A DNA stretch of 64,000 bases from Antedon mediterranea (lineage: Eukaryota > Animalia > Echinodermata). A program made the translations under genes and the position numbers. The stretch's first letter is position 1. Each line of letters begins with the position of its first letter. This document shows positions 1 to 64,000 of the stretch, piece after piece. The notes under the pieces are model-generated. The model saw only the letters and a list, made by a program, of their open reading frames with translations, made no database searches and was not told the origin of the DNA. Location of the stretch: NCBI RefSeq assembly GCF_964355755.1, contig NC_092679.1:4866201-4930200 (forward strand). Reading direction: 5' to 3'.

Positions 1-3000
1 TTACGACCATACAAGAGACAATTCTCTCAACTGACGGTAAGTTCTTTTTCTGTAGTCCTACTCTGTCTTGTCGATGATGACATATTCTGATATAATTCAT
101 CAAGATCTGGCGCCATTATTATAACATAGTAAATCAACACGAACCTATAGGTTATCACAAATCCTACAGCAATAGCAATTCAAATTATTAGTTTACTTTC
201 TGTACTGTATAATTTCACATTATATTTCAGTCAATTTTGAAGCTGAATCACCAATTTTTTCTTCTATTGCCTGTAGTAGTAATAATTATCTTATAACCCA
301 ACCACCTTTAAATGATAAAAAAAGATACGAAAATATGACTGAACAAAATTATTGACATAACAAAATAAGAACCCATTCTTATTTGTGGTGTTGTAGTAAA
401 TAGTCCACAAATAATGTTATAACCCATGGCAACCATCTTTAAAATGATTTTAAAAAGATACAATAACACATTGCAACATTTATGTAATTTATTTAGACAT
501 TTGTAAAGGTTCTAAAGAAAGAATTTACAGTAAGTTCCAAGAATTACAATCTTCCTAAATTTCGGTAACAAACTCTACGTTGATTGTAGATATGCTAGAA
601 GTTGAAGATACCGCATCACCATCGAATTCACTTCTTGGTGTCACCGGCAGCACATCAAACTCGAATAAACTTTCTACCCAACAAATAATTTCCATCTCAA
701 ATGTTGAAGAAAGAAGAACTGTTAAAGACAACCACGAACTCAATACTGACCTAACCGTAACCACAGTAACAAGAAGTGACTCGACTGAAAACGCCGATGA
801 CGTTACGACCATACAAGAGACAATTCTCTCAACTGACGGTAAGTTCTTTTTCTGTAGTCCTACTCTGTCTTGTCGATGATGACATATTCTGATATAATTC
901 ATCAAGATCTGGCGCCATTATTATAACATAGTAAATCAACACGAACCTATAGGTTATCACAAATCCTACAGCAATAGCAATTCAAATTATTAGTTTACTT
1001 TCTGTACTGTATAATTTCACATTATATTTCAGTCAATTTTGAAGCTGAATTACCAAATTTTTCTATTATTGTTGTTTCTGAAACAACAATTGTCAAAGTT
1101 TCTACTATGGCTAAAGAGAGTGTCACAGGTCAGTAATGAAAAACTAGAAGTAAAAATAAGTACGTACTTAAATTTAACATAATTGTAATATAGGCTGTAC
1201 TTTCAGTTTTCTTAATTTTCATCTACGTATTAATCAACTGCTCGTTAGACTATGATAATTGAATTGATATAGGTAGATTCACTCCAGTGTCTAGTGTACT
1301 CCATATAACCCAACTTTGTGAACCCATAGAGCTCCGAAGAACGTTTTCGAAAATAAAGGCCTAACTAATCAATTTTTTAGATGGACCATACAAACTTATT
1401 GCAAGATTGACTGAAGCAGAACAAAAAACTAAACAAAAAACTGTGTAAGTTTAATGGTAAATGATTGAACGTTAAAGGTATTTATATTTGTTCAGACTTA
1501 ACCGGAAACTGAGGAAATTCGAATTGAGCCTTTCACGGACCCACGGCAGTCAGCCCCCTACTCTTTGCGAATACCAAGTTCTTTAACATACACTATGTAC
1601 ACGGAAACAACGACTTTCCGTCCCATCCGAAGGGCGCGTAAATGAGAGAAAATTATCTTGGTGGATACAGTTATGATGGTACAAATATGCTCGGGCACCC
1701 ATACCTATCACATGCGTCCGATAGTATCATTACACAATTACTCTAGATCTCCGGTACATACATCACCCGCCGCGAGGCGGTCTCCCATCTTCCAGAATGC
1801 AACCCTTGACCTGACGAGAGAACCGGTTCTTCAACGCGGTATTATTGAATTATTATTATATACATTATAATAAAAGACAACCCGTTTTGTTCTTTTACTA
1901 TCACTACCTAGATCTTCAAGTACTGTCGATATTTTCATAATGTGAACTTACTTAAAAATATTTCTATTATTCTATTATATATAAAATTCTATTTTCAGAG
2001 AAGGAGAATTTCTCCCAAGCGCCTCTGACATTGTGGAAGTTATCGTTTACAACAAAAATAACAAGTCTATCAGTACGGAATGCGAGATAGTGTTCAATAA
2101 TATTACGTTGAAGAATTTAGCTACAGAAAACGAAACGGATATTTTACATTTACCAGTTTGCCATTTTACACATGGAAGACCAAATTCGTATGTAAACTTA
2201 TTTTTGTTTATTTTATTATAATACGTCATAGTAGGGCAAAACATCTGTTTAGATTAGTACTATATTTCTTTTAAGGTAAAGGTGACGATTATTATTAATT
2301 TTAGGACATGGTCAACAGAGGGATGTTTAACGGTGTACCATTACGATTATGTCATCAGTGGTGTGACGTGTATATGCAATCATCTGACGTCATTTGTGGT
2401 TCTCTTGAAACCAAACTATGTGAGATTAAAACTTTACTCAGTCAAATATTTGTTTATGTTGCTATACCAATGTAATATTATAACGAATCACAAAAAAACC
2501 CCAGAAAAATACATTAAAACACAATTAGTAATAATAGAAAAAGACAAAATAAATACAGTACTACGGTTTCTTGCACAAATAATAAAAAGCGAAAACAGAA
2601 TGTTAATTTGTATATAATTTATATAAATATTTGTTGGTGGATTCAAACATGTACTACAAATGGAGAGAGGCATTATATACCAATAGATAAAAGATTTGGT
2701 TCTCTCTCCTTCATCTTTTTTTTGTAATGTATTAACTATATGGAAAATTGTCTGAAATAAAAGCTGAATTGAATTGAATTGTTAATGATAAATCTTATGT
2801 CTTTTGTAAAACCTGGTGAAACAAATAGAATCGTTAGTATATAGTGATATGAATGGTGTAGTATTTTATAATAACAATTAGTAAATTAAACATATGCAAA
2901 TAGCCATATTTTGTTAAAATTAACAGATGATGTCACTGAGAAAATATTAATAAGCTATTATTCTTTTAGTGGCCTTACTTGACAAAAAACGTCTTTTTTT

Positions 3001-6000
3001 GCAAAGGTTAGAATACAAATACACTTCATTAGTGCCCTAATCATTTTGTTTTGGTTATTTAGAAAAATTCACAAAATGAGAAGAGAGCAATATCTATGCT
3101 TACAAACATCACAATTGGAATGTCCAGTGTTTTTCTCATAATAACGCTTATTACGATAATCAGCATAAGGTAAGCTAATTGGTAATTGCGTCGCTGTTGT
3201 TGAAAGTAAAGCGCGGCATTTTTATCCATAGGCCTATAAACCAACAAAAGGTTTATACTAGGTCCCACTTTTCATAAAATTATTTTGAATTCTGTGTCTG
3301 TTTATCGTGTTAATATTAATTCTGAATTCAGTCACTACTTCGATTCGATTCCTATAATCAACTTCAACTTAATTTGAATTGTGAACGAGTTTGTTTCCCT
3401 TTGCCTGTGTTCGTCGAATAAACAAACTACACACGACAGAGTTAATTCAAATGCATAATGTCATTTAATATTTTAATATTGGTCGTTTTAGTTTGTTTAA
3501 TACACATACTTTGTTATATGTTTTTATTTCAGAGAACTGAGAAATTCCGACAGATATAGGTTGTTACGTCATCTGGTAATTGCTTTACTTTTGGTGCATT
3601 TTTTCTTTCCTTTCTTAAATCTAAAAGTAAGTTCTGCTTTTTTTCTTATTTAAGTCGTTTTGAAATGTTTATAGAAACTCTATGCTGATTCATTTATGAT
3701 GTTACATTTTTTTATCATTAGAGATTATCATTAACACGATACTCTATAACAAATTTATTTACAGTCTAAAAACTAGTGCACATGCAATGCACAGACAAAT
3801 AGTGACATTTTGTTTCCTAATAGATTCGTAATCAAGTTGCGTGTACTTTCCTTGCTGGATGTCTTCACTACAGCTTGATGGTAGCGTTCTTTTGGATGTT
3901 GATTATGTCAACAGATATATACATAAAGATTAAACACTCATTTATGGATCATGAAAAACGATTTGTTTACTGTCGTTACATCGCTTGGATTGCACCCGGT
4001 ATTGTTGTTCTCATAACTGCGTGCGCAACAAGAGAAAACTACGCATCTGATGGGTAAATCCTTTTTACACAATTGATCTGAGCGTACACGCGTACCGCGA
4101 GTGAACGCGCGCGTACAAAAAATGTACAATTATCAGCATTTTGACGCACGTTTAATTCACCGACCACCATAACCCATCAGCAACAATAATGAAGGAGAAT
4201 CATTCATTACCTCCGCCAAGGAGGTTATGTTTTCACCCCTGTATGTTTGTGTGTGTGTTTGTGTGTTTGTGTGTTTGTGTGTGTGTCTGTGAACAGCCTG
4301 GAGGCCACAGTTTTTATCCGATTCTAACCAAATTTGGACACAATGATCTATGGCCAAAAAGCTCAGACGAGTTCGAATTTGAGGGGGAAAGGTCATAGGT
4401 CAAGGTCACAACTAACAAAAAACTATTTTACTGCCTAGAGACCACAGTTTTGATCCGATTCTCACCAAACTTAGCCACAATGATCAATGACACATCATAT
4501 AATTGTGGTTAAATTTTGAAGGGTCAGGGTCAAAGATCAAGGTCCACAAAAAAAAAAAAAAATAAATAAAAAAAAAAACCCTCAGTGTGACTTGAACCAG
4601 CGATCTCAACTGTGAGAGGCTGGACACATAACCATTACACCACACTGTCATCCACAACTTTGCAGTGTGCAGTTAACATATTTACACTTAGAACTAATAA
4701 AAAAAAATGTAAAAAAAATATATTCAGGGGGAATTTTATGTAGGGGAATTTTACAGTAGGCGGAGGTTTGTACTCTCGGAGTACCCTCTAGTTTTTAATG
4801 TTTCAATTTTTGTAATACAATATTTTCAGACTTTTGTCTGCTTTTTCTAAATTTGTAATACATAAATAAATTAGACCGACAACAATTGACCGGAACCTGG
4901 AATGTTCGAATTGTATGACAAGTTTGTTCCATAAACATGAATCGCATTTGTTTAGTTGTAAAACAATTGCATATTCGATGCTTAATGTAATTTATGAGTT
5001 TCTAATTGAATGCAACAGTATTTTTTAATTAAATAAACTTTCTATATATTTTTAAAAACTCATTAGATGTTGGTTGGACACTGACTCGGGTGCAATATGG
5101 ACTTTTATTTCTTGTGTCTGTATTACTATCATGGTAAATATTGTTCAATGTATATTACTCAGTATCGGTGATATGAGAGGTGAAGAATTTGGAAATTACA
5201 TATTCACCATAACATACGCTATCAATGTGCTGTTTTACATTTTATTTTGTAGATCGTTCTTGTTCAGATGACTGTTGTTGGGGTTTTAATTTACAAGAAG
5301 TCCAAGCTACCAAATCAGAGTAAAAATGACATTGACACTCTTAAACGGCTGAGGTAATTTTAAAATACACTCAAAAGATATTCAATTGAGCTACGATATT
5401 TTCCTTTTGATTTTACTTTTTGGGACTTTGCCACTTTCAAAACTCAAAAGAAATGTATTACCATTTTAAAGACACATCGTTCTTTTCCAGTTTGTTTTAT
5501 TCTCATAAAATATTTGTAAATTAAAAAGATGTTCTTTTTTATTGTTGTTTTGAAAGAAATAAATGTTAAATTGAATTGAATTGAATATATGTAGCCTACG
5601 CACTTTTGTTGGCGCAGCTTAAATAGAATACCGTTTTATTATAAGAATAACTACATGTCGAGCAGCATTGATTTGACAATTAAATATAATACCGGTAGCC
5701 TACGTACTTTTGTTGACGCAGTTTAAGTAGAATACTGTTTTATTATGAGCAGCATTGATTTGACATTTTCTTAATGTACACCTATTTTAAATTAAACAGA
5801 ACCATGATAGGAGGTTTGCTGACCGTTACTCCAGTCGTTGGAATTCCTTGGATGTTTGGTATAATTATAATTTTTGATGATTCTGAGACAATGCAATACA
5901 TATTCGTTATTTTGAATAGCACGCAGGGATTCTTTATTTGGCTGACACAGTGCTTTTTTAGCAATGAGGTAATTAACCTGCGCGTACAAACCATGATAAT

Positions 6001-6275
6001 CAGTATTACTAGTTTCACATATGGCGTTCCATACGTATAACAAATGAGCCCAGAACGCTTTATTTTTTTTCCTATCCAATTAAGGCAGAAATCATGAATA
6101 CTTAATTACCTTTTGTTTTGTGAAACAATTAACACGATTGTCACATGTGTACTATAAGCAAATGTGTTTTATTTCACTTATATTTCAGGTAAGACGTGCA
6201 GTGAAGAAGAGTTTGAACAACAAAATAGGACCTATCTTTGATAACACCAGTTCTAATACTATTAACACACGTTAG
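1..6275 (+). CDS. Adhesion GPCR (GAIN/GPS + 7TM), 3' portion of a multi-exon gene that starts upstream of the window
   Basis: In-frame GT-AG exon chain: <1-36, 1033-1128, 1381-1444, 1999-2187, 2305-2419 (GPS: TWSTEGC...CICNHL|TSFVVLL), 3063-3169 (TM1), 3533-3626 (TM2), 3824-4053 (ACTFLAGCLHYSLMVAFFWML, TM3-4), 5067-5133 (CWLDTDSGAIWTF), 5253-5353, 5800-5968 (GIPWMFG...LNSTQGFFI), 6189-6275 (VRRAVKK...TR*). Splice phases are consistent throughout. Confidence 0.92.
497..838 (+). pseudogene. Duplicated Ser/Thr-rich stalk exon of the adhesion GPCR carrying an in-frame TAA (556-558); probable pseudo-exon
   Basis: Positions 1-~260 are repeated almost identically at 803-~1060 (802-bp period). The exon bounded by the ttag acceptor (496) and gtaagt donor (839) reads ...QELQSS*ISVTNST... 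Confidence 0.55.
1495..1790 (-). mobile_element. Degenerate Deu-domain-like SINE
   Basis: Contains cccctactctttgcgaa...gttctttaac...ccatccgaagg, the reverse complement of the Deu/Nin core; related to the copies at 17281 and 26700. Boundaries approximate. Confidence 0.5.
4207..4792 (+). mobile_element. Non-autonomous Helentron-type element (HINE/DINE-1-like)
   Basis: 5' TTACCTCCGCCAAGGAGG subterminal palindrome, then a (GT/GTTT)n microsatellite, a 3' subTIR GGCGGAGGT (4759-4767), a GTACTC-tcg-GAGTAC hairpin and a CTAGT end followed by a T run. Confidence 0.7.
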
Positions 6276-6277
6276 AC

Positions 6278-6535
6278 GTGGAGCACTGTGGCGCAATGGT
6301 TAGACCATTAGACTTGCAATCAAGAGGTTGTCGGTTCAAGCCCCGGCTCGGTGACTGCAGTGTTGAGTCCTTGTTCCTCCCTAACCGGTATGTAAAAAGT
6401 ACTGGGAAGGTAAATCAGACTCGACTCGTGTGTAGTGGAGTCTGGCCCAAACGCTAAAGAAATGGAGATGGGCACCACGGCCGTTAGCATTAGCTTAGGT
6501 TTCGACTTTACCTTACCTAAACGTCCATCGAAATG
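6278..6535 (+). mobile_element. tRNA-derived SINE immediately after the GPCR stop codon
   Basis: A-box TGGCGCAATGG and B-box GGTTCAAGCCC, followed by a non-tRNA body and a ttaccttacc tail; no proper acceptor stem. Confidence 0.7.
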
Positions 6536-6845
6536 AAAGAAGTGGAGGACCATATATATTTATTAACTAAGAACTAATTTAATGTTGTATTTTACGTTAT
6601 AAGCACATACTGTACATTAAATGATACTTTTTAAAGCATTAGGTCTACTTGGTTAGCACTGTTATTTATCAATTTGTAATTGAGATAACTTAACGTATGC
6701 CAACAGAAAATAAGTAGAGTATTTATTTATTTTTATTTTTGTATTTAAAAACATATTTATTCATGTATAGATGTAGCACCTGTTTTACATTTTGTCCCCC
6801 TGCGTGGTTCAACCAACATGTTTTATTTATTGTTGTTTCTATGGC

Positions 6846-6917
6846 AGTTTGAATAGTCTCCCGGAGAGGACAAATAGCCACAGTTTGAATAGTCTCCCGG
6901 AGAGGACAAATAGCCAC
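6846..6917. repeat. 36-bp tandem duplication
   Basis: cagtttgaatagtctcccggagaggacaaatagcca occurs twice in tandem. Confidence 0.85.
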
Positions 6918-8834
6918 ATAGCCATTAAGGCTAGTGGCAAATAAAGCAAATACATTTAAAGATATTATTATTGTATGAGATGATTATCGTTGTGGAGAGC
7001 CTCTCAAATGTTATTTTTGTTACAACATTTAGGTAATCCTGCCTCATTGATAAATGATATGATAAATATGATATGTATTTAAAGAATATTACCTAAATAT
7101 TTTACTGAATAAATAGTAGCAATTACAGAAAATCTTTCATTTTTTGTTATTCAGTGTATTGTTTACATATAAGGACATCTTATTCATTTCAAGACATTAA
7201 AACAAATATTTGGTAAACGAATTCCAAACAATCGAAAGGTAAATGAAGAGATATCACAAATAAATACATTGAATTCATTCGTTATTAAATCATTACGGCC
7301 GTATCAGGGAAACTGAAAATCATTATTTATATGTCTATGTCTTTTCAATGGAGTCAATGGTGACCAATTCAATCTTTAAAGTCATTTAGTAGAGGAAACT
7401 CAGATTTACAGGCTTAGGCCAAAGTAGTAATGAAATATGAAGTGTAAAATCTTTTATTACGACCGTACTAAAATTAAACATGGATTAAGGAATAGAAGGA
7501 TTTACATCGACGGTGACATCAAACGATATCCCAACGCGCTTACATACAAAAGCACTTCTGCGTGCCAATCATGGAGTTATTAATTTTATAACTCCATGTG
7601 CCAATTATGGAACTGCTGACTCTTGTAGTTAAAGTAATCGTATTACTTTAGCAGTCCCATGACCAATTTCATATTTTTACATTGTATATTATGTTTTGTT
7701 GGTCAAATAAATAAATGAAATTAAATTAAACAAACACGCTCGTTGAACTTCCGTGTCTCTAACCGCGGCCCTTTATAGAACGCTGAGAATCAACTGTTAC
7801 ATTTTTTTTAGAACAAAACGAAGCCATGTAGAAATCGTATGCGCAGTCTGATTGTTCTATTGGCATGTCTGCGTCGATGATTAGTTGACAACAACAATAT
7901 ATTTCTTTTCCAAACGCGAAAGGATTATTTCGTACACGAATTTTTATTCAATAGGCCTACGAATATTCCATTTCGATTAATATATTTAATTTTATAAAAA
8001 CTTCACTGTGCTTTGACAAGAATATGTGTTGTAATATATGGTCCCAGAGCATATAAAAGAGTTACGACATTGAAGATTAGAAGCCATTAAAAGTCTCTTT
8101 TGTATATGGCTTTCTGTGTGTTTTTTTAGAGCCATAATTATATATATGGCTCTGTTTTTTTTACACAAACTGCGCCGCCAACGTTATTAACATTCAGAGA
8201 CTCGTTCATCATTTCATTTGTAATAATTTGCCTTTATTATTTAAATATTGTTCATACCCTTTTCAGTATATTAACAAATATATCCACAAAACTTTATTAT
8301 TTTATTTAGTCATCATAGCATGGATTATGAATTGAAAATATTACATAATTGTTATTAATACGACGTAGTTATGGGATGTTTTGTTCCAAAACCAATCAAT
8401 CGAACTTTATAATGTACTAGCGCACGCGCGCGCAATATTCTTTGCCGCAACTACTTCTGTACGCTGTGCACATCGATATTTCATCGTAAAATGTGCAATT
8501 ACATTTAGAAAACTACAACCATTTGTCAATAAACATAGGCCTACACATCATACAACGTACATGTCTAGCCTTACAAATTTTTCAAAACTTTCTATTATTT
8601 AAAAGTCGAAGATAGCCAGGTCTCGGGTCCATTCTATTGAATTGTCGCCACAGATTGATATCTTCATCAGTACTTCTATGAATGGATGATTAGGTGGGAA
8701 CACGAACGCTAGTTGATCATACCCAGTACCGTTTGATCATACGATTAATCGGGAAACCACCTCACGACATTTTTTTAAATATAAGAAGTTGAAAGTATTT
8801 TGTTGCTCCTATACTTTACATGCATTAAGGGAGA

Positions 8835-9930
8835 CAAGTTGTCTGTGTTATCGGGCGTTCCGCAGGGCTCGATCCTGGGCCCGCTTTTGTTTAATTTATT
8901 TATCAACGATCTTCCTTTAAAATTTAATCATTCCGAGTCTCTTTTATTTGCTGACGATCTGAAATTGTTTAAAGTGATTACCACTCCACAGGATGCTTTT
9001 TCACTTCAGGAGGATCTGGATGGTCTCGTGGAATGGACGGAGAAGTGGGGGATAAAACTTAATGCTAATAAATGCAAATATTTATCAATAACACTTAAAA
9101 AAAGGCCTGTGCTCTTCAATTATAATCTGAGTGGACATGATCTTGAGATGGTTTATGTATGGAAAGATTTAGGTATTTTTATTGATAGTAAATTAAATTT
9201 TTGTTCACATATTAATCATGTGTTGTCAAAAGCTAATAGAATGATGGGCTTAATATGGAGAAATTGTAGGTTTATGAACGACGGCAGGGCACTTTTATCT
9301 TTATACAAATCTATTATACGTCCTCACCTTGAATATTGTTCCGCAATTTTCAATTCAATTTCTCCATGTCAGGCCCGTCGAATCGACACTGTTCAACGGA
9401 AGTTTGTTCGATTCCTGTCTTATAACTGTGTTAATTTTGCCTTTTCCATTGATTCTGTCAGCAATCGTCGAACGATATCTGATATGGTTTTTTTATATCA
9501 TATTTTAAATTCTAAATATGACTGTTCATTAATTTCACTATTTAGTTTAAATGTTCCTGGTCGTACACGAAATAGACATTTATTGCATATTCCTTTTAGC
9601 CGTGTCGACTGTACTAAGAGGGGACTTTTTCATAGACTACCTTATACATTTAATAATCTAAATAGCAATCATATCGATATTTTTAATGATAGACTTGGTT
9701 ATTTTAAGAGGACGATGATGTGTTCACTTCTTGAACAGTCTGCATAACCTGTTTTAATTGAAATTTTTTATGGCATGCCAATCTATGTTTTATATATATA
9801 TATATATATTTTATCTGTATTTTATTGTTAACCGTTTTTGATGTTGTATTGTTTTATGTTTCAAACCTGTTAGTGGCGGTATTTATCGCTGTTGGTTTTG
9901 ATTGAATAAAATAAAATAAATAAAATAAAA
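8835..9930 (+). mobile_element. 5'-truncated LINE (CR1/L2/Jockey group), C-terminal half of reverse transcriptase plus 3' UTR
   Basis: Uninterrupted ORF with SGVPQGSILGPLLF, LLFADDLKLF, KDLGIFID and IRPHLEYC motifs; stop at 9747; (TAAAA)n tail at 9906-9930. Confidence 0.93.
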
Positions 9931-10193
9931 GTTTGACACAAATTGATCTGCATATCACGTGACTATAATCCAATTTCGTAACTCTTTATATATATGGCTC
10001 TGGGATAGACTAATTGACTGAGCTATAGGCTAGGAATTAACAGTTTTGACTTCCTAGTTTGGAGAGGGCGCTGCTCCATGCTGTGTGAAATGGCGTCGCC
10101 CAGTTTGACCTTTTAACCCTGTACTTCCGATACTGTGTTTTGAATGCAAATTGAAGAACAGGAGATTCTTGAGTTATAAGTTCTTTGGCTTAA

Positions 10194-10372
10194 AGCTTGG
10201 TTCCCACTAGAACGTAACGCAAGGACGTAAACGCAACGCAAGCGTTTTAACCAATGACAAGCGAAGTTATAGACAGTTAGCAATCACAAGCGAATAAGCC
10301 ATCGCTTGTGATTGGTCAATTCACTTGCGTTGCGTTACGTCCTTGCGTTGCGTCGCTAGTGGGAACCACGCT
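10194..10372. mobile_element. PIF/Harbinger-like MITE
   Basis: TIRs agcttggttcccactag / ctagtgggaaccacgct, internally palindromic, TAA on both sides. Related partial copies near 31490-31556, 35155-35243, 35745-35852, 49600-49706, 58376 and 60081. Confidence 0.75.
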
Positions 10373-10375
10373 TAA

Positions 10376-10706
10376 CCAGTACATTACGTTAAGCCGGTCT
10401 GGGCGCATTACATATCCTCGCTGGAACACTGAACGTCTACGTAGATCCTTTCTCCCATCTGCTATGAGGCATTTTAATGTAATGTGGAAAAGATAAACGC
10501 AATAAGTATTTTAGCTGTATTTTTAACTCAATTTGTATTTTTTGTGCCCTTTTTTAACTTTTTATATGACAACTTGTTCTCAGTTTTATGTGATTTTATT
10601 CTTTTTTACTATTTAGTGCGACAATGTTTTTAGACTTTCAGCCAAAGTTTCAAGCCATTCATGAGTTTGACAATAAAGTTTATTGAATTGAATTGAATTG
10701 AATTGA
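10376..10706 (+). mobile_element. LINE 3'-end remnant
   Basis: Encodes ...RWNTERLRRSFLPSAMRHFN, a typical LINE ORF2 C-terminus, followed by caataaag and an (ATTGA)n tail. Confidence 0.65.
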
Positions 10707-11483
10707 GACATTACATAGAATTATGATAATCTATTTTGCAATTTTAAACTATTTTATAATACATATTTATTAACAAACTAGTGTAGGCCTACAATCTACA
10801 TTCACTTTTACAGACAATTATTAATTTACTAACATGCTAAATTAGTTCACAAAAAAGGCCTAACACAGCAACACCAAAAATCAACGAATCGTTACTCAAC
10901 ACGGCCTATTCTTTACCATTGCCGCGTAGGCCTACTACTCTACGCCCGGTAAATTAAGTATTGTTTTTATGATATAGATTAGTATAAAATACATGTTATT
11001 AATAGGATAAAATGTTAAATTTCATTAACATTTATTTGTTTTACCAGAAACAAGTTAAATATATGAATATTATAAAACTATCCTTCGTGAAAACGCGCAA
11101 ACACCAACACGCCCGGTCACGCTATCGTAGCGCCCGGCCGGTTGATAAAGCGAACTGTTTATACGGCAGTTTTTACTAAATAAATTGCCTAAAACGAACA
11201 ATTAAATATCCAAACAGCATTTAACATGATGTTGGCATGTAGTTTTGATAACATTTTTTATCATGAAAATACTACCGGTGGGTCCAGCCTTTGATTAGTG
11301 AAACCGTCACAACAAGTTGTATACATAGATACATCCTCACTTATGGCGGCGCCCTACCACATGGACAATATTACTGTTACATGGAAAATCGCGGATTACT
11401 CATTCTTGTGATTATATTCTTTGCTAATTATCATATCCGTTAACTTTACACTTTGACCTGAATCGTGGACCCGGTGTGTTTGA

Positions 11484-11491
11484 CCTCTTTT
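11484..11491 (+). promoter_or_regulatory. Putative TCT initiator / 5'TOP pyrimidine tract of EEF1G
   Basis: CCTCTTTT ending 10 nt upstream of the ATG; typical of translation-factor and snoRNA-host genes. Confidence 0.6.
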
Positions 11492-11501
11492 AACATTAAC
11501 C

Positions 11502-14500
11502 ATGGCTGCTGGTGTAAGTACCGTTTCTTAATTGATGAAAATCAATGTTTTAAATTTTAATCCGTTGAAATACCTAGATATCATATAGCTGAAAATAAAA
11601 TATAACATTTAATTAATATATTGTATACTTTATTTTGTATTTATATTTGCCAGACGCTGTACACCTACCCCGAAAACTTCAGGGCTTACAAAATCCAGAT
11701 TGCTGCAAAATACAGTGGTGCTGACGTAAAGGTTGTGCAAGATCCTCCAGCCTTCAAACTTGGAGAAACTAATAAATCTCCTGACTTTTTAAAAAAATTT
11801 CCTCTTGGAAAGGTAAATTGAATGTCTCTGTGTATCTAAATGTAGGATATAAAGTATAATGAATGTGAAAGTATTTTAATATAATATAAATAATATACTC
11901 TAGGCTAGGCCTCCTACTTTTTACTAGCTAGGCTAGGCTAGGCCTACTAGACCTAGCTAGTTAGGCCCCTAATAAATTATCACAACTTAAAAAAAAAATG
12001 TTTTATTGAACAAAGTGGATTCCAGCAGATTGATCAGAATCAACGCAATTAATTGGTCATGCATGCACATTTTTATAACTTCATGCCATGTACAACTACA
12101 AAGTTTCGCGCTAGTTCCATTTCGCACCTGTCATTTATTCAACTCAAAATTTGTTTTTAGTAACTTTATCGTGATTACCACACTTTAGAATTAGGCCTCA
12201 AAAATACTTTTACGATGGAGATCACACAAAAAGTAACAAATAAATCCTTTAAATTGATGAATTTATGCACTTGTCAATTGTATGACACACTATACGACCC
12301 CCGGGAGAGGTGCGTCATGGGTGCGTCATTTACAAATAATTACTGTCGCAGGGGTGCGTCAAAAAACCTAGATGGTACGTCACATCAATGAACAAGGTGT
12401 GTAAATGTCAGTCACTTTACCACCCATCATATCATAAACAACATGGTCACAGTGCGTCAAAATGGGTGCGTCATGGTCACCTAAAGGTAAGTCGCATTTT
12501 TGACGCACCGGTGCGTCATGGTATTCAAAGGTATGACGCACATCGGACAAATGACGCACCTCTCCCGGGGGTCGTATAGTGGGTCATACAATTGACAAGT
12601 GCATTACAGACGTGTTTCTCGCATATCGGTTTGTGAATTTCACGTTCAATGCTGTTGTTTCTATGGAGCGCCAAAAGAGCAATCATAATAGAGAGCTGAA
12701 AACTCAATATAATGCGTATATTTAATGCATTTATTGGTGAAAATTGCGTTCACTTTTAATATATTTTGTCAATGTCGATGCAACAAAACCCTAGGCCTAA
12801 ATCAGCATCACTACCTAGCCTACTAGGCCTCTAACTAAGACTAAGAGGAATATTATTTAGATCATTGAGGTATAAACCTACAGTACATGTAATATGATGA
12901 TGAATTTTCATTCTTTAACGAAAACTGCGAAAACCATGTACAGTATTAAGAATAACATTTTGTATTGACATTGACAAAATATATTAAAATTGAACGTAAT
13001 TTTCACCAATAAATGCATTAAATATACGCATTGAGTTTTCAGCCCTCTATAAGGATTGCTCTTTTGGCGCTCCATAGAAACAACAACATTGAACATGGCG
13101 TATTCGAAATTCACGAACCGATGTGCGAGAAACACGTCTGTAAATTCACTGTAAATTCATCAATTTAAAGGATTTATTTGTTACTTTTTGTGTGATCTCC
13201 TTCGTAAAAGTATTTTTGAGGCCTAATTCTAAGGTGTGGTACTCACGATAAAGTTACTAAACAAATGTCGAGTCTAAATAAATGACAGGTGCGAATTGGA
13301 ACTAGCGCTTAAAGTTTAACACCAATTTTTCCGACTGGTTGGCTGACTTGTAGTCTAGTGGTTTTGTATGTTCAATTCTCGATCAATTTTTTCCATTTTT
13401 TTGTATTCAAAAAAATGTCTTTTATTCACCATCGTCTTTATACATCATTGTCTTTACCAACCATTGCCTAGAGGGATGTTTTTTTTAGGTTTTAATTCTC
13501 AGTGTTAGTTTCTATCGGAATCTATTCAATGGTCAGTTGAGTTCCGGTGCCGGAATCCTAACCACAGCGTTTATTGAAAACCTCATTTTGTACTAGCAGC
13601 TGTGTGTTAAAATAAATACATAGGCTAGAGAGGCTAGGTAGTTAGGACTAACTAGCATATAGGCTTTTAGATAGAAAGAGTTTGTCAGCATGCCCAGAGC
13701 TATTGTTTTAGCCCCAGCCTTTAACTTATTTCACTATAGGCCTAGCTAGTCTTGATAAACTTGTTGCATCCATCGTTTTGCGCATGTGTATATGTTTTTG
13801 AACGTGCGCAGAATGTCAAATGATTTTCCGATGTAACTACAGGCCAACCTAGAAAACTTAATAAAAAGCAAATTTACTTTTGACAAAATTAGGTTCCAGC
13901 CTTTGAGGGAAACAATGGCACTCTACTCACAGAAGCCAATGCAATAGCTTTCTATGGTAAGTACAGGCTGGTATAAAGTAACATTTATATAACCTACAGT
14001 CGCGTGCGTGCAACGCGACTCGATAGCTCACTATGTCAGTAAATACTCAAATTTGCACAATTGGCCTTGTTGAAATAAAAAAGAATAAGGAAAGTCACAG
14101 TAACCTGTTAATTGGTTTGTAACTAAATTTCTCACCTTGTGCAGTTGCTAATGAGACGTTAAGAGGCAGCAATGTACAAGACCAAGCGCAGGTACAGATG
14201 TTTGTGAACTTGGCTGACAATGAGATCTTGCCCTCTGCATGTAACTGGGTTTTCCCAACCCTTGGCATCATGCAGTTCAACAAACAGGTTAGTAAATTTC
14301 TTTATTTCAAACATTTTTAAAGTGGTCCAACATTTTAACGTTAAATTCTTCCTTTTGTTGTTTTTTTATGCCAATAAATGATGACTTGTTTCGGGACGTA
14401 ATCCTGATTATTATTGATGAACGAATTACTGATATTGGCATTTCAACTCCTATATTTTTCCGGTAATCCTTGTGTTTCATGATTTGATTGACAGGAGTTC

Positions 14501-17500
14501 TTTAGGATAGATAGTTCTTTAATCTGGCTGCCGTTAATCCTTCTCATTCATTTTCCATGTCTACTGCCACTTCACAATGTAACAATCCTTTTACAATTTA
14601 AATCCATTTAAAGACCCCTTCCCTGCAATTTTGGACGTTTTTTAGAAAATAATACATATATATCACTTTAAAAATATTAAACCATGTCATTCCTTGTCTT
14701 AAATGTACGTTTTATGGTAAATTATGATAAAAAGTGAGAAACTATGCACTACCTAAGTAGCTCGCGGCGATCGACCTCTCGTGGACGGTCTTAGGCCTAG
14801 CCTAGCTAGGCTTAGTTTTGTAGGCCTAGCTGGTAAACATTGGTAACGTACGAACATCATACGCTAGCTATATACCTAGTCTGACTGTGTATAGTTGCTG
14901 CATTAATTGTCTTTCTATTTTTGCCAGACTCAGTTGATACAAATTGGGGAAAACCCGGTATTTTTGCTGAAAAGTTAAGAGTCTTCCATTTGTTTTGGCC
15001 TCACGATCGATCGAAAATTGGGCGAATTACAGGTGAAAAACAAAAATATCAATCCGCGCGCAATGCATTTTGGGATTTATAGTGGGCCGCTATAATTATT
15101 AGAATCGACTTATTTTTCACATTTTTAACCGTTTAAAGACGAAAAAAGTTATCGCGATAGGACCATATAGTATTATTTTTACATTAAATGTGACCCGATC
15201 TCGCAAAACCCTCTCTTTGTCGGCAATTCAAAATTCACGTAATCAGTCAAAATACGTCCAATTCGACTACCCTGGCAGATTACATGTTTTTGCATTTTCG
15301 AAATATTTCACTATTTAAGAATACGTATACCTGATTTAAACTCCCGAAATTTATTTAAAATTATGAAAAAAGAAAGTTTTAAAAACATGTATTTTCCTCA
15401 AGCCTAACAATTTATTCACGATCTACGCTAAAATTTTGCGTAAATTCAGTTGAAAGTTGCCGAGTTTGACGACATTTTGATCACCAGTTCGCTGCACAAT
15501 GTTGAAAGGTCACACATCAAAATAAAGCTCATCCATTTGACATTCCAAATATGGAAGTTTTAGGGCGGAGTTTAAAAAAGGAACCAATGAAATCTTTGAT
15601 TTACTATGACATAATTTCAGAAAATTCGGTTCTTCGAAGTTTCTGGAACAGCGAACTGCGTGTGTTGCTATGGCGCATCATCGCAATAACAAACGTTATT
15701 GGTCAACGCGCTAGATGTTATACGCTCTACGCGCGGAAATAAAAAGTTGTTTACATTTTGTGAGGTTATTTTCATTTTACACACAGCATGTCGTAAATTG
15801 GAATAAAAACGATTTTAATATTCAAAGTAAAGTGTTCGGCGTGTTCTGCAATAGCTGTAGCCTGTATTTGTTTATTCCATAGTAAAATAGACAAGTCAAA
15901 AACAATTCACGTCATAAATTCAATTGTATTTTCTATATTTTTTTGGGCTAGGCCTTAATTTTATTATGGTTGTAGGCCTACTACTACTGGGCCTAGCATT
16001 ATTGTCAATAATAGTTTTCTTTATACATTTTATATATCCAATCGGCTCTTAATTATTTATTTAATTTATTGTCCAGTCCATTCATATTAAATGTTTTTTT
16101 TAATCATTGGATTCAAGTCCAAAGATTACAGCGAATCTTCCACGTTATCAAAAAAATAAATGTATTAAATAGTCAATACAATGTTTGTAGCTAGCAAGTT
16201 GTGACTCTGCAAGGCGCCAAACTTGTCTAGGGGTCATTCCATCTCAGTTCACCCAAAAAAAATGGAATTTTAAACCCTACCTCTTCCAATTTTGATGAAA
16301 TTTGGTATATGGGTGATTCATAGCAATTAAAGCCAACATTTCAAATTTTAACTTTATCGGACCAACGGTTTTCGAGATATCGCAATTTCAATTTTCGGTT
16401 TTTACGCAAAAAAGCGCGCGGCCGCCACGTTTCAAAGAGCTGTATCTCGGGAACTATAGGTTCGATTTTAAAAACAAAGGTATTTTTGTAAAGGGGAGAC
16501 CATAAGGAACCTAAATATACTAATTGTGTTTGTTTTATGTTAATTTTAAGTTGAATAAAACTTTGACATATATTTTGACCTTGAAATTGACCCCGTGGAA
16601 CACGCCCGATTTGTTGGTGACTATCACGAAAAATGTAGCCCTACGTGTCAACTACAACATATAAAAAAATTGGAGGGGTTTTTTTCTTTGTTTCCATGAA
16701 ATTACAATTTGAAGTTGACATACCTCTTCCTTTTAGTGTATTTTTGGTGTTGTTATACTTATACACAGTGTGAACACTAACTGTTAAGGTGTCTTATTGT
16801 TACGCTTTCTCATCAGGCCCACTTAAACAGTAGATGTATTTTGATATGAGAAATACTGGGTAACTCACATACTTTTCAAATCAATTTTGACACATAGTTT
16901 AGTGTCCTTACTATGTTATTATGCACATTAACATATGCATAATAAGTGATTGCAGAGAACATACAACAGTTACTGTATATGCCTTTTTAAAGGTTGTCAT
17001 CCCCTATATAAAAACAAAACTACCAACCATGAAAAAAGTTCATTATTTCACAGATGGATGTGGCGGCCAATACAAAAACAAATATTACTTTATTAACCTT
17101 TGCCACTACCAGGAAGATTTTGGTTTAGACGCCGAGTGGAATTTTTTCGCTACATCACATGGCAAGAGTGCGTGTGATGGCATAGGTGGAACAGTTAAGA
17201 GGCTTGTCACTAAGAGAAGCTTACAGCGTTTGACTGAATGTCATATTATCACATCTCTCAGTATGTTCGACTACTGTGTAATTTTTTATTTCTATTTTAT
17301 GTCTTTAGGCAATGTGGCCAAGGATTATCAATAGTGAATTAGTCACTGTCCTATCAGATAGGTGGTAATCCCCCTGATACAGGGGCTATTGTGTGAACCA
17401 GTTCACCGGGGTAACCCCCTACTCTTTTTCGAATAATGAACTGGGTCCTTTAAAGTACACACATGTTATAACTGTGTACACTGGACTATGGTTTATAGTC

Positions 17501-20500
17501 CTTATCCGAGAAGACTTGAAGAGAGGAGCGAGTCGGCCTCGAACCCTTGCCGATGTTGTTGTCTTTTAGGTACGGTAAACGGCGCCCCTGCCTTAACCGC
17601 TCGGCCATATGACTCGCTCATATGGACATTCCAGGCATCAACTTTTTTCATGTGGGAATAGATGAGGTATCTACTGTAGAAAAAGAAATAAAGCCGAGAT
17701 TCAACCTCGCCCAGACCATCAAGGGTACATTACAATATCATCGCTTTGTTCCCGTTTCTCTGGCACAGATGCAGGTCTACAAACTTAGTACCCAGATAAA
17801 CCCTCCGGATGTGGTAGTGATTCAAGAATCTTTCAGTGATGAAAATGAAATTGTTGCTGATACACAACCCACCATTATTAGACTTCAGAATTTTGTGTGC
17901 TGTAGTTATGATGGTGTCCCATGGATTGGTTTGGTGGTGGATGTCTCACTCTCAGAAGAGTTTGGGGATTTTCAAATTAAATTTATGCATCCTCATGGGT
18001 CAGCGAAAACCTTTTATTGGCCGTCCAAAGAAGACTGTTGTTGGATTCCTGAATCAAATGTACATTGTATTATAGCCTCTCCGTTTATAAAATCCTCTCC
18101 GTTTATAAAATCCTCTTCGACTAGGAATTACAGTATTTCCCAAAATGATCGTCACAACATTTCTAAATACTGTTTGAATTGTCCAGATGACAAGGAGTAA
18201 AGGCCAGACATAGACAATTGTAACATTATAATAATATTTAGTTTGTAAATAAAATTAATTTTGGAATACATCAAATTGACATTGAAGTAATGCATGGACA
18301 GACACCAAAAATACACTAAAAGGAAGAGGTATGTCAACTTCAAATTGTAATTTCATGGAAACAAAGAAAAAAACCCCTCCAATTTTTGTATATGTTGTAG
18401 TTGACACGTAGGGCTACATTTTTCATGATAGTCACCAACAAAACGGGCGTGTTCCACGGGGTCAATTTCAAGGTCAAAATATATGTCAAAGTTTTATTCA
18501 ACTTAAAATTAACATAAAACACACACAATTAGTATATTTAGATTCCTTATGGTCTCCCCTTTACAAAAATACCTTTGCTTTTAAAATCGAACCTATAGTT
18601 CCCGAGATACAGCTCTTTGAAACGTGGCGGACGCGCCCTTTTTTGCGTAAAAACCGAAAATTGAAATTGCGATATCTTGAAAACCGTTGGTCCGATAAAG
18701 TTAAAATTTGAAATTTTGGCTTTAATTGCTATGAATCACCCATATACCAAATTTCATCAAAATTGGAAGAGGTAGGGTTTAACTCATTGGGTGATCTGAG
18801 ATGGAATGACCCCTAGGCTAGTTTACTACTAACGCCGGCCCAGTGTCGATGCACCGCTGCCATACACGGCAACCCATCAGTAAAGGCGATGAGGCGAAAA
18901 TCTGAATAGGCCTAGGCCTAGGCCTGCTTGGTTTTTCGCTGTTGATATCGTAAACACCTACGAAACCAGTTAAAATAAGCTTGACGTTATAATGCTGCTT
19001 TTCAATAGTGCAAAATAGTTAATTCGAGTGACTAAATAGGTTAAAACGGGGTCTGAAATCAGTCAAATTGACTATGATGTGCACGCTGCTATTATCGCAC
19101 ACACTTCCTGGTATGACGTCATTGTGCCTTAGACCAAAATACCGCGTTGCTACGGAGTGAGTTTTCAGCGCGTATCAAAAAGAATTTCATTGCAAACTTC
19201 AAACGCGATTTTCTCGTAAACTAATTGAATGATTTGTAAGTTTTTAAAATGTAATAACTTTTTAAATATTTACTCAATTTTTATGAAATTAACACCACTA
19301 CAAAGCTTATGATTAAAATAATCCAAATATGTAAAAAAATACAAAATGAATATTTCCGACAAAAGTAAGGTTTTGCCAGATCGGGTCACAAATATAGTTT
19401 GTGATCTTAAATTAGATCTAAAAAACGTAGGGAAGGGGGCTTTAATATTAGAGAGCTTTCTATTTGCGATGACCGCTCTGCGTCATGTAATTGCTGTGAT
19501 ATTGTGTCCTCGCTCCCACCTCAACACAATTTTCATAATTTCTAGGTCCCGACGACGAACGACAACTCATCCATTGTCATTGACCTGACCTAGTTGGTCA
19601 AATTAAAAACTCACTATTGAACGGAGAATAAAAATTGCAGTACCTAAAAAGTTGTATTTGTTACTAAGATTTTTATAAAATAATTTTTTTTTAAAGAACA
19701 CAGAGCGTGCCAAAGAGGAGCTTAAGAATGTGATGTTCTACCTTAATGAATACTTGACAACAAGGACATTCCTTGTAGGAGAACGTGTCACATTAGCTGA
19801 TATTGCTGTTGCCTGCAATCTGTTGATGCTCTACCAGAAAGTAAGACTTAATTCTTATCGCTAGTGAAAAATGTACCAACAAAATACATTGCAAATACAT
19901 AACTAAAAATATTACATTTTTAAAGAATTCATTCACATTTCTATCTTTTGCCAATAAATGATGACTTACTTCGGGACGTAATCCTGATTATAATTGATGA
20001 ACGAATTACTGATATTGGCATTTGGATAATTTTCTTGGGTTCTAGACCAAAACAAGCTTTATGTTAGCCCTGATTATAATTCTATAATTCTTTAAAAAGA
20101 TCATTAAATATTTAAGTAACTTGTTTTATCGAATAAATTCGTAAAATTATCTATTTTGATCAAATAACCAGAAAACTGCAATACAAATATTGTATGAACT
20201 TCTTCATATCATGGCAGGTGTTTGATCCCAGTTTCCGTCAGCCATATGGTAATGTTACCCGTTGGTTTGTCACAGTAGTCAACCAACCTGAAATTGTTGC
20301 GGTCATCGGCAAAGTAAGCCTTTGTGAAAAAATGGCTCAATTTGACGGTGAGTAATAAATAAGATTTATATGTTAGAAAGAGGAGCCTTCAGACATGATT
20401 TTATACAAAAGGTTTTGTTTAAAATAAAAAAAAGAAAGCCAGCAGATGATGACTTGTTTCGGGACGTAATACTGACACATTTTGATGAATGAACGTCTGA

Positions 20501-23500
20501 TGCTGGCATTTTTTTTTAAATATTTCATTTTAATGTAACATATTAGTTATCCACTTTGACAAAAAATTGGATAAGAAAAAATTGTAATTACCAGAAAAAA
20601 TGTAATTTAAAGCAAAAAATGGTCAAATTGGCTACCAGCTAATGGGTTTTTGGTTGAATTTAACCATATATTTTGTAATTTTATAAGTGAAAACATTATT
20701 TTTTTAAATTTTTTCTTCTATGGAAGTATTTTACACTTTTTGTCCATTTTTAATCCTAGTTGGTTTTTTTTTCTGAAAATTATATAGCATGCTACATAAA
20801 AATAAACAGGACTAGGGATTTTTTTTTATGTTCAATATTATTTGGTACTAATTATTATGGCATTTGAATACAGCAAAGAAGTTTGCTGAAATATCTGGAG
20901 GGGGAAAGAAAGCAGACCAAAAAAAAGAAAGAAAAGACAAGAAGCAAGAGAAGCCACCAAAGGAAAAGAAGGCAAAGAAAGAAGAACCAGAAGATGATGA
21001 TTCGGACATTGTTCCTCCAAAAGCAGACAAGAAAGATCCTTTTGCACACCTACCTAAAAGGTATCTGTAGCAACCTACCTATTCAGTTGACATGCTTTTG
21101 AAAACACACATTCATTTGTATCAAGTATTTAAAAAAATATGTGTATTTATTTTTTTAACTTTTAGCACGCTTGTGTTTGATGAATGGAAAAAAATGTTCA
21201 GTAATAATGACGCTTCAGTTTACATGCGATGGTTTTGGGAAAATGCAGAATTTGAAGGCTATTCCATTTGGCATGGTGATTACGATTATAACTCTGAACT
21301 TAAAATGACATTTATGGCTTCAAATTTGGTTACAGGTAAGTGACCATGAATGAGGGAAACTTTTAAACATGGAGTCTACTCCCTTGATAAATTCAGCTTA
21401 AATTGTTGAGATAAGCTTTTAATCAAATGAAGAAATAGTTCTTGAAAATGTTGTGAAGTTGCATCCTTACCATGCTAGCGTGAAGTGAAGGATGTCTATT
21501 TTGCTGGTAAAACAAATCATACATGCCATTTTTAGACGGTGGTTGTACAGTGTACAATGCAGTTAGTGTTCTAATCACGCTTCCCCAATCTTACGGAACT
21601 TGTAAATAGATATTGATTATTGTTTATATTTACAGGCATGTTTCAACGAGTTGATAAATTGGCAAAGAATGCTTTTGCTTCTGTTTGTGTAACTGGCGAA
21701 AACAATAATTGTCAAATATCGGGTGTCTGGATGTTCAGGGGTCAAGAATTGGCATTCAATGTAAGACCTCTTTTTAATTTTTTTTTTTTTATTTATTCAT
21801 TTAGCATCCATTTAATACATTTAAAATACATAACAAAGAAAAGACATAAGAAAGACATAATAAAAAATCACATATAAAATGTTACATATTGTTGTTTTAA
21901 ACCCATTTCATTGTATAATTGACCCAGGAGCTGACTAATTTTAATAGAATGTTGAATTAAATTTAGTTGTACATTACAATGTTTAGATTAGACATGGTCG
22001 TCATATGGCAACATTGCCTCTATATCAATTATCAGCATATGCAGCCTGCCTGGAAAAAGTTTTTTATCACAAACAATATAAAATAATAAATAGTTTTCGT
22101 TTGTGATTTATATGCTTCTTATTCACTCACGAAAACATTGCAACACACCACAAACGAACTACGTCGGCGGAATGTCCATTCAGCATGTTTGTTATTGTGC
22201 GATATTTTCATCTATACACATGCGCAGTTTGTTTGTTCGTAATTACAATTACTGCGCATGTCTATTCATAAAATAAATTCTCCTTTGTCAGCCACGTGTA
22301 CATTTACAGATAACGCGATTTACAACTACTCGTCTGTACAATAAATAAGCCTCCTAACGGAAAACTCGTTTTAATTTATTCGAGTGACGCTAAATAAATG
22401 TCATTGATAGCAAGTAACGCTACATCGCTGTCACTTATTATAGGCTGGCGGCGGCGAAGCCTAACTAAGCGGATGAAACTTGAGTTTTTAAGGGAAAATT
22501 ATTTTCGCAAGTTTTGTGAATGATATATTTTTTTTTTTCGCAAATTTACAACTCCAATCGCAATTTGCGAAATCGCGAATGGGTAGCGTGAGCATAGACA
22601 TAGGTCGGTGTATGTCAATATAGGTCGGTGTATGTCAACATAGGTCGGTGTATGTCAACATAGGTCGGTGTATGTCAACATAGGTCGGTGTATGTCAACA
22701 TAGGTCGGTGTATGTCAACATAGGTCGGTGTATGTCAACATAGGTCGGTGTATGTCAACATAGGTTGGTGATGTCAACATAGGTACCTACCAAAGCACTA
22801 CAATGCTGTTACGTTTTAAGTACGATGCCATTAAGATGCCACTAAGATCTACCACTGCCACAATTGACCAAAAATTGAATGTGGAAAGTATGGTAGTATG
22901 GATATTATACATACTGTATATTGCCTGCTTAGAGGTAAAATATAAAATTTGACATCCCCTAATGAAGAAATAAAATTCTCGAGCATAATATCATTCCCGA
23001 GTGGATGTCAAAAATTAATCATATATTTTACCAATATAAAAGGCAATATCTGTTATCGTATACTGTAGCCAACAACAAGTAAAATATTTACTGGGTCGGG
23101 TAGCTGGGCCTCCTTTATGTAATAAGCCTCCTGCCTATAGTTAGGCGTTGCATTTACCCTACCATGCGAAGAATAATATATAGATAATTAATGATTCCTT
23201 GGCAATAAAATATTCACTTAGGCCTAGGTTGTTTAAATAATAACAGAAGAATTTCCATCAATAAGCTTAAATTAATAATAATATTATTATCAGGTAGGCC
23301 GAATCTATATATAAATTTACGTAAGGGCAAAATTCGGTAAATCGCGCGTTACTTCTAGAATGTTTACTCGATGGTATATAAAGTTGGTTCGTACTGTCGG
23401 TACTGATTTTAACCACCTGATATAACCCTGTTTACTAATTAAATTGAGTTAGATCATTAGTTATTGACAATTAAAACAAATTTAGGTTCAACGATTTGCC

Positions 23501-25444
23501 CCAAATAGGGGTGTTTTCCGATCGTGGTATACACTGTCTAATGAAACTTTCTTGAAAAATACCCGCACACAATAATACGAGGATGCTTCGCATTTTCCTA
23601 TCTCTTCCTACGTTGTTGTTAATAGCTGAAAACCGGTTGAACAGCTCGAGTACAGCATCATAATGTTGAAGACAGACCGATTTTCTTTAAAAAATACTAT
23701 TTTGATATGTTTAATATACAGTATATACTGTAAATGTGTATACAAATGTATTGATTTGTGATGAATGGAACATTCAAAATTATTTGGTTTAACCATAGAG
23801 GTATATGCTTACCTCCATGGTTTAACACAAGTAGGTAAATTTATGGGCCCTTGGAGAATAAACATAGAATAGTACTGCAATGCTGTACAATACTGTAAAT
23901 AGGTATGAACCACTTTTGATCCTCATTTGAATCGAAAATTTCTACTGTGAGGGTTGATACTGTTAGATATAATATAAACAAATGTACAAATAAACTTTAT
24001 TACTGTGAGTGTGGGTAGGCCCTACTTTTTGATTATAAACACATAATATACAAATAAATAAACTTAATTACTGACAGTTGCTTTTCAACGTTTGTATTAA
24101 TTAATAATTAAAATATATATAAACGTTGTAGTGGTGTATCGTTACATGTACTTTTCTATTTCAATCTACTATGACAGTGAGAGTTTTAACAAAGTATTAA
24201 ATCGCAAATGTTTTACTGTATAGTGGTATATTATTATTAACAAAATATTACATTACTGATGGATAATAAGAATATATTTTAAAATTGTTCTTCTTTGTGC
24301 CTATCCTCTTCACCATCCCTCAACCCTAATGTTGCATATAAAATACAAATTGGATTTGTTTAAATGAGTCCAAATAATAAAATTGGACTCATTTTGTGAC
24401 AAGTTTCTCTCTCGGAAGTAATTCCCAGGGTGCTAATTTTGGTTGAGTACAAAAATCATTGTGTCTATTTATTTGTTTCTGTAAACGACAATGTATTATA
24501 GTCCTGCGGTACGTACAATGTGAAATCTCCATTTTTTCCTCGGTGGAATTACTGTGTATTCGAGAACCATCTGTGGGCACGACCTAGATCTAGTAAATAA
24601 TAATTTGTCTTCTTTGAGCGGAATCACCAGATGTTCAGTGCGCCACGCATACCAGGTTATATATACTGTGAGTATTGACCAATCACAAATGGACTTTTGT
24701 CACATCTATAGAGGGTGAATAACAAATGAGGGCGCTATGTATGCATATTTTAAACAGTTTTAGTTGATTAATTTCTTCAAGCAAAGTTATATGGCGCAGC
24801 GGGTAAAACGTATTGTGATGATGTGGAAAAATCGTAGCGACTTCAAGTCTCTGTAGATGACTTGTTTATTTATCGCCAAACGCGAGTGTTGCCACACGAA
24901 AATTACGCAGTTAATATCATCGTACTTGAGAATTACTGGATTTTATTTGTTTGACAGGGACACCATAATCGCGTGAAAATTACTCTTGTCAATTTTATTG
25001 TACTCGAAGAAATATACGATTTACGATCCTTGCAACAGTAGTTATGTGATGCAGTTTCAACCAATCGCGTTCACATATTTACATAGGCTATGTAATATAT
25101 ATATATATATATATATTTTGAACATTAGTATTTAATGAAGAGTTTTATATAATTAATAAAAAAATAAAAACATGGTAATAAATCTATAGATAGTAGTTCA
25201 ATAAAAGTGTAGTAGAATTAATTTGAAAGTTATTTAGATAAACAACAATAAAGAAATAGTTATAAGATTTTCTGTTAACTTGCAGTTAAATGACAACTGG
25301 AATATAGACTCTCCTTCATACACATGGAAGAAACTGGATATGACTCAGCAAGCCAACAAGGATATGGTTACTGAATATTTCTCAAGTGATAGAGGTGATA
25401 TGGTTGGTGGCAAAATTATAAAAGACATAAAAATCTTAAAGTAA
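11502..25444 (+). CDS. EEF1G: Eukaryotic translation elongation factor 1-gamma (GST-like N-domain, Lys/Glu linker, EF1G C-domain), 10 exons
   Basis: Exons 11502-11513 (MAAG), 11654-11812 ([13 protein letters not shown]...KFPLGK), 13893-13956 (VPAFEG...), 14145-14287, 19697-19840 ([14 protein letters not shown]), 20218-20347 (NVTRWF...MAQFD), 20874-21060 ([10 protein letters not shown]), 21166-21335, 21636-21760 (GMFQRVDKL...FRGQELAF), 25286-25444 (...KILK*). All introns GT-AG and phase-consistent. Confidence 0.97.
12108..13308. mobile_element. Long fold-back (palindromic) non-autonomous DNA transposon in EEF1G intron 2
   Basis: 12108-12265 plus 12604-12778 are the reverse complement of 12965-13308 (gcgctagttcca...tggaactagcgc), followed by TTAA. 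A related fragment lies at ~61000-61470. Confidence 0.8.
12266..12603. mobile_element. Harbinger-like MITE nested in the left arm of the fold-back element
   Basis: TIR of ~50 bp: tgcacttgtcaattgtatgac-cactatacgacccc...ggggtcgtatagtg-gtcatacaattgacaagtgca; TTA target-site duplication; absent from the right arm. Confidence 0.8.
14368..14441 (+). ncRNA. SNORD82: Box C/D snoRNA, U82/SNORD82-like (copy 1, EEF1G intron 4)
   Basis: Terminal stem atgccaata/tattggcat; box C ATGATGA (14378); guide GGGACGTAATC followed by D' CTGA; C' TTGATGA; box D CTGA (14429). The guide pairs with 18S GAUUACGUCCC, and the D+5 rule gives the A equivalent to human 18S Am1678. Confidence 0.88.
16231..18812 (+). mobile_element. 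Sola2-like DNA transposon with ~520-bp TIRs and a 5'-deleted DDD transposase, third layer
   Basis: 16231-~16750 is the near-perfect reverse complement of ~18310-18812; GGG...CCC termini with a CTAG duplication (TA is an alternative reading). Transposase remnant [13 protein letters not shown]...[20 protein letters not shown] (16921-17280) continues at 17622-18200. Confidence 0.8.
17281..17619 (-). mobile_element. tRNA-headed DeuSINE interrupting the transposase, innermost layer
   Basis: Minus strand: TGGCCGAGCGG A-box, GGTTCGAGGCC B-box, Deu core TCTTCTCGGATAAGGACTATAAACC...TTAAAGGACCC...AAGAGTAGGGGGTTACCCCGGTG and an A-rich tail. Removing it rejoins ...DYCV to MDIPG... Confidence 0.8.
19949..20020 (+). 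ncRNA. SNORD82: Box C/D snoRNA, U82/SNORD82-like (copy 2, EEF1G intron 5)
   Basis: Nearly identical to copy 1: tgccaata stem, ATGATGA, GGGACGTAATC-CTGA, TTGATGA, CTGA, tattggca. Confidence 0.88.
20438..20507 (+). ncRNA. SNORD82: Box C/D snoRNA, U82/SNORD82-like (copy 3, EEF1G intron 6)
   Basis: Stem gccagca/tgctggc (compensatory changes relative to copies 1 and 2), ATGATGA, GGGACGTAATA-CTGA, TTGATGA, CTGA. Confidence 0.88.
22598..22783. repeat. 20-bp minisatellite, ~9 copies, EEF1G intron 9
   Basis: (cataggtcggtgtatgtcaa)n. Confidence 0.95.
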
Positions 25445-25625
25445 ATTGAGCAAATGTTGCTAAATTCAAAAACTAATATTTAAATAATATCAATTATTTC
25501 TAAACAGAACCCAAAGTTAAAATGTGTTTCTCCACTTCAAGCATACACCAAAACAAAAATACTGAAAATGTTTTTTTCTGAAATATCAGTCTCAATTAAT
25601 GACCACCTAGAAAAACTCGCCATAA

Positions 25626-25923
25626 AGCTCTGCCCATACTATCAAACTTTATGTGGCAAAAAATGTGATGTGCCCATATATGGACACGATGATGTCATAT
25701 CACTACCATATTTGGGCACAACACACTTGCCAAATTAGTTTAATAGTTTAGAAAGAGCTTAAAGCTCTGTGTACACTATCAAACTAGTTTGACGAAAAAA
25801 GTGTGATGTGGCCAAATATAGTAGTGATATGCCCAAATATGGTAGTGATATGACATCATCATGGCCATATATGGGCACATCACATGTTTTTGTCACATTA
25901 GGTTTGATGGTGTAGACAGAGCT
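25626..25923. mobile_element. Two adjacent, oppositely oriented Harbinger-like MITEs
   Basis: Each has agctctg...actatcaaact / agtttgat...agagct termini separated by TAA; the internal gatgtcatatcactaccatatttgggca is inverted between copies. A partial copy lies at ~49430-49550. Confidence 0.7.
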
Positions 25924-26309
25924 TAAGAAGATGTTATTGTTCTATACGTATTTAACTTCAAACATCACATTCTGGCATAATATCAGTACTATCCATTGTG
26001 ATGTGCACATATATCAACCAAGTCATTTATGCATGATAACAAGACTATACTCTGGCATGGTTGACCATTATTACCAAATATGGTTGCATCATTATGGATA
26101 TGAATGTCTGTATTTTGGATTATTAGCCATACAGTACATAGTGAGATCAACGTCTTGACGTCCTCCATTTTATATTTGCTACAGACCAATGACCCCATTT
26201 TTTTGGGCAGAAACAATGTCAGCATAATTATTGAGTGGATAATAAATATCTGCACATAATATGAATTGTTGAGTTTTTGTATTATTGAATATATTATATA
26301 TCCAAAGGT

Positions 26310-26580
26310 AAATAACTGAAAAATATGACAATGCTGTGGGTATCAGTGGCTGGATCTCAATGAAGAGACAAAATAAAATAAGCACTGAAAAAAAGTGACA
26401 ATGCTGTGGGTATCAGTGGCTGGATCTCAATGGAGATACAAAATAAAATAAGCACTGAAAAATGACAATGCTGTAGGTATCCGTGGCTGGATCTCAATGA
26501 AGATACAAGATAAAATAACTGAAAAATGACAATGCTGTGGGTATCAGTGGCTGGATCTCAATGAAGATACAAAAAAAAAG
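26310..26580. repeat. 64-70-bp tandem repeat, 4 copies, adjacent to the hammerhead motif
   Basis: tgacaatgctgtgggtatcagtggctggatctcaatgaagatacaaaataaaa repeats at ~26326, 26396, 26463 and 26527. Confidence 0.9.
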
Positions 26581-26626
26581 CTAAAAGCTAAATCAAAACG
26601 ATAAAGTAAAACAGCCAGAAAAGTTA

Positions 26627-26668
26627 GCAGAGCTTTCGGGCAACACTACTGTAGCCCTTCATCAGTGC
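26627..26668 (-). ncRNA. Minimal type-I hammerhead ribozyme motif (Penelope-like element / retrozyme type)
   Basis: Minus strand reads gca-CUGAUGA-a-gggc(uacaguaguguu)gccc-GAAA-gc-UC-ugc: complete catalytic core, stem II, palindromic AGCU in place of stem III and a short stem I. Confidence 0.65.
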
Positions 26669-26699
26669 AAGTGTAGTTAATATATATATATATTTTTTT

Positions 26700-27010
26700 G
26701 TTATTACACCTTATTTATAGAGGGTGACCCTAAACAGCAGATGCTGACAATAAAGGGGCTCTCTTGATGAGTGACAGTGGCTGTGTGTATACTAGTACAC
26801 CGGAGTAACCCCCTACTAGGTTCTTTAAAGTGCACATGCGGCAGATATGTACACTAGACCTACGGTTTATAGTCCTTGCCGAGAAGACTTGTTCTACCAT
26901 ACTATAGTTCCATGGTTCTACCACCAGAACCATGGAGCGAGTTAAACTCGAACCCTTGCCGATGTTTATATGGCAAGGTATTACAGTTCCACTGTCCTAA
27001 CCGCTTAATT
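26700..27010 (-). mobile_element. DeuSINE copy
   Basis: Shares ccgg-gtaaccccctact...ttctttaaagtgcac...ggtttatagtcctt-ccgagaagacttg...ctcgaacccttgccgatg with the element at 17281-17619. Confidence 0.75.
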
Positions 27011-27729
27011 GCATTGGGTAACCTTTTAAATTTGGTGTTTAGCTTGACCGGTGTGATTGGATATGGGGTGCCCTTTTGTTTGTTTGCATTAACACTTACA
27101 GTACAGTAAACCGCGAGAGGATACCCTACTTATTTGTTTATCTGCGCTCTTTAAACGCCAGGTGCGGGCATAACATTTCTATTGATCATACATTCCAATA
27201 ATTATCGATATATAGTTTCCCCTATGTTTCATAATTGTTGAGATTTTATTTGTCTTACACGAGCTTGTTGAAAATAAGCACTTTTTTATCAGTGGGGGAT
27301 AGTTCAAATTACACAGTTAAATCTCTATTCTTTTGTAAATAGAGAGGCATTTTAAAAAGCTATGAAAAATAAACGGTGTGGTAAAAAATGTTATCAGATG
27401 ACTAAATATAGGTAATATAACTTGAATTTTACATTTCTGGTATTTTTATTCAACTTTAGATTTTTATTTTCATGCTATAGCAAAAATTATCCACCTTATA
27501 TCCACCATCTTTTTTCACCTTCTATGGAGTCGCCAGACATGTTATTACATTAGGTTAAACTACCTAACTACTGAAAAAGTGTCTTTCTGGTTTTTATGGC
27601 AGAATTTTGCCAATTTTGTATTTGACTATATTAAGGAAAATTCATGTTTTTTCGTCTTGATTTCTGTTACAAATATTTGATTTATGTACAATTAACCAGA
27701 TATTATATTTAAAATTCATGCCTGTACCA

Positions 27730-27925
27730 GAGCTTTAACGTGCACACAAGCCATGTTGCCAACACGTGGCCAACGGCTTAACATCTAATAGACGGATGCT
27801 ATGCGCTATTCAACCCACCAGTGCGAACACACCGAGAGCGACGATGGGATTTGAACCGTGGACCAAAAGAAACCTACTTGGCACAGTTTTTCCAACTGCA
27901 CGCTATATGCTGGTCTCGGCCATGA
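27730..27925 (-). mobile_element. Degenerate tRNA-derived SINE
   Basis: ctttaacgtgcac (Deu-like), B-box-like gggatttgaacc and a 5' ctcggcc end on the minus strand. Confidence 0.45.
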
Positions 27926-28114
27926 TTTAACCATGTTTGGGCCAACTTACGAGTCGCGCTAAACTGTTTCAAGTCGACTTTACCTGACCGACACTGTTAA
28001 TCTACTTATTCGGGATTGACCAATAACAATGCCAGAATTAAGTAAAACAATTTACTGTTTGTAATTGTATAATGTATGTTGTCCACTTTAGTGCTTGAAA
28101 CGTATCAACAATAT

Positions 28115-28717
28115 AATTATTGTCCCCCGTGAAAAAAAAAAAGTTTCAAATTTTCTTGTTGAATATGCCATTTTGATGTTCCATCTGCCATTTTGATGTT
28201 CCATCTAAATTATAATAGTTATTATAGTATTCACTTTGACCAAAATCGAAAAAAAAATTGTTGGAAAACTGTAATTAAAGCAAAAAATAGTCAAATATGG
28301 CTGCCATATGGATATTTGGTTGAATTTTACCGTTTCTTTTGTATTTTTGTTGAGTGAAAACATTTTTTTTTCTGCGGAAATGAACTTTATTAAACTATTC
28401 AAGATCGGATTTGATTAATCTTCGTGTTTTTGGGGACATTTCATCTTTAAAGATATATTGTTCACCTAACAATAATTTTTTTAAATGTTGTTGAATATGC
28501 CATTTTAATGTCACATAATTGTCATCCACTTTGATCAAAAACTGGACCGAAATTATTTTCAAAAATGTAATTTAAAGCAAAAAATACCATTGAAAGAATT
28601 ATTTTGTTTATTTTTGTCTACAGTGAATAACATTATTAAAACTACAAATAAACTATTCAAAGTCTGATTTTATTAATCTTTATTTTGTATGTTTTTGGGG
28701 ACACAATACATCTTTAA
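28115..28717. mobile_element. Two tandem Kolobok-like MITE remnants
   Basis: ttaaagatatattgt... / ...ggggaca(c)aatacatctttaa termini with a shared TTAA at 28447-28450; the internal sequence is repeated between the two units. Confidence 0.55.
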
Positions 28718-29503
28718 TGACTAAAAAACTGTTCTGATGAGCCGGGAACTATTACAGTATCATATTAAAATTATTAAATTATATAAATCTGAACGACTGC
28801 AATAGGTCGGGATCAGAGAGGTCAAAATGCGTAATTAACTTTTTTCAATTAAGATTTTATAGTTGTTGATTATAGGGTAATGAATATTTGATGAATACAA
28901 GTCGTTTATATTTCTCGTGTTTTTATTACTGTAGCTCAACCACCATTGTGATCACCTTGTTAGGAGCCTTTTGTGTTACATTGTCAAACTTGTTACTCAT
29001 ATACAATAAAAACACAACTCAACTCGGTGAACTCCAAACCTGAATGAAGGGATGTTCTCTTGAAAAGGTTCAATGGACCGAATTCCATATCTCCTTTGAT
29101 TTGTGTTTAGAAACCAATGCTCCATTCAGCAAAAGCGGCCATGTAAATCGACACCCTATTTTTATGTAAATTTTCACAAGAATAACTAAGAATGAGGGAA
29201 ACTGAATAGGTGCGATTATTTGGACTTTCAAAAATTATAACTGATGTTCAGCAGCACGGCTTCGTGACAAAGTATGCACGGCTTCGTGACAAGTGTCATA
29301 TTGTATGTCACATTTTAAAAGGCAGAAAACAATGAGTTAGATCTACTGATGTTCGATGGAATATTTAAAAAATCCATTTGATTTTGCATTAAATATGCGT
29401 ACAATATTAATACCGGGTTGAGATGAAACGCTTTCAAAAGTGATCATTCTGCGACAATCTCAGATTTTTATCAGATAGTCAACAAATCAGTTTTTTAGTC
29501 AAT

Positions 29504-32500
29504 ATGGGAAATTCGTGCTGTGTTGGACACCAACGGAAAGGTAAGAATTCATTTTTATAATTATAAAAAACAATAGTAAATATTTAGGATTCATTTAATC
29601 ATATGTTTTGTTGTCGTTCTTTTAAATAACATAATATATAAGTTAATAAATTAGTACGTGTTTCTTTGCACGTCTACCAGGACGGAAGTTCTTTAATTAC
29701 AATGAAATTCATATTTACACGTTTATGTAATTTTAAAAAAATCGATTGTCGATATTTTAGGTAATGCCATATTATGTGTACACGCGCACAACCTTGGGTA
29801 AACCATAGGTATTCACTATAATATCTGAATGGGTAAATCAGGTAGGCGTAAAACCCACGTTTTTAGAATCCAAATTCCCTTCGTTGCCTTTTTTTATGCA
29901 ACAGTATTGTATTTATTTAGTCACTCCTTTTTAGTTATTTTTTACCAGGATTTCCTCTTTCGGTATGTTGTTTTTTTTTCTGTGATGTGTGGCACTTTCA
30001 TGCAAGCAATGTGAACGTGGATTATACATTTTTTTTTGCGCAATATAGGCCTAAACAACTTTCGTTAACCTGTTCTCTAGTAAGTTGCCAACACTTTCAC
30101 ATAACATCACAAATTTGTTTTAGCACAATTCTTTAAGCATGGAGTTAGCTTAAAGCTAAGGTTATGACTAATGTGTTCTTTGATGGTCTATGAGAGACGC
30201 TTTTGTTCCGGTTCTATAAAGGGTGTACCTGTCAAGGGTGTAAACGTTTCCGATTGTTACAAAGACAATACGGTACCTTTATGATGATGGCATAACTAAT
30301 GTCGGAATAGTAATTAGAATCACTTGTATTAGTAAAATATATTAGGGACGTCTATTTAGCCGATTGAAGACGTCGTGGTTGACGACACTCCTTGGGTGTG
30401 GGTCATGGAGGACGTCGTGGTTGACATCACTCCTTGGGTGGGTCATGGAGGACGTCGTCGTTGACGTCACTCCTATGGGGTGGAACATGGAGGACGTCGC
30501 GTGGTTGACGTTACTCCTGGGGTGGATCATGGCGGAGTTAATTTGGTGGATGGCAAAAACAAAATCTTTCCTTCGATTGGACCATCTTTCACTGATGTTT
30601 TTTGTTTACTTTTCTAGAGCATCAAAAGAAGCTTTTAGAAGCTGGTAAGAATGACAAGGACATCGGGAAAGGAGGAGGCAGTGATAACCCTGTTTACTTT
30701 GAAGATGGTAGGTATCTTTAATACACTTCAGTTGCTCGATCATGAGAGTAAAATGTATCCGCATGCGTGTCACCGTTTGTATTTCTTGATGATGGCGTTG
30801 CTGATTGTTGCTTGACAACATTTATTTTATTAGATTTATTATATAGATGGTTAACTTACGGTTTCCACTTCGACATCCCTAATAGGGTTTGATATGTGAA
30901 ACAAAAAATTAAAAGAAATTTATTTCACTTGGGTATGGGGGTGTCAACATTTACCTACCCCATCCCCTAAGTGAGCTCGCGTGAGGGGTGGGGAACGGTT
31001 ATTTTTTGGGGGTCAATGGTCAGTGACCTCAAATATCGTGTTTGGTCTCAAATGAAAGTAAATTTAGTTTCAAATACAAGAGTGGCATTTATTTGGTCTT
31101 GCTTCTGTAAAATGTTAATTTATACTGAGAGACAGCAGCACTGTTTATGCGACTTAAATCTATTCATCTTTATAATGGGCCTACTGTATGTTATGTAGAA
31201 ACATGTTATCATTATGAATTATACTACAATACTGTCCTCGGAAATGTTACAAAAGTGCTAGTACATTAGTGCATGTACAAATAGCAGATGGTCTAGTGGT
31301 CATCAGATTCTACCTGTTCCATAAGATAATCAAATATATAATTGATGAATACAAATCTTGCAAGAGGCAACCCATCCATGCCCTAGATGTTTTTGAAGTT
31401 GAAGTAGACACCACTACCTACCAGAATCAAGTGACATTTTTTCACAGATTGGCATACTATTTGGCGTAAGTCAAGTGAACACACTGCAGTTCGCGATTGG
31501 TCAAATCACTTGCGTGCGCTTACGCCCTTGAGTGCGTCCGAGTGTGAACCAAGCTTTACTGTGACATAAGCTTTCAATCGTGACAACAATAATCTAATTT
31601 CGAAGAATGCACATTTTTTCGGAATGACGTATTGCGACGTATTGATATGTTATTTGTAGGCCTACTTTTATTTTAAAAGTACAGTTACTAGAATGATATA
31701 GGCCTACAATAATACAAAGCCTATAAAATGCTTGCCATTTTTTTGATATTTGTACTTTTAGATCTCGAATATTTGAACAAGCGGTAACTGTCACTATTTC
31801 TAGATTTACAATACATAACCAAACAATTGTATAAGTTTGATGACGCACTTGCGGTATATATTGTACATTCTTTAACGCGCCATTTATTATTTGTCCTATT
31901 CAATTTTTTAACTGATGTTGAGTTTTACAGCAGTAATTATCCACTATATCGTGCATTCTATTTTTTATTGATGAGTTTCTTTTAGTAAAACTTATTTCAT
32001 AGCCTACGTAGTGCCAAATCGTATTTTGAACTATAGGACAAACAACCGGGCTAAACAAACATACCAATACACAACATAGTACAGTGTATTTCATAACCAT
32101 TGTATCCCAATGCAAGCATAGCTTGCAATTAGTAGTCGCACTTACCGGACGTGAGGTACCGCTAGACCAACATAGGTTAACCCTAAAATTGACAAATGCA
32201 AACCATATAGATTATCAGTACTTTATCATTAAACACTCACACAAAGTCAAAGTGCAACCGATTTATATGTGTTTATAGTTGGTGTAAGTGTATTGAAAGA
32301 CTAGTTGTGTCATGTTCAGACATAAGAAAACTTTAATATCTCCAAAAATTCCAAAATTACAAAACTTGTATAGATTCGCATAGAGCAGTAACGAGATATT
32401 GGACGGAGGGTAAGTTTAGTTTGTGCTATCAGCAGTATTAATATAAATTATATAATTATATTAATTTTGTAAAGTTTATATTATTCACTAAATCTGGTAA

Positions 32501-35500
32501 GTTACTGAACATTGGTGGTTAAATTTAAACCAGTGACATGAGCTTTGACAGTAAATTCACATCCAAACATACAGTGTTAGGCCTATTATACTTACTTGAC
32601 ACTTATACTAGAGACAAGTTTAGTTTGTGCTATCAACAGTAATAATATACATTATATAATTATATTATTTTTGTAAAGTTTATATCTTTCACTAAATCTG
32701 GTAAGTTACTGAACATTGGTGGTTAAAATTTAAACCAGTGACACGAGCTTTGACAGTAAATTCACATCCAAACATACAGTGTTAGGCCTATTATACTTAC
32801 TTGACACTTATACTAGAGACAAGTTTAGTTTGTGCTATCAACAGTAATAATATACATTATATAATTATATTATGTTTGTAAAGTTTATATCATTCACTAA
32901 ATCTGGTAAGTTACTGAACATTGGTGGTTAAAATTTAAACCAGTGACATGAGCTTTGACAGTAAATTCACATCCAAACATACAGTGTTAGGCCTATTATA
33001 CTTACTTGACACTTTATACTAGAGACTAGTATACATTTGAAGTTATATAGTCCAGATAAAGTGGTATAACGCCTGCGATATGATTTGACATTTGCATTAA
33101 CTGCATGAGTGATAACGTATTAGCTTATTTTGAATAGTGCTACCTGTTATGAAAAGTGTATAGAATAGTTGACAATTTGACATAACACCAGGATTTAATA
33201 TTATTATTATTGTATAGATTAACCTTCAATAATATTAGGTTAGGTGAGTTTAGAAAGTGACATGCAACAAACCTCTCCCGAACGGTGGCAAAGTATGGAA
33301 CAAATGTTTAGTAATGTTTGTAAACAGTTAATTATTCTTGTAATAAACTGTAACATTTATTCTTATTCTTGTTATTTAGAAAGGTTCTTTAAACTATGGA
33401 ATGTTCACATCTGAAGAAACCCACATCTCTTCCTAACTTTTTGTCAAACTCACAAAATGTTTTGAAATACGGTCTATCAAAAATAAGTGTCTTTGTCATT
33501 ACAGTGTTGCATTAGTCAGAAATTTCATTAAGAACAGTTAAATCATTACCAACAAAACAATTGTGTGTTATATTGTTGATTTTAACGGTCCATTAAGGAT
33601 TTAGGCCCGTCGATAAGTTATGAAGGTGTGGTTACATGGCTGAACTAATTTGGTAGAAGTTCAGTTCGGTTGCTTAACCATAATCGTCATAACCATGATA
33701 CCATAGGCTATACTGATTTGAGACCAATTATATCGATTATCGATCCACCAAATCGATCAACAAGAGATATTGGATTGATAATCTCATCTCTTAAAATTCT
33801 CCCATCTTTCCACGGTTCATGTTTCTACGTACACCTACACCATTTATTTATTGTTTGTCGTCAGATTTTCCTACATTCTTTCTTGCTTGTCCAGGTCGCC
33901 CGTTAAGCGCTATATTAGGCCTTTACACTGTAATTTACCAAATGCACTGCTAATTTTTTATTTTAACAACCAGAATTTTTTTCCCCAGAATGTTCTTTTG
34001 GTTCTAACTTACTCGGTGGTTAGGAAAACTTTGTACTCACAATAAGAAATGTTACGTTTCTTTTCTGTTAAAGTTTCGGTTTGTTCCTAAAATAATTTTA
34101 TTGTGGGCTTTTATAAATTATATATTAAATAAAAAAGTACTACAGTATCATTAAATCGATGCAATTATATATGCCTATAAATCCTTATATCTAATAAAAA
34201 GACAAATACAACACTATTTTGTTATATATCAACATGTTCAGTCAGAGAACGTCTCGAAAGATTAGGCATTAGTTCTGTATAACACCATTATTAAACACGT
34301 ACTTTTAATAATACTCTATTGTAACGATCAAGACAAGGATTTCAAGATAATTTCTGTAATACGATAATCATATTCTGTCTCGATACACGCCGAAGGGCAT
34401 ATCGGTTGAGTTAATAATTTCAATTACTTTCGAAAAACGAAACAAGGATTTGTGCCTTATAATCGTTCACCTGGAAATATTCAATTCATCTGTATATTTT
34501 TGCATTATTGTTGGTCTTTTAGGTAAACTCCTTTCTTCTTTCATAAATATTTACTCGCATACCGATTCGTTCAAACACCGTTGTTATCAATGCCTCAAAC
34601 GGCTTTATTACTGTATTTATTATACTTGACCTCTAAAGAATCAAATGGTTGTAATCTATTTTTGATACCACTGAATTGTAACTAAACAGTACACGACAGA
34701 TTACGTCGTAGAAAATGTTAACATTAATGTTATATTATTGATGAATGAAGAATATTTAATATTTTATATTCAACAAGGTATATTTATTATATATCAAAGA
34801 AATTATACAACCAACGAAAGGCTGAAATGAGTACAATTTACAGATATAAACACAATTATTGTACATTATATAAACATTAAAACAAACATGTAGCATGGTT
34901 GTTCTCATAGTTAATATATAACTTCAATTGTATTATATAAATGGGGACATGAAGTGACTGCTCGATATTGAATTAAAGAACTTGTCAATGTTTATTTTAC
35001 AGAAAATGAGGCATATGCTTGGTTTTTAAGACGCTCACATCCCGGTAACAACGCAGAATTATTGAAAAACGCAATAACTATTAAGAAAAGGGTAAGTATA
35101 CACCACAACTGTTCTTATTTTTTCTTCTGCATGCCTACCTCTCTTTACCGGTTGATTCCCAGAAAGATGCACAATTACGTAAGGACGTACGCGCAACGCA
35201 AGTCATTTTACCAATCACAAATGGTCTAATGCGAACTAAGCTTAAGTTAAAATGATAAATTCTTATAACGAAGTTACATTTGTATAGGCCTAGTCATGGA
35301 GAAAGATATAGTTATACATTCAAATTAAAGTCTTTGTTTTTACTTCACAGGATTCTTCGGCTGTTTTAACAAATGTTTCAAATCGTGGTACAACTAGCCA
35401 CGAAGACGAACTCGTAGAAAAACATGTACTTTTAAATGAAGATCGAAGAAATTCGTCGCTTGGAGTACACATTGCAGGCAGCATAGAAAAAGGAATATTC

Positions 35501-38500
35501 GTCAAGCACGTTGTAGAGGGCAGTATTGCTGAAAATTCTCAAGTTATATTCCAAGGCAAGTATGAGGTTTCTGTGATAAAATAAAACTTAAGAAATAACA
35601 CGATTGCGCTTCTGTATTCCAAAGTATGATGTACATTTCATGTACTTTTTTAGAGACATTGTTTTATAACAATTCATTATGATGTTCAGTTTATTGAACA
35701 CTTTCCAGGCAATTCGTTTGGAAATTGCTGTCGAAAAGCTAATGGTTCCCACCAGGTCACGACGCAACGCAAATTATTTGACCAATCACTATGATAATTG
35801 TCAAGTTGCGCGCGCGTACATCCTTGTGTTGCGTCCTTTAGTGGAAACCAAGTACTGTAACAGATCATCCGAACTGTCCCAATGTTATTGATTAAATTAT
35901 AGGGCCTACAAGCTTTAATATTACAGACAGTTATTAAATAACATTTTTTTGTTTTTATAGGTGATCAAATATTGAGTGCTACAATACATTTTGAGGAAAT
36001 ATCCTACCCAGATGCCCTCAGTATTCTACAACTATCGGCAAAATACAAATTTGAACTTCATCTACAAGGTTCACCAACACCACCAGCAACTGAATTCAAT
36101 CAGCCACAAGCGTTTGAAACTATCCCAGAGCGTCCACTGGAGACGCCTATGATACCAGAACTGTTTGTAAATGCTGAAAGCCCATCAGAGTTACCTGAAG
36201 GAAATACGCTAAGACAGGCTAGCTCTTTACCGACTATCTATGAGCCTCAGTCTAAATTGAATAAACTTGTGCCTTTTGAAAGGACAACTTCATTACCAAA
36301 GTCTGTGGCAATAACTCACCATAAGCCTGCCAGTTCAATAGATAGTGGTGCTGTTTTTAATGACAATGACGCAGAAATTCAACTCGTGACATCTTCAATA
36401 AACTCAATAGTAGATTCTGATTCAGATGACGTCATTGACTTTTCAGAGCCAATAAATGCACTTAACCCTGACCTCACGCATTCACGTAACGAGTCCGATA
36501 CACCAGGATCTATACAAAGCCTTTCAATTTTTGATTACAGAACTCCGTCGGTGTTAAGTAACGAATCAAGTGAAATAATATTACCTACAGAAAGTACATC
36601 TTCACTTGGATCAAATACTGAAATTAATTCTTTAACACCGACTGATCATTCAGCTACAGAAGAAGATATTGATACAATTGACGAATTACCTTTTGAACTC
36701 AGAGAACGAATATCTATTCCACGTAGCCAGAGAAGCTCAATCAATTCGTATATACCCGCTGATCTTGGTGATTTTGTTAGCGAATTCGAATTGGAAATGA
36801 GTTTGATTAGTTCAAATAACAGTGAAAATGAAGTGTTTTTTTCCAAATATAATGAAAGTCGTGAAGAAGTCGACGAAGATGCTGCAACCTTAAATTCTAT
36901 AAAACTTGTTGATGAACAAAGCATTGATAAGAAAACAAACAATAGTGAAGATATAGGAGATCTTGCAGCTGCCATCCTCGATTGTAAATCCACTAATAAT
37001 ACAGATAAAGAAGACAAGAAACGTTACTCTTCCACTCCTATTTCGAAAGATACAGGAGTGAACAACGATAATGTTGTAAATAGTGGAAATGTATTATCAA
37101 ATACTTCGAATAGCAATAAAGAAAAATATGCTTCCGACGATATGTTAGCTGATACAAACATAAGATCTTCTTTATTTGATGAAGTTAATGGTAATAACAA
37201 AGACAACATTGGACATGACAGTTCTGAAATCAAACACCCGGTGGACAAACCAAAAGCAAGGGTAACGTTTTCTCTAGACAGAAATACAGAGAAACATTAT
37301 CCGAAAAAGAAATCTGGATTTGGATTTCATTTACCAAAGCTTGGTCGAAAACATTCGCCAAAGGATAAAATTAGAAAACAGACAGAAGAAACTGCAATGG
37401 CGGATAAAGCGACAGAGAATGTGGCGAGTGTAAGTGATGTCTTTGATGTTAAGACTTCTGGACTTGAGAATTTCAGTGAGGGCGTTGATACGCCAGATAC
37501 AATTGTAACAAGTACAGTACAAACGGAGGCCAATGCGCCAACCACCGTTGTCAATACTGCAGAAGGAGAGGTTGTTGTAACTTTGCGTTCAAAAAAGAAA
37601 GATAGTTCTCTCACCAGAAAAGTAAGCAGTCTTCTTCGGAATTCGTTTGGAAGTCGACTCTCAAAAGCAGAGATTAATTCAGATAGCAGCTCTGACGAAG
37701 ATGTCAATCCAGATGTTAAAATTGAAAATGAACCTGTTGAAGTAAAGAAAACTCATTCCTTAAACTTTTTAAAAAGAATGTCTAAAAATCTGGACGTGGA
37801 AGCTAGTGAAAGTATTCCTGTAAATAATAAGCAAGCGAAAGAAAGAAAGAAAGTAACTGTTGATAAACTTGACAGCAATATTCAAGAAAAAGATGTGGCA
37901 AGTGAACCCCATGGTGCGCATGTACTGGGGATGTCAGTTGACGACAACGAAGAAATGCAACAAAAGCTCGAATCTTTAAAAATAACAAAGTCTGGTAGTC
38001 TTGGTAGAGCACTGAATGTTTTTAAACCAAAACGTCAGACACGATTTGCTGCCGATATGTTTGATACTGACGAGGATTCTAAATCGTTACCTGGAACTCT
38101 ACGAAAAAGCACAGGTGAGTTCCAAGCATTAGAAGCTGCCATATTGTCTGGTTCCATTGACGATATTCTATCACCGATTACAAATTTAGAAACCTATGAA
38201 GAAAATGAAAAGGCTGCCGTTGACGAAAACGTGGAATTAGACTTTAAAGAGAAACACGAACCAAGCGAACAGAATAAGTTTATTGACACAAATGAAACTG
38301 CGACGAGTGAACAAATATCATCTGAAAACACGTCTAATAGTAACATTGATACAGCCTTAGAAAATGATTTCGTACTTGCCATAGAAGACTCACAGGATTA
38401 TAATACGGTCAACAAAACTGAGGATGAAATTGTTCATGATCTGGCCGTACACGCCATTGAATCAGCTATTGCTGAAACTAAAATTGATCATAAGAATAGA

Positions 38501-41500
38501 AGTTTTGAGTTAGGAGCGAAGGAAGAAATTACGGCTATGAAAGAACAGCACAGTATGTCAAGGATGGATTTCTTTGGAGTATCATACAGTGACCCTTCAA
38601 ATGACCCAGTATCACCAAAGTCGGATGTCAATTCGAATGATCTGGAAGTTACAAGTGACTTTGAATTCGGTATACAAGCTGCAGGTGACAGTAAAGTTAA
38701 GCACAAAGAGGAAAGTAGGAATGATAACAGTAACACTAACAATAGTAATGACGGTTCTAGCAATAGCAGTAACGATGGTAACAGTGGTAGCAATAACGAT
38801 AATAACCATGGTAGCAGTAACCATGGTAGCAGTAACGATAGTAACAGTGGTAGCAGTAACGATAGTAACAGTGGTAGCAGTAACGATGGAAACAGTAATA
38901 ATAATAATAACAACAACAACAATAACAGCAAAGAAAAAGCGTCCAATGAAAACACGAACGACGAAGAGAAAGAAGAAGTCAAACCTCACAAAATTAAAAA
39001 TAAGGATACCAACGTATTTAATTTAAATAATAATGCAAATGAGAATGAAAATACAACAGATGATACCAATGCTAGTGGTGCAACAAAACAGTCAAAGGGT
39101 AAAGACAAACAAAAGAAAGCGAAAAACAAACGAAAACCTGACGAAGGGAAATTGCCAATTCCAAGTAATCTTACATCTTCTAGTCCAGTTGATGATCAAC
39201 CAGCAATTGTTTTGAAACAAGATGTAAAAAAACAGAAGAGAGGTGGATTTGGAAAGTTATTTGGAAGAAAAAAAAATAAACGCCCTCCTCCAATAGGCGA
39301 GAATGAAGAAGTACATCAGTTTACGTCTGAAGAAGCTGTTAGTTCATTTGAGGACACGGCAACCGGTGATGCATCTTCATCGGCGAGTGGCACTGATAGC
39401 ATAGATTCTAGTTCAACTAAAATAGATGGGCAAAACAACGGTGGTAAATCAAATGGTAAAAAGAGAAGAGCTCCGAAACCACCAATAACGGAAGAAACAC
39501 CGACTCCAACAACACCGGAGAAAAATGAAGATTCGCCATCTAAAGACAGACATATCTATTATAAACAACGATCATTGGATATGCCTGATAATGGCCAGCA
39601 AACACCAACAAAAACCTGCACCAAAACGTATACGCCACCAATACAGAAGAAAATATTAATGAAGAAATCATCAGCACCATTGCCACATGAAAGTGACATG
39701 ACCAACTCGCATTCATTACCAAATCTAAGCAATATAAGCTGTTCTTCAGATCAGGGTGTATTTGATATGTCAGCTTCGATCCACAGTAATGAGGATAGAT
39801 CTCTATCTGGCAGTGGATCGAATCTGTCGCAGCTTTCGGTTGAGGTAAAGAAACTTCCGCTTCCAAAAGGAGCGGCACCACCAAAACCAAAACGCCGCCA
39901 ATCTTCAGATATTCATGACGATAATACAGCGGATGTGAGTGAAACTGATGTTATTACAACACCAATGTCGGACGTTTTCAGTGACAATGATTCGCTACTT
40001 TCGGAGATATCACGGTCACTTAGCTCGCCTGAAATGATGAGGTCTGACGTATTTGATAATGATGATACCAAAACAAATGACACAACATATCAAAAGGATA
40101 AGGAAACACCAAAAATAGATAAGAAAAGTGATGTTCCACCTGAGAAGAAGGATAACGATGGAGATACACGCGTTGAAGAAAGGAAGAAACAGACGATAAA
40201 ACATGAAAACGACAAAACCGTTAAGTTAAATACCCCTCAAGTTAATACAAAGATAATTTCTCCAACTATAGAAGAGGAAAGTCAACCCGGACTTCAGACG
40301 TTTTTGCGTACAGGCCAGGCAACTAACGATGCCTTGAAATTTAAACAATCTACTGAAGTGAAAACATTGATGCAGAAGCTGTTAACGAGAGAGGATAAAG
40401 AATTAACTGAAAAGAAATCTGAAACCACTGAAAGCAAGTCCGTGAAAAAGAAGAAAGAAATAAAGTTGCAAAGAACATATGCCTTGGACAATGTAACCAC
40501 ACCATCGCCTTCAGAAACTGAGAAGAAATTAACGTTGGACAAGGACACGCCGCCTTCAAAAATACTTGGTACTTTACGGAGTTCTAGTCAGGAGATTGAT
40601 ATTGAAACTGATGCAGAACCTATTGAAGACAGCAAGCCTATAGTTAGTCCGACTGGTTCGAGGCTGAAGAAAAGGCTTTCTGCATCTCAACTTATATCTT
40701 TAGATGGAGATAGTAAACAACCTCGATCTAAGCCAAAAAGTCGTACGGTATCATTTGATGACACAACGGAAGTAATCCCGGATAACGGCTATATAGAAGA
40801 GCCTGAACGACCCGGAGAGCAAACAGATGAGAAAGTAGAAACAGTTACCAATACTAAAGCACAAGTTACATCTCATGAGCCCATGCAATTTCAAGAAACT
40901 CAGAAACCGAAAACAGATACAAAAGAGGATGATGCCAAACAAAACACTACAACAACTTTCAGATCGAAGAGGCCCGTAAGTCTGTATGATAAATATGCAG
41001 CAACACCACGAATAAAGAAATCAAATAGCAGTGTCGGTGCAGAAATTGTCTCACAAACGACGCAGGAAGAGTCGAAAGAAGAACTTAGTGAACTAGCATC
41101 GTTAAGTGTAGTGAAGTCATACGCCAGTATGTTTGGTCAATCGAAAGCAACATCGAAGTGGAAAAAAACTGCTGGTGTCGGATATTACAAAGATGTACAA
41201 AGCAAACCAGAATCTGAAGATCATGGTTTGAAGCACACTGATGAACTGGCACATGTTAAACTTAAATCTACAAATGTTTTACAGGCATTGATCAAAGAAG
41301 ATATTCCTGACACTAAACCGACTGAAGTCACCTTACCATTATTGAAGCTGGACAAACAAAAACTTGAAACTCTTGAACCAAAGAAAACTCAAGCGACAGC
41401 AGTGAAAAAGACGGAAGTTAAAGAACCAGCCAAGACTACGACACAGCCATCATGGATGGATGCAGTGAAAGCAGCAAAGGCTGCACGTAAAGAAAAGGAG

Positions 41501-43474
41501 AAAGAAGGAAGACCTCAACCAGTTAAATGGAGCGACAGTGACATTCCAGACTTTTCCAGTCTTATCAATATTAGAAAGAACAAAGTACGATCAACCTATG
41601 GCGTACCAGATGAGGAGAATAACACAACAGTTTTCGACTCCACTGTCGACAAAAATACTACTGTACCAGTATCTAATGCAGAGAACGTTGATGTTATGGG
41701 ACTGTTGGCTAGTAGAAAGAAAACCCGCCTTTCTACTTATGAAGAAACAGATGATGTTAAAAATCCGGAACAATTTATAAAACCAAAAAAGTCGTCGATA
41801 ACTGAAGCAAGTCCGTCAAAGATAGATGTCAAAAATGATCATAGCAAAGAAGATAAATCAGAACCTATCGAAGAGGTATGTATTAAGGAAATCGATCAGA
41901 AAATAGAAAGCATAGCCAGTGCATCTAGTAGTGATACCGATAAGGACACTAACAATTGTTCTGATATCGCCTCTAGTCCCGTTTCGGACGACAGTTGTCC
42001 ACAAACAAGACCAACACGCAGCTTGACAAACAGTACTATTTTAACAACAAGTGAAAAGAAAACTATAGATAATGTCAAACAAGAACTCACAGACTCAGCG
42101 AAACCGATGAGAAAACGATCAGATACAACTGGTGATGAAACCCCGTCTGTTTTTGCTGTAATTAAAAACAGACTGAATGAAATAAGCCTTAGTAATAGTG
42201 ATGACAGGGAGGAAAAACTTAGGAAGATTCGTGAACGAACACAATTAATATTAGCTGGATTCAATTCGAAAAAAGATAAAGACCAACAAGAGAAGTCGTC
42301 AGCAGACGACTCCGTCATTAAGAGAGAAACGCTTTCACAAGAACAGAAACAACGGAGAAAGACTATACAATCAGTACCTATGTCTATACAATCTGAACTG
42401 CAGATGAGAGATATAAATGTCAGTAGTACAGCCAGTGAAGATACACTGGAACCTGACAGTGAATCGCAGCAAGAATTTCAATTAAAAGAAATTACTCCGG
42501 AAAAGAAGGTGAATCGTAAGAAAATGTTGAAATCGTATGCTCAGCAAAAAATACTACAAATCGAGACTTCAGGAAATGACGCTTCAGATGAGGATGACTC
42601 TGTTGTTGAAGTTGAAAGGTCAACTAAATCCTCAACACCACAACGATCATCGTCAATTAAGGCGCGCGATAGAAACAGCGCGCGCAGTATAACTTCAAAC
42701 GATTATTATAGAGTTGCTGAATCAAGAAGTAGTGGGTATAACTCTTTCTCTGATATCGGAAGCCCAACTTATACTAGTAGTTCGATAGAATACGAAGAAG
42801 AAAAACGCGATAGTACAATACGAAGAATAAAATCAATGACACACGATGAGCTTCAAAACTTTGTGTTGAAACAACAAAGAGAAATGCAAGAACTGCGAAG
42901 AGAAATTAAAGAATCGGCAAAAAAGAAACCAGAACCGGAAATTTCAAATTCGATTGAAGCATCAAGTTCTAAATCTGAAACGAGGTCTAGGGAATCATCT
43001 GTATCACAGCAACCTCAAATGCCTATGATGTTTATTCCACCGGGAATGTTTATGATGCCGGGAATGTTTCAACAACCAGGAATAGCAAATCAAATGACGC
43101 AACAACAACCAATCATGCCACAACCGCATTCAACCATGATGCATCAACCAACTACCATAACACAACCACACGCAATGCCTACAGGTTCTATGCAACCAGC
43201 AACTGGAATGCCATCGCAACCAGGTCTTGGTATGATGCCGCAGATGGTATCAGGGATGGTACAGCAACCACAGCTTCAGGGAATGGCAGATCCTGCGATG
43301 ATGCCTCTTCTATACCAACAGCAGCAAATGATGCAGTATCTTTTGCAGACCAATCAAACTGGTGGTGTTCCAGCTGCTACTAGTAAACAGACGATTCAGG
43401 GAGTAGGCGGCTATTTACAGAATGAACAGACTGCTACTGAACCCGTTCCTAATACTACATTTAAACACGTTTAG
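29504..43474 (+). CDS. Giant (~2614 aa) AHNAK/AHNAK2/periaxin-family PDZ protein with a long disordered tail
   Basis: Exons 29504-29540 (MGNSCCVGHQRK, phase 1), 35003-35091, 35351-35555 (LGVHIAGSIEKGIFVKHVVEGSIAENSQVIFQ, GC donor) and 35961-43474 (GDQILSATIHFEEISYPDALSILQLSAKYKFELHLQ...). The PDZ matches the periaxin/AHNAK2 signature GIFV...EGDQLLS...FFEN.KYEDAL..LQ...YK. The 7.5-kb exon is fully open. The first exon is the least certain. Confidence 0.85.
32412..33026. repeat. ~204-bp tandem triplication in intron 1 of the PDZ gene
   Basis: Units start aagtttagtttgtgctatc at 32412, 32616 and 32821 and are nearly identical. Confidence 0.95.
38720..38930 (+). repeat. Coding low-complexity Asn/Ser/Gly/Asp tract
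   Basis: Repeats of agtaacgatagtaacagtggtagc and (AAT/AAC)n encoding NDSNSGSS...NNNNNNNNNN. Confidence 0.9.
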
Positions 43475-45084
43475 AAAATGTCGATGTGTCTAACTACACT
43501 GTGTGTTTAACACTTTAATGTGAAGCAAATAATGTTGAAATATCTTATATTTCCATGGAGTTTGTGATCGAAGTAAAGAACTTGTGTATTTGTAATACCG
43601 AATGTTTATAGGATTATAAATCCTTCATTATTTCAGTAAAATTACCCCGGCGTCAAATATTGGTTTATGCTTTACACAGGGTAAAATAGTCTACCTCATT
43701 AAGCAATAATTATTTAAACTTTTGATTTTGACGATTTTATTTACTAAAGGCCTGTTCACACCAGACGTGTGCGCCACCGGTAAAACTATTATGATGCCCG
43801 TATGTTTCTCATCTAAACGTGCGAGTAAGGTTTTTTTCTGTAATATTCAGATATGAAATCTTTTATAAAAGTTGGAAGCTGTATTTTTGTATTAAATATG
43901 TGATTTAACCAAATATTATTAATAATCAGATTATTTTTTTGTAATGAATAATGCTGAAATAGGCATAGATGTATGGACATCAATAGAGGTATATTATAAT
44001 CAGTTTTCAAAATGATAAAGGAATAATTTCGAATGAGTCAAATTATTCTACTACCGTATATATTCGATTGAACTCAGATGACCTTTAGTTATATCTATAT
44101 ATTTTCACGTTATAGAAAACGTTTTTTTTTTACGTTTATGAAAAATCATAGTTATCAATATAATATCTATGGTATTTACGTATTGGCAACGTTTTGGAAA
44201 CCGGATATTTTTTATATTATTATTATTATTAGGCTAAGCTTGTCATTGAAAAAAAAACCCATGAGAATTTAAATTATATATTTGTTTTATATATGTATAT
44301 TATTTGAATATTATTTAATTGTCTGAACTGACACAGTAATTCAAGTCAAGAAAAGTCTTTCTATGCCGCTTAATACCGTAGTCTCACGCGTAACATCAAC
44401 AGAAAGATAAATTATTCATTATTTTCGTTAGGAGACAGTACAGTCCGTAATAACCCCTTTCAGCATTATAATTACCCTTTGAAATAAATAGTGTAGCATT
44501 ATATAATAATAATACAGGAAACTATGTATATTTTGTATAGAATGTAAATGCTTTTTATGCATTTATTTTTAGATAGTAAAAATAATATACAGTACGTTAA
44601 ATTTCAAACCAATATCGATAAAGTACATAATTATATTGATATATATTTTTGGTAATTGCTTTTGCTAGCAAGGTTGTATTTTCATAATGTAATAATGTAT
44701 AATTAAAAAGCCATGAATTATACCACTCTTCGCTGAATATTGAATTAGTTCGGGTGCATTGAAAGGCTGAATTTATTTTAGTATTTATTTATTTATTTTG
44801 TTTATATTTTATTCTACAGCTCACTATGTTGGTTGGTCGGTTGGTCGGTCGGTAAACACTAACTCAGATTTGAGCACGCGACTATGGTCTTAAATCTTTG
44901 TTCTTCACTCATATCACATTGTGATATTTATTTATCACCTTTTGAAACTTAAAATTAGGCCTACCTTAATTTCTGAGGAATAATGTCAGAGTATCCATTT
45001 TGTTGGAGACATCTGATAGGTAGGAAAGATAATGTAAATTCTCGTTATTAAATTTAAAAACAATGTTCGCTTTTAATTGAGGGT

Positions 45085-45430
45085 TTGAACGTGTTCAGTG
45101 TAAGTGTCGCGTTTGGTCTGATTGGTTGAACGCGGTTTGTCTGAGTGTTTCAACGTGTTCGGTGTGAGTGTTTGAACGCGTTCTGTCCGAGTGTTTAACG
45201 CGTTTGGTCTGAATGTTTTAACGCGTTTCTTCCGAGTGTTTAACGCGTTTGGTCTGTTTGTTTGAACGCGTTTGGTCTGAGTGTTTAACGTGTTTTATCT
45301 GAGTGTCTGAACGCGTTTGGTCTGAGTGTTTTAACGCATTTGGTCCGAGTTTTCAACGTGTTTGGTCTGATTGTTTGAACGCGTTTGGTCTGAGTGTTTA
45401 ACGCGTTTGGGTTGTGTGTTTAAACACGTG
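45085..45430. repeat. ~21-22-bp degenerate minisatellite
   Basis: (aacgcgtttggtctgagtgttt)n. Confidence 0.9.
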
Positions 45431-46856
45431 CGTTATGTCATTGACATTTTGTTCTCGTTTTTCGTCCTTGATAGATCAATATTAGTTTTTTAATATCATC
45501 CATAAAATGATAATGGATATTAAAATTGTAACTAGATTATACACATCACATTTTATAGTCCTACTAGTTATAATGAAATCTTGTTTTATAATGGTTTTAG
45601 AGTAATTATAAGTGCGCATTCTTGCGTTTTGTCTGAATATTTAAACGCATACGTCGTGTCATCATCATAATTTTCCAGTATAAAGCGATAATATATTTTG
45701 AAATGACAACGATACTAAATACTGTATTACTGGTTTGCATATTACAGTTTACCCTTAGACACAATAGCAGAATTAATTAATTTCACAGTAGACCTACCTG
45801 CGTCTGTGCAGGTGTACAGGGACCTTTTTGTGACGAGCGAAGAAGCATCAAATGATGCGAACATGTTATGTTCATATAGGCCTAGAACATAACGATAAAC
45901 ATGCATTTGAGAAGTAAGTTAATATACTCCGTCTCTGAATGACACAACATACGTTCAATGCTATGTCTGCTGCTGACAGACGGTATGTAAGAATTTAATG
46001 ACTTTTTGGAACATAGGCCAAATATTTCAGTTGTTTGATATAATGTAAACGAACGTTAAAACATAAATTGAATATATCACATACATATGTATGTTTCACA
46101 TTCAAGACGTATTTTCTTCCTACATCAACTAAATTATAAAAAAAAACACTCATATTTTGTCACTGATAAAATATACTTTGAATTTGTTCACTGAGCGGCG
46201 ACAAAAATATGACGTATAATAACCTAATGCATTTTGAATTTTAAAATGTCATTCTAAAGTGTAACCTATTAAGATTTTTGAAATGCTATAGCAGTATTAT
46301 TCATAATTGCACATTAGGAATTCGCTGTTTCTGGTTGCACACATAAAACACCTTCGATCCTCCTTAGAGCATTAATCTTTTCGTATTGATGGAGGAAGCG
46401 TAAAAGATTATACATCTTGCCTAATGCAATTTCACCATTTAAGCATCGTAATTTTAAAACACATTTGTTGGGTTTTTCACCTTGGAATTTTTAAAAAAAC
46501 ATTGCCAGTACTGTATTGTTACTTCATAATCGATTCTTTACTGTACCGTATTCTCTATCGTTAAACATCTTCAATTTCGTAGAGATATGAATAGGCCTAT
46601 GCAAATTTATTTTCTCCATAGTAACACTCTACCTTAGTAATTATATTATTATATATACATGATGATTTTAATTTCATATTGTCATATATTACTCTTTGGA
46701 GGTCATACGGTCATGTTTGTATGGCTCTTCAATTTAAATTTAATTAATTATTTATTCATACAATTTGTTCTTACTGGTTATAGGCCTAATAACCAGACTA
46801 TAATTACTATATGCAATAATCTTTAGAAATTGATTATTCAATCAAGCAAATAGACA

Positions 46857-48130
46857 TGTTACGCGTCTCCTCTTAATTAACACGTCTAGATATAAACACG
46901 TACGTATTTTACTAACATATAATGTTACGCGTGTTCCCTTAATTAACGCGTCTAGATATAAACACGTACGTATTTTACTAACATGTCATGTTACCCGTGT
47001 CCCCTTAATTAACGCATCTAGATATAAACACGTACGTATTTTACTAAGATATAATGTTACGCGTGTCCCCTTAATTAACGCGTATAGATATAAACACGTA
47101 CGTATTTTACTAACATGTCATGTTACGCGTGTCCCCTTAATTAACGCGTCTAGATATAAACACGTACGTATTTTACTAACATATAATGTTACGCGTGTCC
47201 CCTTAATTAACGCGTCTAGATATAAACACGTACGTATTTTACTAACATGTCATGTTACTCGTGTCCCCTCAATTAACGCGTGTAGATATAAACACGTACG
47301 TATTTTACTAGCATGTCATGTTACGCGTGTCACCTTAAATAACGCGTCTAGATATAAACACGTACATATTTTACTAACATGTCATGTTACTCGTGTCCCC
47401 TCAATTAACGCGTGTAGATATAAAAACGTACGTATTTTACTAGCATGTCATGTTACGCGTGTCCCCTTAATTAACGCGTCTAGATATAAACACGTACGTA
47501 TTTTACTAACATAATGTTACGCGTGTCCCCTTAATTAACGCGTCTAGATATAAACACGTACGTATTTTACTAACATGTCATGTTACTCGTGTCCCCTCAA
47601 TTAACGCGTGTAGATATAAACATGTACGTATTTTACTAGCATGTCATGTTACGCGTGTGACCTTAAATAACGCGTCTAGATATAAACACGTACATATTTT
47701 ACTAACATGTCATGTTACCCGTGTCCCCTTAATTAACGCGTCTAGATATAAACACGTACGTGTTTTACTAGCATGTCATGTTACGCGTGTCACCTTAAAT
47801 AACGCGTCTAGATATAATAAACACGTACGTATTTTACTAAAATGTAATGTTACGCGTGTCTCCTTAATTAACGCGTCTAGATATAAAAACGTACGTATTT
47901 TATTAACATTTCACATGTTACGCGTGGCCCTATAATTAACGCGTCTATAGATATAAACAAATACGTATTTACTAACATGACATGTTACGCGTGTCCCCTT
48001 AATTAACGCGTCTATAGATATAAACAAATACGTATTTTACTAACATTTCACGTGTTACGCGTTTCCCTATAATTTTAACAAAAATACGTACGCATTTTTC
48101 TAACATGTTACATATTACGCGTGTACCCTT
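46857..48130. repeat. 66-bp palindrome-rich satellite, ~19 units
   Basis: Unit tgttACGCGTgtcccCTTAATTAACGCGTCTAGAtataaacACGTACGTattttactaACATGTca; period of 66 measured at 46861, 46927 and 46993. Confidence 0.95.
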
Positions 48131-49135
48131 AAACGAGTCTAAATGTAACCGCGTAGGCCTACATATTTTATAACGTGTCACATGGTGTGTGTGTGTGTGT
48201 CTCTCTTTGATTTACACGTCTAGTTATATAATGAGTGCGTTCGTTTATCAAGATTTTATAAGCATTATACGTCGTTTGAATTTGTTTTAGTCGTTCAATT
48301 TATAAAATTGCCTCTTTAAATGTTTATTGCACTGCAAGTCATTCTCCGTAGAAACATTGATGATCACGTGGGGGAAATTATGCATTAATAAGTGTAAGCC
48401 GTTATGCATAACGTCATTTTAAGACAAGTACTCCACAAACACGATGCGGAGAGAGACGTCGCATAGTTGATTGGTGAGTTAGATGGTTATAGCTGTTTCT
48501 GTTTTATATTTTAATTTTTTATATATGAACAAATTGTACATACGCGTATTGTATATTTTTGCTATTTATGTACATCATATTCTTATGAATAAGTAAATGT
48601 TGATGTTATTATTGGTGTCCAGAAAATAAATTTCTCTATGAGATCAATATCATTTTTACTGATAGTAATATTTTATTACTTAATTATAATAAAAAACTTT
48701 ATATCGAAAGTTGTTAAACGTTGATATTTTAATATTTATTCGTGTAAATTTAGTGTTATTCAACGTTTTTAATTGTATTGAATAAGCAGTAAGTGAAATA
48801 TATTATTCAACGGATTAACTTCTCACCTGATGTAGAATGTAGAATAATAACCTATGCTCTGCATTGTCCGTCTTACTACCCTATGCCATTTTATAGCAAA
48901 CATTATCTTGAAATGTTTACCAATATCCGAATATGTATGCATAAAGTCGTGGATGTATAATATGCGGGCATTCCAGTTATCAATCAATCATCATCCTAAT
49001 CAAGGAAGACCTATGGACTGTAACAAATGTGTATAGTCAATATTAAATTGTGAATGTATATTGATATTTATCAAATGTTTACTTCAAGTGATATTTATTT
49101 AATGTTAGGTCTAGCTGTTAGAAAAAGTGAAGACG

Positions 49136-50630
49136 ATGGCAGCCGCACTCGGTGCAGTCAAATCGTTGTCATCAATCACACCAGATGAGGGCAACCAGCT
49201 GTTAGAGTTCGACTCAGCGATTGTCATGATACAGTCACGGCTGCCTGTGCTACTAGCATTACTTGCTATACTACGAGATACGTTTGGTAAATATTAAATC
49301 GAGAATATACAATACTGACACTATACCACTACCTTGGTGCATCCTGGTCACTTAGTTAGCAAAACTAGGCTATAATGGAAAGTGGACTTAGTTTAGGAAC
49401 TTTGTAATCTGTGAGATTGAGCGTTGTCTAAAGCTCTGTCTACAGGCTATCAAACTGTATGTGACAACAAAATGTGATGTGGCCATATGGACATGATGTC
49501 ATATCACTACCATATTTGGGCATATCACTATACCATATTTAGGCACACTTTAAAAAAAAAAGAGTTTACAAGCGAGAGAATTCGGATGATTTATCGCGTA
49601 CTCATATTACACGTCCTTGCGTTGCGCCAAATCGCGTCGTATTAGTTTAGTTTAGTTTAAATGGGTAATGATAACGTCATTGCGTTGCGCAATGGGAACC
49701 AAGCTTTTATGAAAGAGTGACTGTATTTCTTTGTTTTTCATAGGTGACTCTGGTACCAAATGCTACCCACCCGAATACGTCAGTAACACAGAGAGTGTGA
49801 AGTATATCAACGCATACTGTACTTACAGAGAGAACGACGATCTCATCGGCTATCACGAATTCGTACCCTTCTCGTTCACTTTACAGGCTGTTTTAATACA
49901 GATTCCTATACTTATATGGATCGCTTGTGGCGGTAGAAAAATATCAATGGTGGCTATGTGGTTTGCTAAATGTTGTAGAGAGATTTGTTCAGAAGCCGAA
50001 TTCCCGATCAAGTCTGACACCGTCGCCGATGAAGACGACGGCGGGGCAAATAGCAATGATCGTAGAAACTGGCCTAAAGTACATTCAATCATGCAATGTT
50101 ACATAAACGAATGGTCCGTGTCTCGTACATATGTTTTAGCGTATTTTTTATGTAAGGTCCTACTTTGCTGCGCGACGTGCGCGTCTCTGACTTACCACTA
50201 CCTGTTACTACGAGTCACCATTGAGCCTTATTTTCTTAACAACGAATTTTCTTGTGACGTAGAAGACTTGAATACAACTATAAACTGTATCAAACCGTAC
50301 GAAATATTCAACCAGATTTTGATTATCATTGATCTTGTTCTGTGCCTTGCCCTACCACTGGCCGTGATCATTTTAAGAGAATCTCGGTTGCTTTTAACCA
50401 TGTTCTGCGGATGGCAAAAGAGCATCTCAGATTTTATACCTTTCTTAGAGATTCCAAAAGGAGCATTAAGATTTAATAATACAAATATACTGGCAATGTA
50501 CTACAAAGAAAATATTGGCTTAGACGAGAAATACGTTCAGAAGATATTAGTACCGTGGAAAACGTCAGTGGCAAAGACTAATGAAGTTTGTTTGAACGAA
50601 CTTTGTACTACTGAGAAAACGTGTTTTTGA
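49136..50630 (+). CDS. Pannexin/innexin-superfamily large-pore channel, paralog A (~345 aa)
   Basis: Coding exons 49136-49286 (MAAALGAVK...LEFDSAIVMIQSRLPVLLALLAILRDTFG) and 49744-50630. Four TMs; EL1 C-YPP...YINAY-C; HEFVPF...IPILIW (compare PANX1 HKFFPY...LPPLFW); EL2 EFSC...CIKPYEIFNQIL; no LRR domain. Confidence 0.88.
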
Positions 50631-50864
50631 TAATCACCATGCCATTGGCTGGTCCCGGCTCAAGTTTTAACAACTGGTCAACTGTACCTCAATAGTACTT
50701 TAAGTAAAACGCAATAATATTCCACCTGACGTGCATTACCGCAATCACATAAAATGAAAAAGAAGCACTATAATAACATATGACGTCCATTGGCGGTTTA
50801 AATATCGACATGACCGCGCTGAGCATAATATTTACGGATGAATTTTGATAGTTGTGTATGTTAA

Positions 50865-51383
50865 AGATGTATTGTCCCTTGAAACACAAAAAACGAAGGT
50901 CAAGATATTCTAAATTTAAATTGGCCATATCAAAGTAATACTAAAGTTATTCACTTTAAGTCGAAAATTCGAGCCAAAAAACAAACATTTTACGTAATTA
51001 ACAGCTAAATTAATTTGATTACACTGTCTGGAAAATCGTCGCAAGCGAAAGTAAACAAAGATTTCAAACCATGAGTATACATTATGCATGATGCTAATTA
51101 GGATTGTTTACAACTCGTCACGGTTGAGAAGGTGTTTTCACACAGATCGCGAGGAAGTTTTATGATTATGCATACAGAGTAGCTAAATAAGCGCGTTGCA
51201 TTATGAGATACGTTTTGACTGGAAGTCAAATTATTTTTTGAACCAAAAAACGTCTGTATTTTAGTTAGATGATTTTTTTTTCGACTAATTTTTGGTGAAA
51301 GTTAATAACTATTATGATACTTCAAAATGACCCACTTTTTTTTCGATTTTTTTTTTTTAATTTGACAAAGGGACAATACATCT
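50865..51383. mobile_element. Kolobok-like MITE
   Basis: Perfect TIR agatgtattgtccctt / aagggacaatacatct with TTAA on both sides. Confidence 0.8.
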
Positions 51384-52370
51384 TTAATATAACCTCATCT
51401 AATAATGTGTGGTATTTGTATATAGTATTTCGATTAAGCAACACATGTATTCGATACCTATTTAATGAAGACATGTTTTGCAAATACATTTTCATTCTAA
51501 TAAACCAGTATATGTGAATATTTATTGGGTTGAGACTGCCTCAGGTTAGTCCAGTGTGATCTAGACGTATTTACAGGGCCTTTATATCAAGTTCTAGTTG
51601 TATTAAGTAATCCGAATAAATATAAAGCACAAAATTAATCAGATGACGTTTTAATGTGTTATCATTCAGTGTGAAATTGGTTTAAATAGTACTGTTATCT
51701 CGGCCATCCAGGGTAGGCCTGGAGTACAACAATTGATGTGCGACACAATACACAATACGGTAGTAATAAATACAATACTTTAAAAATAACAGATTCGTTC
51801 GTTTCAATTACGATCATGAATACATTTGGCATAATATTGTAGCGTCTCACATTCTGTGCGCGCTAGGGCTTAACTTAAAAATAATTATATATTCTAATAG
51901 AAATCCAAAGAAATACCACTGAATATATGTAACAATTAAATTGATATAAATAGATCTATACATTTTGTTTAGATACCGTATCGGCATTTTTGACTGTAAA
52001 ATAGAAAAATATCATGAAATGCACTTTTTCAATATGTTCACACGGTGGACTGTTTTGAGGAAGTAAAATAAATGCTTATTCTGCCACCGTATTTAGCAGT
52101 TGCTGCGACTAAAAATTGTTTCGTGACATTTTACAACAGAAAATAATATAATATTGTATTTCACGGTCTCCTCTCAAAGTTAATTGAGTGTTTTACGGTA
52201 AGTTTTAAGCCATCTATACAGGATAGTGTATTGTGCCTATTTATATATATTTTGTTAGAGGTTCGAAAGAAAGCTCTATTGATCAAGAACTCATTTTGTT
52301 AGTATAGGCAAACACTTTGTATAGTTTTTAAAATTGATATTTGTTATTATTATATTTTATAATCTTTAAT

Positions 52371-52950
52371 TAGTATAGGCAAACACTTTGTATAGTTTTT
52401 AGTATAGGCAAACACTTTGTATAGTTTTTAGTATAGGCAAACACTTTGTATAGTTTTTAGTATAGGCAAACACTTTGTATAGTTTTTAGTATAGGCAAAC
52501 ACTTTGTATAGTTTTTAGTATAGGCAAACACTTTGTATAGTTTTTAGTATAGGCAAACACTTTGTATAGTTTTTAGTATAGGCAAACACTTTGTATAGTT
52601 TTTAGTATAGGCAAACACTTTGTATAGTTTTTAGTATAGGCAAACACTTTGTATAGTTTTTAGTATAGGCAAACACTTTGTATAGTTTTTAGTATAGGCA
52701 AACACTTTGTATAGTTTTTAGTATAGGCAAACACTTTGTATAGCTTTTAGTATAGGCAAACACTTTGTATAGTTTTTAGTATAGGCAAACACTTTGTATA
52801 GTTTTTAGTATAGGCAAACACTTTGTATAGTTTTTAGTATAGGCAAACACTTTGTATAGTTTTTAGTATAGGCAAACACTTTGTATAGTTTTTAGTATAG
52901 GCAAACACTTTGTATAGTTTTTAGTATAGGCAAACACTTTGTATAGTTTT
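52371..52950. repeat. 29-bp minisatellite, 20 near-perfect copies
   Basis: (tagtataggcaaacactttgtatagtttt)n; one isolated copy at 52300-52328. Confidence 0.97.
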
Positions 52951-53122
52951 TAAAATTGATTTTTTTTATATCTTTACTTTGTAACCTATATTAATACTTT
53001 TTTAAAAATCCAATTGAAAATGTTTAGTAACTGAATCAAATATATTATTTGTTTATTATTATGTTGCTAATTATGGATTTTTTTTTACAAACTTAGACCT
53101 AATTGCATTTCAAATACGGACG

Positions 53123-54437
53123 ATGTCAGACACAATTGCTGAAATCACATCGTTGTCTTCGCTTATTGCATATGAAGGACACCGACTTCTACGGTTTGAC
53201 TCGGTGATTCTTATGTTACAAACACGGCTGCCTTTACTACTGGCTGCATTGGCTTTGATACGTGACACGTTTGGTAAATATAACTAAATATCTATAACAT
53301 TCTCGCACTACCGTATACTGCATGCTTATTGTTTTTCAGTTCTTCGTGTACATAATTCTATGAAAATGATTTTATTTGTGTCCCTTTCTTTTCTTAGGTG
53401 AAATGTCGATTACGAATTGTTACGCACCCGATTTCACTGGAACAGAGAATAAAGCCTTTGTTAACGCATATTGCAAGTACAGGGAAAACCTAGGGCTACT
53501 CGGATACCACGAATTCATACCGTTCACCTTCACCCTCCAAACTGTTTTGATACAGGTTCCCGTACTTACCTGGATTTTTCTTGGTGGTAGAAAAATGTCA
53601 ATGGTGGCTGAGTGGTTTTCCAAATGCTGTAAAGAAGTTTGCTCAAAAGAAAAAAAATGCCCAGCATCGACAAGTAAAAATGACAAGCCTACTCGAGAAC
53701 CTCATTCAATAATGCAAAGTTACATAAAAAGATGGTCTAAATCATGCACGTATGTTATAACTTATTTCGTCTATAAGTTTTTCCTTTGCATTGTAACAGG
53801 TTTGTCTCTGTATTATCATTGTCATATGGTCAAAGTCACAATTGAGCCAAATTTCTTCAACCACGAATTTGAATGTTACGTAGAAACCGTAAATAAGACG
53901 GTTACCTGCGTCAAACCGTACGAAATATTCAACCAGATATTAATTATCATTAACATTGTGATATGCCTTGCAATACCACTTTTTCTAATAATTGTTCATG
54001 AATGTAATGTGCTTTTTAAAATGTCCCGTGAAAATCAGAACATTTCGAATTTCTTACCTTGCCTTGCCTTGCCAAATAAACCAAAATTGTTTAATAATAC
54101 GAAAATACTCTTAATGTACTACGAAAGAAATATCGATCTGGATGAGAAATACGTTCAGAAGATAATAGGGTATAAACAAATTAATGGGCAGGAAGAAACT
54201 AATGGGCAGGAAGGAACTACTGGGCAGGACGAAACGAAAGGGCAGGACGAAACGAAAGGGCAGGACGAAACGAAAGGACAGGACGAAACTAAAGGACAGG
54301 ACGAAACTAATGGACAGGACGAAACGAAAGGGCAGGACGAAACTAATGGGCAGGACGAAATGACAGGGCAGGACGGAACTAATGGGCAGAAAGAAAATGA
54401 ACGTCTACTTTCTTTTTGTTGTACGATCAATACATAA
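53123..54437 (+). CDS. Pannexin/innexin-superfamily channel, paralog B (~396 aa) with C-terminal hexapeptide repeats
   Basis: Coding exons 53123-53273 (MSDTIAEI...LQTRLPLLLAALALIRDTFG) and 53398-54437; same four-Cys pattern and motifs as paralog A; (GQDET[K/N])n tail. Confidence 0.88.
54185..54390 (+). repeat. 18-bp coding tandem repeat, ~11 copies, GQDET(K/N)
   Basis: (gggcaggacgaaacgaaa / ggacaggacgaaactaat)n, in frame in paralog B. Confidence 0.95.
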
Positions 54438-54864
54438 CCCAACTACCTTGTGGTTTCCGCTGGTCAAACACTATTTTTTGTTGTATAATCTTACTCATTT
54501 TAACTTGGATCTTGATTGTAATTGACAAAACTCCAGCATAATCATGAAGCTAAGTTTACTGTAAAACATGGGTAGTTGCTAAAAGCAAGCGACATCCGTC
54601 TTGTAATTAGTGTTGAATGTTAGAATGATTTCTATTACCGTATTTATCCTGATTCATTATAAGTATAAGCAGTTGTAGTGATTATTTACACACGTCATTC
54701 GGTTTTAGAATTAGATTAAGTGTATTACATAGAATTAGACAAATATATAAACTTTTCAAACAGGACAGGCGTGAATAAGAACATTTTTACTTGACGTCTC
54801 TGAGGCAGAAATCATGAATAATTCATGAGATTAATTAGGCAAAAGTTAGAAAATGATAGAGGCA

Positions 54865-54907
54865 CTATAATAATAATAATAATAACAATAATAATAATAA
54901 CACTAAC

Positions 54908-54963
<56 letters not shown>

Positions 54964-55835
54964 GATTTTTATAGCGCACATACCACTCCAGAGTGCTCAA
55001 GGCGCATTTAAAAATAAAAAGAAATAAATCATACAAATTCCTGACAAATAAAATGCAATTTCTTTGGAGGGTCCCCATCCGTTGTCGTTCTGTCGCGGTC
55101 CCGGACCCCTACCTAGGTGACCAAACAAAGGAGCAGGATACACATTTGCCTTGCCACAGACGACCGGGTGCTCAGAGACAACAACCAAGACAGAGGCACC
55201 CCAAAGATAATGCTGGCCAGGAAAAGGTATACAAAACAATTCTAAGCCTAAAAAACTTTAAGAAACCTCATGATTTCCATATGCCTTAATGAATAAATGT
55301 GTTTTTAATAATTGTTTAAAAGTATCAGTTTTGCAAAATCTTATAGAGCTCGGTAGAGCATTCCACAGACGAGGAGCAGTAACGGAGAATGCTCTGTCAC
55401 CCCATGAGTGGTGAGACTTAGGCTGATGTAGAAGCAGCGAGTCACTAGAACGCAGATTACGTCCGGGAACATACAGCCTAAGCATGTCAGAAATATATTC
55501 AGGAGCCATGCCATTTATAGACTTAAAAACAAAGAGTAATATTTTAAAAACAATGCGGTACCTAACAGGGAGCCAATGAAATATTTCCAAAGTATTTGAT
55601 ATGTGTCCATAGCTGTATTTTGAATCAGTTGGAGCCTGTGGAGTTGTTTTTGTGGTAGCCCGTATAGCAAAGAGTTTCCCATATCCAGTCGTGAAGTGAC
55701 AAAAGCATGAACAAGTTGTTAGCTGCTGTCTCATTTATAAACTTGCGGATCCTTCGAATGTTTCGCAAGTGAAAAGACGACGCAGAAATAGTTTTTGAGA
55801 TATGAGAAATCATAGTCATACCCACATCCATTTCA
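54865..55835 (-). mobile_element. L2/Crack-type LINE 3' fragment, frameshifted
   Basis: Minus-strand ORFs with [44 protein letters not shown] and FKQLLKTHLF; L2-type 3' end gcgccttgag...gcgctataaaaat followed by an (ATT)n tail (54865-54962). Confidence 0.9.
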
Positions 55836-57657
55836 ACCCCAACCCCCTATTATAATAAATAGCTTCCCGTTTATTTTAGAACTGTAGTAGGTGTGTTATA
55901 AAACAAATAATGAATATGTTGTATTCGTTGAATGGAGAGAATAATTTAACTCGGCTCAAATGACATATTCTCACCATTTAAGTCATAAACATTCATTGTT
56001 TGTATAATAAGTTTAAATATTGCCGTGAATCAAATATATATTTCTTTGAATTATTCATTGCTGACATTATGTTATATTATTGACGATGTCACACAATGTA
56101 ATCATTTTTCCATTTTATACTACTATTTTAAGCCAAGAGGTTGGATCAGATATAGATCTGCTTGTATAGCCTAGAGAATATTGGTGAAGGGTGTTTAAGG
56201 ATGAGATGGTTTTGATTTGGATTATTGTAAGGGATTAACGGAGATTTCTTGATTGTAGGCTGTTATTAAATTGTTGCAAAAAATACCGTAATGGTTTAAT
56301 TTGTTTGGTTTTTATTGCACGTGTTACGTTTAAGCCTATACATCATTAGAATGTTTTCACCGTGCATATTGTGTGGAGCCACCTTGAAATACCTTGAATA
56401 AATCCCTTTTATGCCTAAACATGGCACGCTGCACAGTTGATGCCAATAGTAATAACCGCCACTTTCGGTTAAAAAAATCGTACTGAAAATGACGGGCGCA
56501 CGATGAAGATACGATTAAGATAACTTTACGAATTATTGCGACAGGTAAGACGTTTGCTACGATATATTACGACTGTACTTTGATTTCATTACGGCTTCAA
56601 TACGATTTTGTCAAGAAGCTTGATCATCTGTGAATGTTAACAACCATTGCCAAATCGTTTCTGGACCGAATTGTTCAAAAACTTTTTCGAAAACATTGAC
56701 GTAAACAAACTTTAATTGGAAATAATGTGAATTCAATAGGTGTGCGTTTTCCCCATGGCCTTATATGTACTTATTCATCGACAGCATTATGACTTGCCGT
56801 AGTGATTATCAACATTGTAATATTTCAAAACCAGCTTCCAATGTTTGAACAATTGAGTAATGCATACGGATTAGGTATAAAGACCATGGAGTATTTTAGG
56901 TTTAGTAATAATTCACCCGATAATTCACATACATTGTTGATCTTTCCGAATTCATTTACATTTGTTATTTGGGATTCTCGTCGTCATAGGACTGTGATTG
57001 TGCTCGTTAGGCTACTCTCTGTTATACATAATTCATTTATAGAATGATGGAATGAATAACGATATAAAAACGTTTATTGCTGGTGATTTCAATCATTTTG
57101 TTATAATAAAGTGGCAAGATCTAAATGTATGGAAATAAATTAGACCCTAATGGGTGGTCATATAGATTCACTAGACATGTTACAACTAACTGGGGAGAGG
57201 GGGAGAAAGAGAAAATAATAATCTTCTTCTATTTGGACCAATGACCCTGCAGGGATTGGTATCTAATCTTTTTTCACCAAGCTAATTAACTTCTCTCCAC
57301 TTGTTGATATGATATCGAAAGCTACGTAAAATTCCAGTGTTGTATAATTCAACATAACACGTAGGCCAGTAACGTTATCTCGATCGGAGACATTCAAGTG
57401 GAATTTGTTTGCGATGAACTAGTCTGTTTCCACAAAATACAGAGAATTCCCTGATTAAAAAGACCTGGATGATATTCAAAGTTTAATAATTAATTTTATG
57501 CATTATAATTGTCCTTGTGTTATCTATGTCTATGTTTATATCTATGTTTAGTTCGACATAAACGACATTCTTTCCAATACTCTAGTTTATAGTGGTTCCT
57601 AAGGAAAGTGAGAGCAGACATTTGTTATAGTCTTTAGGCCTACTAGTTACTAGCACG

Positions 57658-59954
57658 ATGGTCAGCGGCGCATTTGAAACAATTACCGCATTCTCATCAA
57701 TTACTCCAGTTTCAGGAGAGCATCTTTTAGAGTTTGATTCAGCCATTCTTAGGCTGCAGACACGACTGCCTCTACTTCTAGCGTTATTGGCTTTACTACG
57801 GACTACATTTGGTAAATATGACAATTACATTATATCAGGGCTATAATTATGCTATGTTACCTGTTACATACGTTTTTAGTTCATTGTTTTTAAAATGGAG
57901 AAATGTTTTTCCTGACCAAATGCAGACCTCCAGACTCTCCCGATTTCATGTCATCTGCTGCTCTATCCCGCTAAAATACAATTTCTTCCGATATTTTGGT
58001 TAAACAGAGAAAATATCTCAATAATGTATAAACATTAATTTATAATTTTGCTCATTTTTCGAAAAAAAAATGCCTGTACTATCCTCTAGATAGATAAGAG
58101 ATTTGAAAAAAATACTATAGGTGGTCTACCGGTCCATAAGATGGTTATAATAAAATTCATGCGTTGATTACGAAATACAGAGATTTTTCGCATTTTGGCA
58201 CGCCATGACATACCTATGTTTATAGATGCAAATATCTAACATGAGGAGTCGTGATTAATTCTGAGTGTTTGATATACATACATCATAAGTAGGGTTAAAC
58301 AGTTTACATTCTTCACTGGATTTCATGACAAAAGTTCATAAAAAAGTTATCCGTTATTTTTCCAGTACTCTTTTAAGCTTGGTTCACACTATATGACGCA
58401 ATGTAAGGAGGGAGACGCACCGTATCGGCGCCGCGCGCAACAGTGATAATTAAACTTCTCGTAAGATGAGAATGCGAAATTGACAGAAGATAATTCTATT
58501 ACGCTCTGCGTCGTCCAGGCGTTAAACGTTTTGCTGCGCCATTTTGGATGTTTTTTAAGTGAGTGACATTAATAAAAGGCACAATAAACATTGCGAATTC
58601 AGCCCGGAGATTGAGATTTCATACATAACTTCAGATTTTTTATTATTTTTTTTTTATTATTGATCATCATACGTGTATAGTTATAATACATAATATAATA
58701 CTCTAACCAAATAGATATTGATGTGAACCAAATAGATATTGATGTGAACCAAATAGATATTGATGTGAACCAAATAGATATTGATGTGAACCAACTAGAT
58801 ATTGATGTGAACCAAATAGATATTGATATGAACCAAATAGATATTGATATGAACCATATAGATATTGTTGTGACCAAATAGATATTGATGTGACCAAATA
58901 GATATTGATGTGATGCAAATATCTAACATGAGGAGTCGTGATTAATTCTGAGTGTTTGATATACATACGTCATAAGTAGGGTTAAACAGTTTACATTCTT
59001 CACTGGATTTCATGACGTACAAAAAACAACAAACATCATATTATTACAAGACTTCCTTTATATCACTTAGGTGGCACGGGCATATCATGTTACGCACCTG
59101 ATCTTAACGCCGAGAGTGTAAACTTTATCAATGGATATTGCCGGTACAACGAAAACCAAGGTGCATTAGCTGGATTTCACGAATTCATACCATTTACATT
59201 CATCCTTCAAACTATTTTACTGCAAGTCCCCGCACATGTCTGGATTTCCATTGGTGGCAAAAAAGTGTCAATGGTGGCTAAGTGTTTCGTCAAATGCTGT
59301 AAAGATAGCTGCTCAGAAGCTAAATGCCTCCCAAATCCTGACAGAAATTGGAATGGAGATAGTTGCTCTTTAAAAGATCTATCACACCCTACCACCAGCG
59401 CTGAAGTACAAGATTGTAGTAACTGGCCTAAATTCCATGAGGTAATGCAATATTATATAGACCAGTGGTCTAAATCGTCGAAATATTTAAACCGTTATCG
59501 CAACTGTAAATTAGGACTTTATGCTGTGACAATAATTATAATGGTTTGTTATTTTACTGTTACATTTGTGACAGTCGGATCAGATTTTTTTAACTACGAA
59601 TTCGAATGCTATGTAGAAGCGTTAAATTTTACGTCTATCTGCGTTAAACCTTATGAAATATTTAACGAGATTTTACTTATTACTAATATAGGAATATGTC
59701 TTTTATTACCACTGGTAATTATGATTGCTCGAGATATTTATTTGTGTGTCACAATCAAGTTTGGAAAGAAGCAAAAAAATATCACAGATTTTATACCTTG
59801 CATACGAATTCCAAACGAATCTAAAAGTCCTAATGATACAACTATGATTGTGATCTACTACCAAGAAAAGATTGGTCTAGACGAGAAATACGTTCAGAAG
59901 GTTTTAGTACCGTATAACGATAAGATAAAAACAGGCTTAAGCTCTATAACCTAA
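57658..59954 (+). CDS. Pannexin/innexin-superfamily channel, paralog C (~345 aa)
   Basis: Coding exons 57658-57811 (MVSGAFET...LQTRLPLLLALLALLRTTFG) and 59071-59954 (GTGISCYAPDLNAESVNFINGYC...FHEFIPF...EFECYV...CVKPYEIFNEIL...LDEKYVQK). Confidence 0.88.
58705..58911. repeat. 21-bp minisatellite, ~10 copies, within the duplicated segment
   Basis: (aaccaaatagatattgatgtg)n. Confidence 0.95.
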
Positions 59955-60394
59955 AGTCTACAATATAATAATATAATAATTATATAGTTGGAAAGTTTTT
60001 CCGTGGCGATTTAAAGTTTTGCAGTGACATTTTCAAACTCATTAAAAAAAGTTATCCGTTATTTTTCCAGTACTCTTTTAAGCTTGGTTCACACTATATG
60101 ACGCAATGTAAGGAGGGAGACGCACCGTATCGGCGCCGCGCGCAACAGTGATAATTAAACTTCTCGTAAGATGAGAATGCGAAATTGATAGAAGATAATT
60201 CTATTACGCTCTGCGTCGTCCAGGCGTTAAACGTTTTGCTGTGCCATTTTGGATGTTTTTTAAGTGAGTGACATTAATAAAAGGCACAATAAACATTGCG
60301 AATTCAGCCCGGAGATTGAGATTTCATACATACTTCAGATTTTTTATTATTGATCATCATACGTGTATAGTTATAATACATAATATAATACTCT

Positions 60395-60873
60395 AACCAA
60401 ATAGATATTGATGTGAACCAAATAGATATTGATGTGAACCAAATAGATATTGATGTGAACCAAATAGATATTGATGTGAACCAAATAGATATTGATGTGA
60501 ACCAAATAGATATTGATGTGAACCAAATAGATATTGATGTGAACCAAATAGATATTAATGTGAACCAAATAGATATTGATGTGAACCAAATAGATATCGA
60601 TGTGAACCAAATAGATATTGATATGAACCAAATAGATATTGATGTGAACCAAATAGATATTAATGTGAACCAAATAGATATTGATGTGAACCAAATAGAT
60701 ATTGATGTGAACCAAATAGATATTGATCTGAACCAAATAGATATTGATATGAACCAAATAGATATTGATGTGAACCAAATAGATATTGATCTGAACCAAA
60801 TAGATATTGATATGAACCATATAGATATTGATGTGAACCAAATAGATATTGATGTGAACCAAATAGATATTGA
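60395..60873. repeat. 21-bp minisatellite, ~23 copies
   Basis: (aaccaaatagatattgatgtg)n, preceded by the same ~350-bp unique segment as the array at 58705. Confidence 0.95.
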
Positions 60874-61964
60874 TTGGTTGTCATTTTTTGACGCTAAAAA
60901 TGTAGTAAGCATTTTATACTTATTTTACACCAACAGATGGTTCAAATATCTGTCCCCTACTGTATATAAAATATAGAATTGGTTCAGAGGATGTTTTTCT
61001 TTCGCACCTGCCTTTCTTGTATTTTGACTCCAAATTTGTTAACTGACTTTATTCTGAATATCAAACTTTAAAATTAGGACTTATATAAGAACTTTCAGGA
61101 GGAAAAGCACATAAAAACAAATAAATAAATCCTTTAAATTGATGTTTTTACAGACGTGTTTCTTTGTATACTGAGTGTAACTCCTCCCATGCTCAATGTT
61201 TTTGTTTCTATGTAGCGCCAAAAGAGCAACAATAATAGTACAAGTATAAAAACAGAAAGAAAACGAAACAAAAAACTTATTATCATGATTTTAAATTAAA
61301 ATTTATTTGCGAGTGTTTATTTCTTCGTACTAGCATGATTATACTATTATTATTACAATTTTAATTTTACATTGTTCCATCCACACTTTAGATGGACTCC
61401 ACAGAGTTTTCAGCACTCTATATAATTTTGCTCTTTTGACGTTCCATAGAAACAAAAACATTGAACATGATGTAGGCGGCTATGTACAGATATGTTCGGA
61501 CCCCCAAAATGAAGACAGGAGCATGTTCATGTACATTGATTATTAACAACTTAGGGAGTTTGAAAGGAAGATGTGATTGGATATTGAGGGAGAGCGTCAT
61601 TTCGACGATCGATCATTCTCTACTCTCTATTTAGAGAATGACGGATTAATGAATAAATAATATGATCAAAACTATGGAGCACCAATCATTGTTTTGTCTA
61701 GCAACCTAAAGAAATTGCCTGTCGTACATGTTTACAACACTAAATGTTTAAAATTTCATTTCTTTCGCTCTGACACTACAGATTTCAAAATAAGTTTTTT
61801 TCTGTGGAAAGTCCTGCGTTGCAGTAAAAAGCCGATGGGATGGTAATTGTCTTTATCATTCAATATCCCGTATTTTTTGTGTAATTATATTTTTCTAATT
61901 AATAAAAGATTTTTTATTTTGTGTATGTACAGTACTTGTATCTGAATATTTGTTACTTGCAGCC

Positions 61965-64000
61965 AAATATACCATCATTTTGGGTATATGGAACACAATG
62001 CATTATATATGATAATTATTATATAATGAGCAATGAGGCCGTTTTTTTTTTCTTTTTTTTTTTTTTTTTATTCATACTCATCCAACAGCGAGTAACTCGC
62101 CAATTACAGGATGGATAAACTATTTAATAATTTATCGTGCTTATAAACTAAGTCTCATTTGAGGCTTAGGGAGTGGAGTTGAAAGAGTCATGAGTTACAA
62201 CCCTGCACTAGGTCAGGATTGAACCCGGGACCTTGGGATTGGAAGGCAAGCACGTTAACCACCAAGCTACAGCTCCACTTCCTATATTAAAGCATTGTGT
62301 TCATGTGGTATCATTTTGGGTATATGGAACACAATGCATTATATATGATGAATAAACCACTGTAATATGAGGCCGTTTTCCTATGTTAAAGCATTGTGTT
62401 CCTGCTGGGGTTATCATTTTGGGTATATGGAACACAATGCATTATAATGATAAATAAACCATTGTAATAAGCAATGAGGCCGTTTTCCTATGTTAAAGCA
62501 TTGTGTTCCTGGGGTATCATTTTGGGTATATGAAACACAATGCATTATATATGATGAATAAACCACTATAAGCAATGAGGCCGTTTTCCTATGTTAAAGC
62601 ATTGTGTTCCTGTGGTATCATTTTGGGTATATGGAACACAATGCATTATATATGATAAATAAACCACTGTAATAAGCAATGAGGCCGTTTTCTATGTTAA
62701 AGCATTGTGTTCATGTGGTATCATTTTGGGTATATGGAACACAATGCATTATATATAATGAATAAACCACTGTAATAAGCAATGAGGCCGTTTTCCTATG
62801 TTAAAGTATTGTGTTCCTGGGGTATCATTTTGGGTATATGAAACACAATGTATTATATATGATGAATAAACCACTGTAATAAGCAATGAGGCCGTTTTCT
62901 ATGTTAAAGCATTGTGTTCATGTGGTATCATTTTGGGTATATGGAACACAATGCATTATATATAATGAATAAACCACTGTAATAAGCAATGAGGCCGTTT
63001 TCCTATGTTAAAGCATTGTGTTCCTGGGGTATCATTTTGGGTATATGGAACACAATGCATTATAGATAATGAATTAACCACTGTAATGAGGCCGTTTTCC
63101 TATGTTAAAGCATTGTGTTCCTGGGGTATCATTTTGGGTATATGGAACACAATGCATTATAGATAATGAATTAACCACTGTAATAAGCAATGAGGCCGTT
63201 TTTCTATGTTAAAGCATTGTGTTCATGTGGTATCATTTTGAGTATGTAACACAATGCATTTATACAGTAATGAATAAACCACTTCAATAAGCAATGAGGC
63301 CGTTTTCCTATGTTAAAGCATTGTGTTCCTGTGGTATCATTTTGGGTATATGGAACACAATGCATTATAGGCTAATGAATAAACCACTGTAATGAGGCCG
63401 TTTTCCTATGTTAAAGCATTGTGTTCCTGGGGTATCATTTTGGGTATATGGAACACAATGCATTATATATAATGAATAAACCACTGTAATATGAGGCCGT
63501 TTTCCTATGTTAAAGCATTGTGTTCCTGGGGTATCATTTTGGGTATATGGAACACAATGCATTATATTTGATGAATAAACCACTGTAATAAGCAATGAGG
63601 CCGTTTTCTATGTTAAAGCATTGTGTTCATGTGGTATCATTTTGGGTATATGGAACACAATGCATTATATATAATGAATAAACCACTGTAATAAGCAATG
63701 AGGCCGTTTTCCTATGTTAAAGCATTGTGTTCATGTGGTATCATTTTGAGTATGTAACACAATGCATTTATACAGTAATGAATAAACCACTTCAATAAGC
63801 AAAGAGGCCGTTTTCCTATGTTAAAGCATTGTGTTCCTGTGGTATCATTTTGGGTATATGGAACACAATGCATTATAGGCTAATGAAAAAACCACTGTAA
63901 TATGAGGCCGTTTTCCTATGTTAAAGCATTGTGTTCCTGGGGTATCATTTTGGGTATATGGAACACAATGCATTATATAATGAATAAACCACTGTAATAT
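61965..64000. repeat. ~100-104-bp satellite array continuing beyond the window
   Basis: Unit gaggccgttttcctatgttaaagcattgtgttcctggggtatcattttgggtatatggaacacaatgcattatat...aaaccactgtaataagcaat with an internal inverted repeat gcattgtgttcc/ggaacacaatgc; at least 17 units. Confidence 0.97.
62042..62279 (-). mobile_element. tRNA-derived SINE with poly(A) tail inserted in the first satellite unit
   Basis: Minus strand: TAGCTTGGTGG A-box, GGTTCAATCC B-box, body and AATAAA followed by poly(A); it splits the satellite motif gaggccgtttt|cctat. Confidence 0.8.

What the first reader, a model, noticed from the sequence alone, without database searches (positions are those of the whole stretch)
11502..43474. 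EEF1G directly followed by an AHNAK/periaxin-type gene: apparent ancient microsynteny with human 11q12.3
Seen: EEF1G ends at 25444 and the next gene, on the same strand, has an AHNAK/PRX-type PDZ. Known: in human, EEF1G lies immediately upstream of AHNAK in the same orientation. Inference: this gene is the invertebrate pro-ortholog of AHNAK/AHNAK2/PRX, and the pair has stayed adjacent since a common ancestor. That is notable because the family is mostly described from vertebrates.
Basis: partly seen in the sequence, partly recalled or inferred. Interest (0 to 1): 0.85.

Follow-up and report, generated by a model that had tools for sequence, protein, structure and literature searches.

The report
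Ancient EEF1G–AHNAK gene pair in crinoid
In this feather star the housekeeping gene EEF1G sits directly in front of a gene with the distinctive PDZ domain of the vertebrate scaffold proteins periaxin and AHNAK2; published gene tables put EEF1G beside an AHNAK-family gene in hagfish and frog too, so the pair has likely stayed together since the common ancestor of echinoderms and vertebrates.

Summary
Confirmed. A 10-exon EEF1G (11502-25444) is followed about 3.6 kb later, same strand, by a 5-exon gene for a 2644-aa protein. Both match Antedon mediterranea RefSeq proteins exactly; one RNA-type contig carries all four introns. Its PDZ is of the periaxin/AHNAK2 type (PDB E 2e-10 and 1e-9, next 0.019; family versus other PDZs 100/99), shares an intron site with 3 of 3 vertebrate loci, and is predicted to form an intertwined dimer. 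The tree follows the species tree, which fits a pro-orthologue. The family is bilaterian-wide, so invertebrate membership is no crinoid oddity. Source data of the hagfish genome paper place EEF1G next to an AHNAK-family gene in hagfish (17 kb) and frog (consecutive ids) and 116 kb away in a shark; lamprey and gar rows are unlinked. Flanking genes differ in crinoid, hagfish and human. No invertebrate intermediate could be tested; strands outside the window are unverified. The crinoid protein lacks AHNAK repeats and has an acylation-type N-terminus where other invertebrates have a membrane helix. Ancestral adjacency about 0.85; a regulatory cause is plausible but unshown. New member of a known kind.

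The parts
11502..25444 (+). EEF1G (eEF1B-gamma), 10 coding exons: 11502-11513, 11654-11812, 13893-13956, 14145-14287, 19697-19840, 20218-20347, 20874-21060, 21166-21335, 21636-21760, 25286-25444; 430 aa
   Evidence: identical to P0161, XP_071963817.1
25445..25654 (+). EEF1G 3' untranslated part as far as a spliced contig reaches
   Evidence: run X9 record 23 and its loose end at 25286
25655..29238 (.). Intergenic spacer, 3.6 kb, repeat-rich, no gene found
29239..29540 (+). Exon 1 of the PDZ gene; coding from 29504; N-terminus with Gly2, Cys5, Cys6 (myristoylation plus palmitoylation pattern, recalled consensus, predicted only)
30618..30707 (+). Exon 2 (90 nt)
35003..35091 (+). Exon 3 (89 nt)
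35351..35555 (+). Exon 4, first half of the PDZ domain (from about 35408)
   Evidence: (PF00595 E 5e-4, below cut-off alone)
35556..35960 (+). GC-AG phase-1 intron inside the Gly codon before the PDZ's Asp-Gln; same site in 3 of 3 vertebrate-type loci
35961..43474 (+). Giant last exon (7514 nt coding): second half of the PDZ (to about 36067), then about 2460 aa hydrophilic, non-repetitive tail ending in a Met/Gln/Pro-rich stretch

Best explanation
The window holds an intact EEF1G followed directly, on the same strand, by a gene whose PDZ domain belongs to the periaxin/AHNAK2 family; it is likely the unduplicated echinoderm counterpart of AHNAK, AHNAK2 and periaxin, and the two genes have likely been neighbours since the deuterostome ancestor. 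Protein (inferred): a membrane-cortex scaffold that would be tethered by N-terminal fatty acylation (Gly2, Cys5/Cys6), is predicted to dimerise through an intertwined PDZ pair like periaxin and AHNAK2, and would project two roughly 2460-residue disordered arms that bind partners through short motifs. History (inferred): after the vertebrate genome duplications only one copy kept EEF1G beside it. Why the pair lasts (inferred, about 0.45 on its own): the scaffold gene likely draws on regulatory DNA in or just behind EEF1G, so breaks between the two are selected against while the outer flanks turn over. Shown: gene models, splicing in one contig, family membership, rows for hagfish, frog and shark. 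Not shown: acylation, dimerisation, any enhancer, adjacency in another invertebrate.
For: Gene models equal RefSeq proteins; 4 of 4 introns in one contig. PDB: AHNAK2 E 2e-10, periaxin 9.6e-10, next 0.019. Best per-domain score 35.6-64.2 bits for the 127 other single-PDZ proteins against at most 19.1 for 32 multi-PDZ proteins. Tree of 62 domains: family versus 28 outgroup domains 100/99; order protostomes, (crinoid + Saccoglossus 81/90), (amphioxus + vertebrates 81/87). Only Saccoglossus (1 of 10 tested) shares a block beyond the PDZ (38% over 55 aa, E 0.001). Intron site shared with 3 of 3 loci. Homodimer model: score 0.77, best of 3 controls 0.08, contacts agree at least 94%, pLDDT at least 82; mark reached by 21 of 30 solved pairs and 0 of 23 single chains (microbes), 17 of 29 eukaryotic pairs but only 1 of 7 without an older solved relative; 4cn0 and 4cmz are solved, so the pass may be from memory. 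Synteny, PMC10972751 source data: hagfish EEF1G chr14:49,631,849-49,663,409 then AHNAK-6 (PDZ) from 49,680,563, consecutive rows, 17 kb, PDZ part nearest EEF1G; frog eef1g and ahnak-like have consecutive gene ids on XTR4; bamboo shark starts 116 kb apart on chr45. Flanks differ: hagfish NDUFB10 and FBLN5, human TUT1 and SCGB1A1 (PMC6365579 table), crinoid adhesion GPCR and innexin-like genes. Chance of same-order, same-strand adjacency on one chromosome 0.0003-0.001 under my assumed gene numbers.
Against: No invertebrate other than this crinoid could be checked for adjacency. Sea lamprey (EEF1G chrm31; family rows chrm33, chrm17) and gar (LG2; LG16, LG28) are unlinked in the 52 of 56 family rows seen; chicken has no EEF1G row. 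The tables give no strand; the human orientation is recalled. My estimate still expects about 2-10 chance matches genome-wide. AU tests on 27 rows reject only crinoid + periaxin (p 0.03); crinoid + AHNAK2 (0.058), + vertebrates (0.22), + protostomes (0.06) and first-branching in the family (0.14) are not rejected; 85 columns, long end branch 0.97. AHNAK proper was not identified in the set. Against a regulatory cause: tandem, not head-to-head, the commonest conserved orientation (PMC3514665); the hagfish genes fall in different expression modules (salmon, darkorange2, turquoise); the crinoid EEF1G introns are under 6 kb and hold transposon-like repeats, unlike the long introns of typical bystanders. 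The single-chain fold was poor (pLDDT 50.5).
Confidence: 0.75

Rival explanations
1. The pair is ancestral but kept passively: the spacer is a small target for rearrangement and these lineages shuffle slowly, so no regulatory link is needed.
For: Spacer only 3.6 kb in the crinoid and 17 kb in hagfish; different expression modules in hagfish; unlinked rows in lamprey and gar show the pair can apparently break; no long EEF1G introns.
Against: Both outer flanks differ in crinoid, hagfish and human while this junction persists. Irimia et al. argue that pairs kept in several distant lineages are actively retained (PMC3514665).
Confidence: 0.4
2. The vertebrate pair is old, but the crinoid pair arose independently by shuffling on the same ancestral chromosome.
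For: Both genes trace to chordate linkage group A1 (EEF1G rows CLGA1; family rows CLGv CLGA1), so they were on hand to meet; 2-10 chance pairs expected genome-wide; no other human or hagfish neighbour found in the window; no second invertebrate tested.
Against: Per-pair chance 0.0003-0.001 against 1-5% of local gene order conserved between human and distant lineages; the match is to a pair already conserved from hagfish to human.
Confidence: 0.12
3. The gene is a lineage-specific paralogue or an unrelated PDZ protein; the true orthologue, with a membrane helix, lies elsewhere in the crinoid genome.
For: It alone among the full-length-looking invertebrate members lacks the membrane helix; nothing outside the PDZ aligns to vertebrate proteins; the genome could not be searched; AU tests leave its place open.
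Against: Signature 128 of 128 versus 0 of 32; family branch 100/99 and sister to Saccoglossus; shared intron; no second Antedon protein among the 21 of 150 hits looked up.
Confidence: 0.08

Closest known systems
AHNAK2 (PDB 4cn0) and periaxin (PDB 4cmz)
   Same: One N-terminal PDZ of the atypical type (E 2e-10, 9.6e-10), small 5' exons plus one giant exon (PMC10682155), intron at the same PDZ site, predicted intertwined dimer.
   Different: No central repeats (motif density 0.8 per 1000 aa against 12.5-23.5 in five vertebrate proteins, my own pattern; no self-alignment). The PDZ runs straight into the giant exon, whereas the frame closes 63-73 aa after it in 3 of 3 vertebrate-type loci. Acylation-type N-terminus instead of Met-Cys-x-Cys (29 rows).
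AHNAK (human 11q12.3) and its neighbour EEF1G
   Same: Order AHNAK, EEF1G in a human table; PDZ head and giant exon; family gene beside EEF1G in hagfish and frog.
   Different: AHNAK has 128-residue repeats. Its PDZ was not identified among my hits, so the crinoid PDZ is closer in sequence to AHNAK2 and periaxin, which are not the EEF1G neighbours (recalled).
Invertebrate membrane-anchored periaxin-like proteins (Saccoglossus XP_002732058.2, Branchiostoma XP_019647930.1, Mactra, Brevipalpus, nematodes)
   Same: Same PDZ signature, long non-repetitive tail; Saccoglossus is the closest single-domain hit (49%).
   Different: 11 such rows have a hydrophobic helix before the PDZ, most behind a signal-peptide-like start (read by hydropathy); the crinoid protein has none, and no matching exon was found in the window.
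Conserved ancestral microsyntenic pairs (Irimia et al. 2012, PMC3514665)
   Same: Two unrelated genes adjacent in distant lineages.
   Different: Their rule needs four major lineages; here only vertebrates and an echinoderm. Tandem orientation, no transcription-factor target. Neither gene is named in the main text; the pair list in the supplement could not be read.

Membership tests
AHNAK/AHNAK2/periaxin family | Single N-terminal PDZ closest to the periaxin/AHNAK2 PDZ | tested here: met
AHNAK/AHNAK2/periaxin family | Intron inside the PDZ at the Gly codon before Asp-Gln | tested here: met
   3 of 3 vertebrate-type loci L001-L003 and the window
AHNAK/AHNAK2/periaxin family | Small 5' exons followed by one giant exon | tested here: met
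   4 exons of 37-205 coding nt, then 7514 nt; human layout from PMC10682155 passages
AHNAK/AHNAK2/periaxin family | Domain-swapped PDZ homodimer | tested here: inconclusive
   model passes (0.77 versus best control 0.08, 269 contacts) but solved relatives exist, so it may be from memory
AHNAK or AHNAK2 in the strict vertebrate sense | Central tandem repeats (128 or 165 aa units) | tested here: not met
   so it is filed as a pro-orthologue, not as an AHNAK
AHNAK/AHNAK2/periaxin family | Branches outside all vertebrate paralogues, single copy | tested here: inconclusive
   vertebrate clade 99/98 excludes it; AU tests reject only grouping with periaxin; AHNAK proper not identified; copy number not searchable
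Invertebrate membrane-anchored subtype | Signal peptide and membrane helix before the PDZ | tested here: not met
   no hydrophobic 19-mer in P0001; no matching exon among 1742 window frames; the one spliced contig uses the acylation-type exon 1
Conserved ancestral microsyntenic pair | [quoted passage not shown] | tested here: inconclusive
Conserved ancestral microsyntenic pair | Relative orientation conserved | not testable with these tools
   tables give no strand; in hagfish the PDZ part lies nearest EEF1G; human orientation recalled
Genomic regulatory block | Long bystander introns with conserved enhancers acting on the neighbour | tested here: inconclusive
   introns under 6 kb with repeats and snoRNA-like copies; enhancer activity not testable

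The most novel reading that the evidence does not exclude
EEF1G and the periaxin/AHNAK ancestor form an undescribed regulatory unit older than vertebrates, and the ancestor was a type-I membrane protein whose anchor was replaced twice: by N-terminal acylation in crinoids and by a cysteine-rich or anchor-free start plus repeats in vertebrates. AHNAK would mark the original chromosomal site of the family that later gave the myelin protein periaxin.
Probability: 0.35. Interest if true: 0.7.

Novelty: new member of a known kind. Interest (0 to 1): 0.5.

Why it matters
Periaxin and the AHNAKs are studied almost only in mammals, and one review calls AHNAK2 the only protein with sequence homology to periaxin (PMC7072810 passages). 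A positional as well as sequence link to an unduplicated echinoderm gene fixes the family's pre-vertebrate origin, points to the AHNAK locus as the ancestral site, and dates the repeats to the vertebrate line. It gives a tractable single gene in which to ask what the PDZ dimer did before myelin, and a specific gene pair in which to test regulatory constraint. Ancient gene pairs are a known class of about 600, so the pair alone is a solid addition rather than a surprise. I found no paper naming it in 10 searches, but automated orthogroups already class the family as deuterostome-wide.

Tried and rejected
RefSeq accession proximity as a stand-in for adjacency: failed its control, since the two adjacent Antedon genes are XP_071963817 and XP_071961939; not used. 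No whole genome was held, so copy number and wider synteny were not searchable. Word-index protein searches found only P0001 (1 of 6 candidates) and nothing among 288 shorter candidates. The EEF1G search gave 40 proteins, none named as amphioxus, hemichordate or lamprey. Metagenome scan: 3 loci of 2-7.7 kb, all vertebrate-type; no EEF1G match appeared in the listing, which was cut at 80 rows and did not reach L003. Alternative signal-peptide or membrane-helix exon: a hydrophobic frame at 28876-29040 looked tempting but was not among the top 25 hits of a profile of 7 relatives, and such frames are common background. Homology of the crinoid N-terminus, including its Asn-Pro-Val-Tyr motif, to vertebrate or invertebrate pre-PDZ regions: not above shuffles (917 and 580 of 1000 scored as high). 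Single-chain fold: pLDDT 50.5, not searched further. No RNA holder on record was listed; X5 and X9 are treated as RNA only because their contigs are spliced. Supplements searched without a hit: PMC4729200, PMC11618098, PMC7269912; PMC8385949 gave only an unordered gene list; PMC3514665 has none readable. de Morree 2012 and Han and Kursula 2014 were not held. Earlier findings by sequence or place: none. Rfam at gathering score: none. Atlas features for the amphioxus homologue P0142 gave PDZ and Periaxin clusters (0.93, 0.92), a lead only.
Full report
What is there. The window (no N, about a third G+C) holds, on the + strand, the 3' part of an adhesion GPCR gene, EEF1G, a large PDZ gene and three innexin-like genes. 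My exon models give a 430-aa EEF1G ending at 25444 and a 2644-aa protein from five exons between 29504 and 43474. They equal stored proteins that the sources name as Antedon mediterranea, a feather star: P0161 and P0001, 'uncharacterized protein'. One contig of run X5 begins at 29239 and shows all four joints, one of them a GC-AG intron. A spliced EEF1G contig ends at 25654, leaving 3585 bases between the genes. No intervening gene was found: 139 frames from three non-genic regions reached no Pfam cut-off. DNA contigs of run X1 cover the stretch without differences in 8 listed pieces, with gaps at repeats; no single piece spans both genes.

Family. Against the PDB the protein matches AHNAK2 (E 2e-10) and periaxin (9.6e-10), then nothing better than 0.019. 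A search of 1.84 billion representatives gave 290 hits, 150 listed. With cluster members, 160 proteins split into 128 single-PDZ and 32 multi-PDZ proteins; per-domain scores were 35.6 bits or more against 19.1 or less, and a signature read from the alignment was in 128 of 128 and 0 of 32. I looked up 21 of the 150; 19 carry names: vertebrate AHNAK2, periaxin-like and AHNAK-like proteins, lamprey, hagfish, amphioxus, Saccoglossus, a clam, a mite and three nematodes. A tree of 34 family and 28 outgroup domains, chosen by me, separates the family at 100/99 and runs protostomes, crinoid with Saccoglossus (81/90), amphioxus, vertebrates (99/98); 14 of the 24 vertebrate rows and one nematode row are labelled by my reading, not by a source. 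With 85 columns the inner order is soft: AU tests reject only crinoid plus periaxin. The outgroup holds only PDZs that this query found, and AHNAK proper was not identified. The intron that splits the PDZ sits at the same codon position in 3 of 3 vertebrate-type metagenome loci.

Differences. The tail has no AHNAK repeats and aligns only to Saccoglossus, over 55 residues (1 of 10 tested). It is hydrophilic throughout (1 of 97 windows above zero), so probably disordered. Eleven invertebrate rows carry a membrane helix before the PDZ; five other invertebrate rows, short or partial-looking, are not in that list. The crinoid protein has no hydrophobic segment and starts with Gly2 and Cys5/Cys6, which fits the recalled consensus for myristoylation and palmitoylation; no alternative helix exon was found. 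The PDZ is predicted to form an extensive homodimer: score 0.77, best of 3 controls 0.08, contacts agreeing at least 94%, pLDDT at least 82; the mark was reached by 21 of 30 solved pairs and 0 of 23 single chains in microbes, and by only 1 of 7 eukaryotic pairs lacking an older solved relative, so the pass may reflect memory of 4cn0 and 4cmz.

Synteny. A human table lists SCGB1A1, AHNAK, EEF1G, TUT1 in that order at 11q12.3 (PMC6365579, passage); a goat table lists the same genes together (PMC6523453, passage). The same-strand orientation in human is recalled. The source data of the hagfish genome paper (PMC10972751; passages and rows of supplementary files 5 and 6) give more. Hagfish EEF1G is followed 17 kb later by AHNAK-6, a PDZ gene of orthogroup OG_7864, then by a further AHNAK fragment; the flanks are NDUFB10 and FBLN5. 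Frog eef1g and ahnak-like have consecutive ids on XTR4, starts 115 kb apart. One of three bamboo-shark EEF1G rows lies 116 kb from a family gene on chr45; genes between were not seen. Lamprey and gar rows are on different chromosomes, and chicken has no EEF1G row; I saw 52 of 56 family rows of a file cut when stored. So 3 of 5 testable species are linked. EEF1G and one sub-family are assigned to linkage group A1, but other sub-families carry other labels (G, B, none), so the orthogroup may be mixed. No strand is given. No invertebrate intermediate could be read.

Is it chance? Assuming 500-1500 genes per chromosome, same-order same-strand adjacency has probability 0.0003-0.001 per pair, or 2-10 chance cases among 5000-10000 pairs (my assumptions). 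Irimia et al. report 1-5% local conservation between human and distant lineages and 595 ancient unrelated pairs (PMC3514665; abstract, first third of Results, Discussion and passages). I put ancestral adjacency at about 0.85.

How it likely works. The protein is most simply a cortical scaffold: lipid anchor, PDZ dimer, long disordered arms (inferred from anatomy and from periaxin and AHNAK2 as reviewed in PMC7072810, PMC8833689 and PMC10682155, passages). For the pair I commit to a regulatory dependence of the scaffold gene on DNA in or behind EEF1G (about 0.45), because this junction persists while both flanks changed three ways. Passive retention of a short spacer is nearly as likely (0.4): the orientation is tandem, the introns are short and repeat-filled, and the hagfish genes fall in different expression modules.

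Novelty. Ten paper searches (listings only unless cited) found no paper on this pair or on invertebrate periaxin/AHNAK genes. The library lacks most subscription papers; de Morree 2012, Han and Kursula 2014 and the Irimia pair list were unreadable and may bear on this. Other papers seen only as passages and not informative: PhyRepID preprint, PMC1790709, PMC3548307, PMC8385949. Earlier AI notes had already flagged the membrane-anchored invertebrate form. Verdict: a real, probably ancient gene pair and a real family member with its own anchor; new member of a known kind; interest 0.5.

Noticed in passing
window 14371-14437, 19951-20017, 20439-20505 (+): Three copies of a C/D-box snoRNA-like sequence in EEF1G introns 4, 5 and 6; best Rfam match SNORD82 (E 0.002-0.012, below gathering score), 77-95% alike.
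   Followed up: partly
window 16270-18782: 2.5-kb element with 481-nt terminal inverted repeats (98%) and two open frames (16903-17334, 17613-18200) in EEF1G intron 4; looks like a broken DNA transposon, no transposase Pfam hit.
   Followed up: partly
window 49713-50630, 53370-54437, 59016-59954 (+), each with a short upstream exon: Three tandem, diverged innexin/pannexin-like genes; only the first hits Pfam Innexin (E 5e-9); the third models as 57658-57811 plus 59071-59954, 345 aa.
   Followed up: partly
window 1-6273 (+): 3' part of an adhesion GPCR gene (GPS motif at 2258-2614, E 1e-5) upstream of EEF1G.
   Followed up: no
window 35556-35960: The conserved PDZ intron has a GC donor, supported by a spliced contig.
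   Followed up: yes
stored proteins P0115, P0121, P0150, P0071 and P0021, P0046, P0105, P0113: A short Arg-Ser-x-Ser/Thr motif follows the PDZ in protostome and vertebrate members alike (read by eye); the crinoid and Saccoglossus have Ser-Ser-Leu-Pro motifs there. Possibly a kinase or 14-3-3 site; significance untested.
   Followed up: no
window 42990-43400 (+): Met/Gln/Pro-rich C-terminal stretch; the Saccoglossus and Plectus proteins also end in Gln/Pro-rich sequence.
   Followed up: no
window 8785-9747 (+), 55258-55734 (-), 22598-22777, 32317-33014, 46834-48000, 52350-52950, 60390-60870, 62270-64000: Reverse-transcriptase fragment (RVT_1), a second retroelement-like fragment, and several tandem arrays.
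   Followed up: no

What the first reader, a model, noticed from the sequence alone, without database searches (positions are those of the whole stretch)
49136..59954. Tandem cluster of three divergent pannexin-like channel genes in an invertebrate genome
Seen: three same-strand paralogs with identical two-coding-exon structure (phase-1 intron in the Gly codon just after TM1), four TMs, two Cys per extracellular loop, HEF.PF/P...W and C.KPYEIFN motifs, all with intact ORFs. Known: vertebrates have three dispersed pannexins, and the innexin/pannexin complement of invertebrate deuterostomes is generally small. Inference: a lineage-specific, locally expanded large-pore channel family, possibly heteromeric and probably unannotated, because the ORF track misses exon 1 and the sequences are divergent.
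Basis: partly seen in the sequence, partly recalled or inferred. Interest (0 to 1): 0.85.

Follow-up and report, generated by a model that had tools for sequence, protein, structure and literature searches.

The report
Pannexin channel genes in an echinoderm
A feather star genome carries three intact, side-by-side genes of the pannexin channel family, which echinoderms were reported to lack; they likely form single-membrane pores rather than cell-to-cell junctions.

Summary
Three same-strand genes each have two coding exons, a phase-1 GT-AG intron in a Gly codon after TM1, open frames, four hydrophobic helices and 2+2 loop cysteines; they are 46-53% identical. Spliced gene 1 equals RefSeq XP_071962682.1, an 'uncharacterized protein' of the crinoid Antedon mediterranea. 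Five relatives sit in Anneissia japonica, and the next hit is a Ptychodera flava (hemichordate) protein, then chordate pannexins. Sequence profiles and the predicted fold rank pannexins above LRRC8 and innexin-6. A contig from a likely RNA run of another study is spliced at gene 1's intron. These genes are genomic, intron-bearing and shared by two crinoids. All 8 crinoid proteins keep an N-glycosylation sequon in loop 2 and replace the PANX1 Trp74/Arg75 filter with small/Glu. They are likely non-junctional pores with altered selectivity. Channel activity is untested, as are transcripts of genes 2-3 and the state of other echinoderms.

The parts
49136..49286 (+). g1 coding exon A: N-terminal helix and TM1; ends in phase 1 within Gly51
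   Evidence: in-frame stop at 49112-49114 before the ATG; run X1 contig covers 49111-49285
49287..49743 (+). g1 intron, 457 bp, GT..AG; holds a host high-copy repeat near 49385-49618
   Evidence: skipped by X1 record 1, read through by DNA runs X2, X3, X5 (tables 2 and 8)
49744..50630 (+). g1 coding exon B: EL1 (C57, C76), TM2-TM4, EL2 (C221, C232), C-terminal bundle, 26-aa tail
   Evidence: PF00876 E 5.6e-9, 36.1 bits against cut-off 25; spliced protein = XP_071962682.1
49788..49793 (+). g1 Thr66-Glu67, at the positions of PANX1 Trp74-Arg75 (counted from the second EL1 Cys)
   Evidence: Glu in 8 of 8 crinoid proteins, small residue before it in 8 of 8
50271..50279 (+). g1 EL2 N-glycosylation sequon N227-T-T
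   Evidence: same column in 8 of 8 crinoid proteins
53123..53273 (+). g2 coding exon A
53398..54437 (+). g2 coding exon B; EL2 sequon N216-K-T at 53892-53900
   Evidence: best solved match frog Panx1, E 1.1e-6; chordate-pannexin HMM 60.6 bits for the spliced protein
54186..54392 (+). g2 acidic tail of about 12 six-residue GQ(D/E)ETx units
   Evidence: 11 GQD/GQE plus one GQK; 22 D/E in an 89-aa tail
57658..57811 (+). g3 coding exon A
59071..59954 (+). g3 coding exon B; EL2 sequon N237-F-T at 59625-59633
   Evidence: best solved match Panx1, E 1.2e-4 over residues 1-273; chordate-pannexin HMM 28.8 bits for the spliced protein

Best explanation
These are three intact crinoid genes of the pannexin branch of the innexin superfamily, likely inherited from the deuterostome ancestor and likely tripled by tandem duplication in the Antedon line, and they are predicted to form glycosylated, non-junctional large-pore channels. 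Shown: gene structure, family, presence in two crinoid genomes and a hemichordate, and purifying selection. A spliced g1 contig is seen in a run that is only guessed to be RNA. Inferred: subunits ring into a pannexin-like oligomer (heptamer by analogy to Panx1). A glycan on the short EL2 hairpin would block docking of two rings, as in PANX1. The extracellular mouth lacks the Trp74/Arg75 anion filter and has a Glu ring instead, so it would be wider and not anion-selective, passing ions and small metabolites such as ATP to the outside. There is no C-terminal DxxD site, so caspase-cleavage gating as in PANX1 is unlikely. g1 keeps the ancestral role; g2 and g3 evolve faster and may tune or specialise the channel.
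For: Family: PF00876 above its cut-off in 5 of 6 full-length crinoid database proteins, PF12534 in 0 of 6. The crinoid profile against PDB sequences gave 34 matches at E<=10: 31 pannexins (best E 2e-12, profile positions 23-313), 1 innexin-6 (E 2.7e-4, 32-112 only), 2 unrelated receptors, no LRRC8. AF2 model, pLDDT 71: Foldseek ranks 1-49 as listed are all pannexins, first LRRC8 at rank 50; VIA Z 15.7-17.6 pannexins, 13.8 LRRC8, 12.2 connexin-50, 12.0 innexin-6. Genuine host genes: exact RefSeq record on a 25.0-Mb sequence; five Anneissia genes on sequences of 1.65 Mb (three), 1.62 Mb and 8.9 kb, 53-64% identical to g1. The profile search of 1.84 billion representatives gave 8 hits: 2 crinoid, Ptychodera (68 bits, 47-Mb sequence), 1 unnamed, 3 vertebrate, 1 lancelet, an order that follows deuterostome kinship, with no named protostome innexin. 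Neighbours are ordinary animal genes. Expression: X1 record 1 joins 49285 to 49743. Selection: dN/dS 0.33-0.45 between paralogs; 6 of 8 listed g1 coding variants silent. Non-junctional: EL2 sequon in one column in 8 of 8 crinoid proteins, with the middle residue free, against a background of 24 sequons in 2807 residues; Panx1 is glycosylated in EL2 (PMC3808535) and extracellular glycosylation hinders docking (PMC8769644). Filter: and PMC7108861 (Arg75Glu and Trp74Ala lose anion selectivity).
Against: No functional data. PMC8769644 lists seven innexins with sequons that still form gap junctions, and the crinoid sequon lies on a hairpin 8 residues shorter than PANX1's and is not in the same column. 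The Ptychodera protein has its sequon in EL1, none in EL2, and no Pfam hit. The tree had no innexin or LRRC8 outgroup, and the crinoid+Ptychodera join is weak (75/83, long branches), so 'pannexin branch' rests on similarity and fold ranking, not a rooted tree. g2 and g3 exon B alone miss PF00876 and have long branches (0.6-1.05). X1 is only guessed to be RNA, and the junction rests on one contig. dN/dS of 0.33-0.45 is only moderate constraint.
Confidence: 0.7

Rival explanations
1. Same genes and family, but they dock and form true gap junctions, so they are the crinoid's missing junction proteins.
For: Echinoderm cells are electrically coupled with no known junction gene (PMC6391747). Some innexins with sequons still form junctions (PMC8769644). 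Three paralogs in a cluster recall clustered ctenophore innexins (PMC9949713). No connexin competes in this animal as far as PMC6391747 found.
Against: EL2 sequon kept in 8 of 8 crinoid proteins. Fold and sequence are closer to non-junctional pannexins than to innexin-6. The coupling was measured in a sea star, and no sea star, urchin, brittle star or sea cucumber protein is among the named hits, so these genes would not explain it.
Confidence: 0.18
2. Only g1 works; g2 and g3 are young, silent or decaying duplicates.
For: Long branches for g2 and g3; no database record of either came back; g2 has a repeat-expanded tail; dN/dS is highest for g2-g3 (0.45).
Against: Frames, splice sites, all four loop Cys and the sequon are intact at dS 0.9-1.2 with dN/dS well under 1; a dead gene would be expected to carry stops or frameshifts at that distance.
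Confidence: 0.07
3. They are LRRC8-type channel subunits that lost the LRR domain.
For: LRRC8 is the second-best fold (Z 13.8; Atlas TM 0.65-0.68).
Against: No PF12534 hit in any crinoid protein scanned; no LRRC8 among 34 PDB sequence matches; pannexins score 2-4 Z units higher.
Confidence: 0.03
4. Contamination from a symbiont, or a horizontal transfer from a chordate.
For: All earlier echinoderm innexin hits were argued to be contaminants (bioRxiv 10.1101/2023.01.05.522624). Crinoids host copepods (PMC10967334, listing only).
Against: Intron-bearing genes on a 25-Mb host sequence, with a host high-copy repeat inside the g1 intron; relatives in a second crinoid assembly; only 20-24% identity to chordate pannexins for g1; nearest non-crinoid hit is a hemichordate; variants in a second study's run.
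Confidence: 0.02

Closest known systems
Vertebrate pannexins PANX1/2/3 (PF00876; PDB 6vd7, 9oqp, 8gyq)
   Same: 4-TM fold with 2+2 loop Cys, H-x-F-x-P motif at the start of TM2, EF-x-C in EL2, C-terminal helical bundle ending in an E-N-I-like motif, sequon in EL2 as in PANX1; best sequence and fold matches.
   Different: About 20% identity; EL2 hairpin has 10 residues between the Cys against 18; small/Glu in place of Trp74/Arg75 (an acidic residue there recalls PANX2, by the title of PDB 8gtt); tails of 15-26 aa in g1 and g3, no C-terminal DxxD; two coding exons; tandem rather than dispersed.
Lancelet pannexin (KAI8496276.1) and Ptychodera flava XP_070559489.1
   Same: Invertebrate deuterostome pannexin-like proteins of like length, same four Cys, short EL2 hairpin. 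The Ptychodera protein's best solved match is also Panx1 (E 2.9e-6).
   Different: 21-24% identity; their sequons are in EL1, not EL2; one copy found for each; the Ptychodera protein is unnamed and has no Pfam hit.
Protostome innexins (C. elegans INX-6, PDB 5h1q)
   Same: Same superfamily and Pfam model; 2+2 loop Cys; lineage-specific expansions and clusters are common (PMC9949713).
   Different: Matches only the TM1-TM2 region (E 2.7e-4) and Z 12.0; INX-6 forms octameric gap junctions.
LRRC8 / VRAC (PF12534)
   Same: Related pore fold (Z 13.8).
   Different: No LRR domain and no PF12534 hit.

Membership tests
Innexin/pannexin superfamily (PF00876) | Profile score above the Pfam cut-off | tested here: met
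   g1 37.5 bits against 25; 5 of 6 full-length crinoid database proteins pass. g2 and g3 were scanned as separate exons only and did not hit; spliced, they score 60.6 and 28.8 bits on a 7-sequence chordate pannexin HMM.
Innexin/pannexin superfamily (PF00876) | Four transmembrane helices in the large-pore channel arrangement | tested here: met
   Hydropathy in 3 of 3; AF2 model of g1 with Z up to 17.6 to pannexins
Innexin/pannexin superfamily (PF00876) | Two Cys in each extracellular loop | tested here: met
   8 of 8 crinoid proteins; C57, C76, C221, C232 aligned with the pannexin Cys
Pannexin branch | Closer to chordate pannexins than to innexins or LRRC8 by sequence and fold | tested here: met
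   only one innexin structure is in the comparison set
Pannexin branch | Monophyly with chordate pannexins in a tree rooted on innexins | not testable with these tools
   No innexin or LRRC8 sequences were returned for use; the tree is unrooted
Pannexin branch | Extracellular N-glycosylation sequon | tested here: met
   EL2 N-x-T in 8 of 8; actual glycosylation not tested
Pannexin branch | Heptameric, non-junctional channel | not testable with these tools
   Needs cryo-EM and electrophysiology
Pannexin branch | Intron after TM1 shared with PANX1 intron 1 | tested here: inconclusive
   g3's first whole exon-B residue aligns to PANX1 residue 61. That PANX1 intron 1 splits the Gly61 codon is recalled, not from a call (searches found no source); it would put the introns within one codon of each other.
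PANX1 subfamily | Trp74/Arg75 extracellular anion filter | tested here: not met
   T/S/A and Glu in 8 of 8; not filed as PANX1
PANX1 subfamily | C-terminal caspase site (DxxD) | tested here: not met
   None in the tail of any of 8 crinoid proteins
LRRC8 | PF12534 pore domain followed by leucine-rich repeats | tested here: not met
   Stop codons follow the pore domain in 3 of 3 genes; no PF12534 or LRR hit

The most novel reading that the evidence does not exclude
Pannexins are a deuterostome-wide branch, not a chordate one. The ambulacrarian ancestor had one; crinoids and acorn worms kept it, crinoids expanded it twice independently, and the other four echinoderm classes lost it. The crinoid channel is a natural non-anion-selective pannexin (small/Glu filter). 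In the boldest reading it still docks, which would make it the first gap-junction-forming pannexin-type protein in a deuterostome without connexins.
Probability: 0.55. Interest if true: 0.85.

Novelty: new member of a known kind. Interest (0 to 1): 0.74.

Why it matters
Whether echinoderms and hemichordates have any innexin, pannexin or connexin has been argued in print. PMC6391747 scores Antedon mediterranea and Ptychodera flava as negative and predicts a third family of junction proteins. PMC8769644 claimed transcriptome hits. A 2023 preprint called all of those contaminants, and PMC9949713 still says none is known in echinoderm or hemichordate genomes. Intron-bearing genomic genes in two crinoids and an acorn worm move the loss from the ambulacrarian root to, at most, the other echinoderm classes. 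They also give a direct test of whether the glycosylated, non-docking pannexin predates chordates, which the connexin-bottleneck idea needs. The genes can be cloned now, and Antedon mediterranea is an emerging developmental model (PMC11336682, listing only).

Tried and rejected
No whole genome is held, so copies outside the window and synteny with Anneissia could not be examined. The run search listed no holder on record as RNA. Run X1 gave no cover of g2 exon A or of g3 and only low depth at 53692-54159; this is no evidence of silence. The three-copy complex prediction of g1 gave no verdict (score 0.00). The single-sequence fold of g3 exon B failed (pLDDT 34) and was not used. The word-based search with the broad alignment A4 returned 2 proteins and missed even g1, which was in the query, so it says nothing on absence. 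Exact look-up of the three exon-B frames from their first Met: 0 of 3 in the collection. The Atlas search with PF00876 and PF12534 left out gave only connexin clusters at 0.76, under the lead level. Metagenome and viral contigs: 0 of 459 and 0 of 56 pattern matches were relatives. No named sea star, urchin, brittle star or sea cucumber protein appeared among the 8 hits, but that search also missed most pannexins and all innexins, so loss in those classes is suggested, not shown. Earlier findings of this scan: none. No source for the PANX1 intron position was found.
Full report
Observation. All 3 of 3 introns are GT..AG and phase 1, and split a Gly codon just after TM1. The spliced frames are open (345, 396, 345 aa) and 46-53% identical. 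tblastn found no further copy in the window. Each protein has four hydrophobic segments and two Cys per extracellular loop.

Identity of the animal. Spliced g1 is letter for letter P0001, RefSeq XP_071962682.1, 'uncharacterized protein' of Antedon mediterranea on a 25.0-Mb sequence. So g1 has a gene model but no name. Searches returned five genes of a second feather star, Anneissia japonica: LOC117107753, -755 and -757 on a sequence of one length, 1,648,852 bp (likely a cluster), LOC117111691 on 1.62 Mb and LOC117124794 on 8.9 kb. They are 53-64% identical to g1. No record of g2 or g3 came back. The upstream neighbours are an EF1-gamma gene and an AHNAK/periaxin-type PDZ gene.

Family. g1 passes the Pfam Innexin cut-off (37.5 bits against 25), as do 5 of 6 full-length crinoid database proteins; none hits the LRRC8 model PF12534. 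g2 and g3 exon B alone miss Pfam, but their best solved matches are pannexin-1 and the spliced proteins score 60.6 and 28.8 bits on an HMM of 7 chordate pannexins. A profile of 5 crinoid sequences matched 34 PDB sequences at E<=10: 31 pannexins over almost the whole length (best E 2e-12), innexin-6 over TM1-TM2 only (E 2.7e-4), and 2 unrelated receptors. The AF2 model of g1 (21-row alignment that included pannexins, pLDDT 71) matched pannexins in all listed Foldseek ranks 1-49. Against 48,161 representative chains it gave Z 15.7-17.6 for five pannexin entries (rmsd 5.0-6.7, 238-282 aligned), 13.8 for LRRC8, 12.2 for connexin-50 and 12.0 for innexin-6. The Atlas, with its own model, agreed.

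Wider kin. HMMER with the crinoid profile over 1.84 billion representatives gave 8 hits at E<=0.001: two Anneissia, then Ptychodera flava XP_070559489.1 (68 bits, 47-Mb sequence), one unnamed protein, bird and fish pannexin-1, fish pannexin-3 and a lancelet pannexin. The Ptychodera protein has no Pfam hit, but its best solved match is pannexin-1 (E 2.9e-6). No named protein of the other echinoderm classes appeared. They are closer to crinoids than Ptychodera is, so loss is likely, but the search sat at its limit for this family and does not prove it.

Tree and selection. With 16 of the 36 fetched proteins and window genes (near-duplicate bird and fish sequences and short isoforms left out), the 8 crinoid proteins form a clade (95/99) and the three Antedon genes a clade inside it (96/99). 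The join of Ptychodera to the crinoids is weak (75/83) and on long branches, and there is no innexin outgroup. In a crinoid-only tree, forcing g1 with the two nearest Anneissia genes is rejected (AU p 0.012), so the triplication likely followed the split of the two genera, unless long branches or gene conversion pull g2 and g3 to g1. dN/dS between paralogs is 0.33, 0.34 and 0.45 at dS 0.9-1.2 (Nei-Gojobori).

Expression. In run X1 (guessed RNA, a different study from the DNA runs) one 505-base contig joins 49111-49285 directly to 49743-50041, the predicted g1 junction with a one-base ambiguity. X1 has no depth over the unique intron part or upstream, while X2, X3 and X5 (one sample) read through. 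Of 8 coding variants listed in that call (16 table rows were not shown), 6 are silent, and T228A keeps the sequon. Transcripts of g2 and g3 remain open.

How it likely works. By analogy to Panx1, a heptamer (PMC7108861, passages), subunits would ring a central pore. All 8 crinoid proteins carry N-x-T in the same EL2 column between the two Cys, with five different middle residues. Panx1 is glycosylated in EL2 (PMC3808535, passages), and extracellular glycosylation hinders junction formation (PMC8769644, results section). This favours a non-junctional channel, though that paper also lists seven sequon-bearing innexins that dock, and the crinoid hairpin is 8 residues shorter. At the positions of PANX1 Trp74/Arg75, all 8 have a small residue and Glu; in human PANX1, Trp74Ala and Arg75Glu abolish anion selectivity (PMC7108861), so a wider, non-anion-selective mouth is predicted. 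No tail has a DxxD site, so caspase gating is unlikely. A conserved K-C/S-C-x3-C motif at the inner end of TM2 could be a lipidation or redox site (guess). Heteromers are possible but untested.

What is in print. PMC6391747 (parts 1-2 of 4 read) lists Antedon mediterranea (one SRA experiment) and Ptychodera flava as negative for pannexins and connexins. PMC8769644 (passages and results section; 8 supplements searched, with 0 hits for Anneissia, Antedon or crinoid) reported echinoderm transcriptome innexins and only fragments in hemichordates. bioRxiv 10.1101/2023.01.05.522624 (whole text; supplement not seen) calls all of them contaminants and found none in 35 echinoderm genomes. PMC9949713 (passages) repeats the absence. 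Searches for crinoid+pannexin (1 paper) and crinoid+innexin (2 papers, one seen as a listing only), found no report of these genes. bioRxiv 10.64898/2026.06.13.731801, PMC13482580 and PMC3928549 (passages) add nothing on echinoderm pannexins. Subscription journals are mostly outside this library, and the PF00876 hit is visible in public annotation, so prior notice cannot be excluded.

Verdict. A new branch of a known family, in a phylum reported to lack it. Identity as real crinoid pannexin-family genes: about 0.95. Non-junctional channel: about 0.7. Interest 0.74.

Noticed in passing
P0008 (XP_070559489.1, Ptychodera flava): An unnamed hemichordate protein with no Pfam hit is pannexin-like (68 bits on the crinoid profile; best solved match Panx1, E 2.9e-6). 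This species is also listed as pannexin-negative in PMC6391747.
   Followed up: partly
window 19679-25444 and 35312-43474 (+): An EF1-gamma gene is followed by an AHNAK/periaxin-type PDZ gene with a 7.5-kb exon. Recalled, not tested: human EEF1G and AHNAK are neighbours in the same order, which would be a deuterostome-old gene pair.
   Followed up: partly
window 54186-54392: g2's tail holds about 12 six-residue acidic repeats (GQDETK-like) absent from the other seven crinoid proteins; a candidate regulatory or pore-blocking tail.
   Followed up: no
window 58341-58922 and 60046-60614: A 584-bp element with a 21-bp tandem array occurs twice at 95% identity, in the g3 intron and just downstream of g3. 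The intron copy is flanked by a repeat of about 100 bp (near 58226-58330 and 58914-59017, read from the sequence).
   Followed up: no
window 49109, 53097, about 57638: Candidate splice acceptors shortly before each ATG; the X1 contig has 31 further bases that do not lie on the stretch, so a non-coding first exon is likely.
   Followed up: partly
window 8785-9747, 16903-18200, 55258-55734: Reverse-transcriptase frame (PF00078) and other likely transposon remnants; satellites near 46800-48150, 52370-52950, 60389-60880 and 62280-64000.
   Followed up: no
P0009/P0016 (unnamed cluster): An unnamed pannexin-like protein family from sequencing-run assemblies scores 45.8 bits on the crinoid profile; its origin was not determined.
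   Followed up: no

Follow-up and report, generated by a model that had tools for sequence, protein, structure and literature searches.

Published surveys report that echinoderms and hemichordates, including Antedon mediterranea and Ptychodera flava, have neither pannexins nor innexins; they infer a loss basal to Ambulacraria, from which they argue for a third, unknown gap-junction family, and a 2023 preprint attributes all reported echinoderm innexins to contamination (10.1101/2023.01.05.522624). The window analyzed here, a stretch of 64,000 nt from Antedon mediterranea, nevertheless contains three side-by-side, intron-containing pannexin-type channel genes (A, B and C) on the + strand. This locus raises a question: What kind of channel would these genes encode, and do they belong to the animal? 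Together they occupy 49136-59954, each with two exons; the initial annotation, at 49760..59145, omitted exon 1 of gene A and most of gene C, and made no mention that the host phylum was one reported to be devoid of the family.

49136..49286, + strand: gene A exon 1, N-terminal helix and TM1, with a GT donor in phase 1 in Gly51
49744..50630, + strand: gene A exon 2, EL1, TM2-4, EL2 and tail
49788..49811, + strand: gene A filter codons T66, E67 ... N73 (T66/E67 at 49788-49793, N73 at 49809-49811), at the PANX1 W74, R75 and D81 positions
50271..50279, + strand: gene A EL2 sequon N227-T-T, flanked by the two Cys of EL2, within the stretch that contains N255 in PANX1 (predicted site)
53123..53273, + strand: gene B exon 1
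53398..54437, + strand: gene B exon 2, with filter T-E-N at 53442-53465 (T/E at 53442-53447, N at 53463-53465) and predicted EL2 sequon at 53892-53900
57658..57811, + strand: gene C exon 1
59071..59954, + strand: gene C exon 2, with filter A-E-N at 59109-59132 (A/E at 59109-59114, N at 59130-59132) and predicted EL2 sequon at 59625-59633

Spliced gene A encodes 345 aa, identical to P0001 (XP_071962682.1), a RefSeq protein of this crinoid, while genes B and C encode 396 and 345 aa without an internal stop. The tail of the gene B product carries 7-residue repeats. No fourth paralogue was found within the 64,000-nt window. Genes B and C were absent from searches that returned gene A's protein, and may be unannotated. 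The first intron of human PANX1 presumably falls in a Gly matching the intron Gly of gene A, a correspondence that we did not use as evidence.

To which family do these proteins belong? Gene A matches the Pfam Innexin profile (PF00876) with 37.5 bits against a cut-off of 25, as do four of five proteins of the crinoid Anneissia (28.9-34.8 bits, same cut-off); exon 2 of gene B alone, exon 2 of gene C alone, P0003 and P0005 fall below it, the proteins that miss the cut-off being 38-53% (crinoids) or ∼20% (P0005) identical to A-C. A, B and C each show four hydrophobic stretches and a pair of Cys in EL2, and the features of the superfamily, four TM helices, two Cys per extracellular loop and a Pro in TM2, are present. 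By sequence comparison, the crinoid proteins appear to resemble PANX1-3 more closely than they do protostome innexins: a crinoid-only profile finds PANX1 with E values of 7.6e-13 to 8e-9 over positions 23-314, PANX2/3 with 3e-6 to 2e-5, and INX-6 with 3.3e-4 over positions 32-112 only, while a control innexin profile gives the reverse ranking, INX-6 (3e-73) above PANX1 (1.5e-8). The nearest Atlas clusters are chordate pannexins. In a quick tree search with long branches, which included no chordate pannexin and omitted 15 control rows shorter than 250 aa, the crinoids group with Ptychodera (SH-aLRT 96), separate from 21 YYQW innexins (99). The crinoid proteins show neither the YYQW motif and long EL2 of protostome-type innexins nor the W74-R75-D81 filter and caspase-cleavable tail of PANX1 proper, and none of them has a DxxD after residue 270. 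Against an LRRC8 identity stand the length (the reading frames end at 345-396 aa), the lack of any LRRC8 sequence hit, even with E allowed to reach 1, and the lack of a PF12534 match or an LRR domain. The family was probably overlooked earlier because it lies beyond the range of single-sequence searches; the best E value of 36 innexin queries against it is 0.002 at proteome scale.

Structure prediction likewise points to a large-pore channel fold. Pannexins are the top fold matches of a confident model (pLDDT 74; 36 of its 46 alignment rows are YYQW innexins), with a Foldseek E of 1.8e-6 and a VIA Z of 16.6 (rmsd 7.1, 251 aligned). The TM score is ∼0.4 for this model and 0.65 for the Atlas model; the matches have rmsd values of 6-7 Å or more, and LRRC8 follows close behind pannexins (Z 14.2 vs 16.6). 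The model, of a single subunit, forms a helix at 66-75 and places a Glu, the second helix residue E67, at the R75 position, while a model from a 10-row alignment was poor (pLDDT 48) and lacked this helix.

The extracellular filter was examined against controls. Relative to the second Cys of EL1, A, B and C have Thr, Thr and Ala at -10, Glu at -9 and Asn at -3, with inter-Cys spacings of 18, 17 and 16, just as the initial annotation had read them, and all three peptides are present on the + strand. Its choice of family is supported, and its PANX1 register W74/R75/D81 agrees with the PDB alignment and with the position of E67 in the model helix; with an upstream aromatic residue as the anchor instead, the register of A and B moves by one residue. 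The further claim that the triad has been replaced is correct in that the crinoid proteins lack W-R-D but is overstated, since W-R-D is a trait of PANX1 and not of the family. The control set comprised YYQW-type innexins with 29 distinct EL1 segments (37 of 43 rows kept, from 121 loci; the 6 without both Cys were excluded), taken from metagenome contigs of animals, selected by the YYQW motif and Pfam-checked in part; in alignment A5, 42 of 46 rows matched Innexin. Not one of the 29 has Trp at -10, Asp at -3 or the W-R-D triad, and a single, doubtful row, probably misread, has Arg at -9, while Asn occupies -3 in 25 and G/A/S/T occupies -10 in 15. INX-6 reads A-Q-N at -10, -9 and -3. Because triad loss, Asn at -3 and variable spacing are frequent among these loops, they are ordinary; the idea that the spacing reflects tuned pores finds no support, as ordinary innexins vary equally (13-23). 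Only the Glu at -9 is distinctive, occurring in 2 of 29 controls and in all 8 crinoid proteins; being related, these eight are not independent observations. The Ptychodera relative reads D-S-N, without Glu.

Besides the Glu at -9, all eight crinoid proteins have a second acid at position 61 and no basic residue at the constriction, with net charges of 0 to -6 in EL1 and -1 to -4 in EL2. In five of the eight a Lys lies one turn from the Glu (at -6 or -7), and the net charge over the last 12 residues is 0. TM1 has two invariant Arg, R35 and R47, at the positions of G44 and Q56 in PANX1.

What pore would this produce? In PANX1 the W74A opening is ∼12-13 Å, and R75E destabilizes the heptamer. Anion selectivity is lost in the PANX1 mutants R75E, R75A and W74A, and R75E moves the reversal potential to -45 mV in NMDG-Cl (PMC7108861). 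In PANX2 the -9 residue is Asp, and the R89W mutant shows no selectivity, with PCl/PNa ∼1 (PMC10043284). By analogy with these mutants, the crinoid channels have likely lost anion preference and are likely poorly selective instead. The PANX1 data also uphold one half of the original pore prediction, a wider, non-PANX1-like and probably carbenoxolone-insensitive mouth; the other half, cation preference, is not established.

The explanation that we consider probable is that these three tandem two-exon crinoid genes encode large-pore channels of a single membrane, glycosylated and with an extracellular mouth that is wide, acidic and poorly selective. The subunits would form pannexin-like oligomers. 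Their first extracellular helix would begin at T66, placing small residues where PANX1 has its Trp ring and Glu at the Arg75 site; a constriction without a basic residue would lose the PANX1 anion filter and leave a pore open to ions and metabolites, either non-selective or with a slight lean toward cations. Gap-junction docking would be hindered by the EL2 glycan, as it is by the one at PANX1 N255, and gating would occur without caspase cleavage of a long tail.

In its strong form the original prediction, a Glu ring acting as a genuine charge-reversed filter in channels with clear cation selectivity, is possible but rather unlikely: the contrast between crinoids and controls at -9, the second invariant acid with net acidic loops, and the reversal potential of PANX1 R75E all speak for it, but PANX2 keeps its Asp at -9 and is non-selective, not cationic, once R89 is removed, the nearby Lys in five of eight proteins can neutralize the Glu, two TM1 Arg are invariant, and the hemichordate relative lacks the Glu. 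We give slightly less credence to the proposal that the Glu is kept for structure, as an N-terminal helix cap or in a salt bridge with the Lys, while other parts, such as TM1 or the N-terminus, determine selectivity, so that anion preference would be possible. Ser/Thr followed by Glu at a helix start is a usual capping pattern, and E67, as helix residue 2, is preceded by Ser/Thr in seven of eight proteins; the invariant R35 and R47, and the heptamer instability of PANX1 R75E, which implies a structural role for the site, point the same way. However, structural and charge effects can coexist, and the constriction lacks a basic residue in 8 of 8.

Are the channels junctional? All eight crinoid proteins have a predicted glycosylation sequon in EL2, in the segment of PANX1 N255, while that of Ptychodera lies in EL1. 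PANX1 N255A can form gap junctions (PMC10997603), and invertebrate gap junctions are built from innexins both with and without sequons (PMC8769644). As a predicted site, the sequon favors non-junctional channels. It would be surprising, then, if crinoids, having lost canonical innexins, had expanded a pannexin-type family into gap junctions, even though paralogues have multiplied in both crinoids, as junctional innexins do, electrical coupling occurs between echinoderm cells (PMC6391747), and sequons are sometimes compatible with docking (PMC8769644); besides the sequon shared by all eight proteins, the coupling recordings come from starfish, where no homologue turned up. Neither the four single-sequence phmmer matches (among 1.84 billion representatives) nor word-limited searches included a starfish, urchin, sea cucumber or brittle star homologue, both weak negatives. 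More doubtful still is the broad view that ambulacrarians never lost pannexins, that this divergent lineage supplies the gap-junction protein missing from echinoderms, and that the acidic filter accounts for current passing between coupled starfish blastomeres when the anionic dye carboxyfluorescein does not.

The genes look native to the crinoid genome because they have two exons each, form a tandem array, are represented by spliced contigs, show a pN/pS of 0.07 (gene A), and have homologues in Anneissia and Ptychodera. In runs X5 and X6 the gene A splice joint leaves out a 457-nt GT..AG interval (as seen at contig joints; no run is recorded as RNA), and spliced contigs are present in two organisms from two studies; B-like spliced contigs differ by ∼10% from gene B, and the expression evidence covers gene A only. 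Purifying selection acts on gene A: compared with organism B, 16 of 20 coding differences are synonymous (P 7e-8). In each of the four runs, a repeat within the gene A intron reaches very high depth, and an adhesion GPCR and a PDZ gene neighbor the cluster. Anneissia has five homologues and the hemichordate Ptychodera one (E 5e-14 against the crinoid profile), and the genes sit on megabase contigs, up to 25.0 Mb, in two crinoid species. Contamination, or transfer from a symbiont such as a myzostomid worm or copepod, has the precedent of earlier echinoderm innexin matches judged contaminants (10.1101/2023.01.05.522624) but is highly improbable here, given the introns, the megabase contigs, the host-like repeat and neighbors, conservation in a second organism, and no affinity to YYQW protostome-type innexins.

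Thus native, spliced and selected pannexin-type genes in two crinoids, with a Ptychodera relative, overturn the reported absence for those lineages. The echinoderm gap-junction puzzle becomes testable, not solved: the crinoid genes are concrete candidates for junctional coupling and provide a profile for re-searching urchin and starfish genomes. As natural pannexin variants without a basic constriction residue, they should be useful for studies of selectivity, ATP passage and drug block.

It is instructive to compare these proteins with known systems. LRRC8 (VRAC) has the same fold class, and the crinoid proteins lack its LRR domain, PF12534 and sequence similarity. Protostome innexins (INX-6, YYQW type) share with them PF00876, Asn at -3, a small residue at -10, variable Cys spacing and lineage-specific expansion; in contrast, the crinoid proteins lack YYQW, have a short EL2, resemble innexins only across EL1-TM2, and stand apart in the tree. 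PANX2 and PANX3 also differ from PANX1 at the triad and are carbenoxolone-insensitive or less sensitive; PANX2 shares an acid at -9 (D90) with the crinoids and an EL1 sequon with the Ptychodera relative, but each retains a basic filter residue (PANX2 R89; PANX3 I74/R75/D81), whereas the crinoid proteins have none. PANX1 differs in identity (∼18%), in having W74, R75 and D81, and in lacking the two additional TM1 Arg, the short tail without a DxxD site and the several tandem paralogues of crinoids. It nonetheless gives the best profile match, which extends across almost the whole length, and it shares with the crinoid proteins four TM segments, four EL Cys, a short EL2, H-x-F-x-P at the start of TM2, and an EL2 sequon in the N255 segment.

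What makes this locus interesting above all is a pannexin-type lineage native to crinoids and to a hemichordate; the change in the channel filter is secondary. Three genes lie in the window, each with two exons and a GT-AG intron, and a fourth copy is absent within it. The introns are phase 1 and share the same place, within a Gly after TM1, and the proteins are 47-52% identical pairwise.

Pannexin-type genes (window coordinates)
Gene A: exons 49136-49286 and 49744-50630, + strand; spliced product 345 residues, 0 internal stops
Gene B: exons 53123-53273 and 53398-54437, + strand; spliced product 396 residues, 0 internal stops
Gene C: exons 57658-57811 and 59071-59954, + strand; spliced product 345 residues, 0 internal stops

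The spliced product of A is exactly XP_071962682.1 (P0001), a RefSeq 'uncharacterized protein' of Antedon mediterranea whose gene sits in a contig up to 25.0 Mb long; the window is accordingly taken to come from this crinoid. The tail of B carries about ten 7-residue repeats of Gly-Gln-Asp-Glu-Thr type (54170-54400) that A and C lack, and a 580-bp segment occurs twice at 95% identity, in the intron of C (58340-58921) and just downstream of C (60045-60613). Most crinoid proteins keep several clustered Cys in the cytoplasmic loop (gene A residues 127-132), which may be a lipid or redox site.

The initial annotation held that T/T/A, E and N in A, B and C replace the PANX1 triad W74, R75 and D81 at positions -10, -9 and -3 from the second Cys of the first extracellular loop (EL1). 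The quoted peptides are present in the window, and HMMER places these residues opposite the triad, with the qualification that anchoring on an upstream aromatic residue moves A and B by one residue. An AlphaFold model (pLDDT 74 overall, 91 for residues 61-70), in whose alignment 36 of 46 rows are distant innexins and whose counterpart from 10 rows was poor, agrees with this register: the first extracellular helix begins at T66, and E67 is second. Controls came from 121 metagenome loci carrying the innexin YYQW motif, of which 43 had a reading frame that extended sufficiently upstream; 6 rows without both Cys were dropped, and the 37 kept gave 29 distinct EL1 segments. Trp at -10 and Asp at -3 each occur in 0/29 segments and Arg at -9 in one, a doubtful row, while Asn at -3 is found in 25 and a small residue at -10 in 15. 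Because INX-6 reads A-Q-N at these positions, and PANX2 and PANX3 carry R89/D90 and I74/R75/D81, respectively (PMC10997603), the full triad is a PANX1 peculiarity. Thus the residues were correctly read, and the interpretation put on them is supported in part, but the change is mostly ordinary except for Glu at -9, which, present in all eight crinoid proteins (A-C and five from Anneissia) versus 2/29 controls, is the distinctive residue of the crinoid filter. EL1 Cys spacing ranges from 13 to 23 in the control innexins; a further divergent pannexin-like protein (P0013 / P0006) has 24 residues between these Cys.

By analogy with PANX1, whose anion preference is abolished in R75A, R75E and W74A (PMC7108861), this preference is likely lost in the crinoid channels. 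The W74A pore is 12-13 Å wide (10.1101/2025.02.17.638584), the crinoid loops are acidic or neutral in net charge, and position 61 is a second invariant acid; the extracellular mouth would be wide, acidic and weakly selective. Carbenoxolone insensitivity, also proposed initially, is plausible but common also to PANX2, PANX3 and W74 mutants (PMC10997603, PMC10043284). The further proposal, that the Glu filter makes the channels clearly cation-selective, we regard as rather unlikely: PANX2 has Asp at -9, yet replacing its R89 by Trp yields a non-selective channel (PMC10043284). Moreover, 5/8 crinoid proteins combine Lys at -6 or -7 with a net charge of 0 over the last 12 residues, and in TM1 the positions of PANX1 G44 and Q56 are held by invariant R35 and R47, which may face the pore. 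Ser/Thr-Glu is a frequent way for helices to begin, and the Glu may simply belong to such a start.

We propose that these proteins form non-junctional large-pore channels with such a mouth and without a caspase-type tail gate. An N-x-T sequon lies between the Cys pair of the second extracellular loop in 8/8 crinoid proteins, in the same segment as PANX1 N255, which favours the non-junctional reading; PANX1 lacking N255 is able to form gap junctions (PMC10997603). Since sequon-bearing innexins can still couple cells (PMC8769644), a gap-junction role keeps a small probability. In the Ptychodera flava protein (P0005) the sequon is in EL1, opposite PANX2 N86. Neither starfish nor urchins yielded a homologue in weak searches, which leaves the electrical coupling of starfish cells unexplained for now.

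Contamination is rejected on the basis of homologues in Anneissia and Ptychodera, exact splicing, a purifying pattern, a host-like repeat and neighbours, and a tree. Anneissia japonica, a crinoid, has five annotated homologous genes (53-65% to A) and Ptychodera one, P0005 (XP_070559489.1; E 5e-14 with the crinoid profile, 3e-6 with PANX1), which is full-length and pannexin-like, matches no Pfam entry and has filter D-S-N. The predicted intron of A is exactly skipped in contigs from two studies, those of sequencing run X5 for organism A and run X6 for organism B, neither of which is on record as RNA. In organism B, 16 of 20 listed coding differences in gene A are synonymous (pN/pS 0.07, P 7e-8); the list covers 49743-50319 in full and may omit up to 3 further on. 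The intron of A holds a very high-copy short repeat (49430-49550; depth >100,000 in 4/4 runs), and the neighbouring genes encode an adhesion GPCR and a PDZ protein. The GPCR exons (GPS, 7tm_2) and a reverse-transcriptase fragment lie at 2258-6040 and 8785-9747; at 35312-43474 a PDZ-like exon is followed by one low-complexity reading frame of 2510 codons. A quick tree that has no chordate members and is flagged for long branches joins crinoids and Ptychodera (SH-aLRT 96) apart from 21 YYQW innexins (99); the five Anneissia genes cluster by themselves (99), a sign that the expansions were partly separate. At 53179-53938, contigs in X5-X7 are ~90% identical to gene B, with the same splice site in X5 and X6; at ~10% divergence they probably stem from further paralogues outside the window rather than predicted gene B itself.

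The organisms matter because Table 1 of PMC6391747 scores pannexins and connexins as absent in Ptychodera flava and, from a single sequencing experiment, in Antedon mediterranea, that paper placing a loss at the root of the two phyla, echinoderms and hemichordates, and because echinoderm innexins have been dismissed. PMC8769644 describes these from transcriptomes, with fragments only for hemichordates, and none of its 8 supplementary files names Antedon, Anneissia or Ptychodera; 10.1101/2023.01.05.522624 deems its echinoderm matches contamination, echinoderms most likely encoding none, and PMC9949713 restates that genomes lack them. No published report of crinoid homologues was among the matches listed, in a search that took in few subscription journals; some of these proteins already bear automatic Pfam labels. 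Across 36 innexin queries, the lowest E obtained with A-C is 0.002 at proteome scale, which may account for the family being overlooked at thresholds such as 1e-10.

The gene A protein scores 37.5 bits against a Pfam Innexin cut-off of 25. A profile of crinoid proteins alone matches PANX1 over positions 23-314 (E 7.6e-13 to 8e-9), PANX2/3 at 3e-6 to 2e-5, INX-6 at 3.3e-4 in EL1-TM2 only, and LRRC8 not at all; with the control innexin profile the ranking is reversed, INX-6 ahead of PANX1. Pannexins top the Foldseek list, LRRC8 starting at rank 47, and VIA gives PANX2 Z 16.6 (rmsd 7.1) versus 14.2 for LRRC8, so that fold by itself separates the two weakly. For both P0001 and P0005, most of the nearest Atlas clusters consist of chordate pannexins. 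Unlike LRRC8, the crinoid proteins have no LRR domain, and unlike protostome innexins, they lack the YYQW motif.
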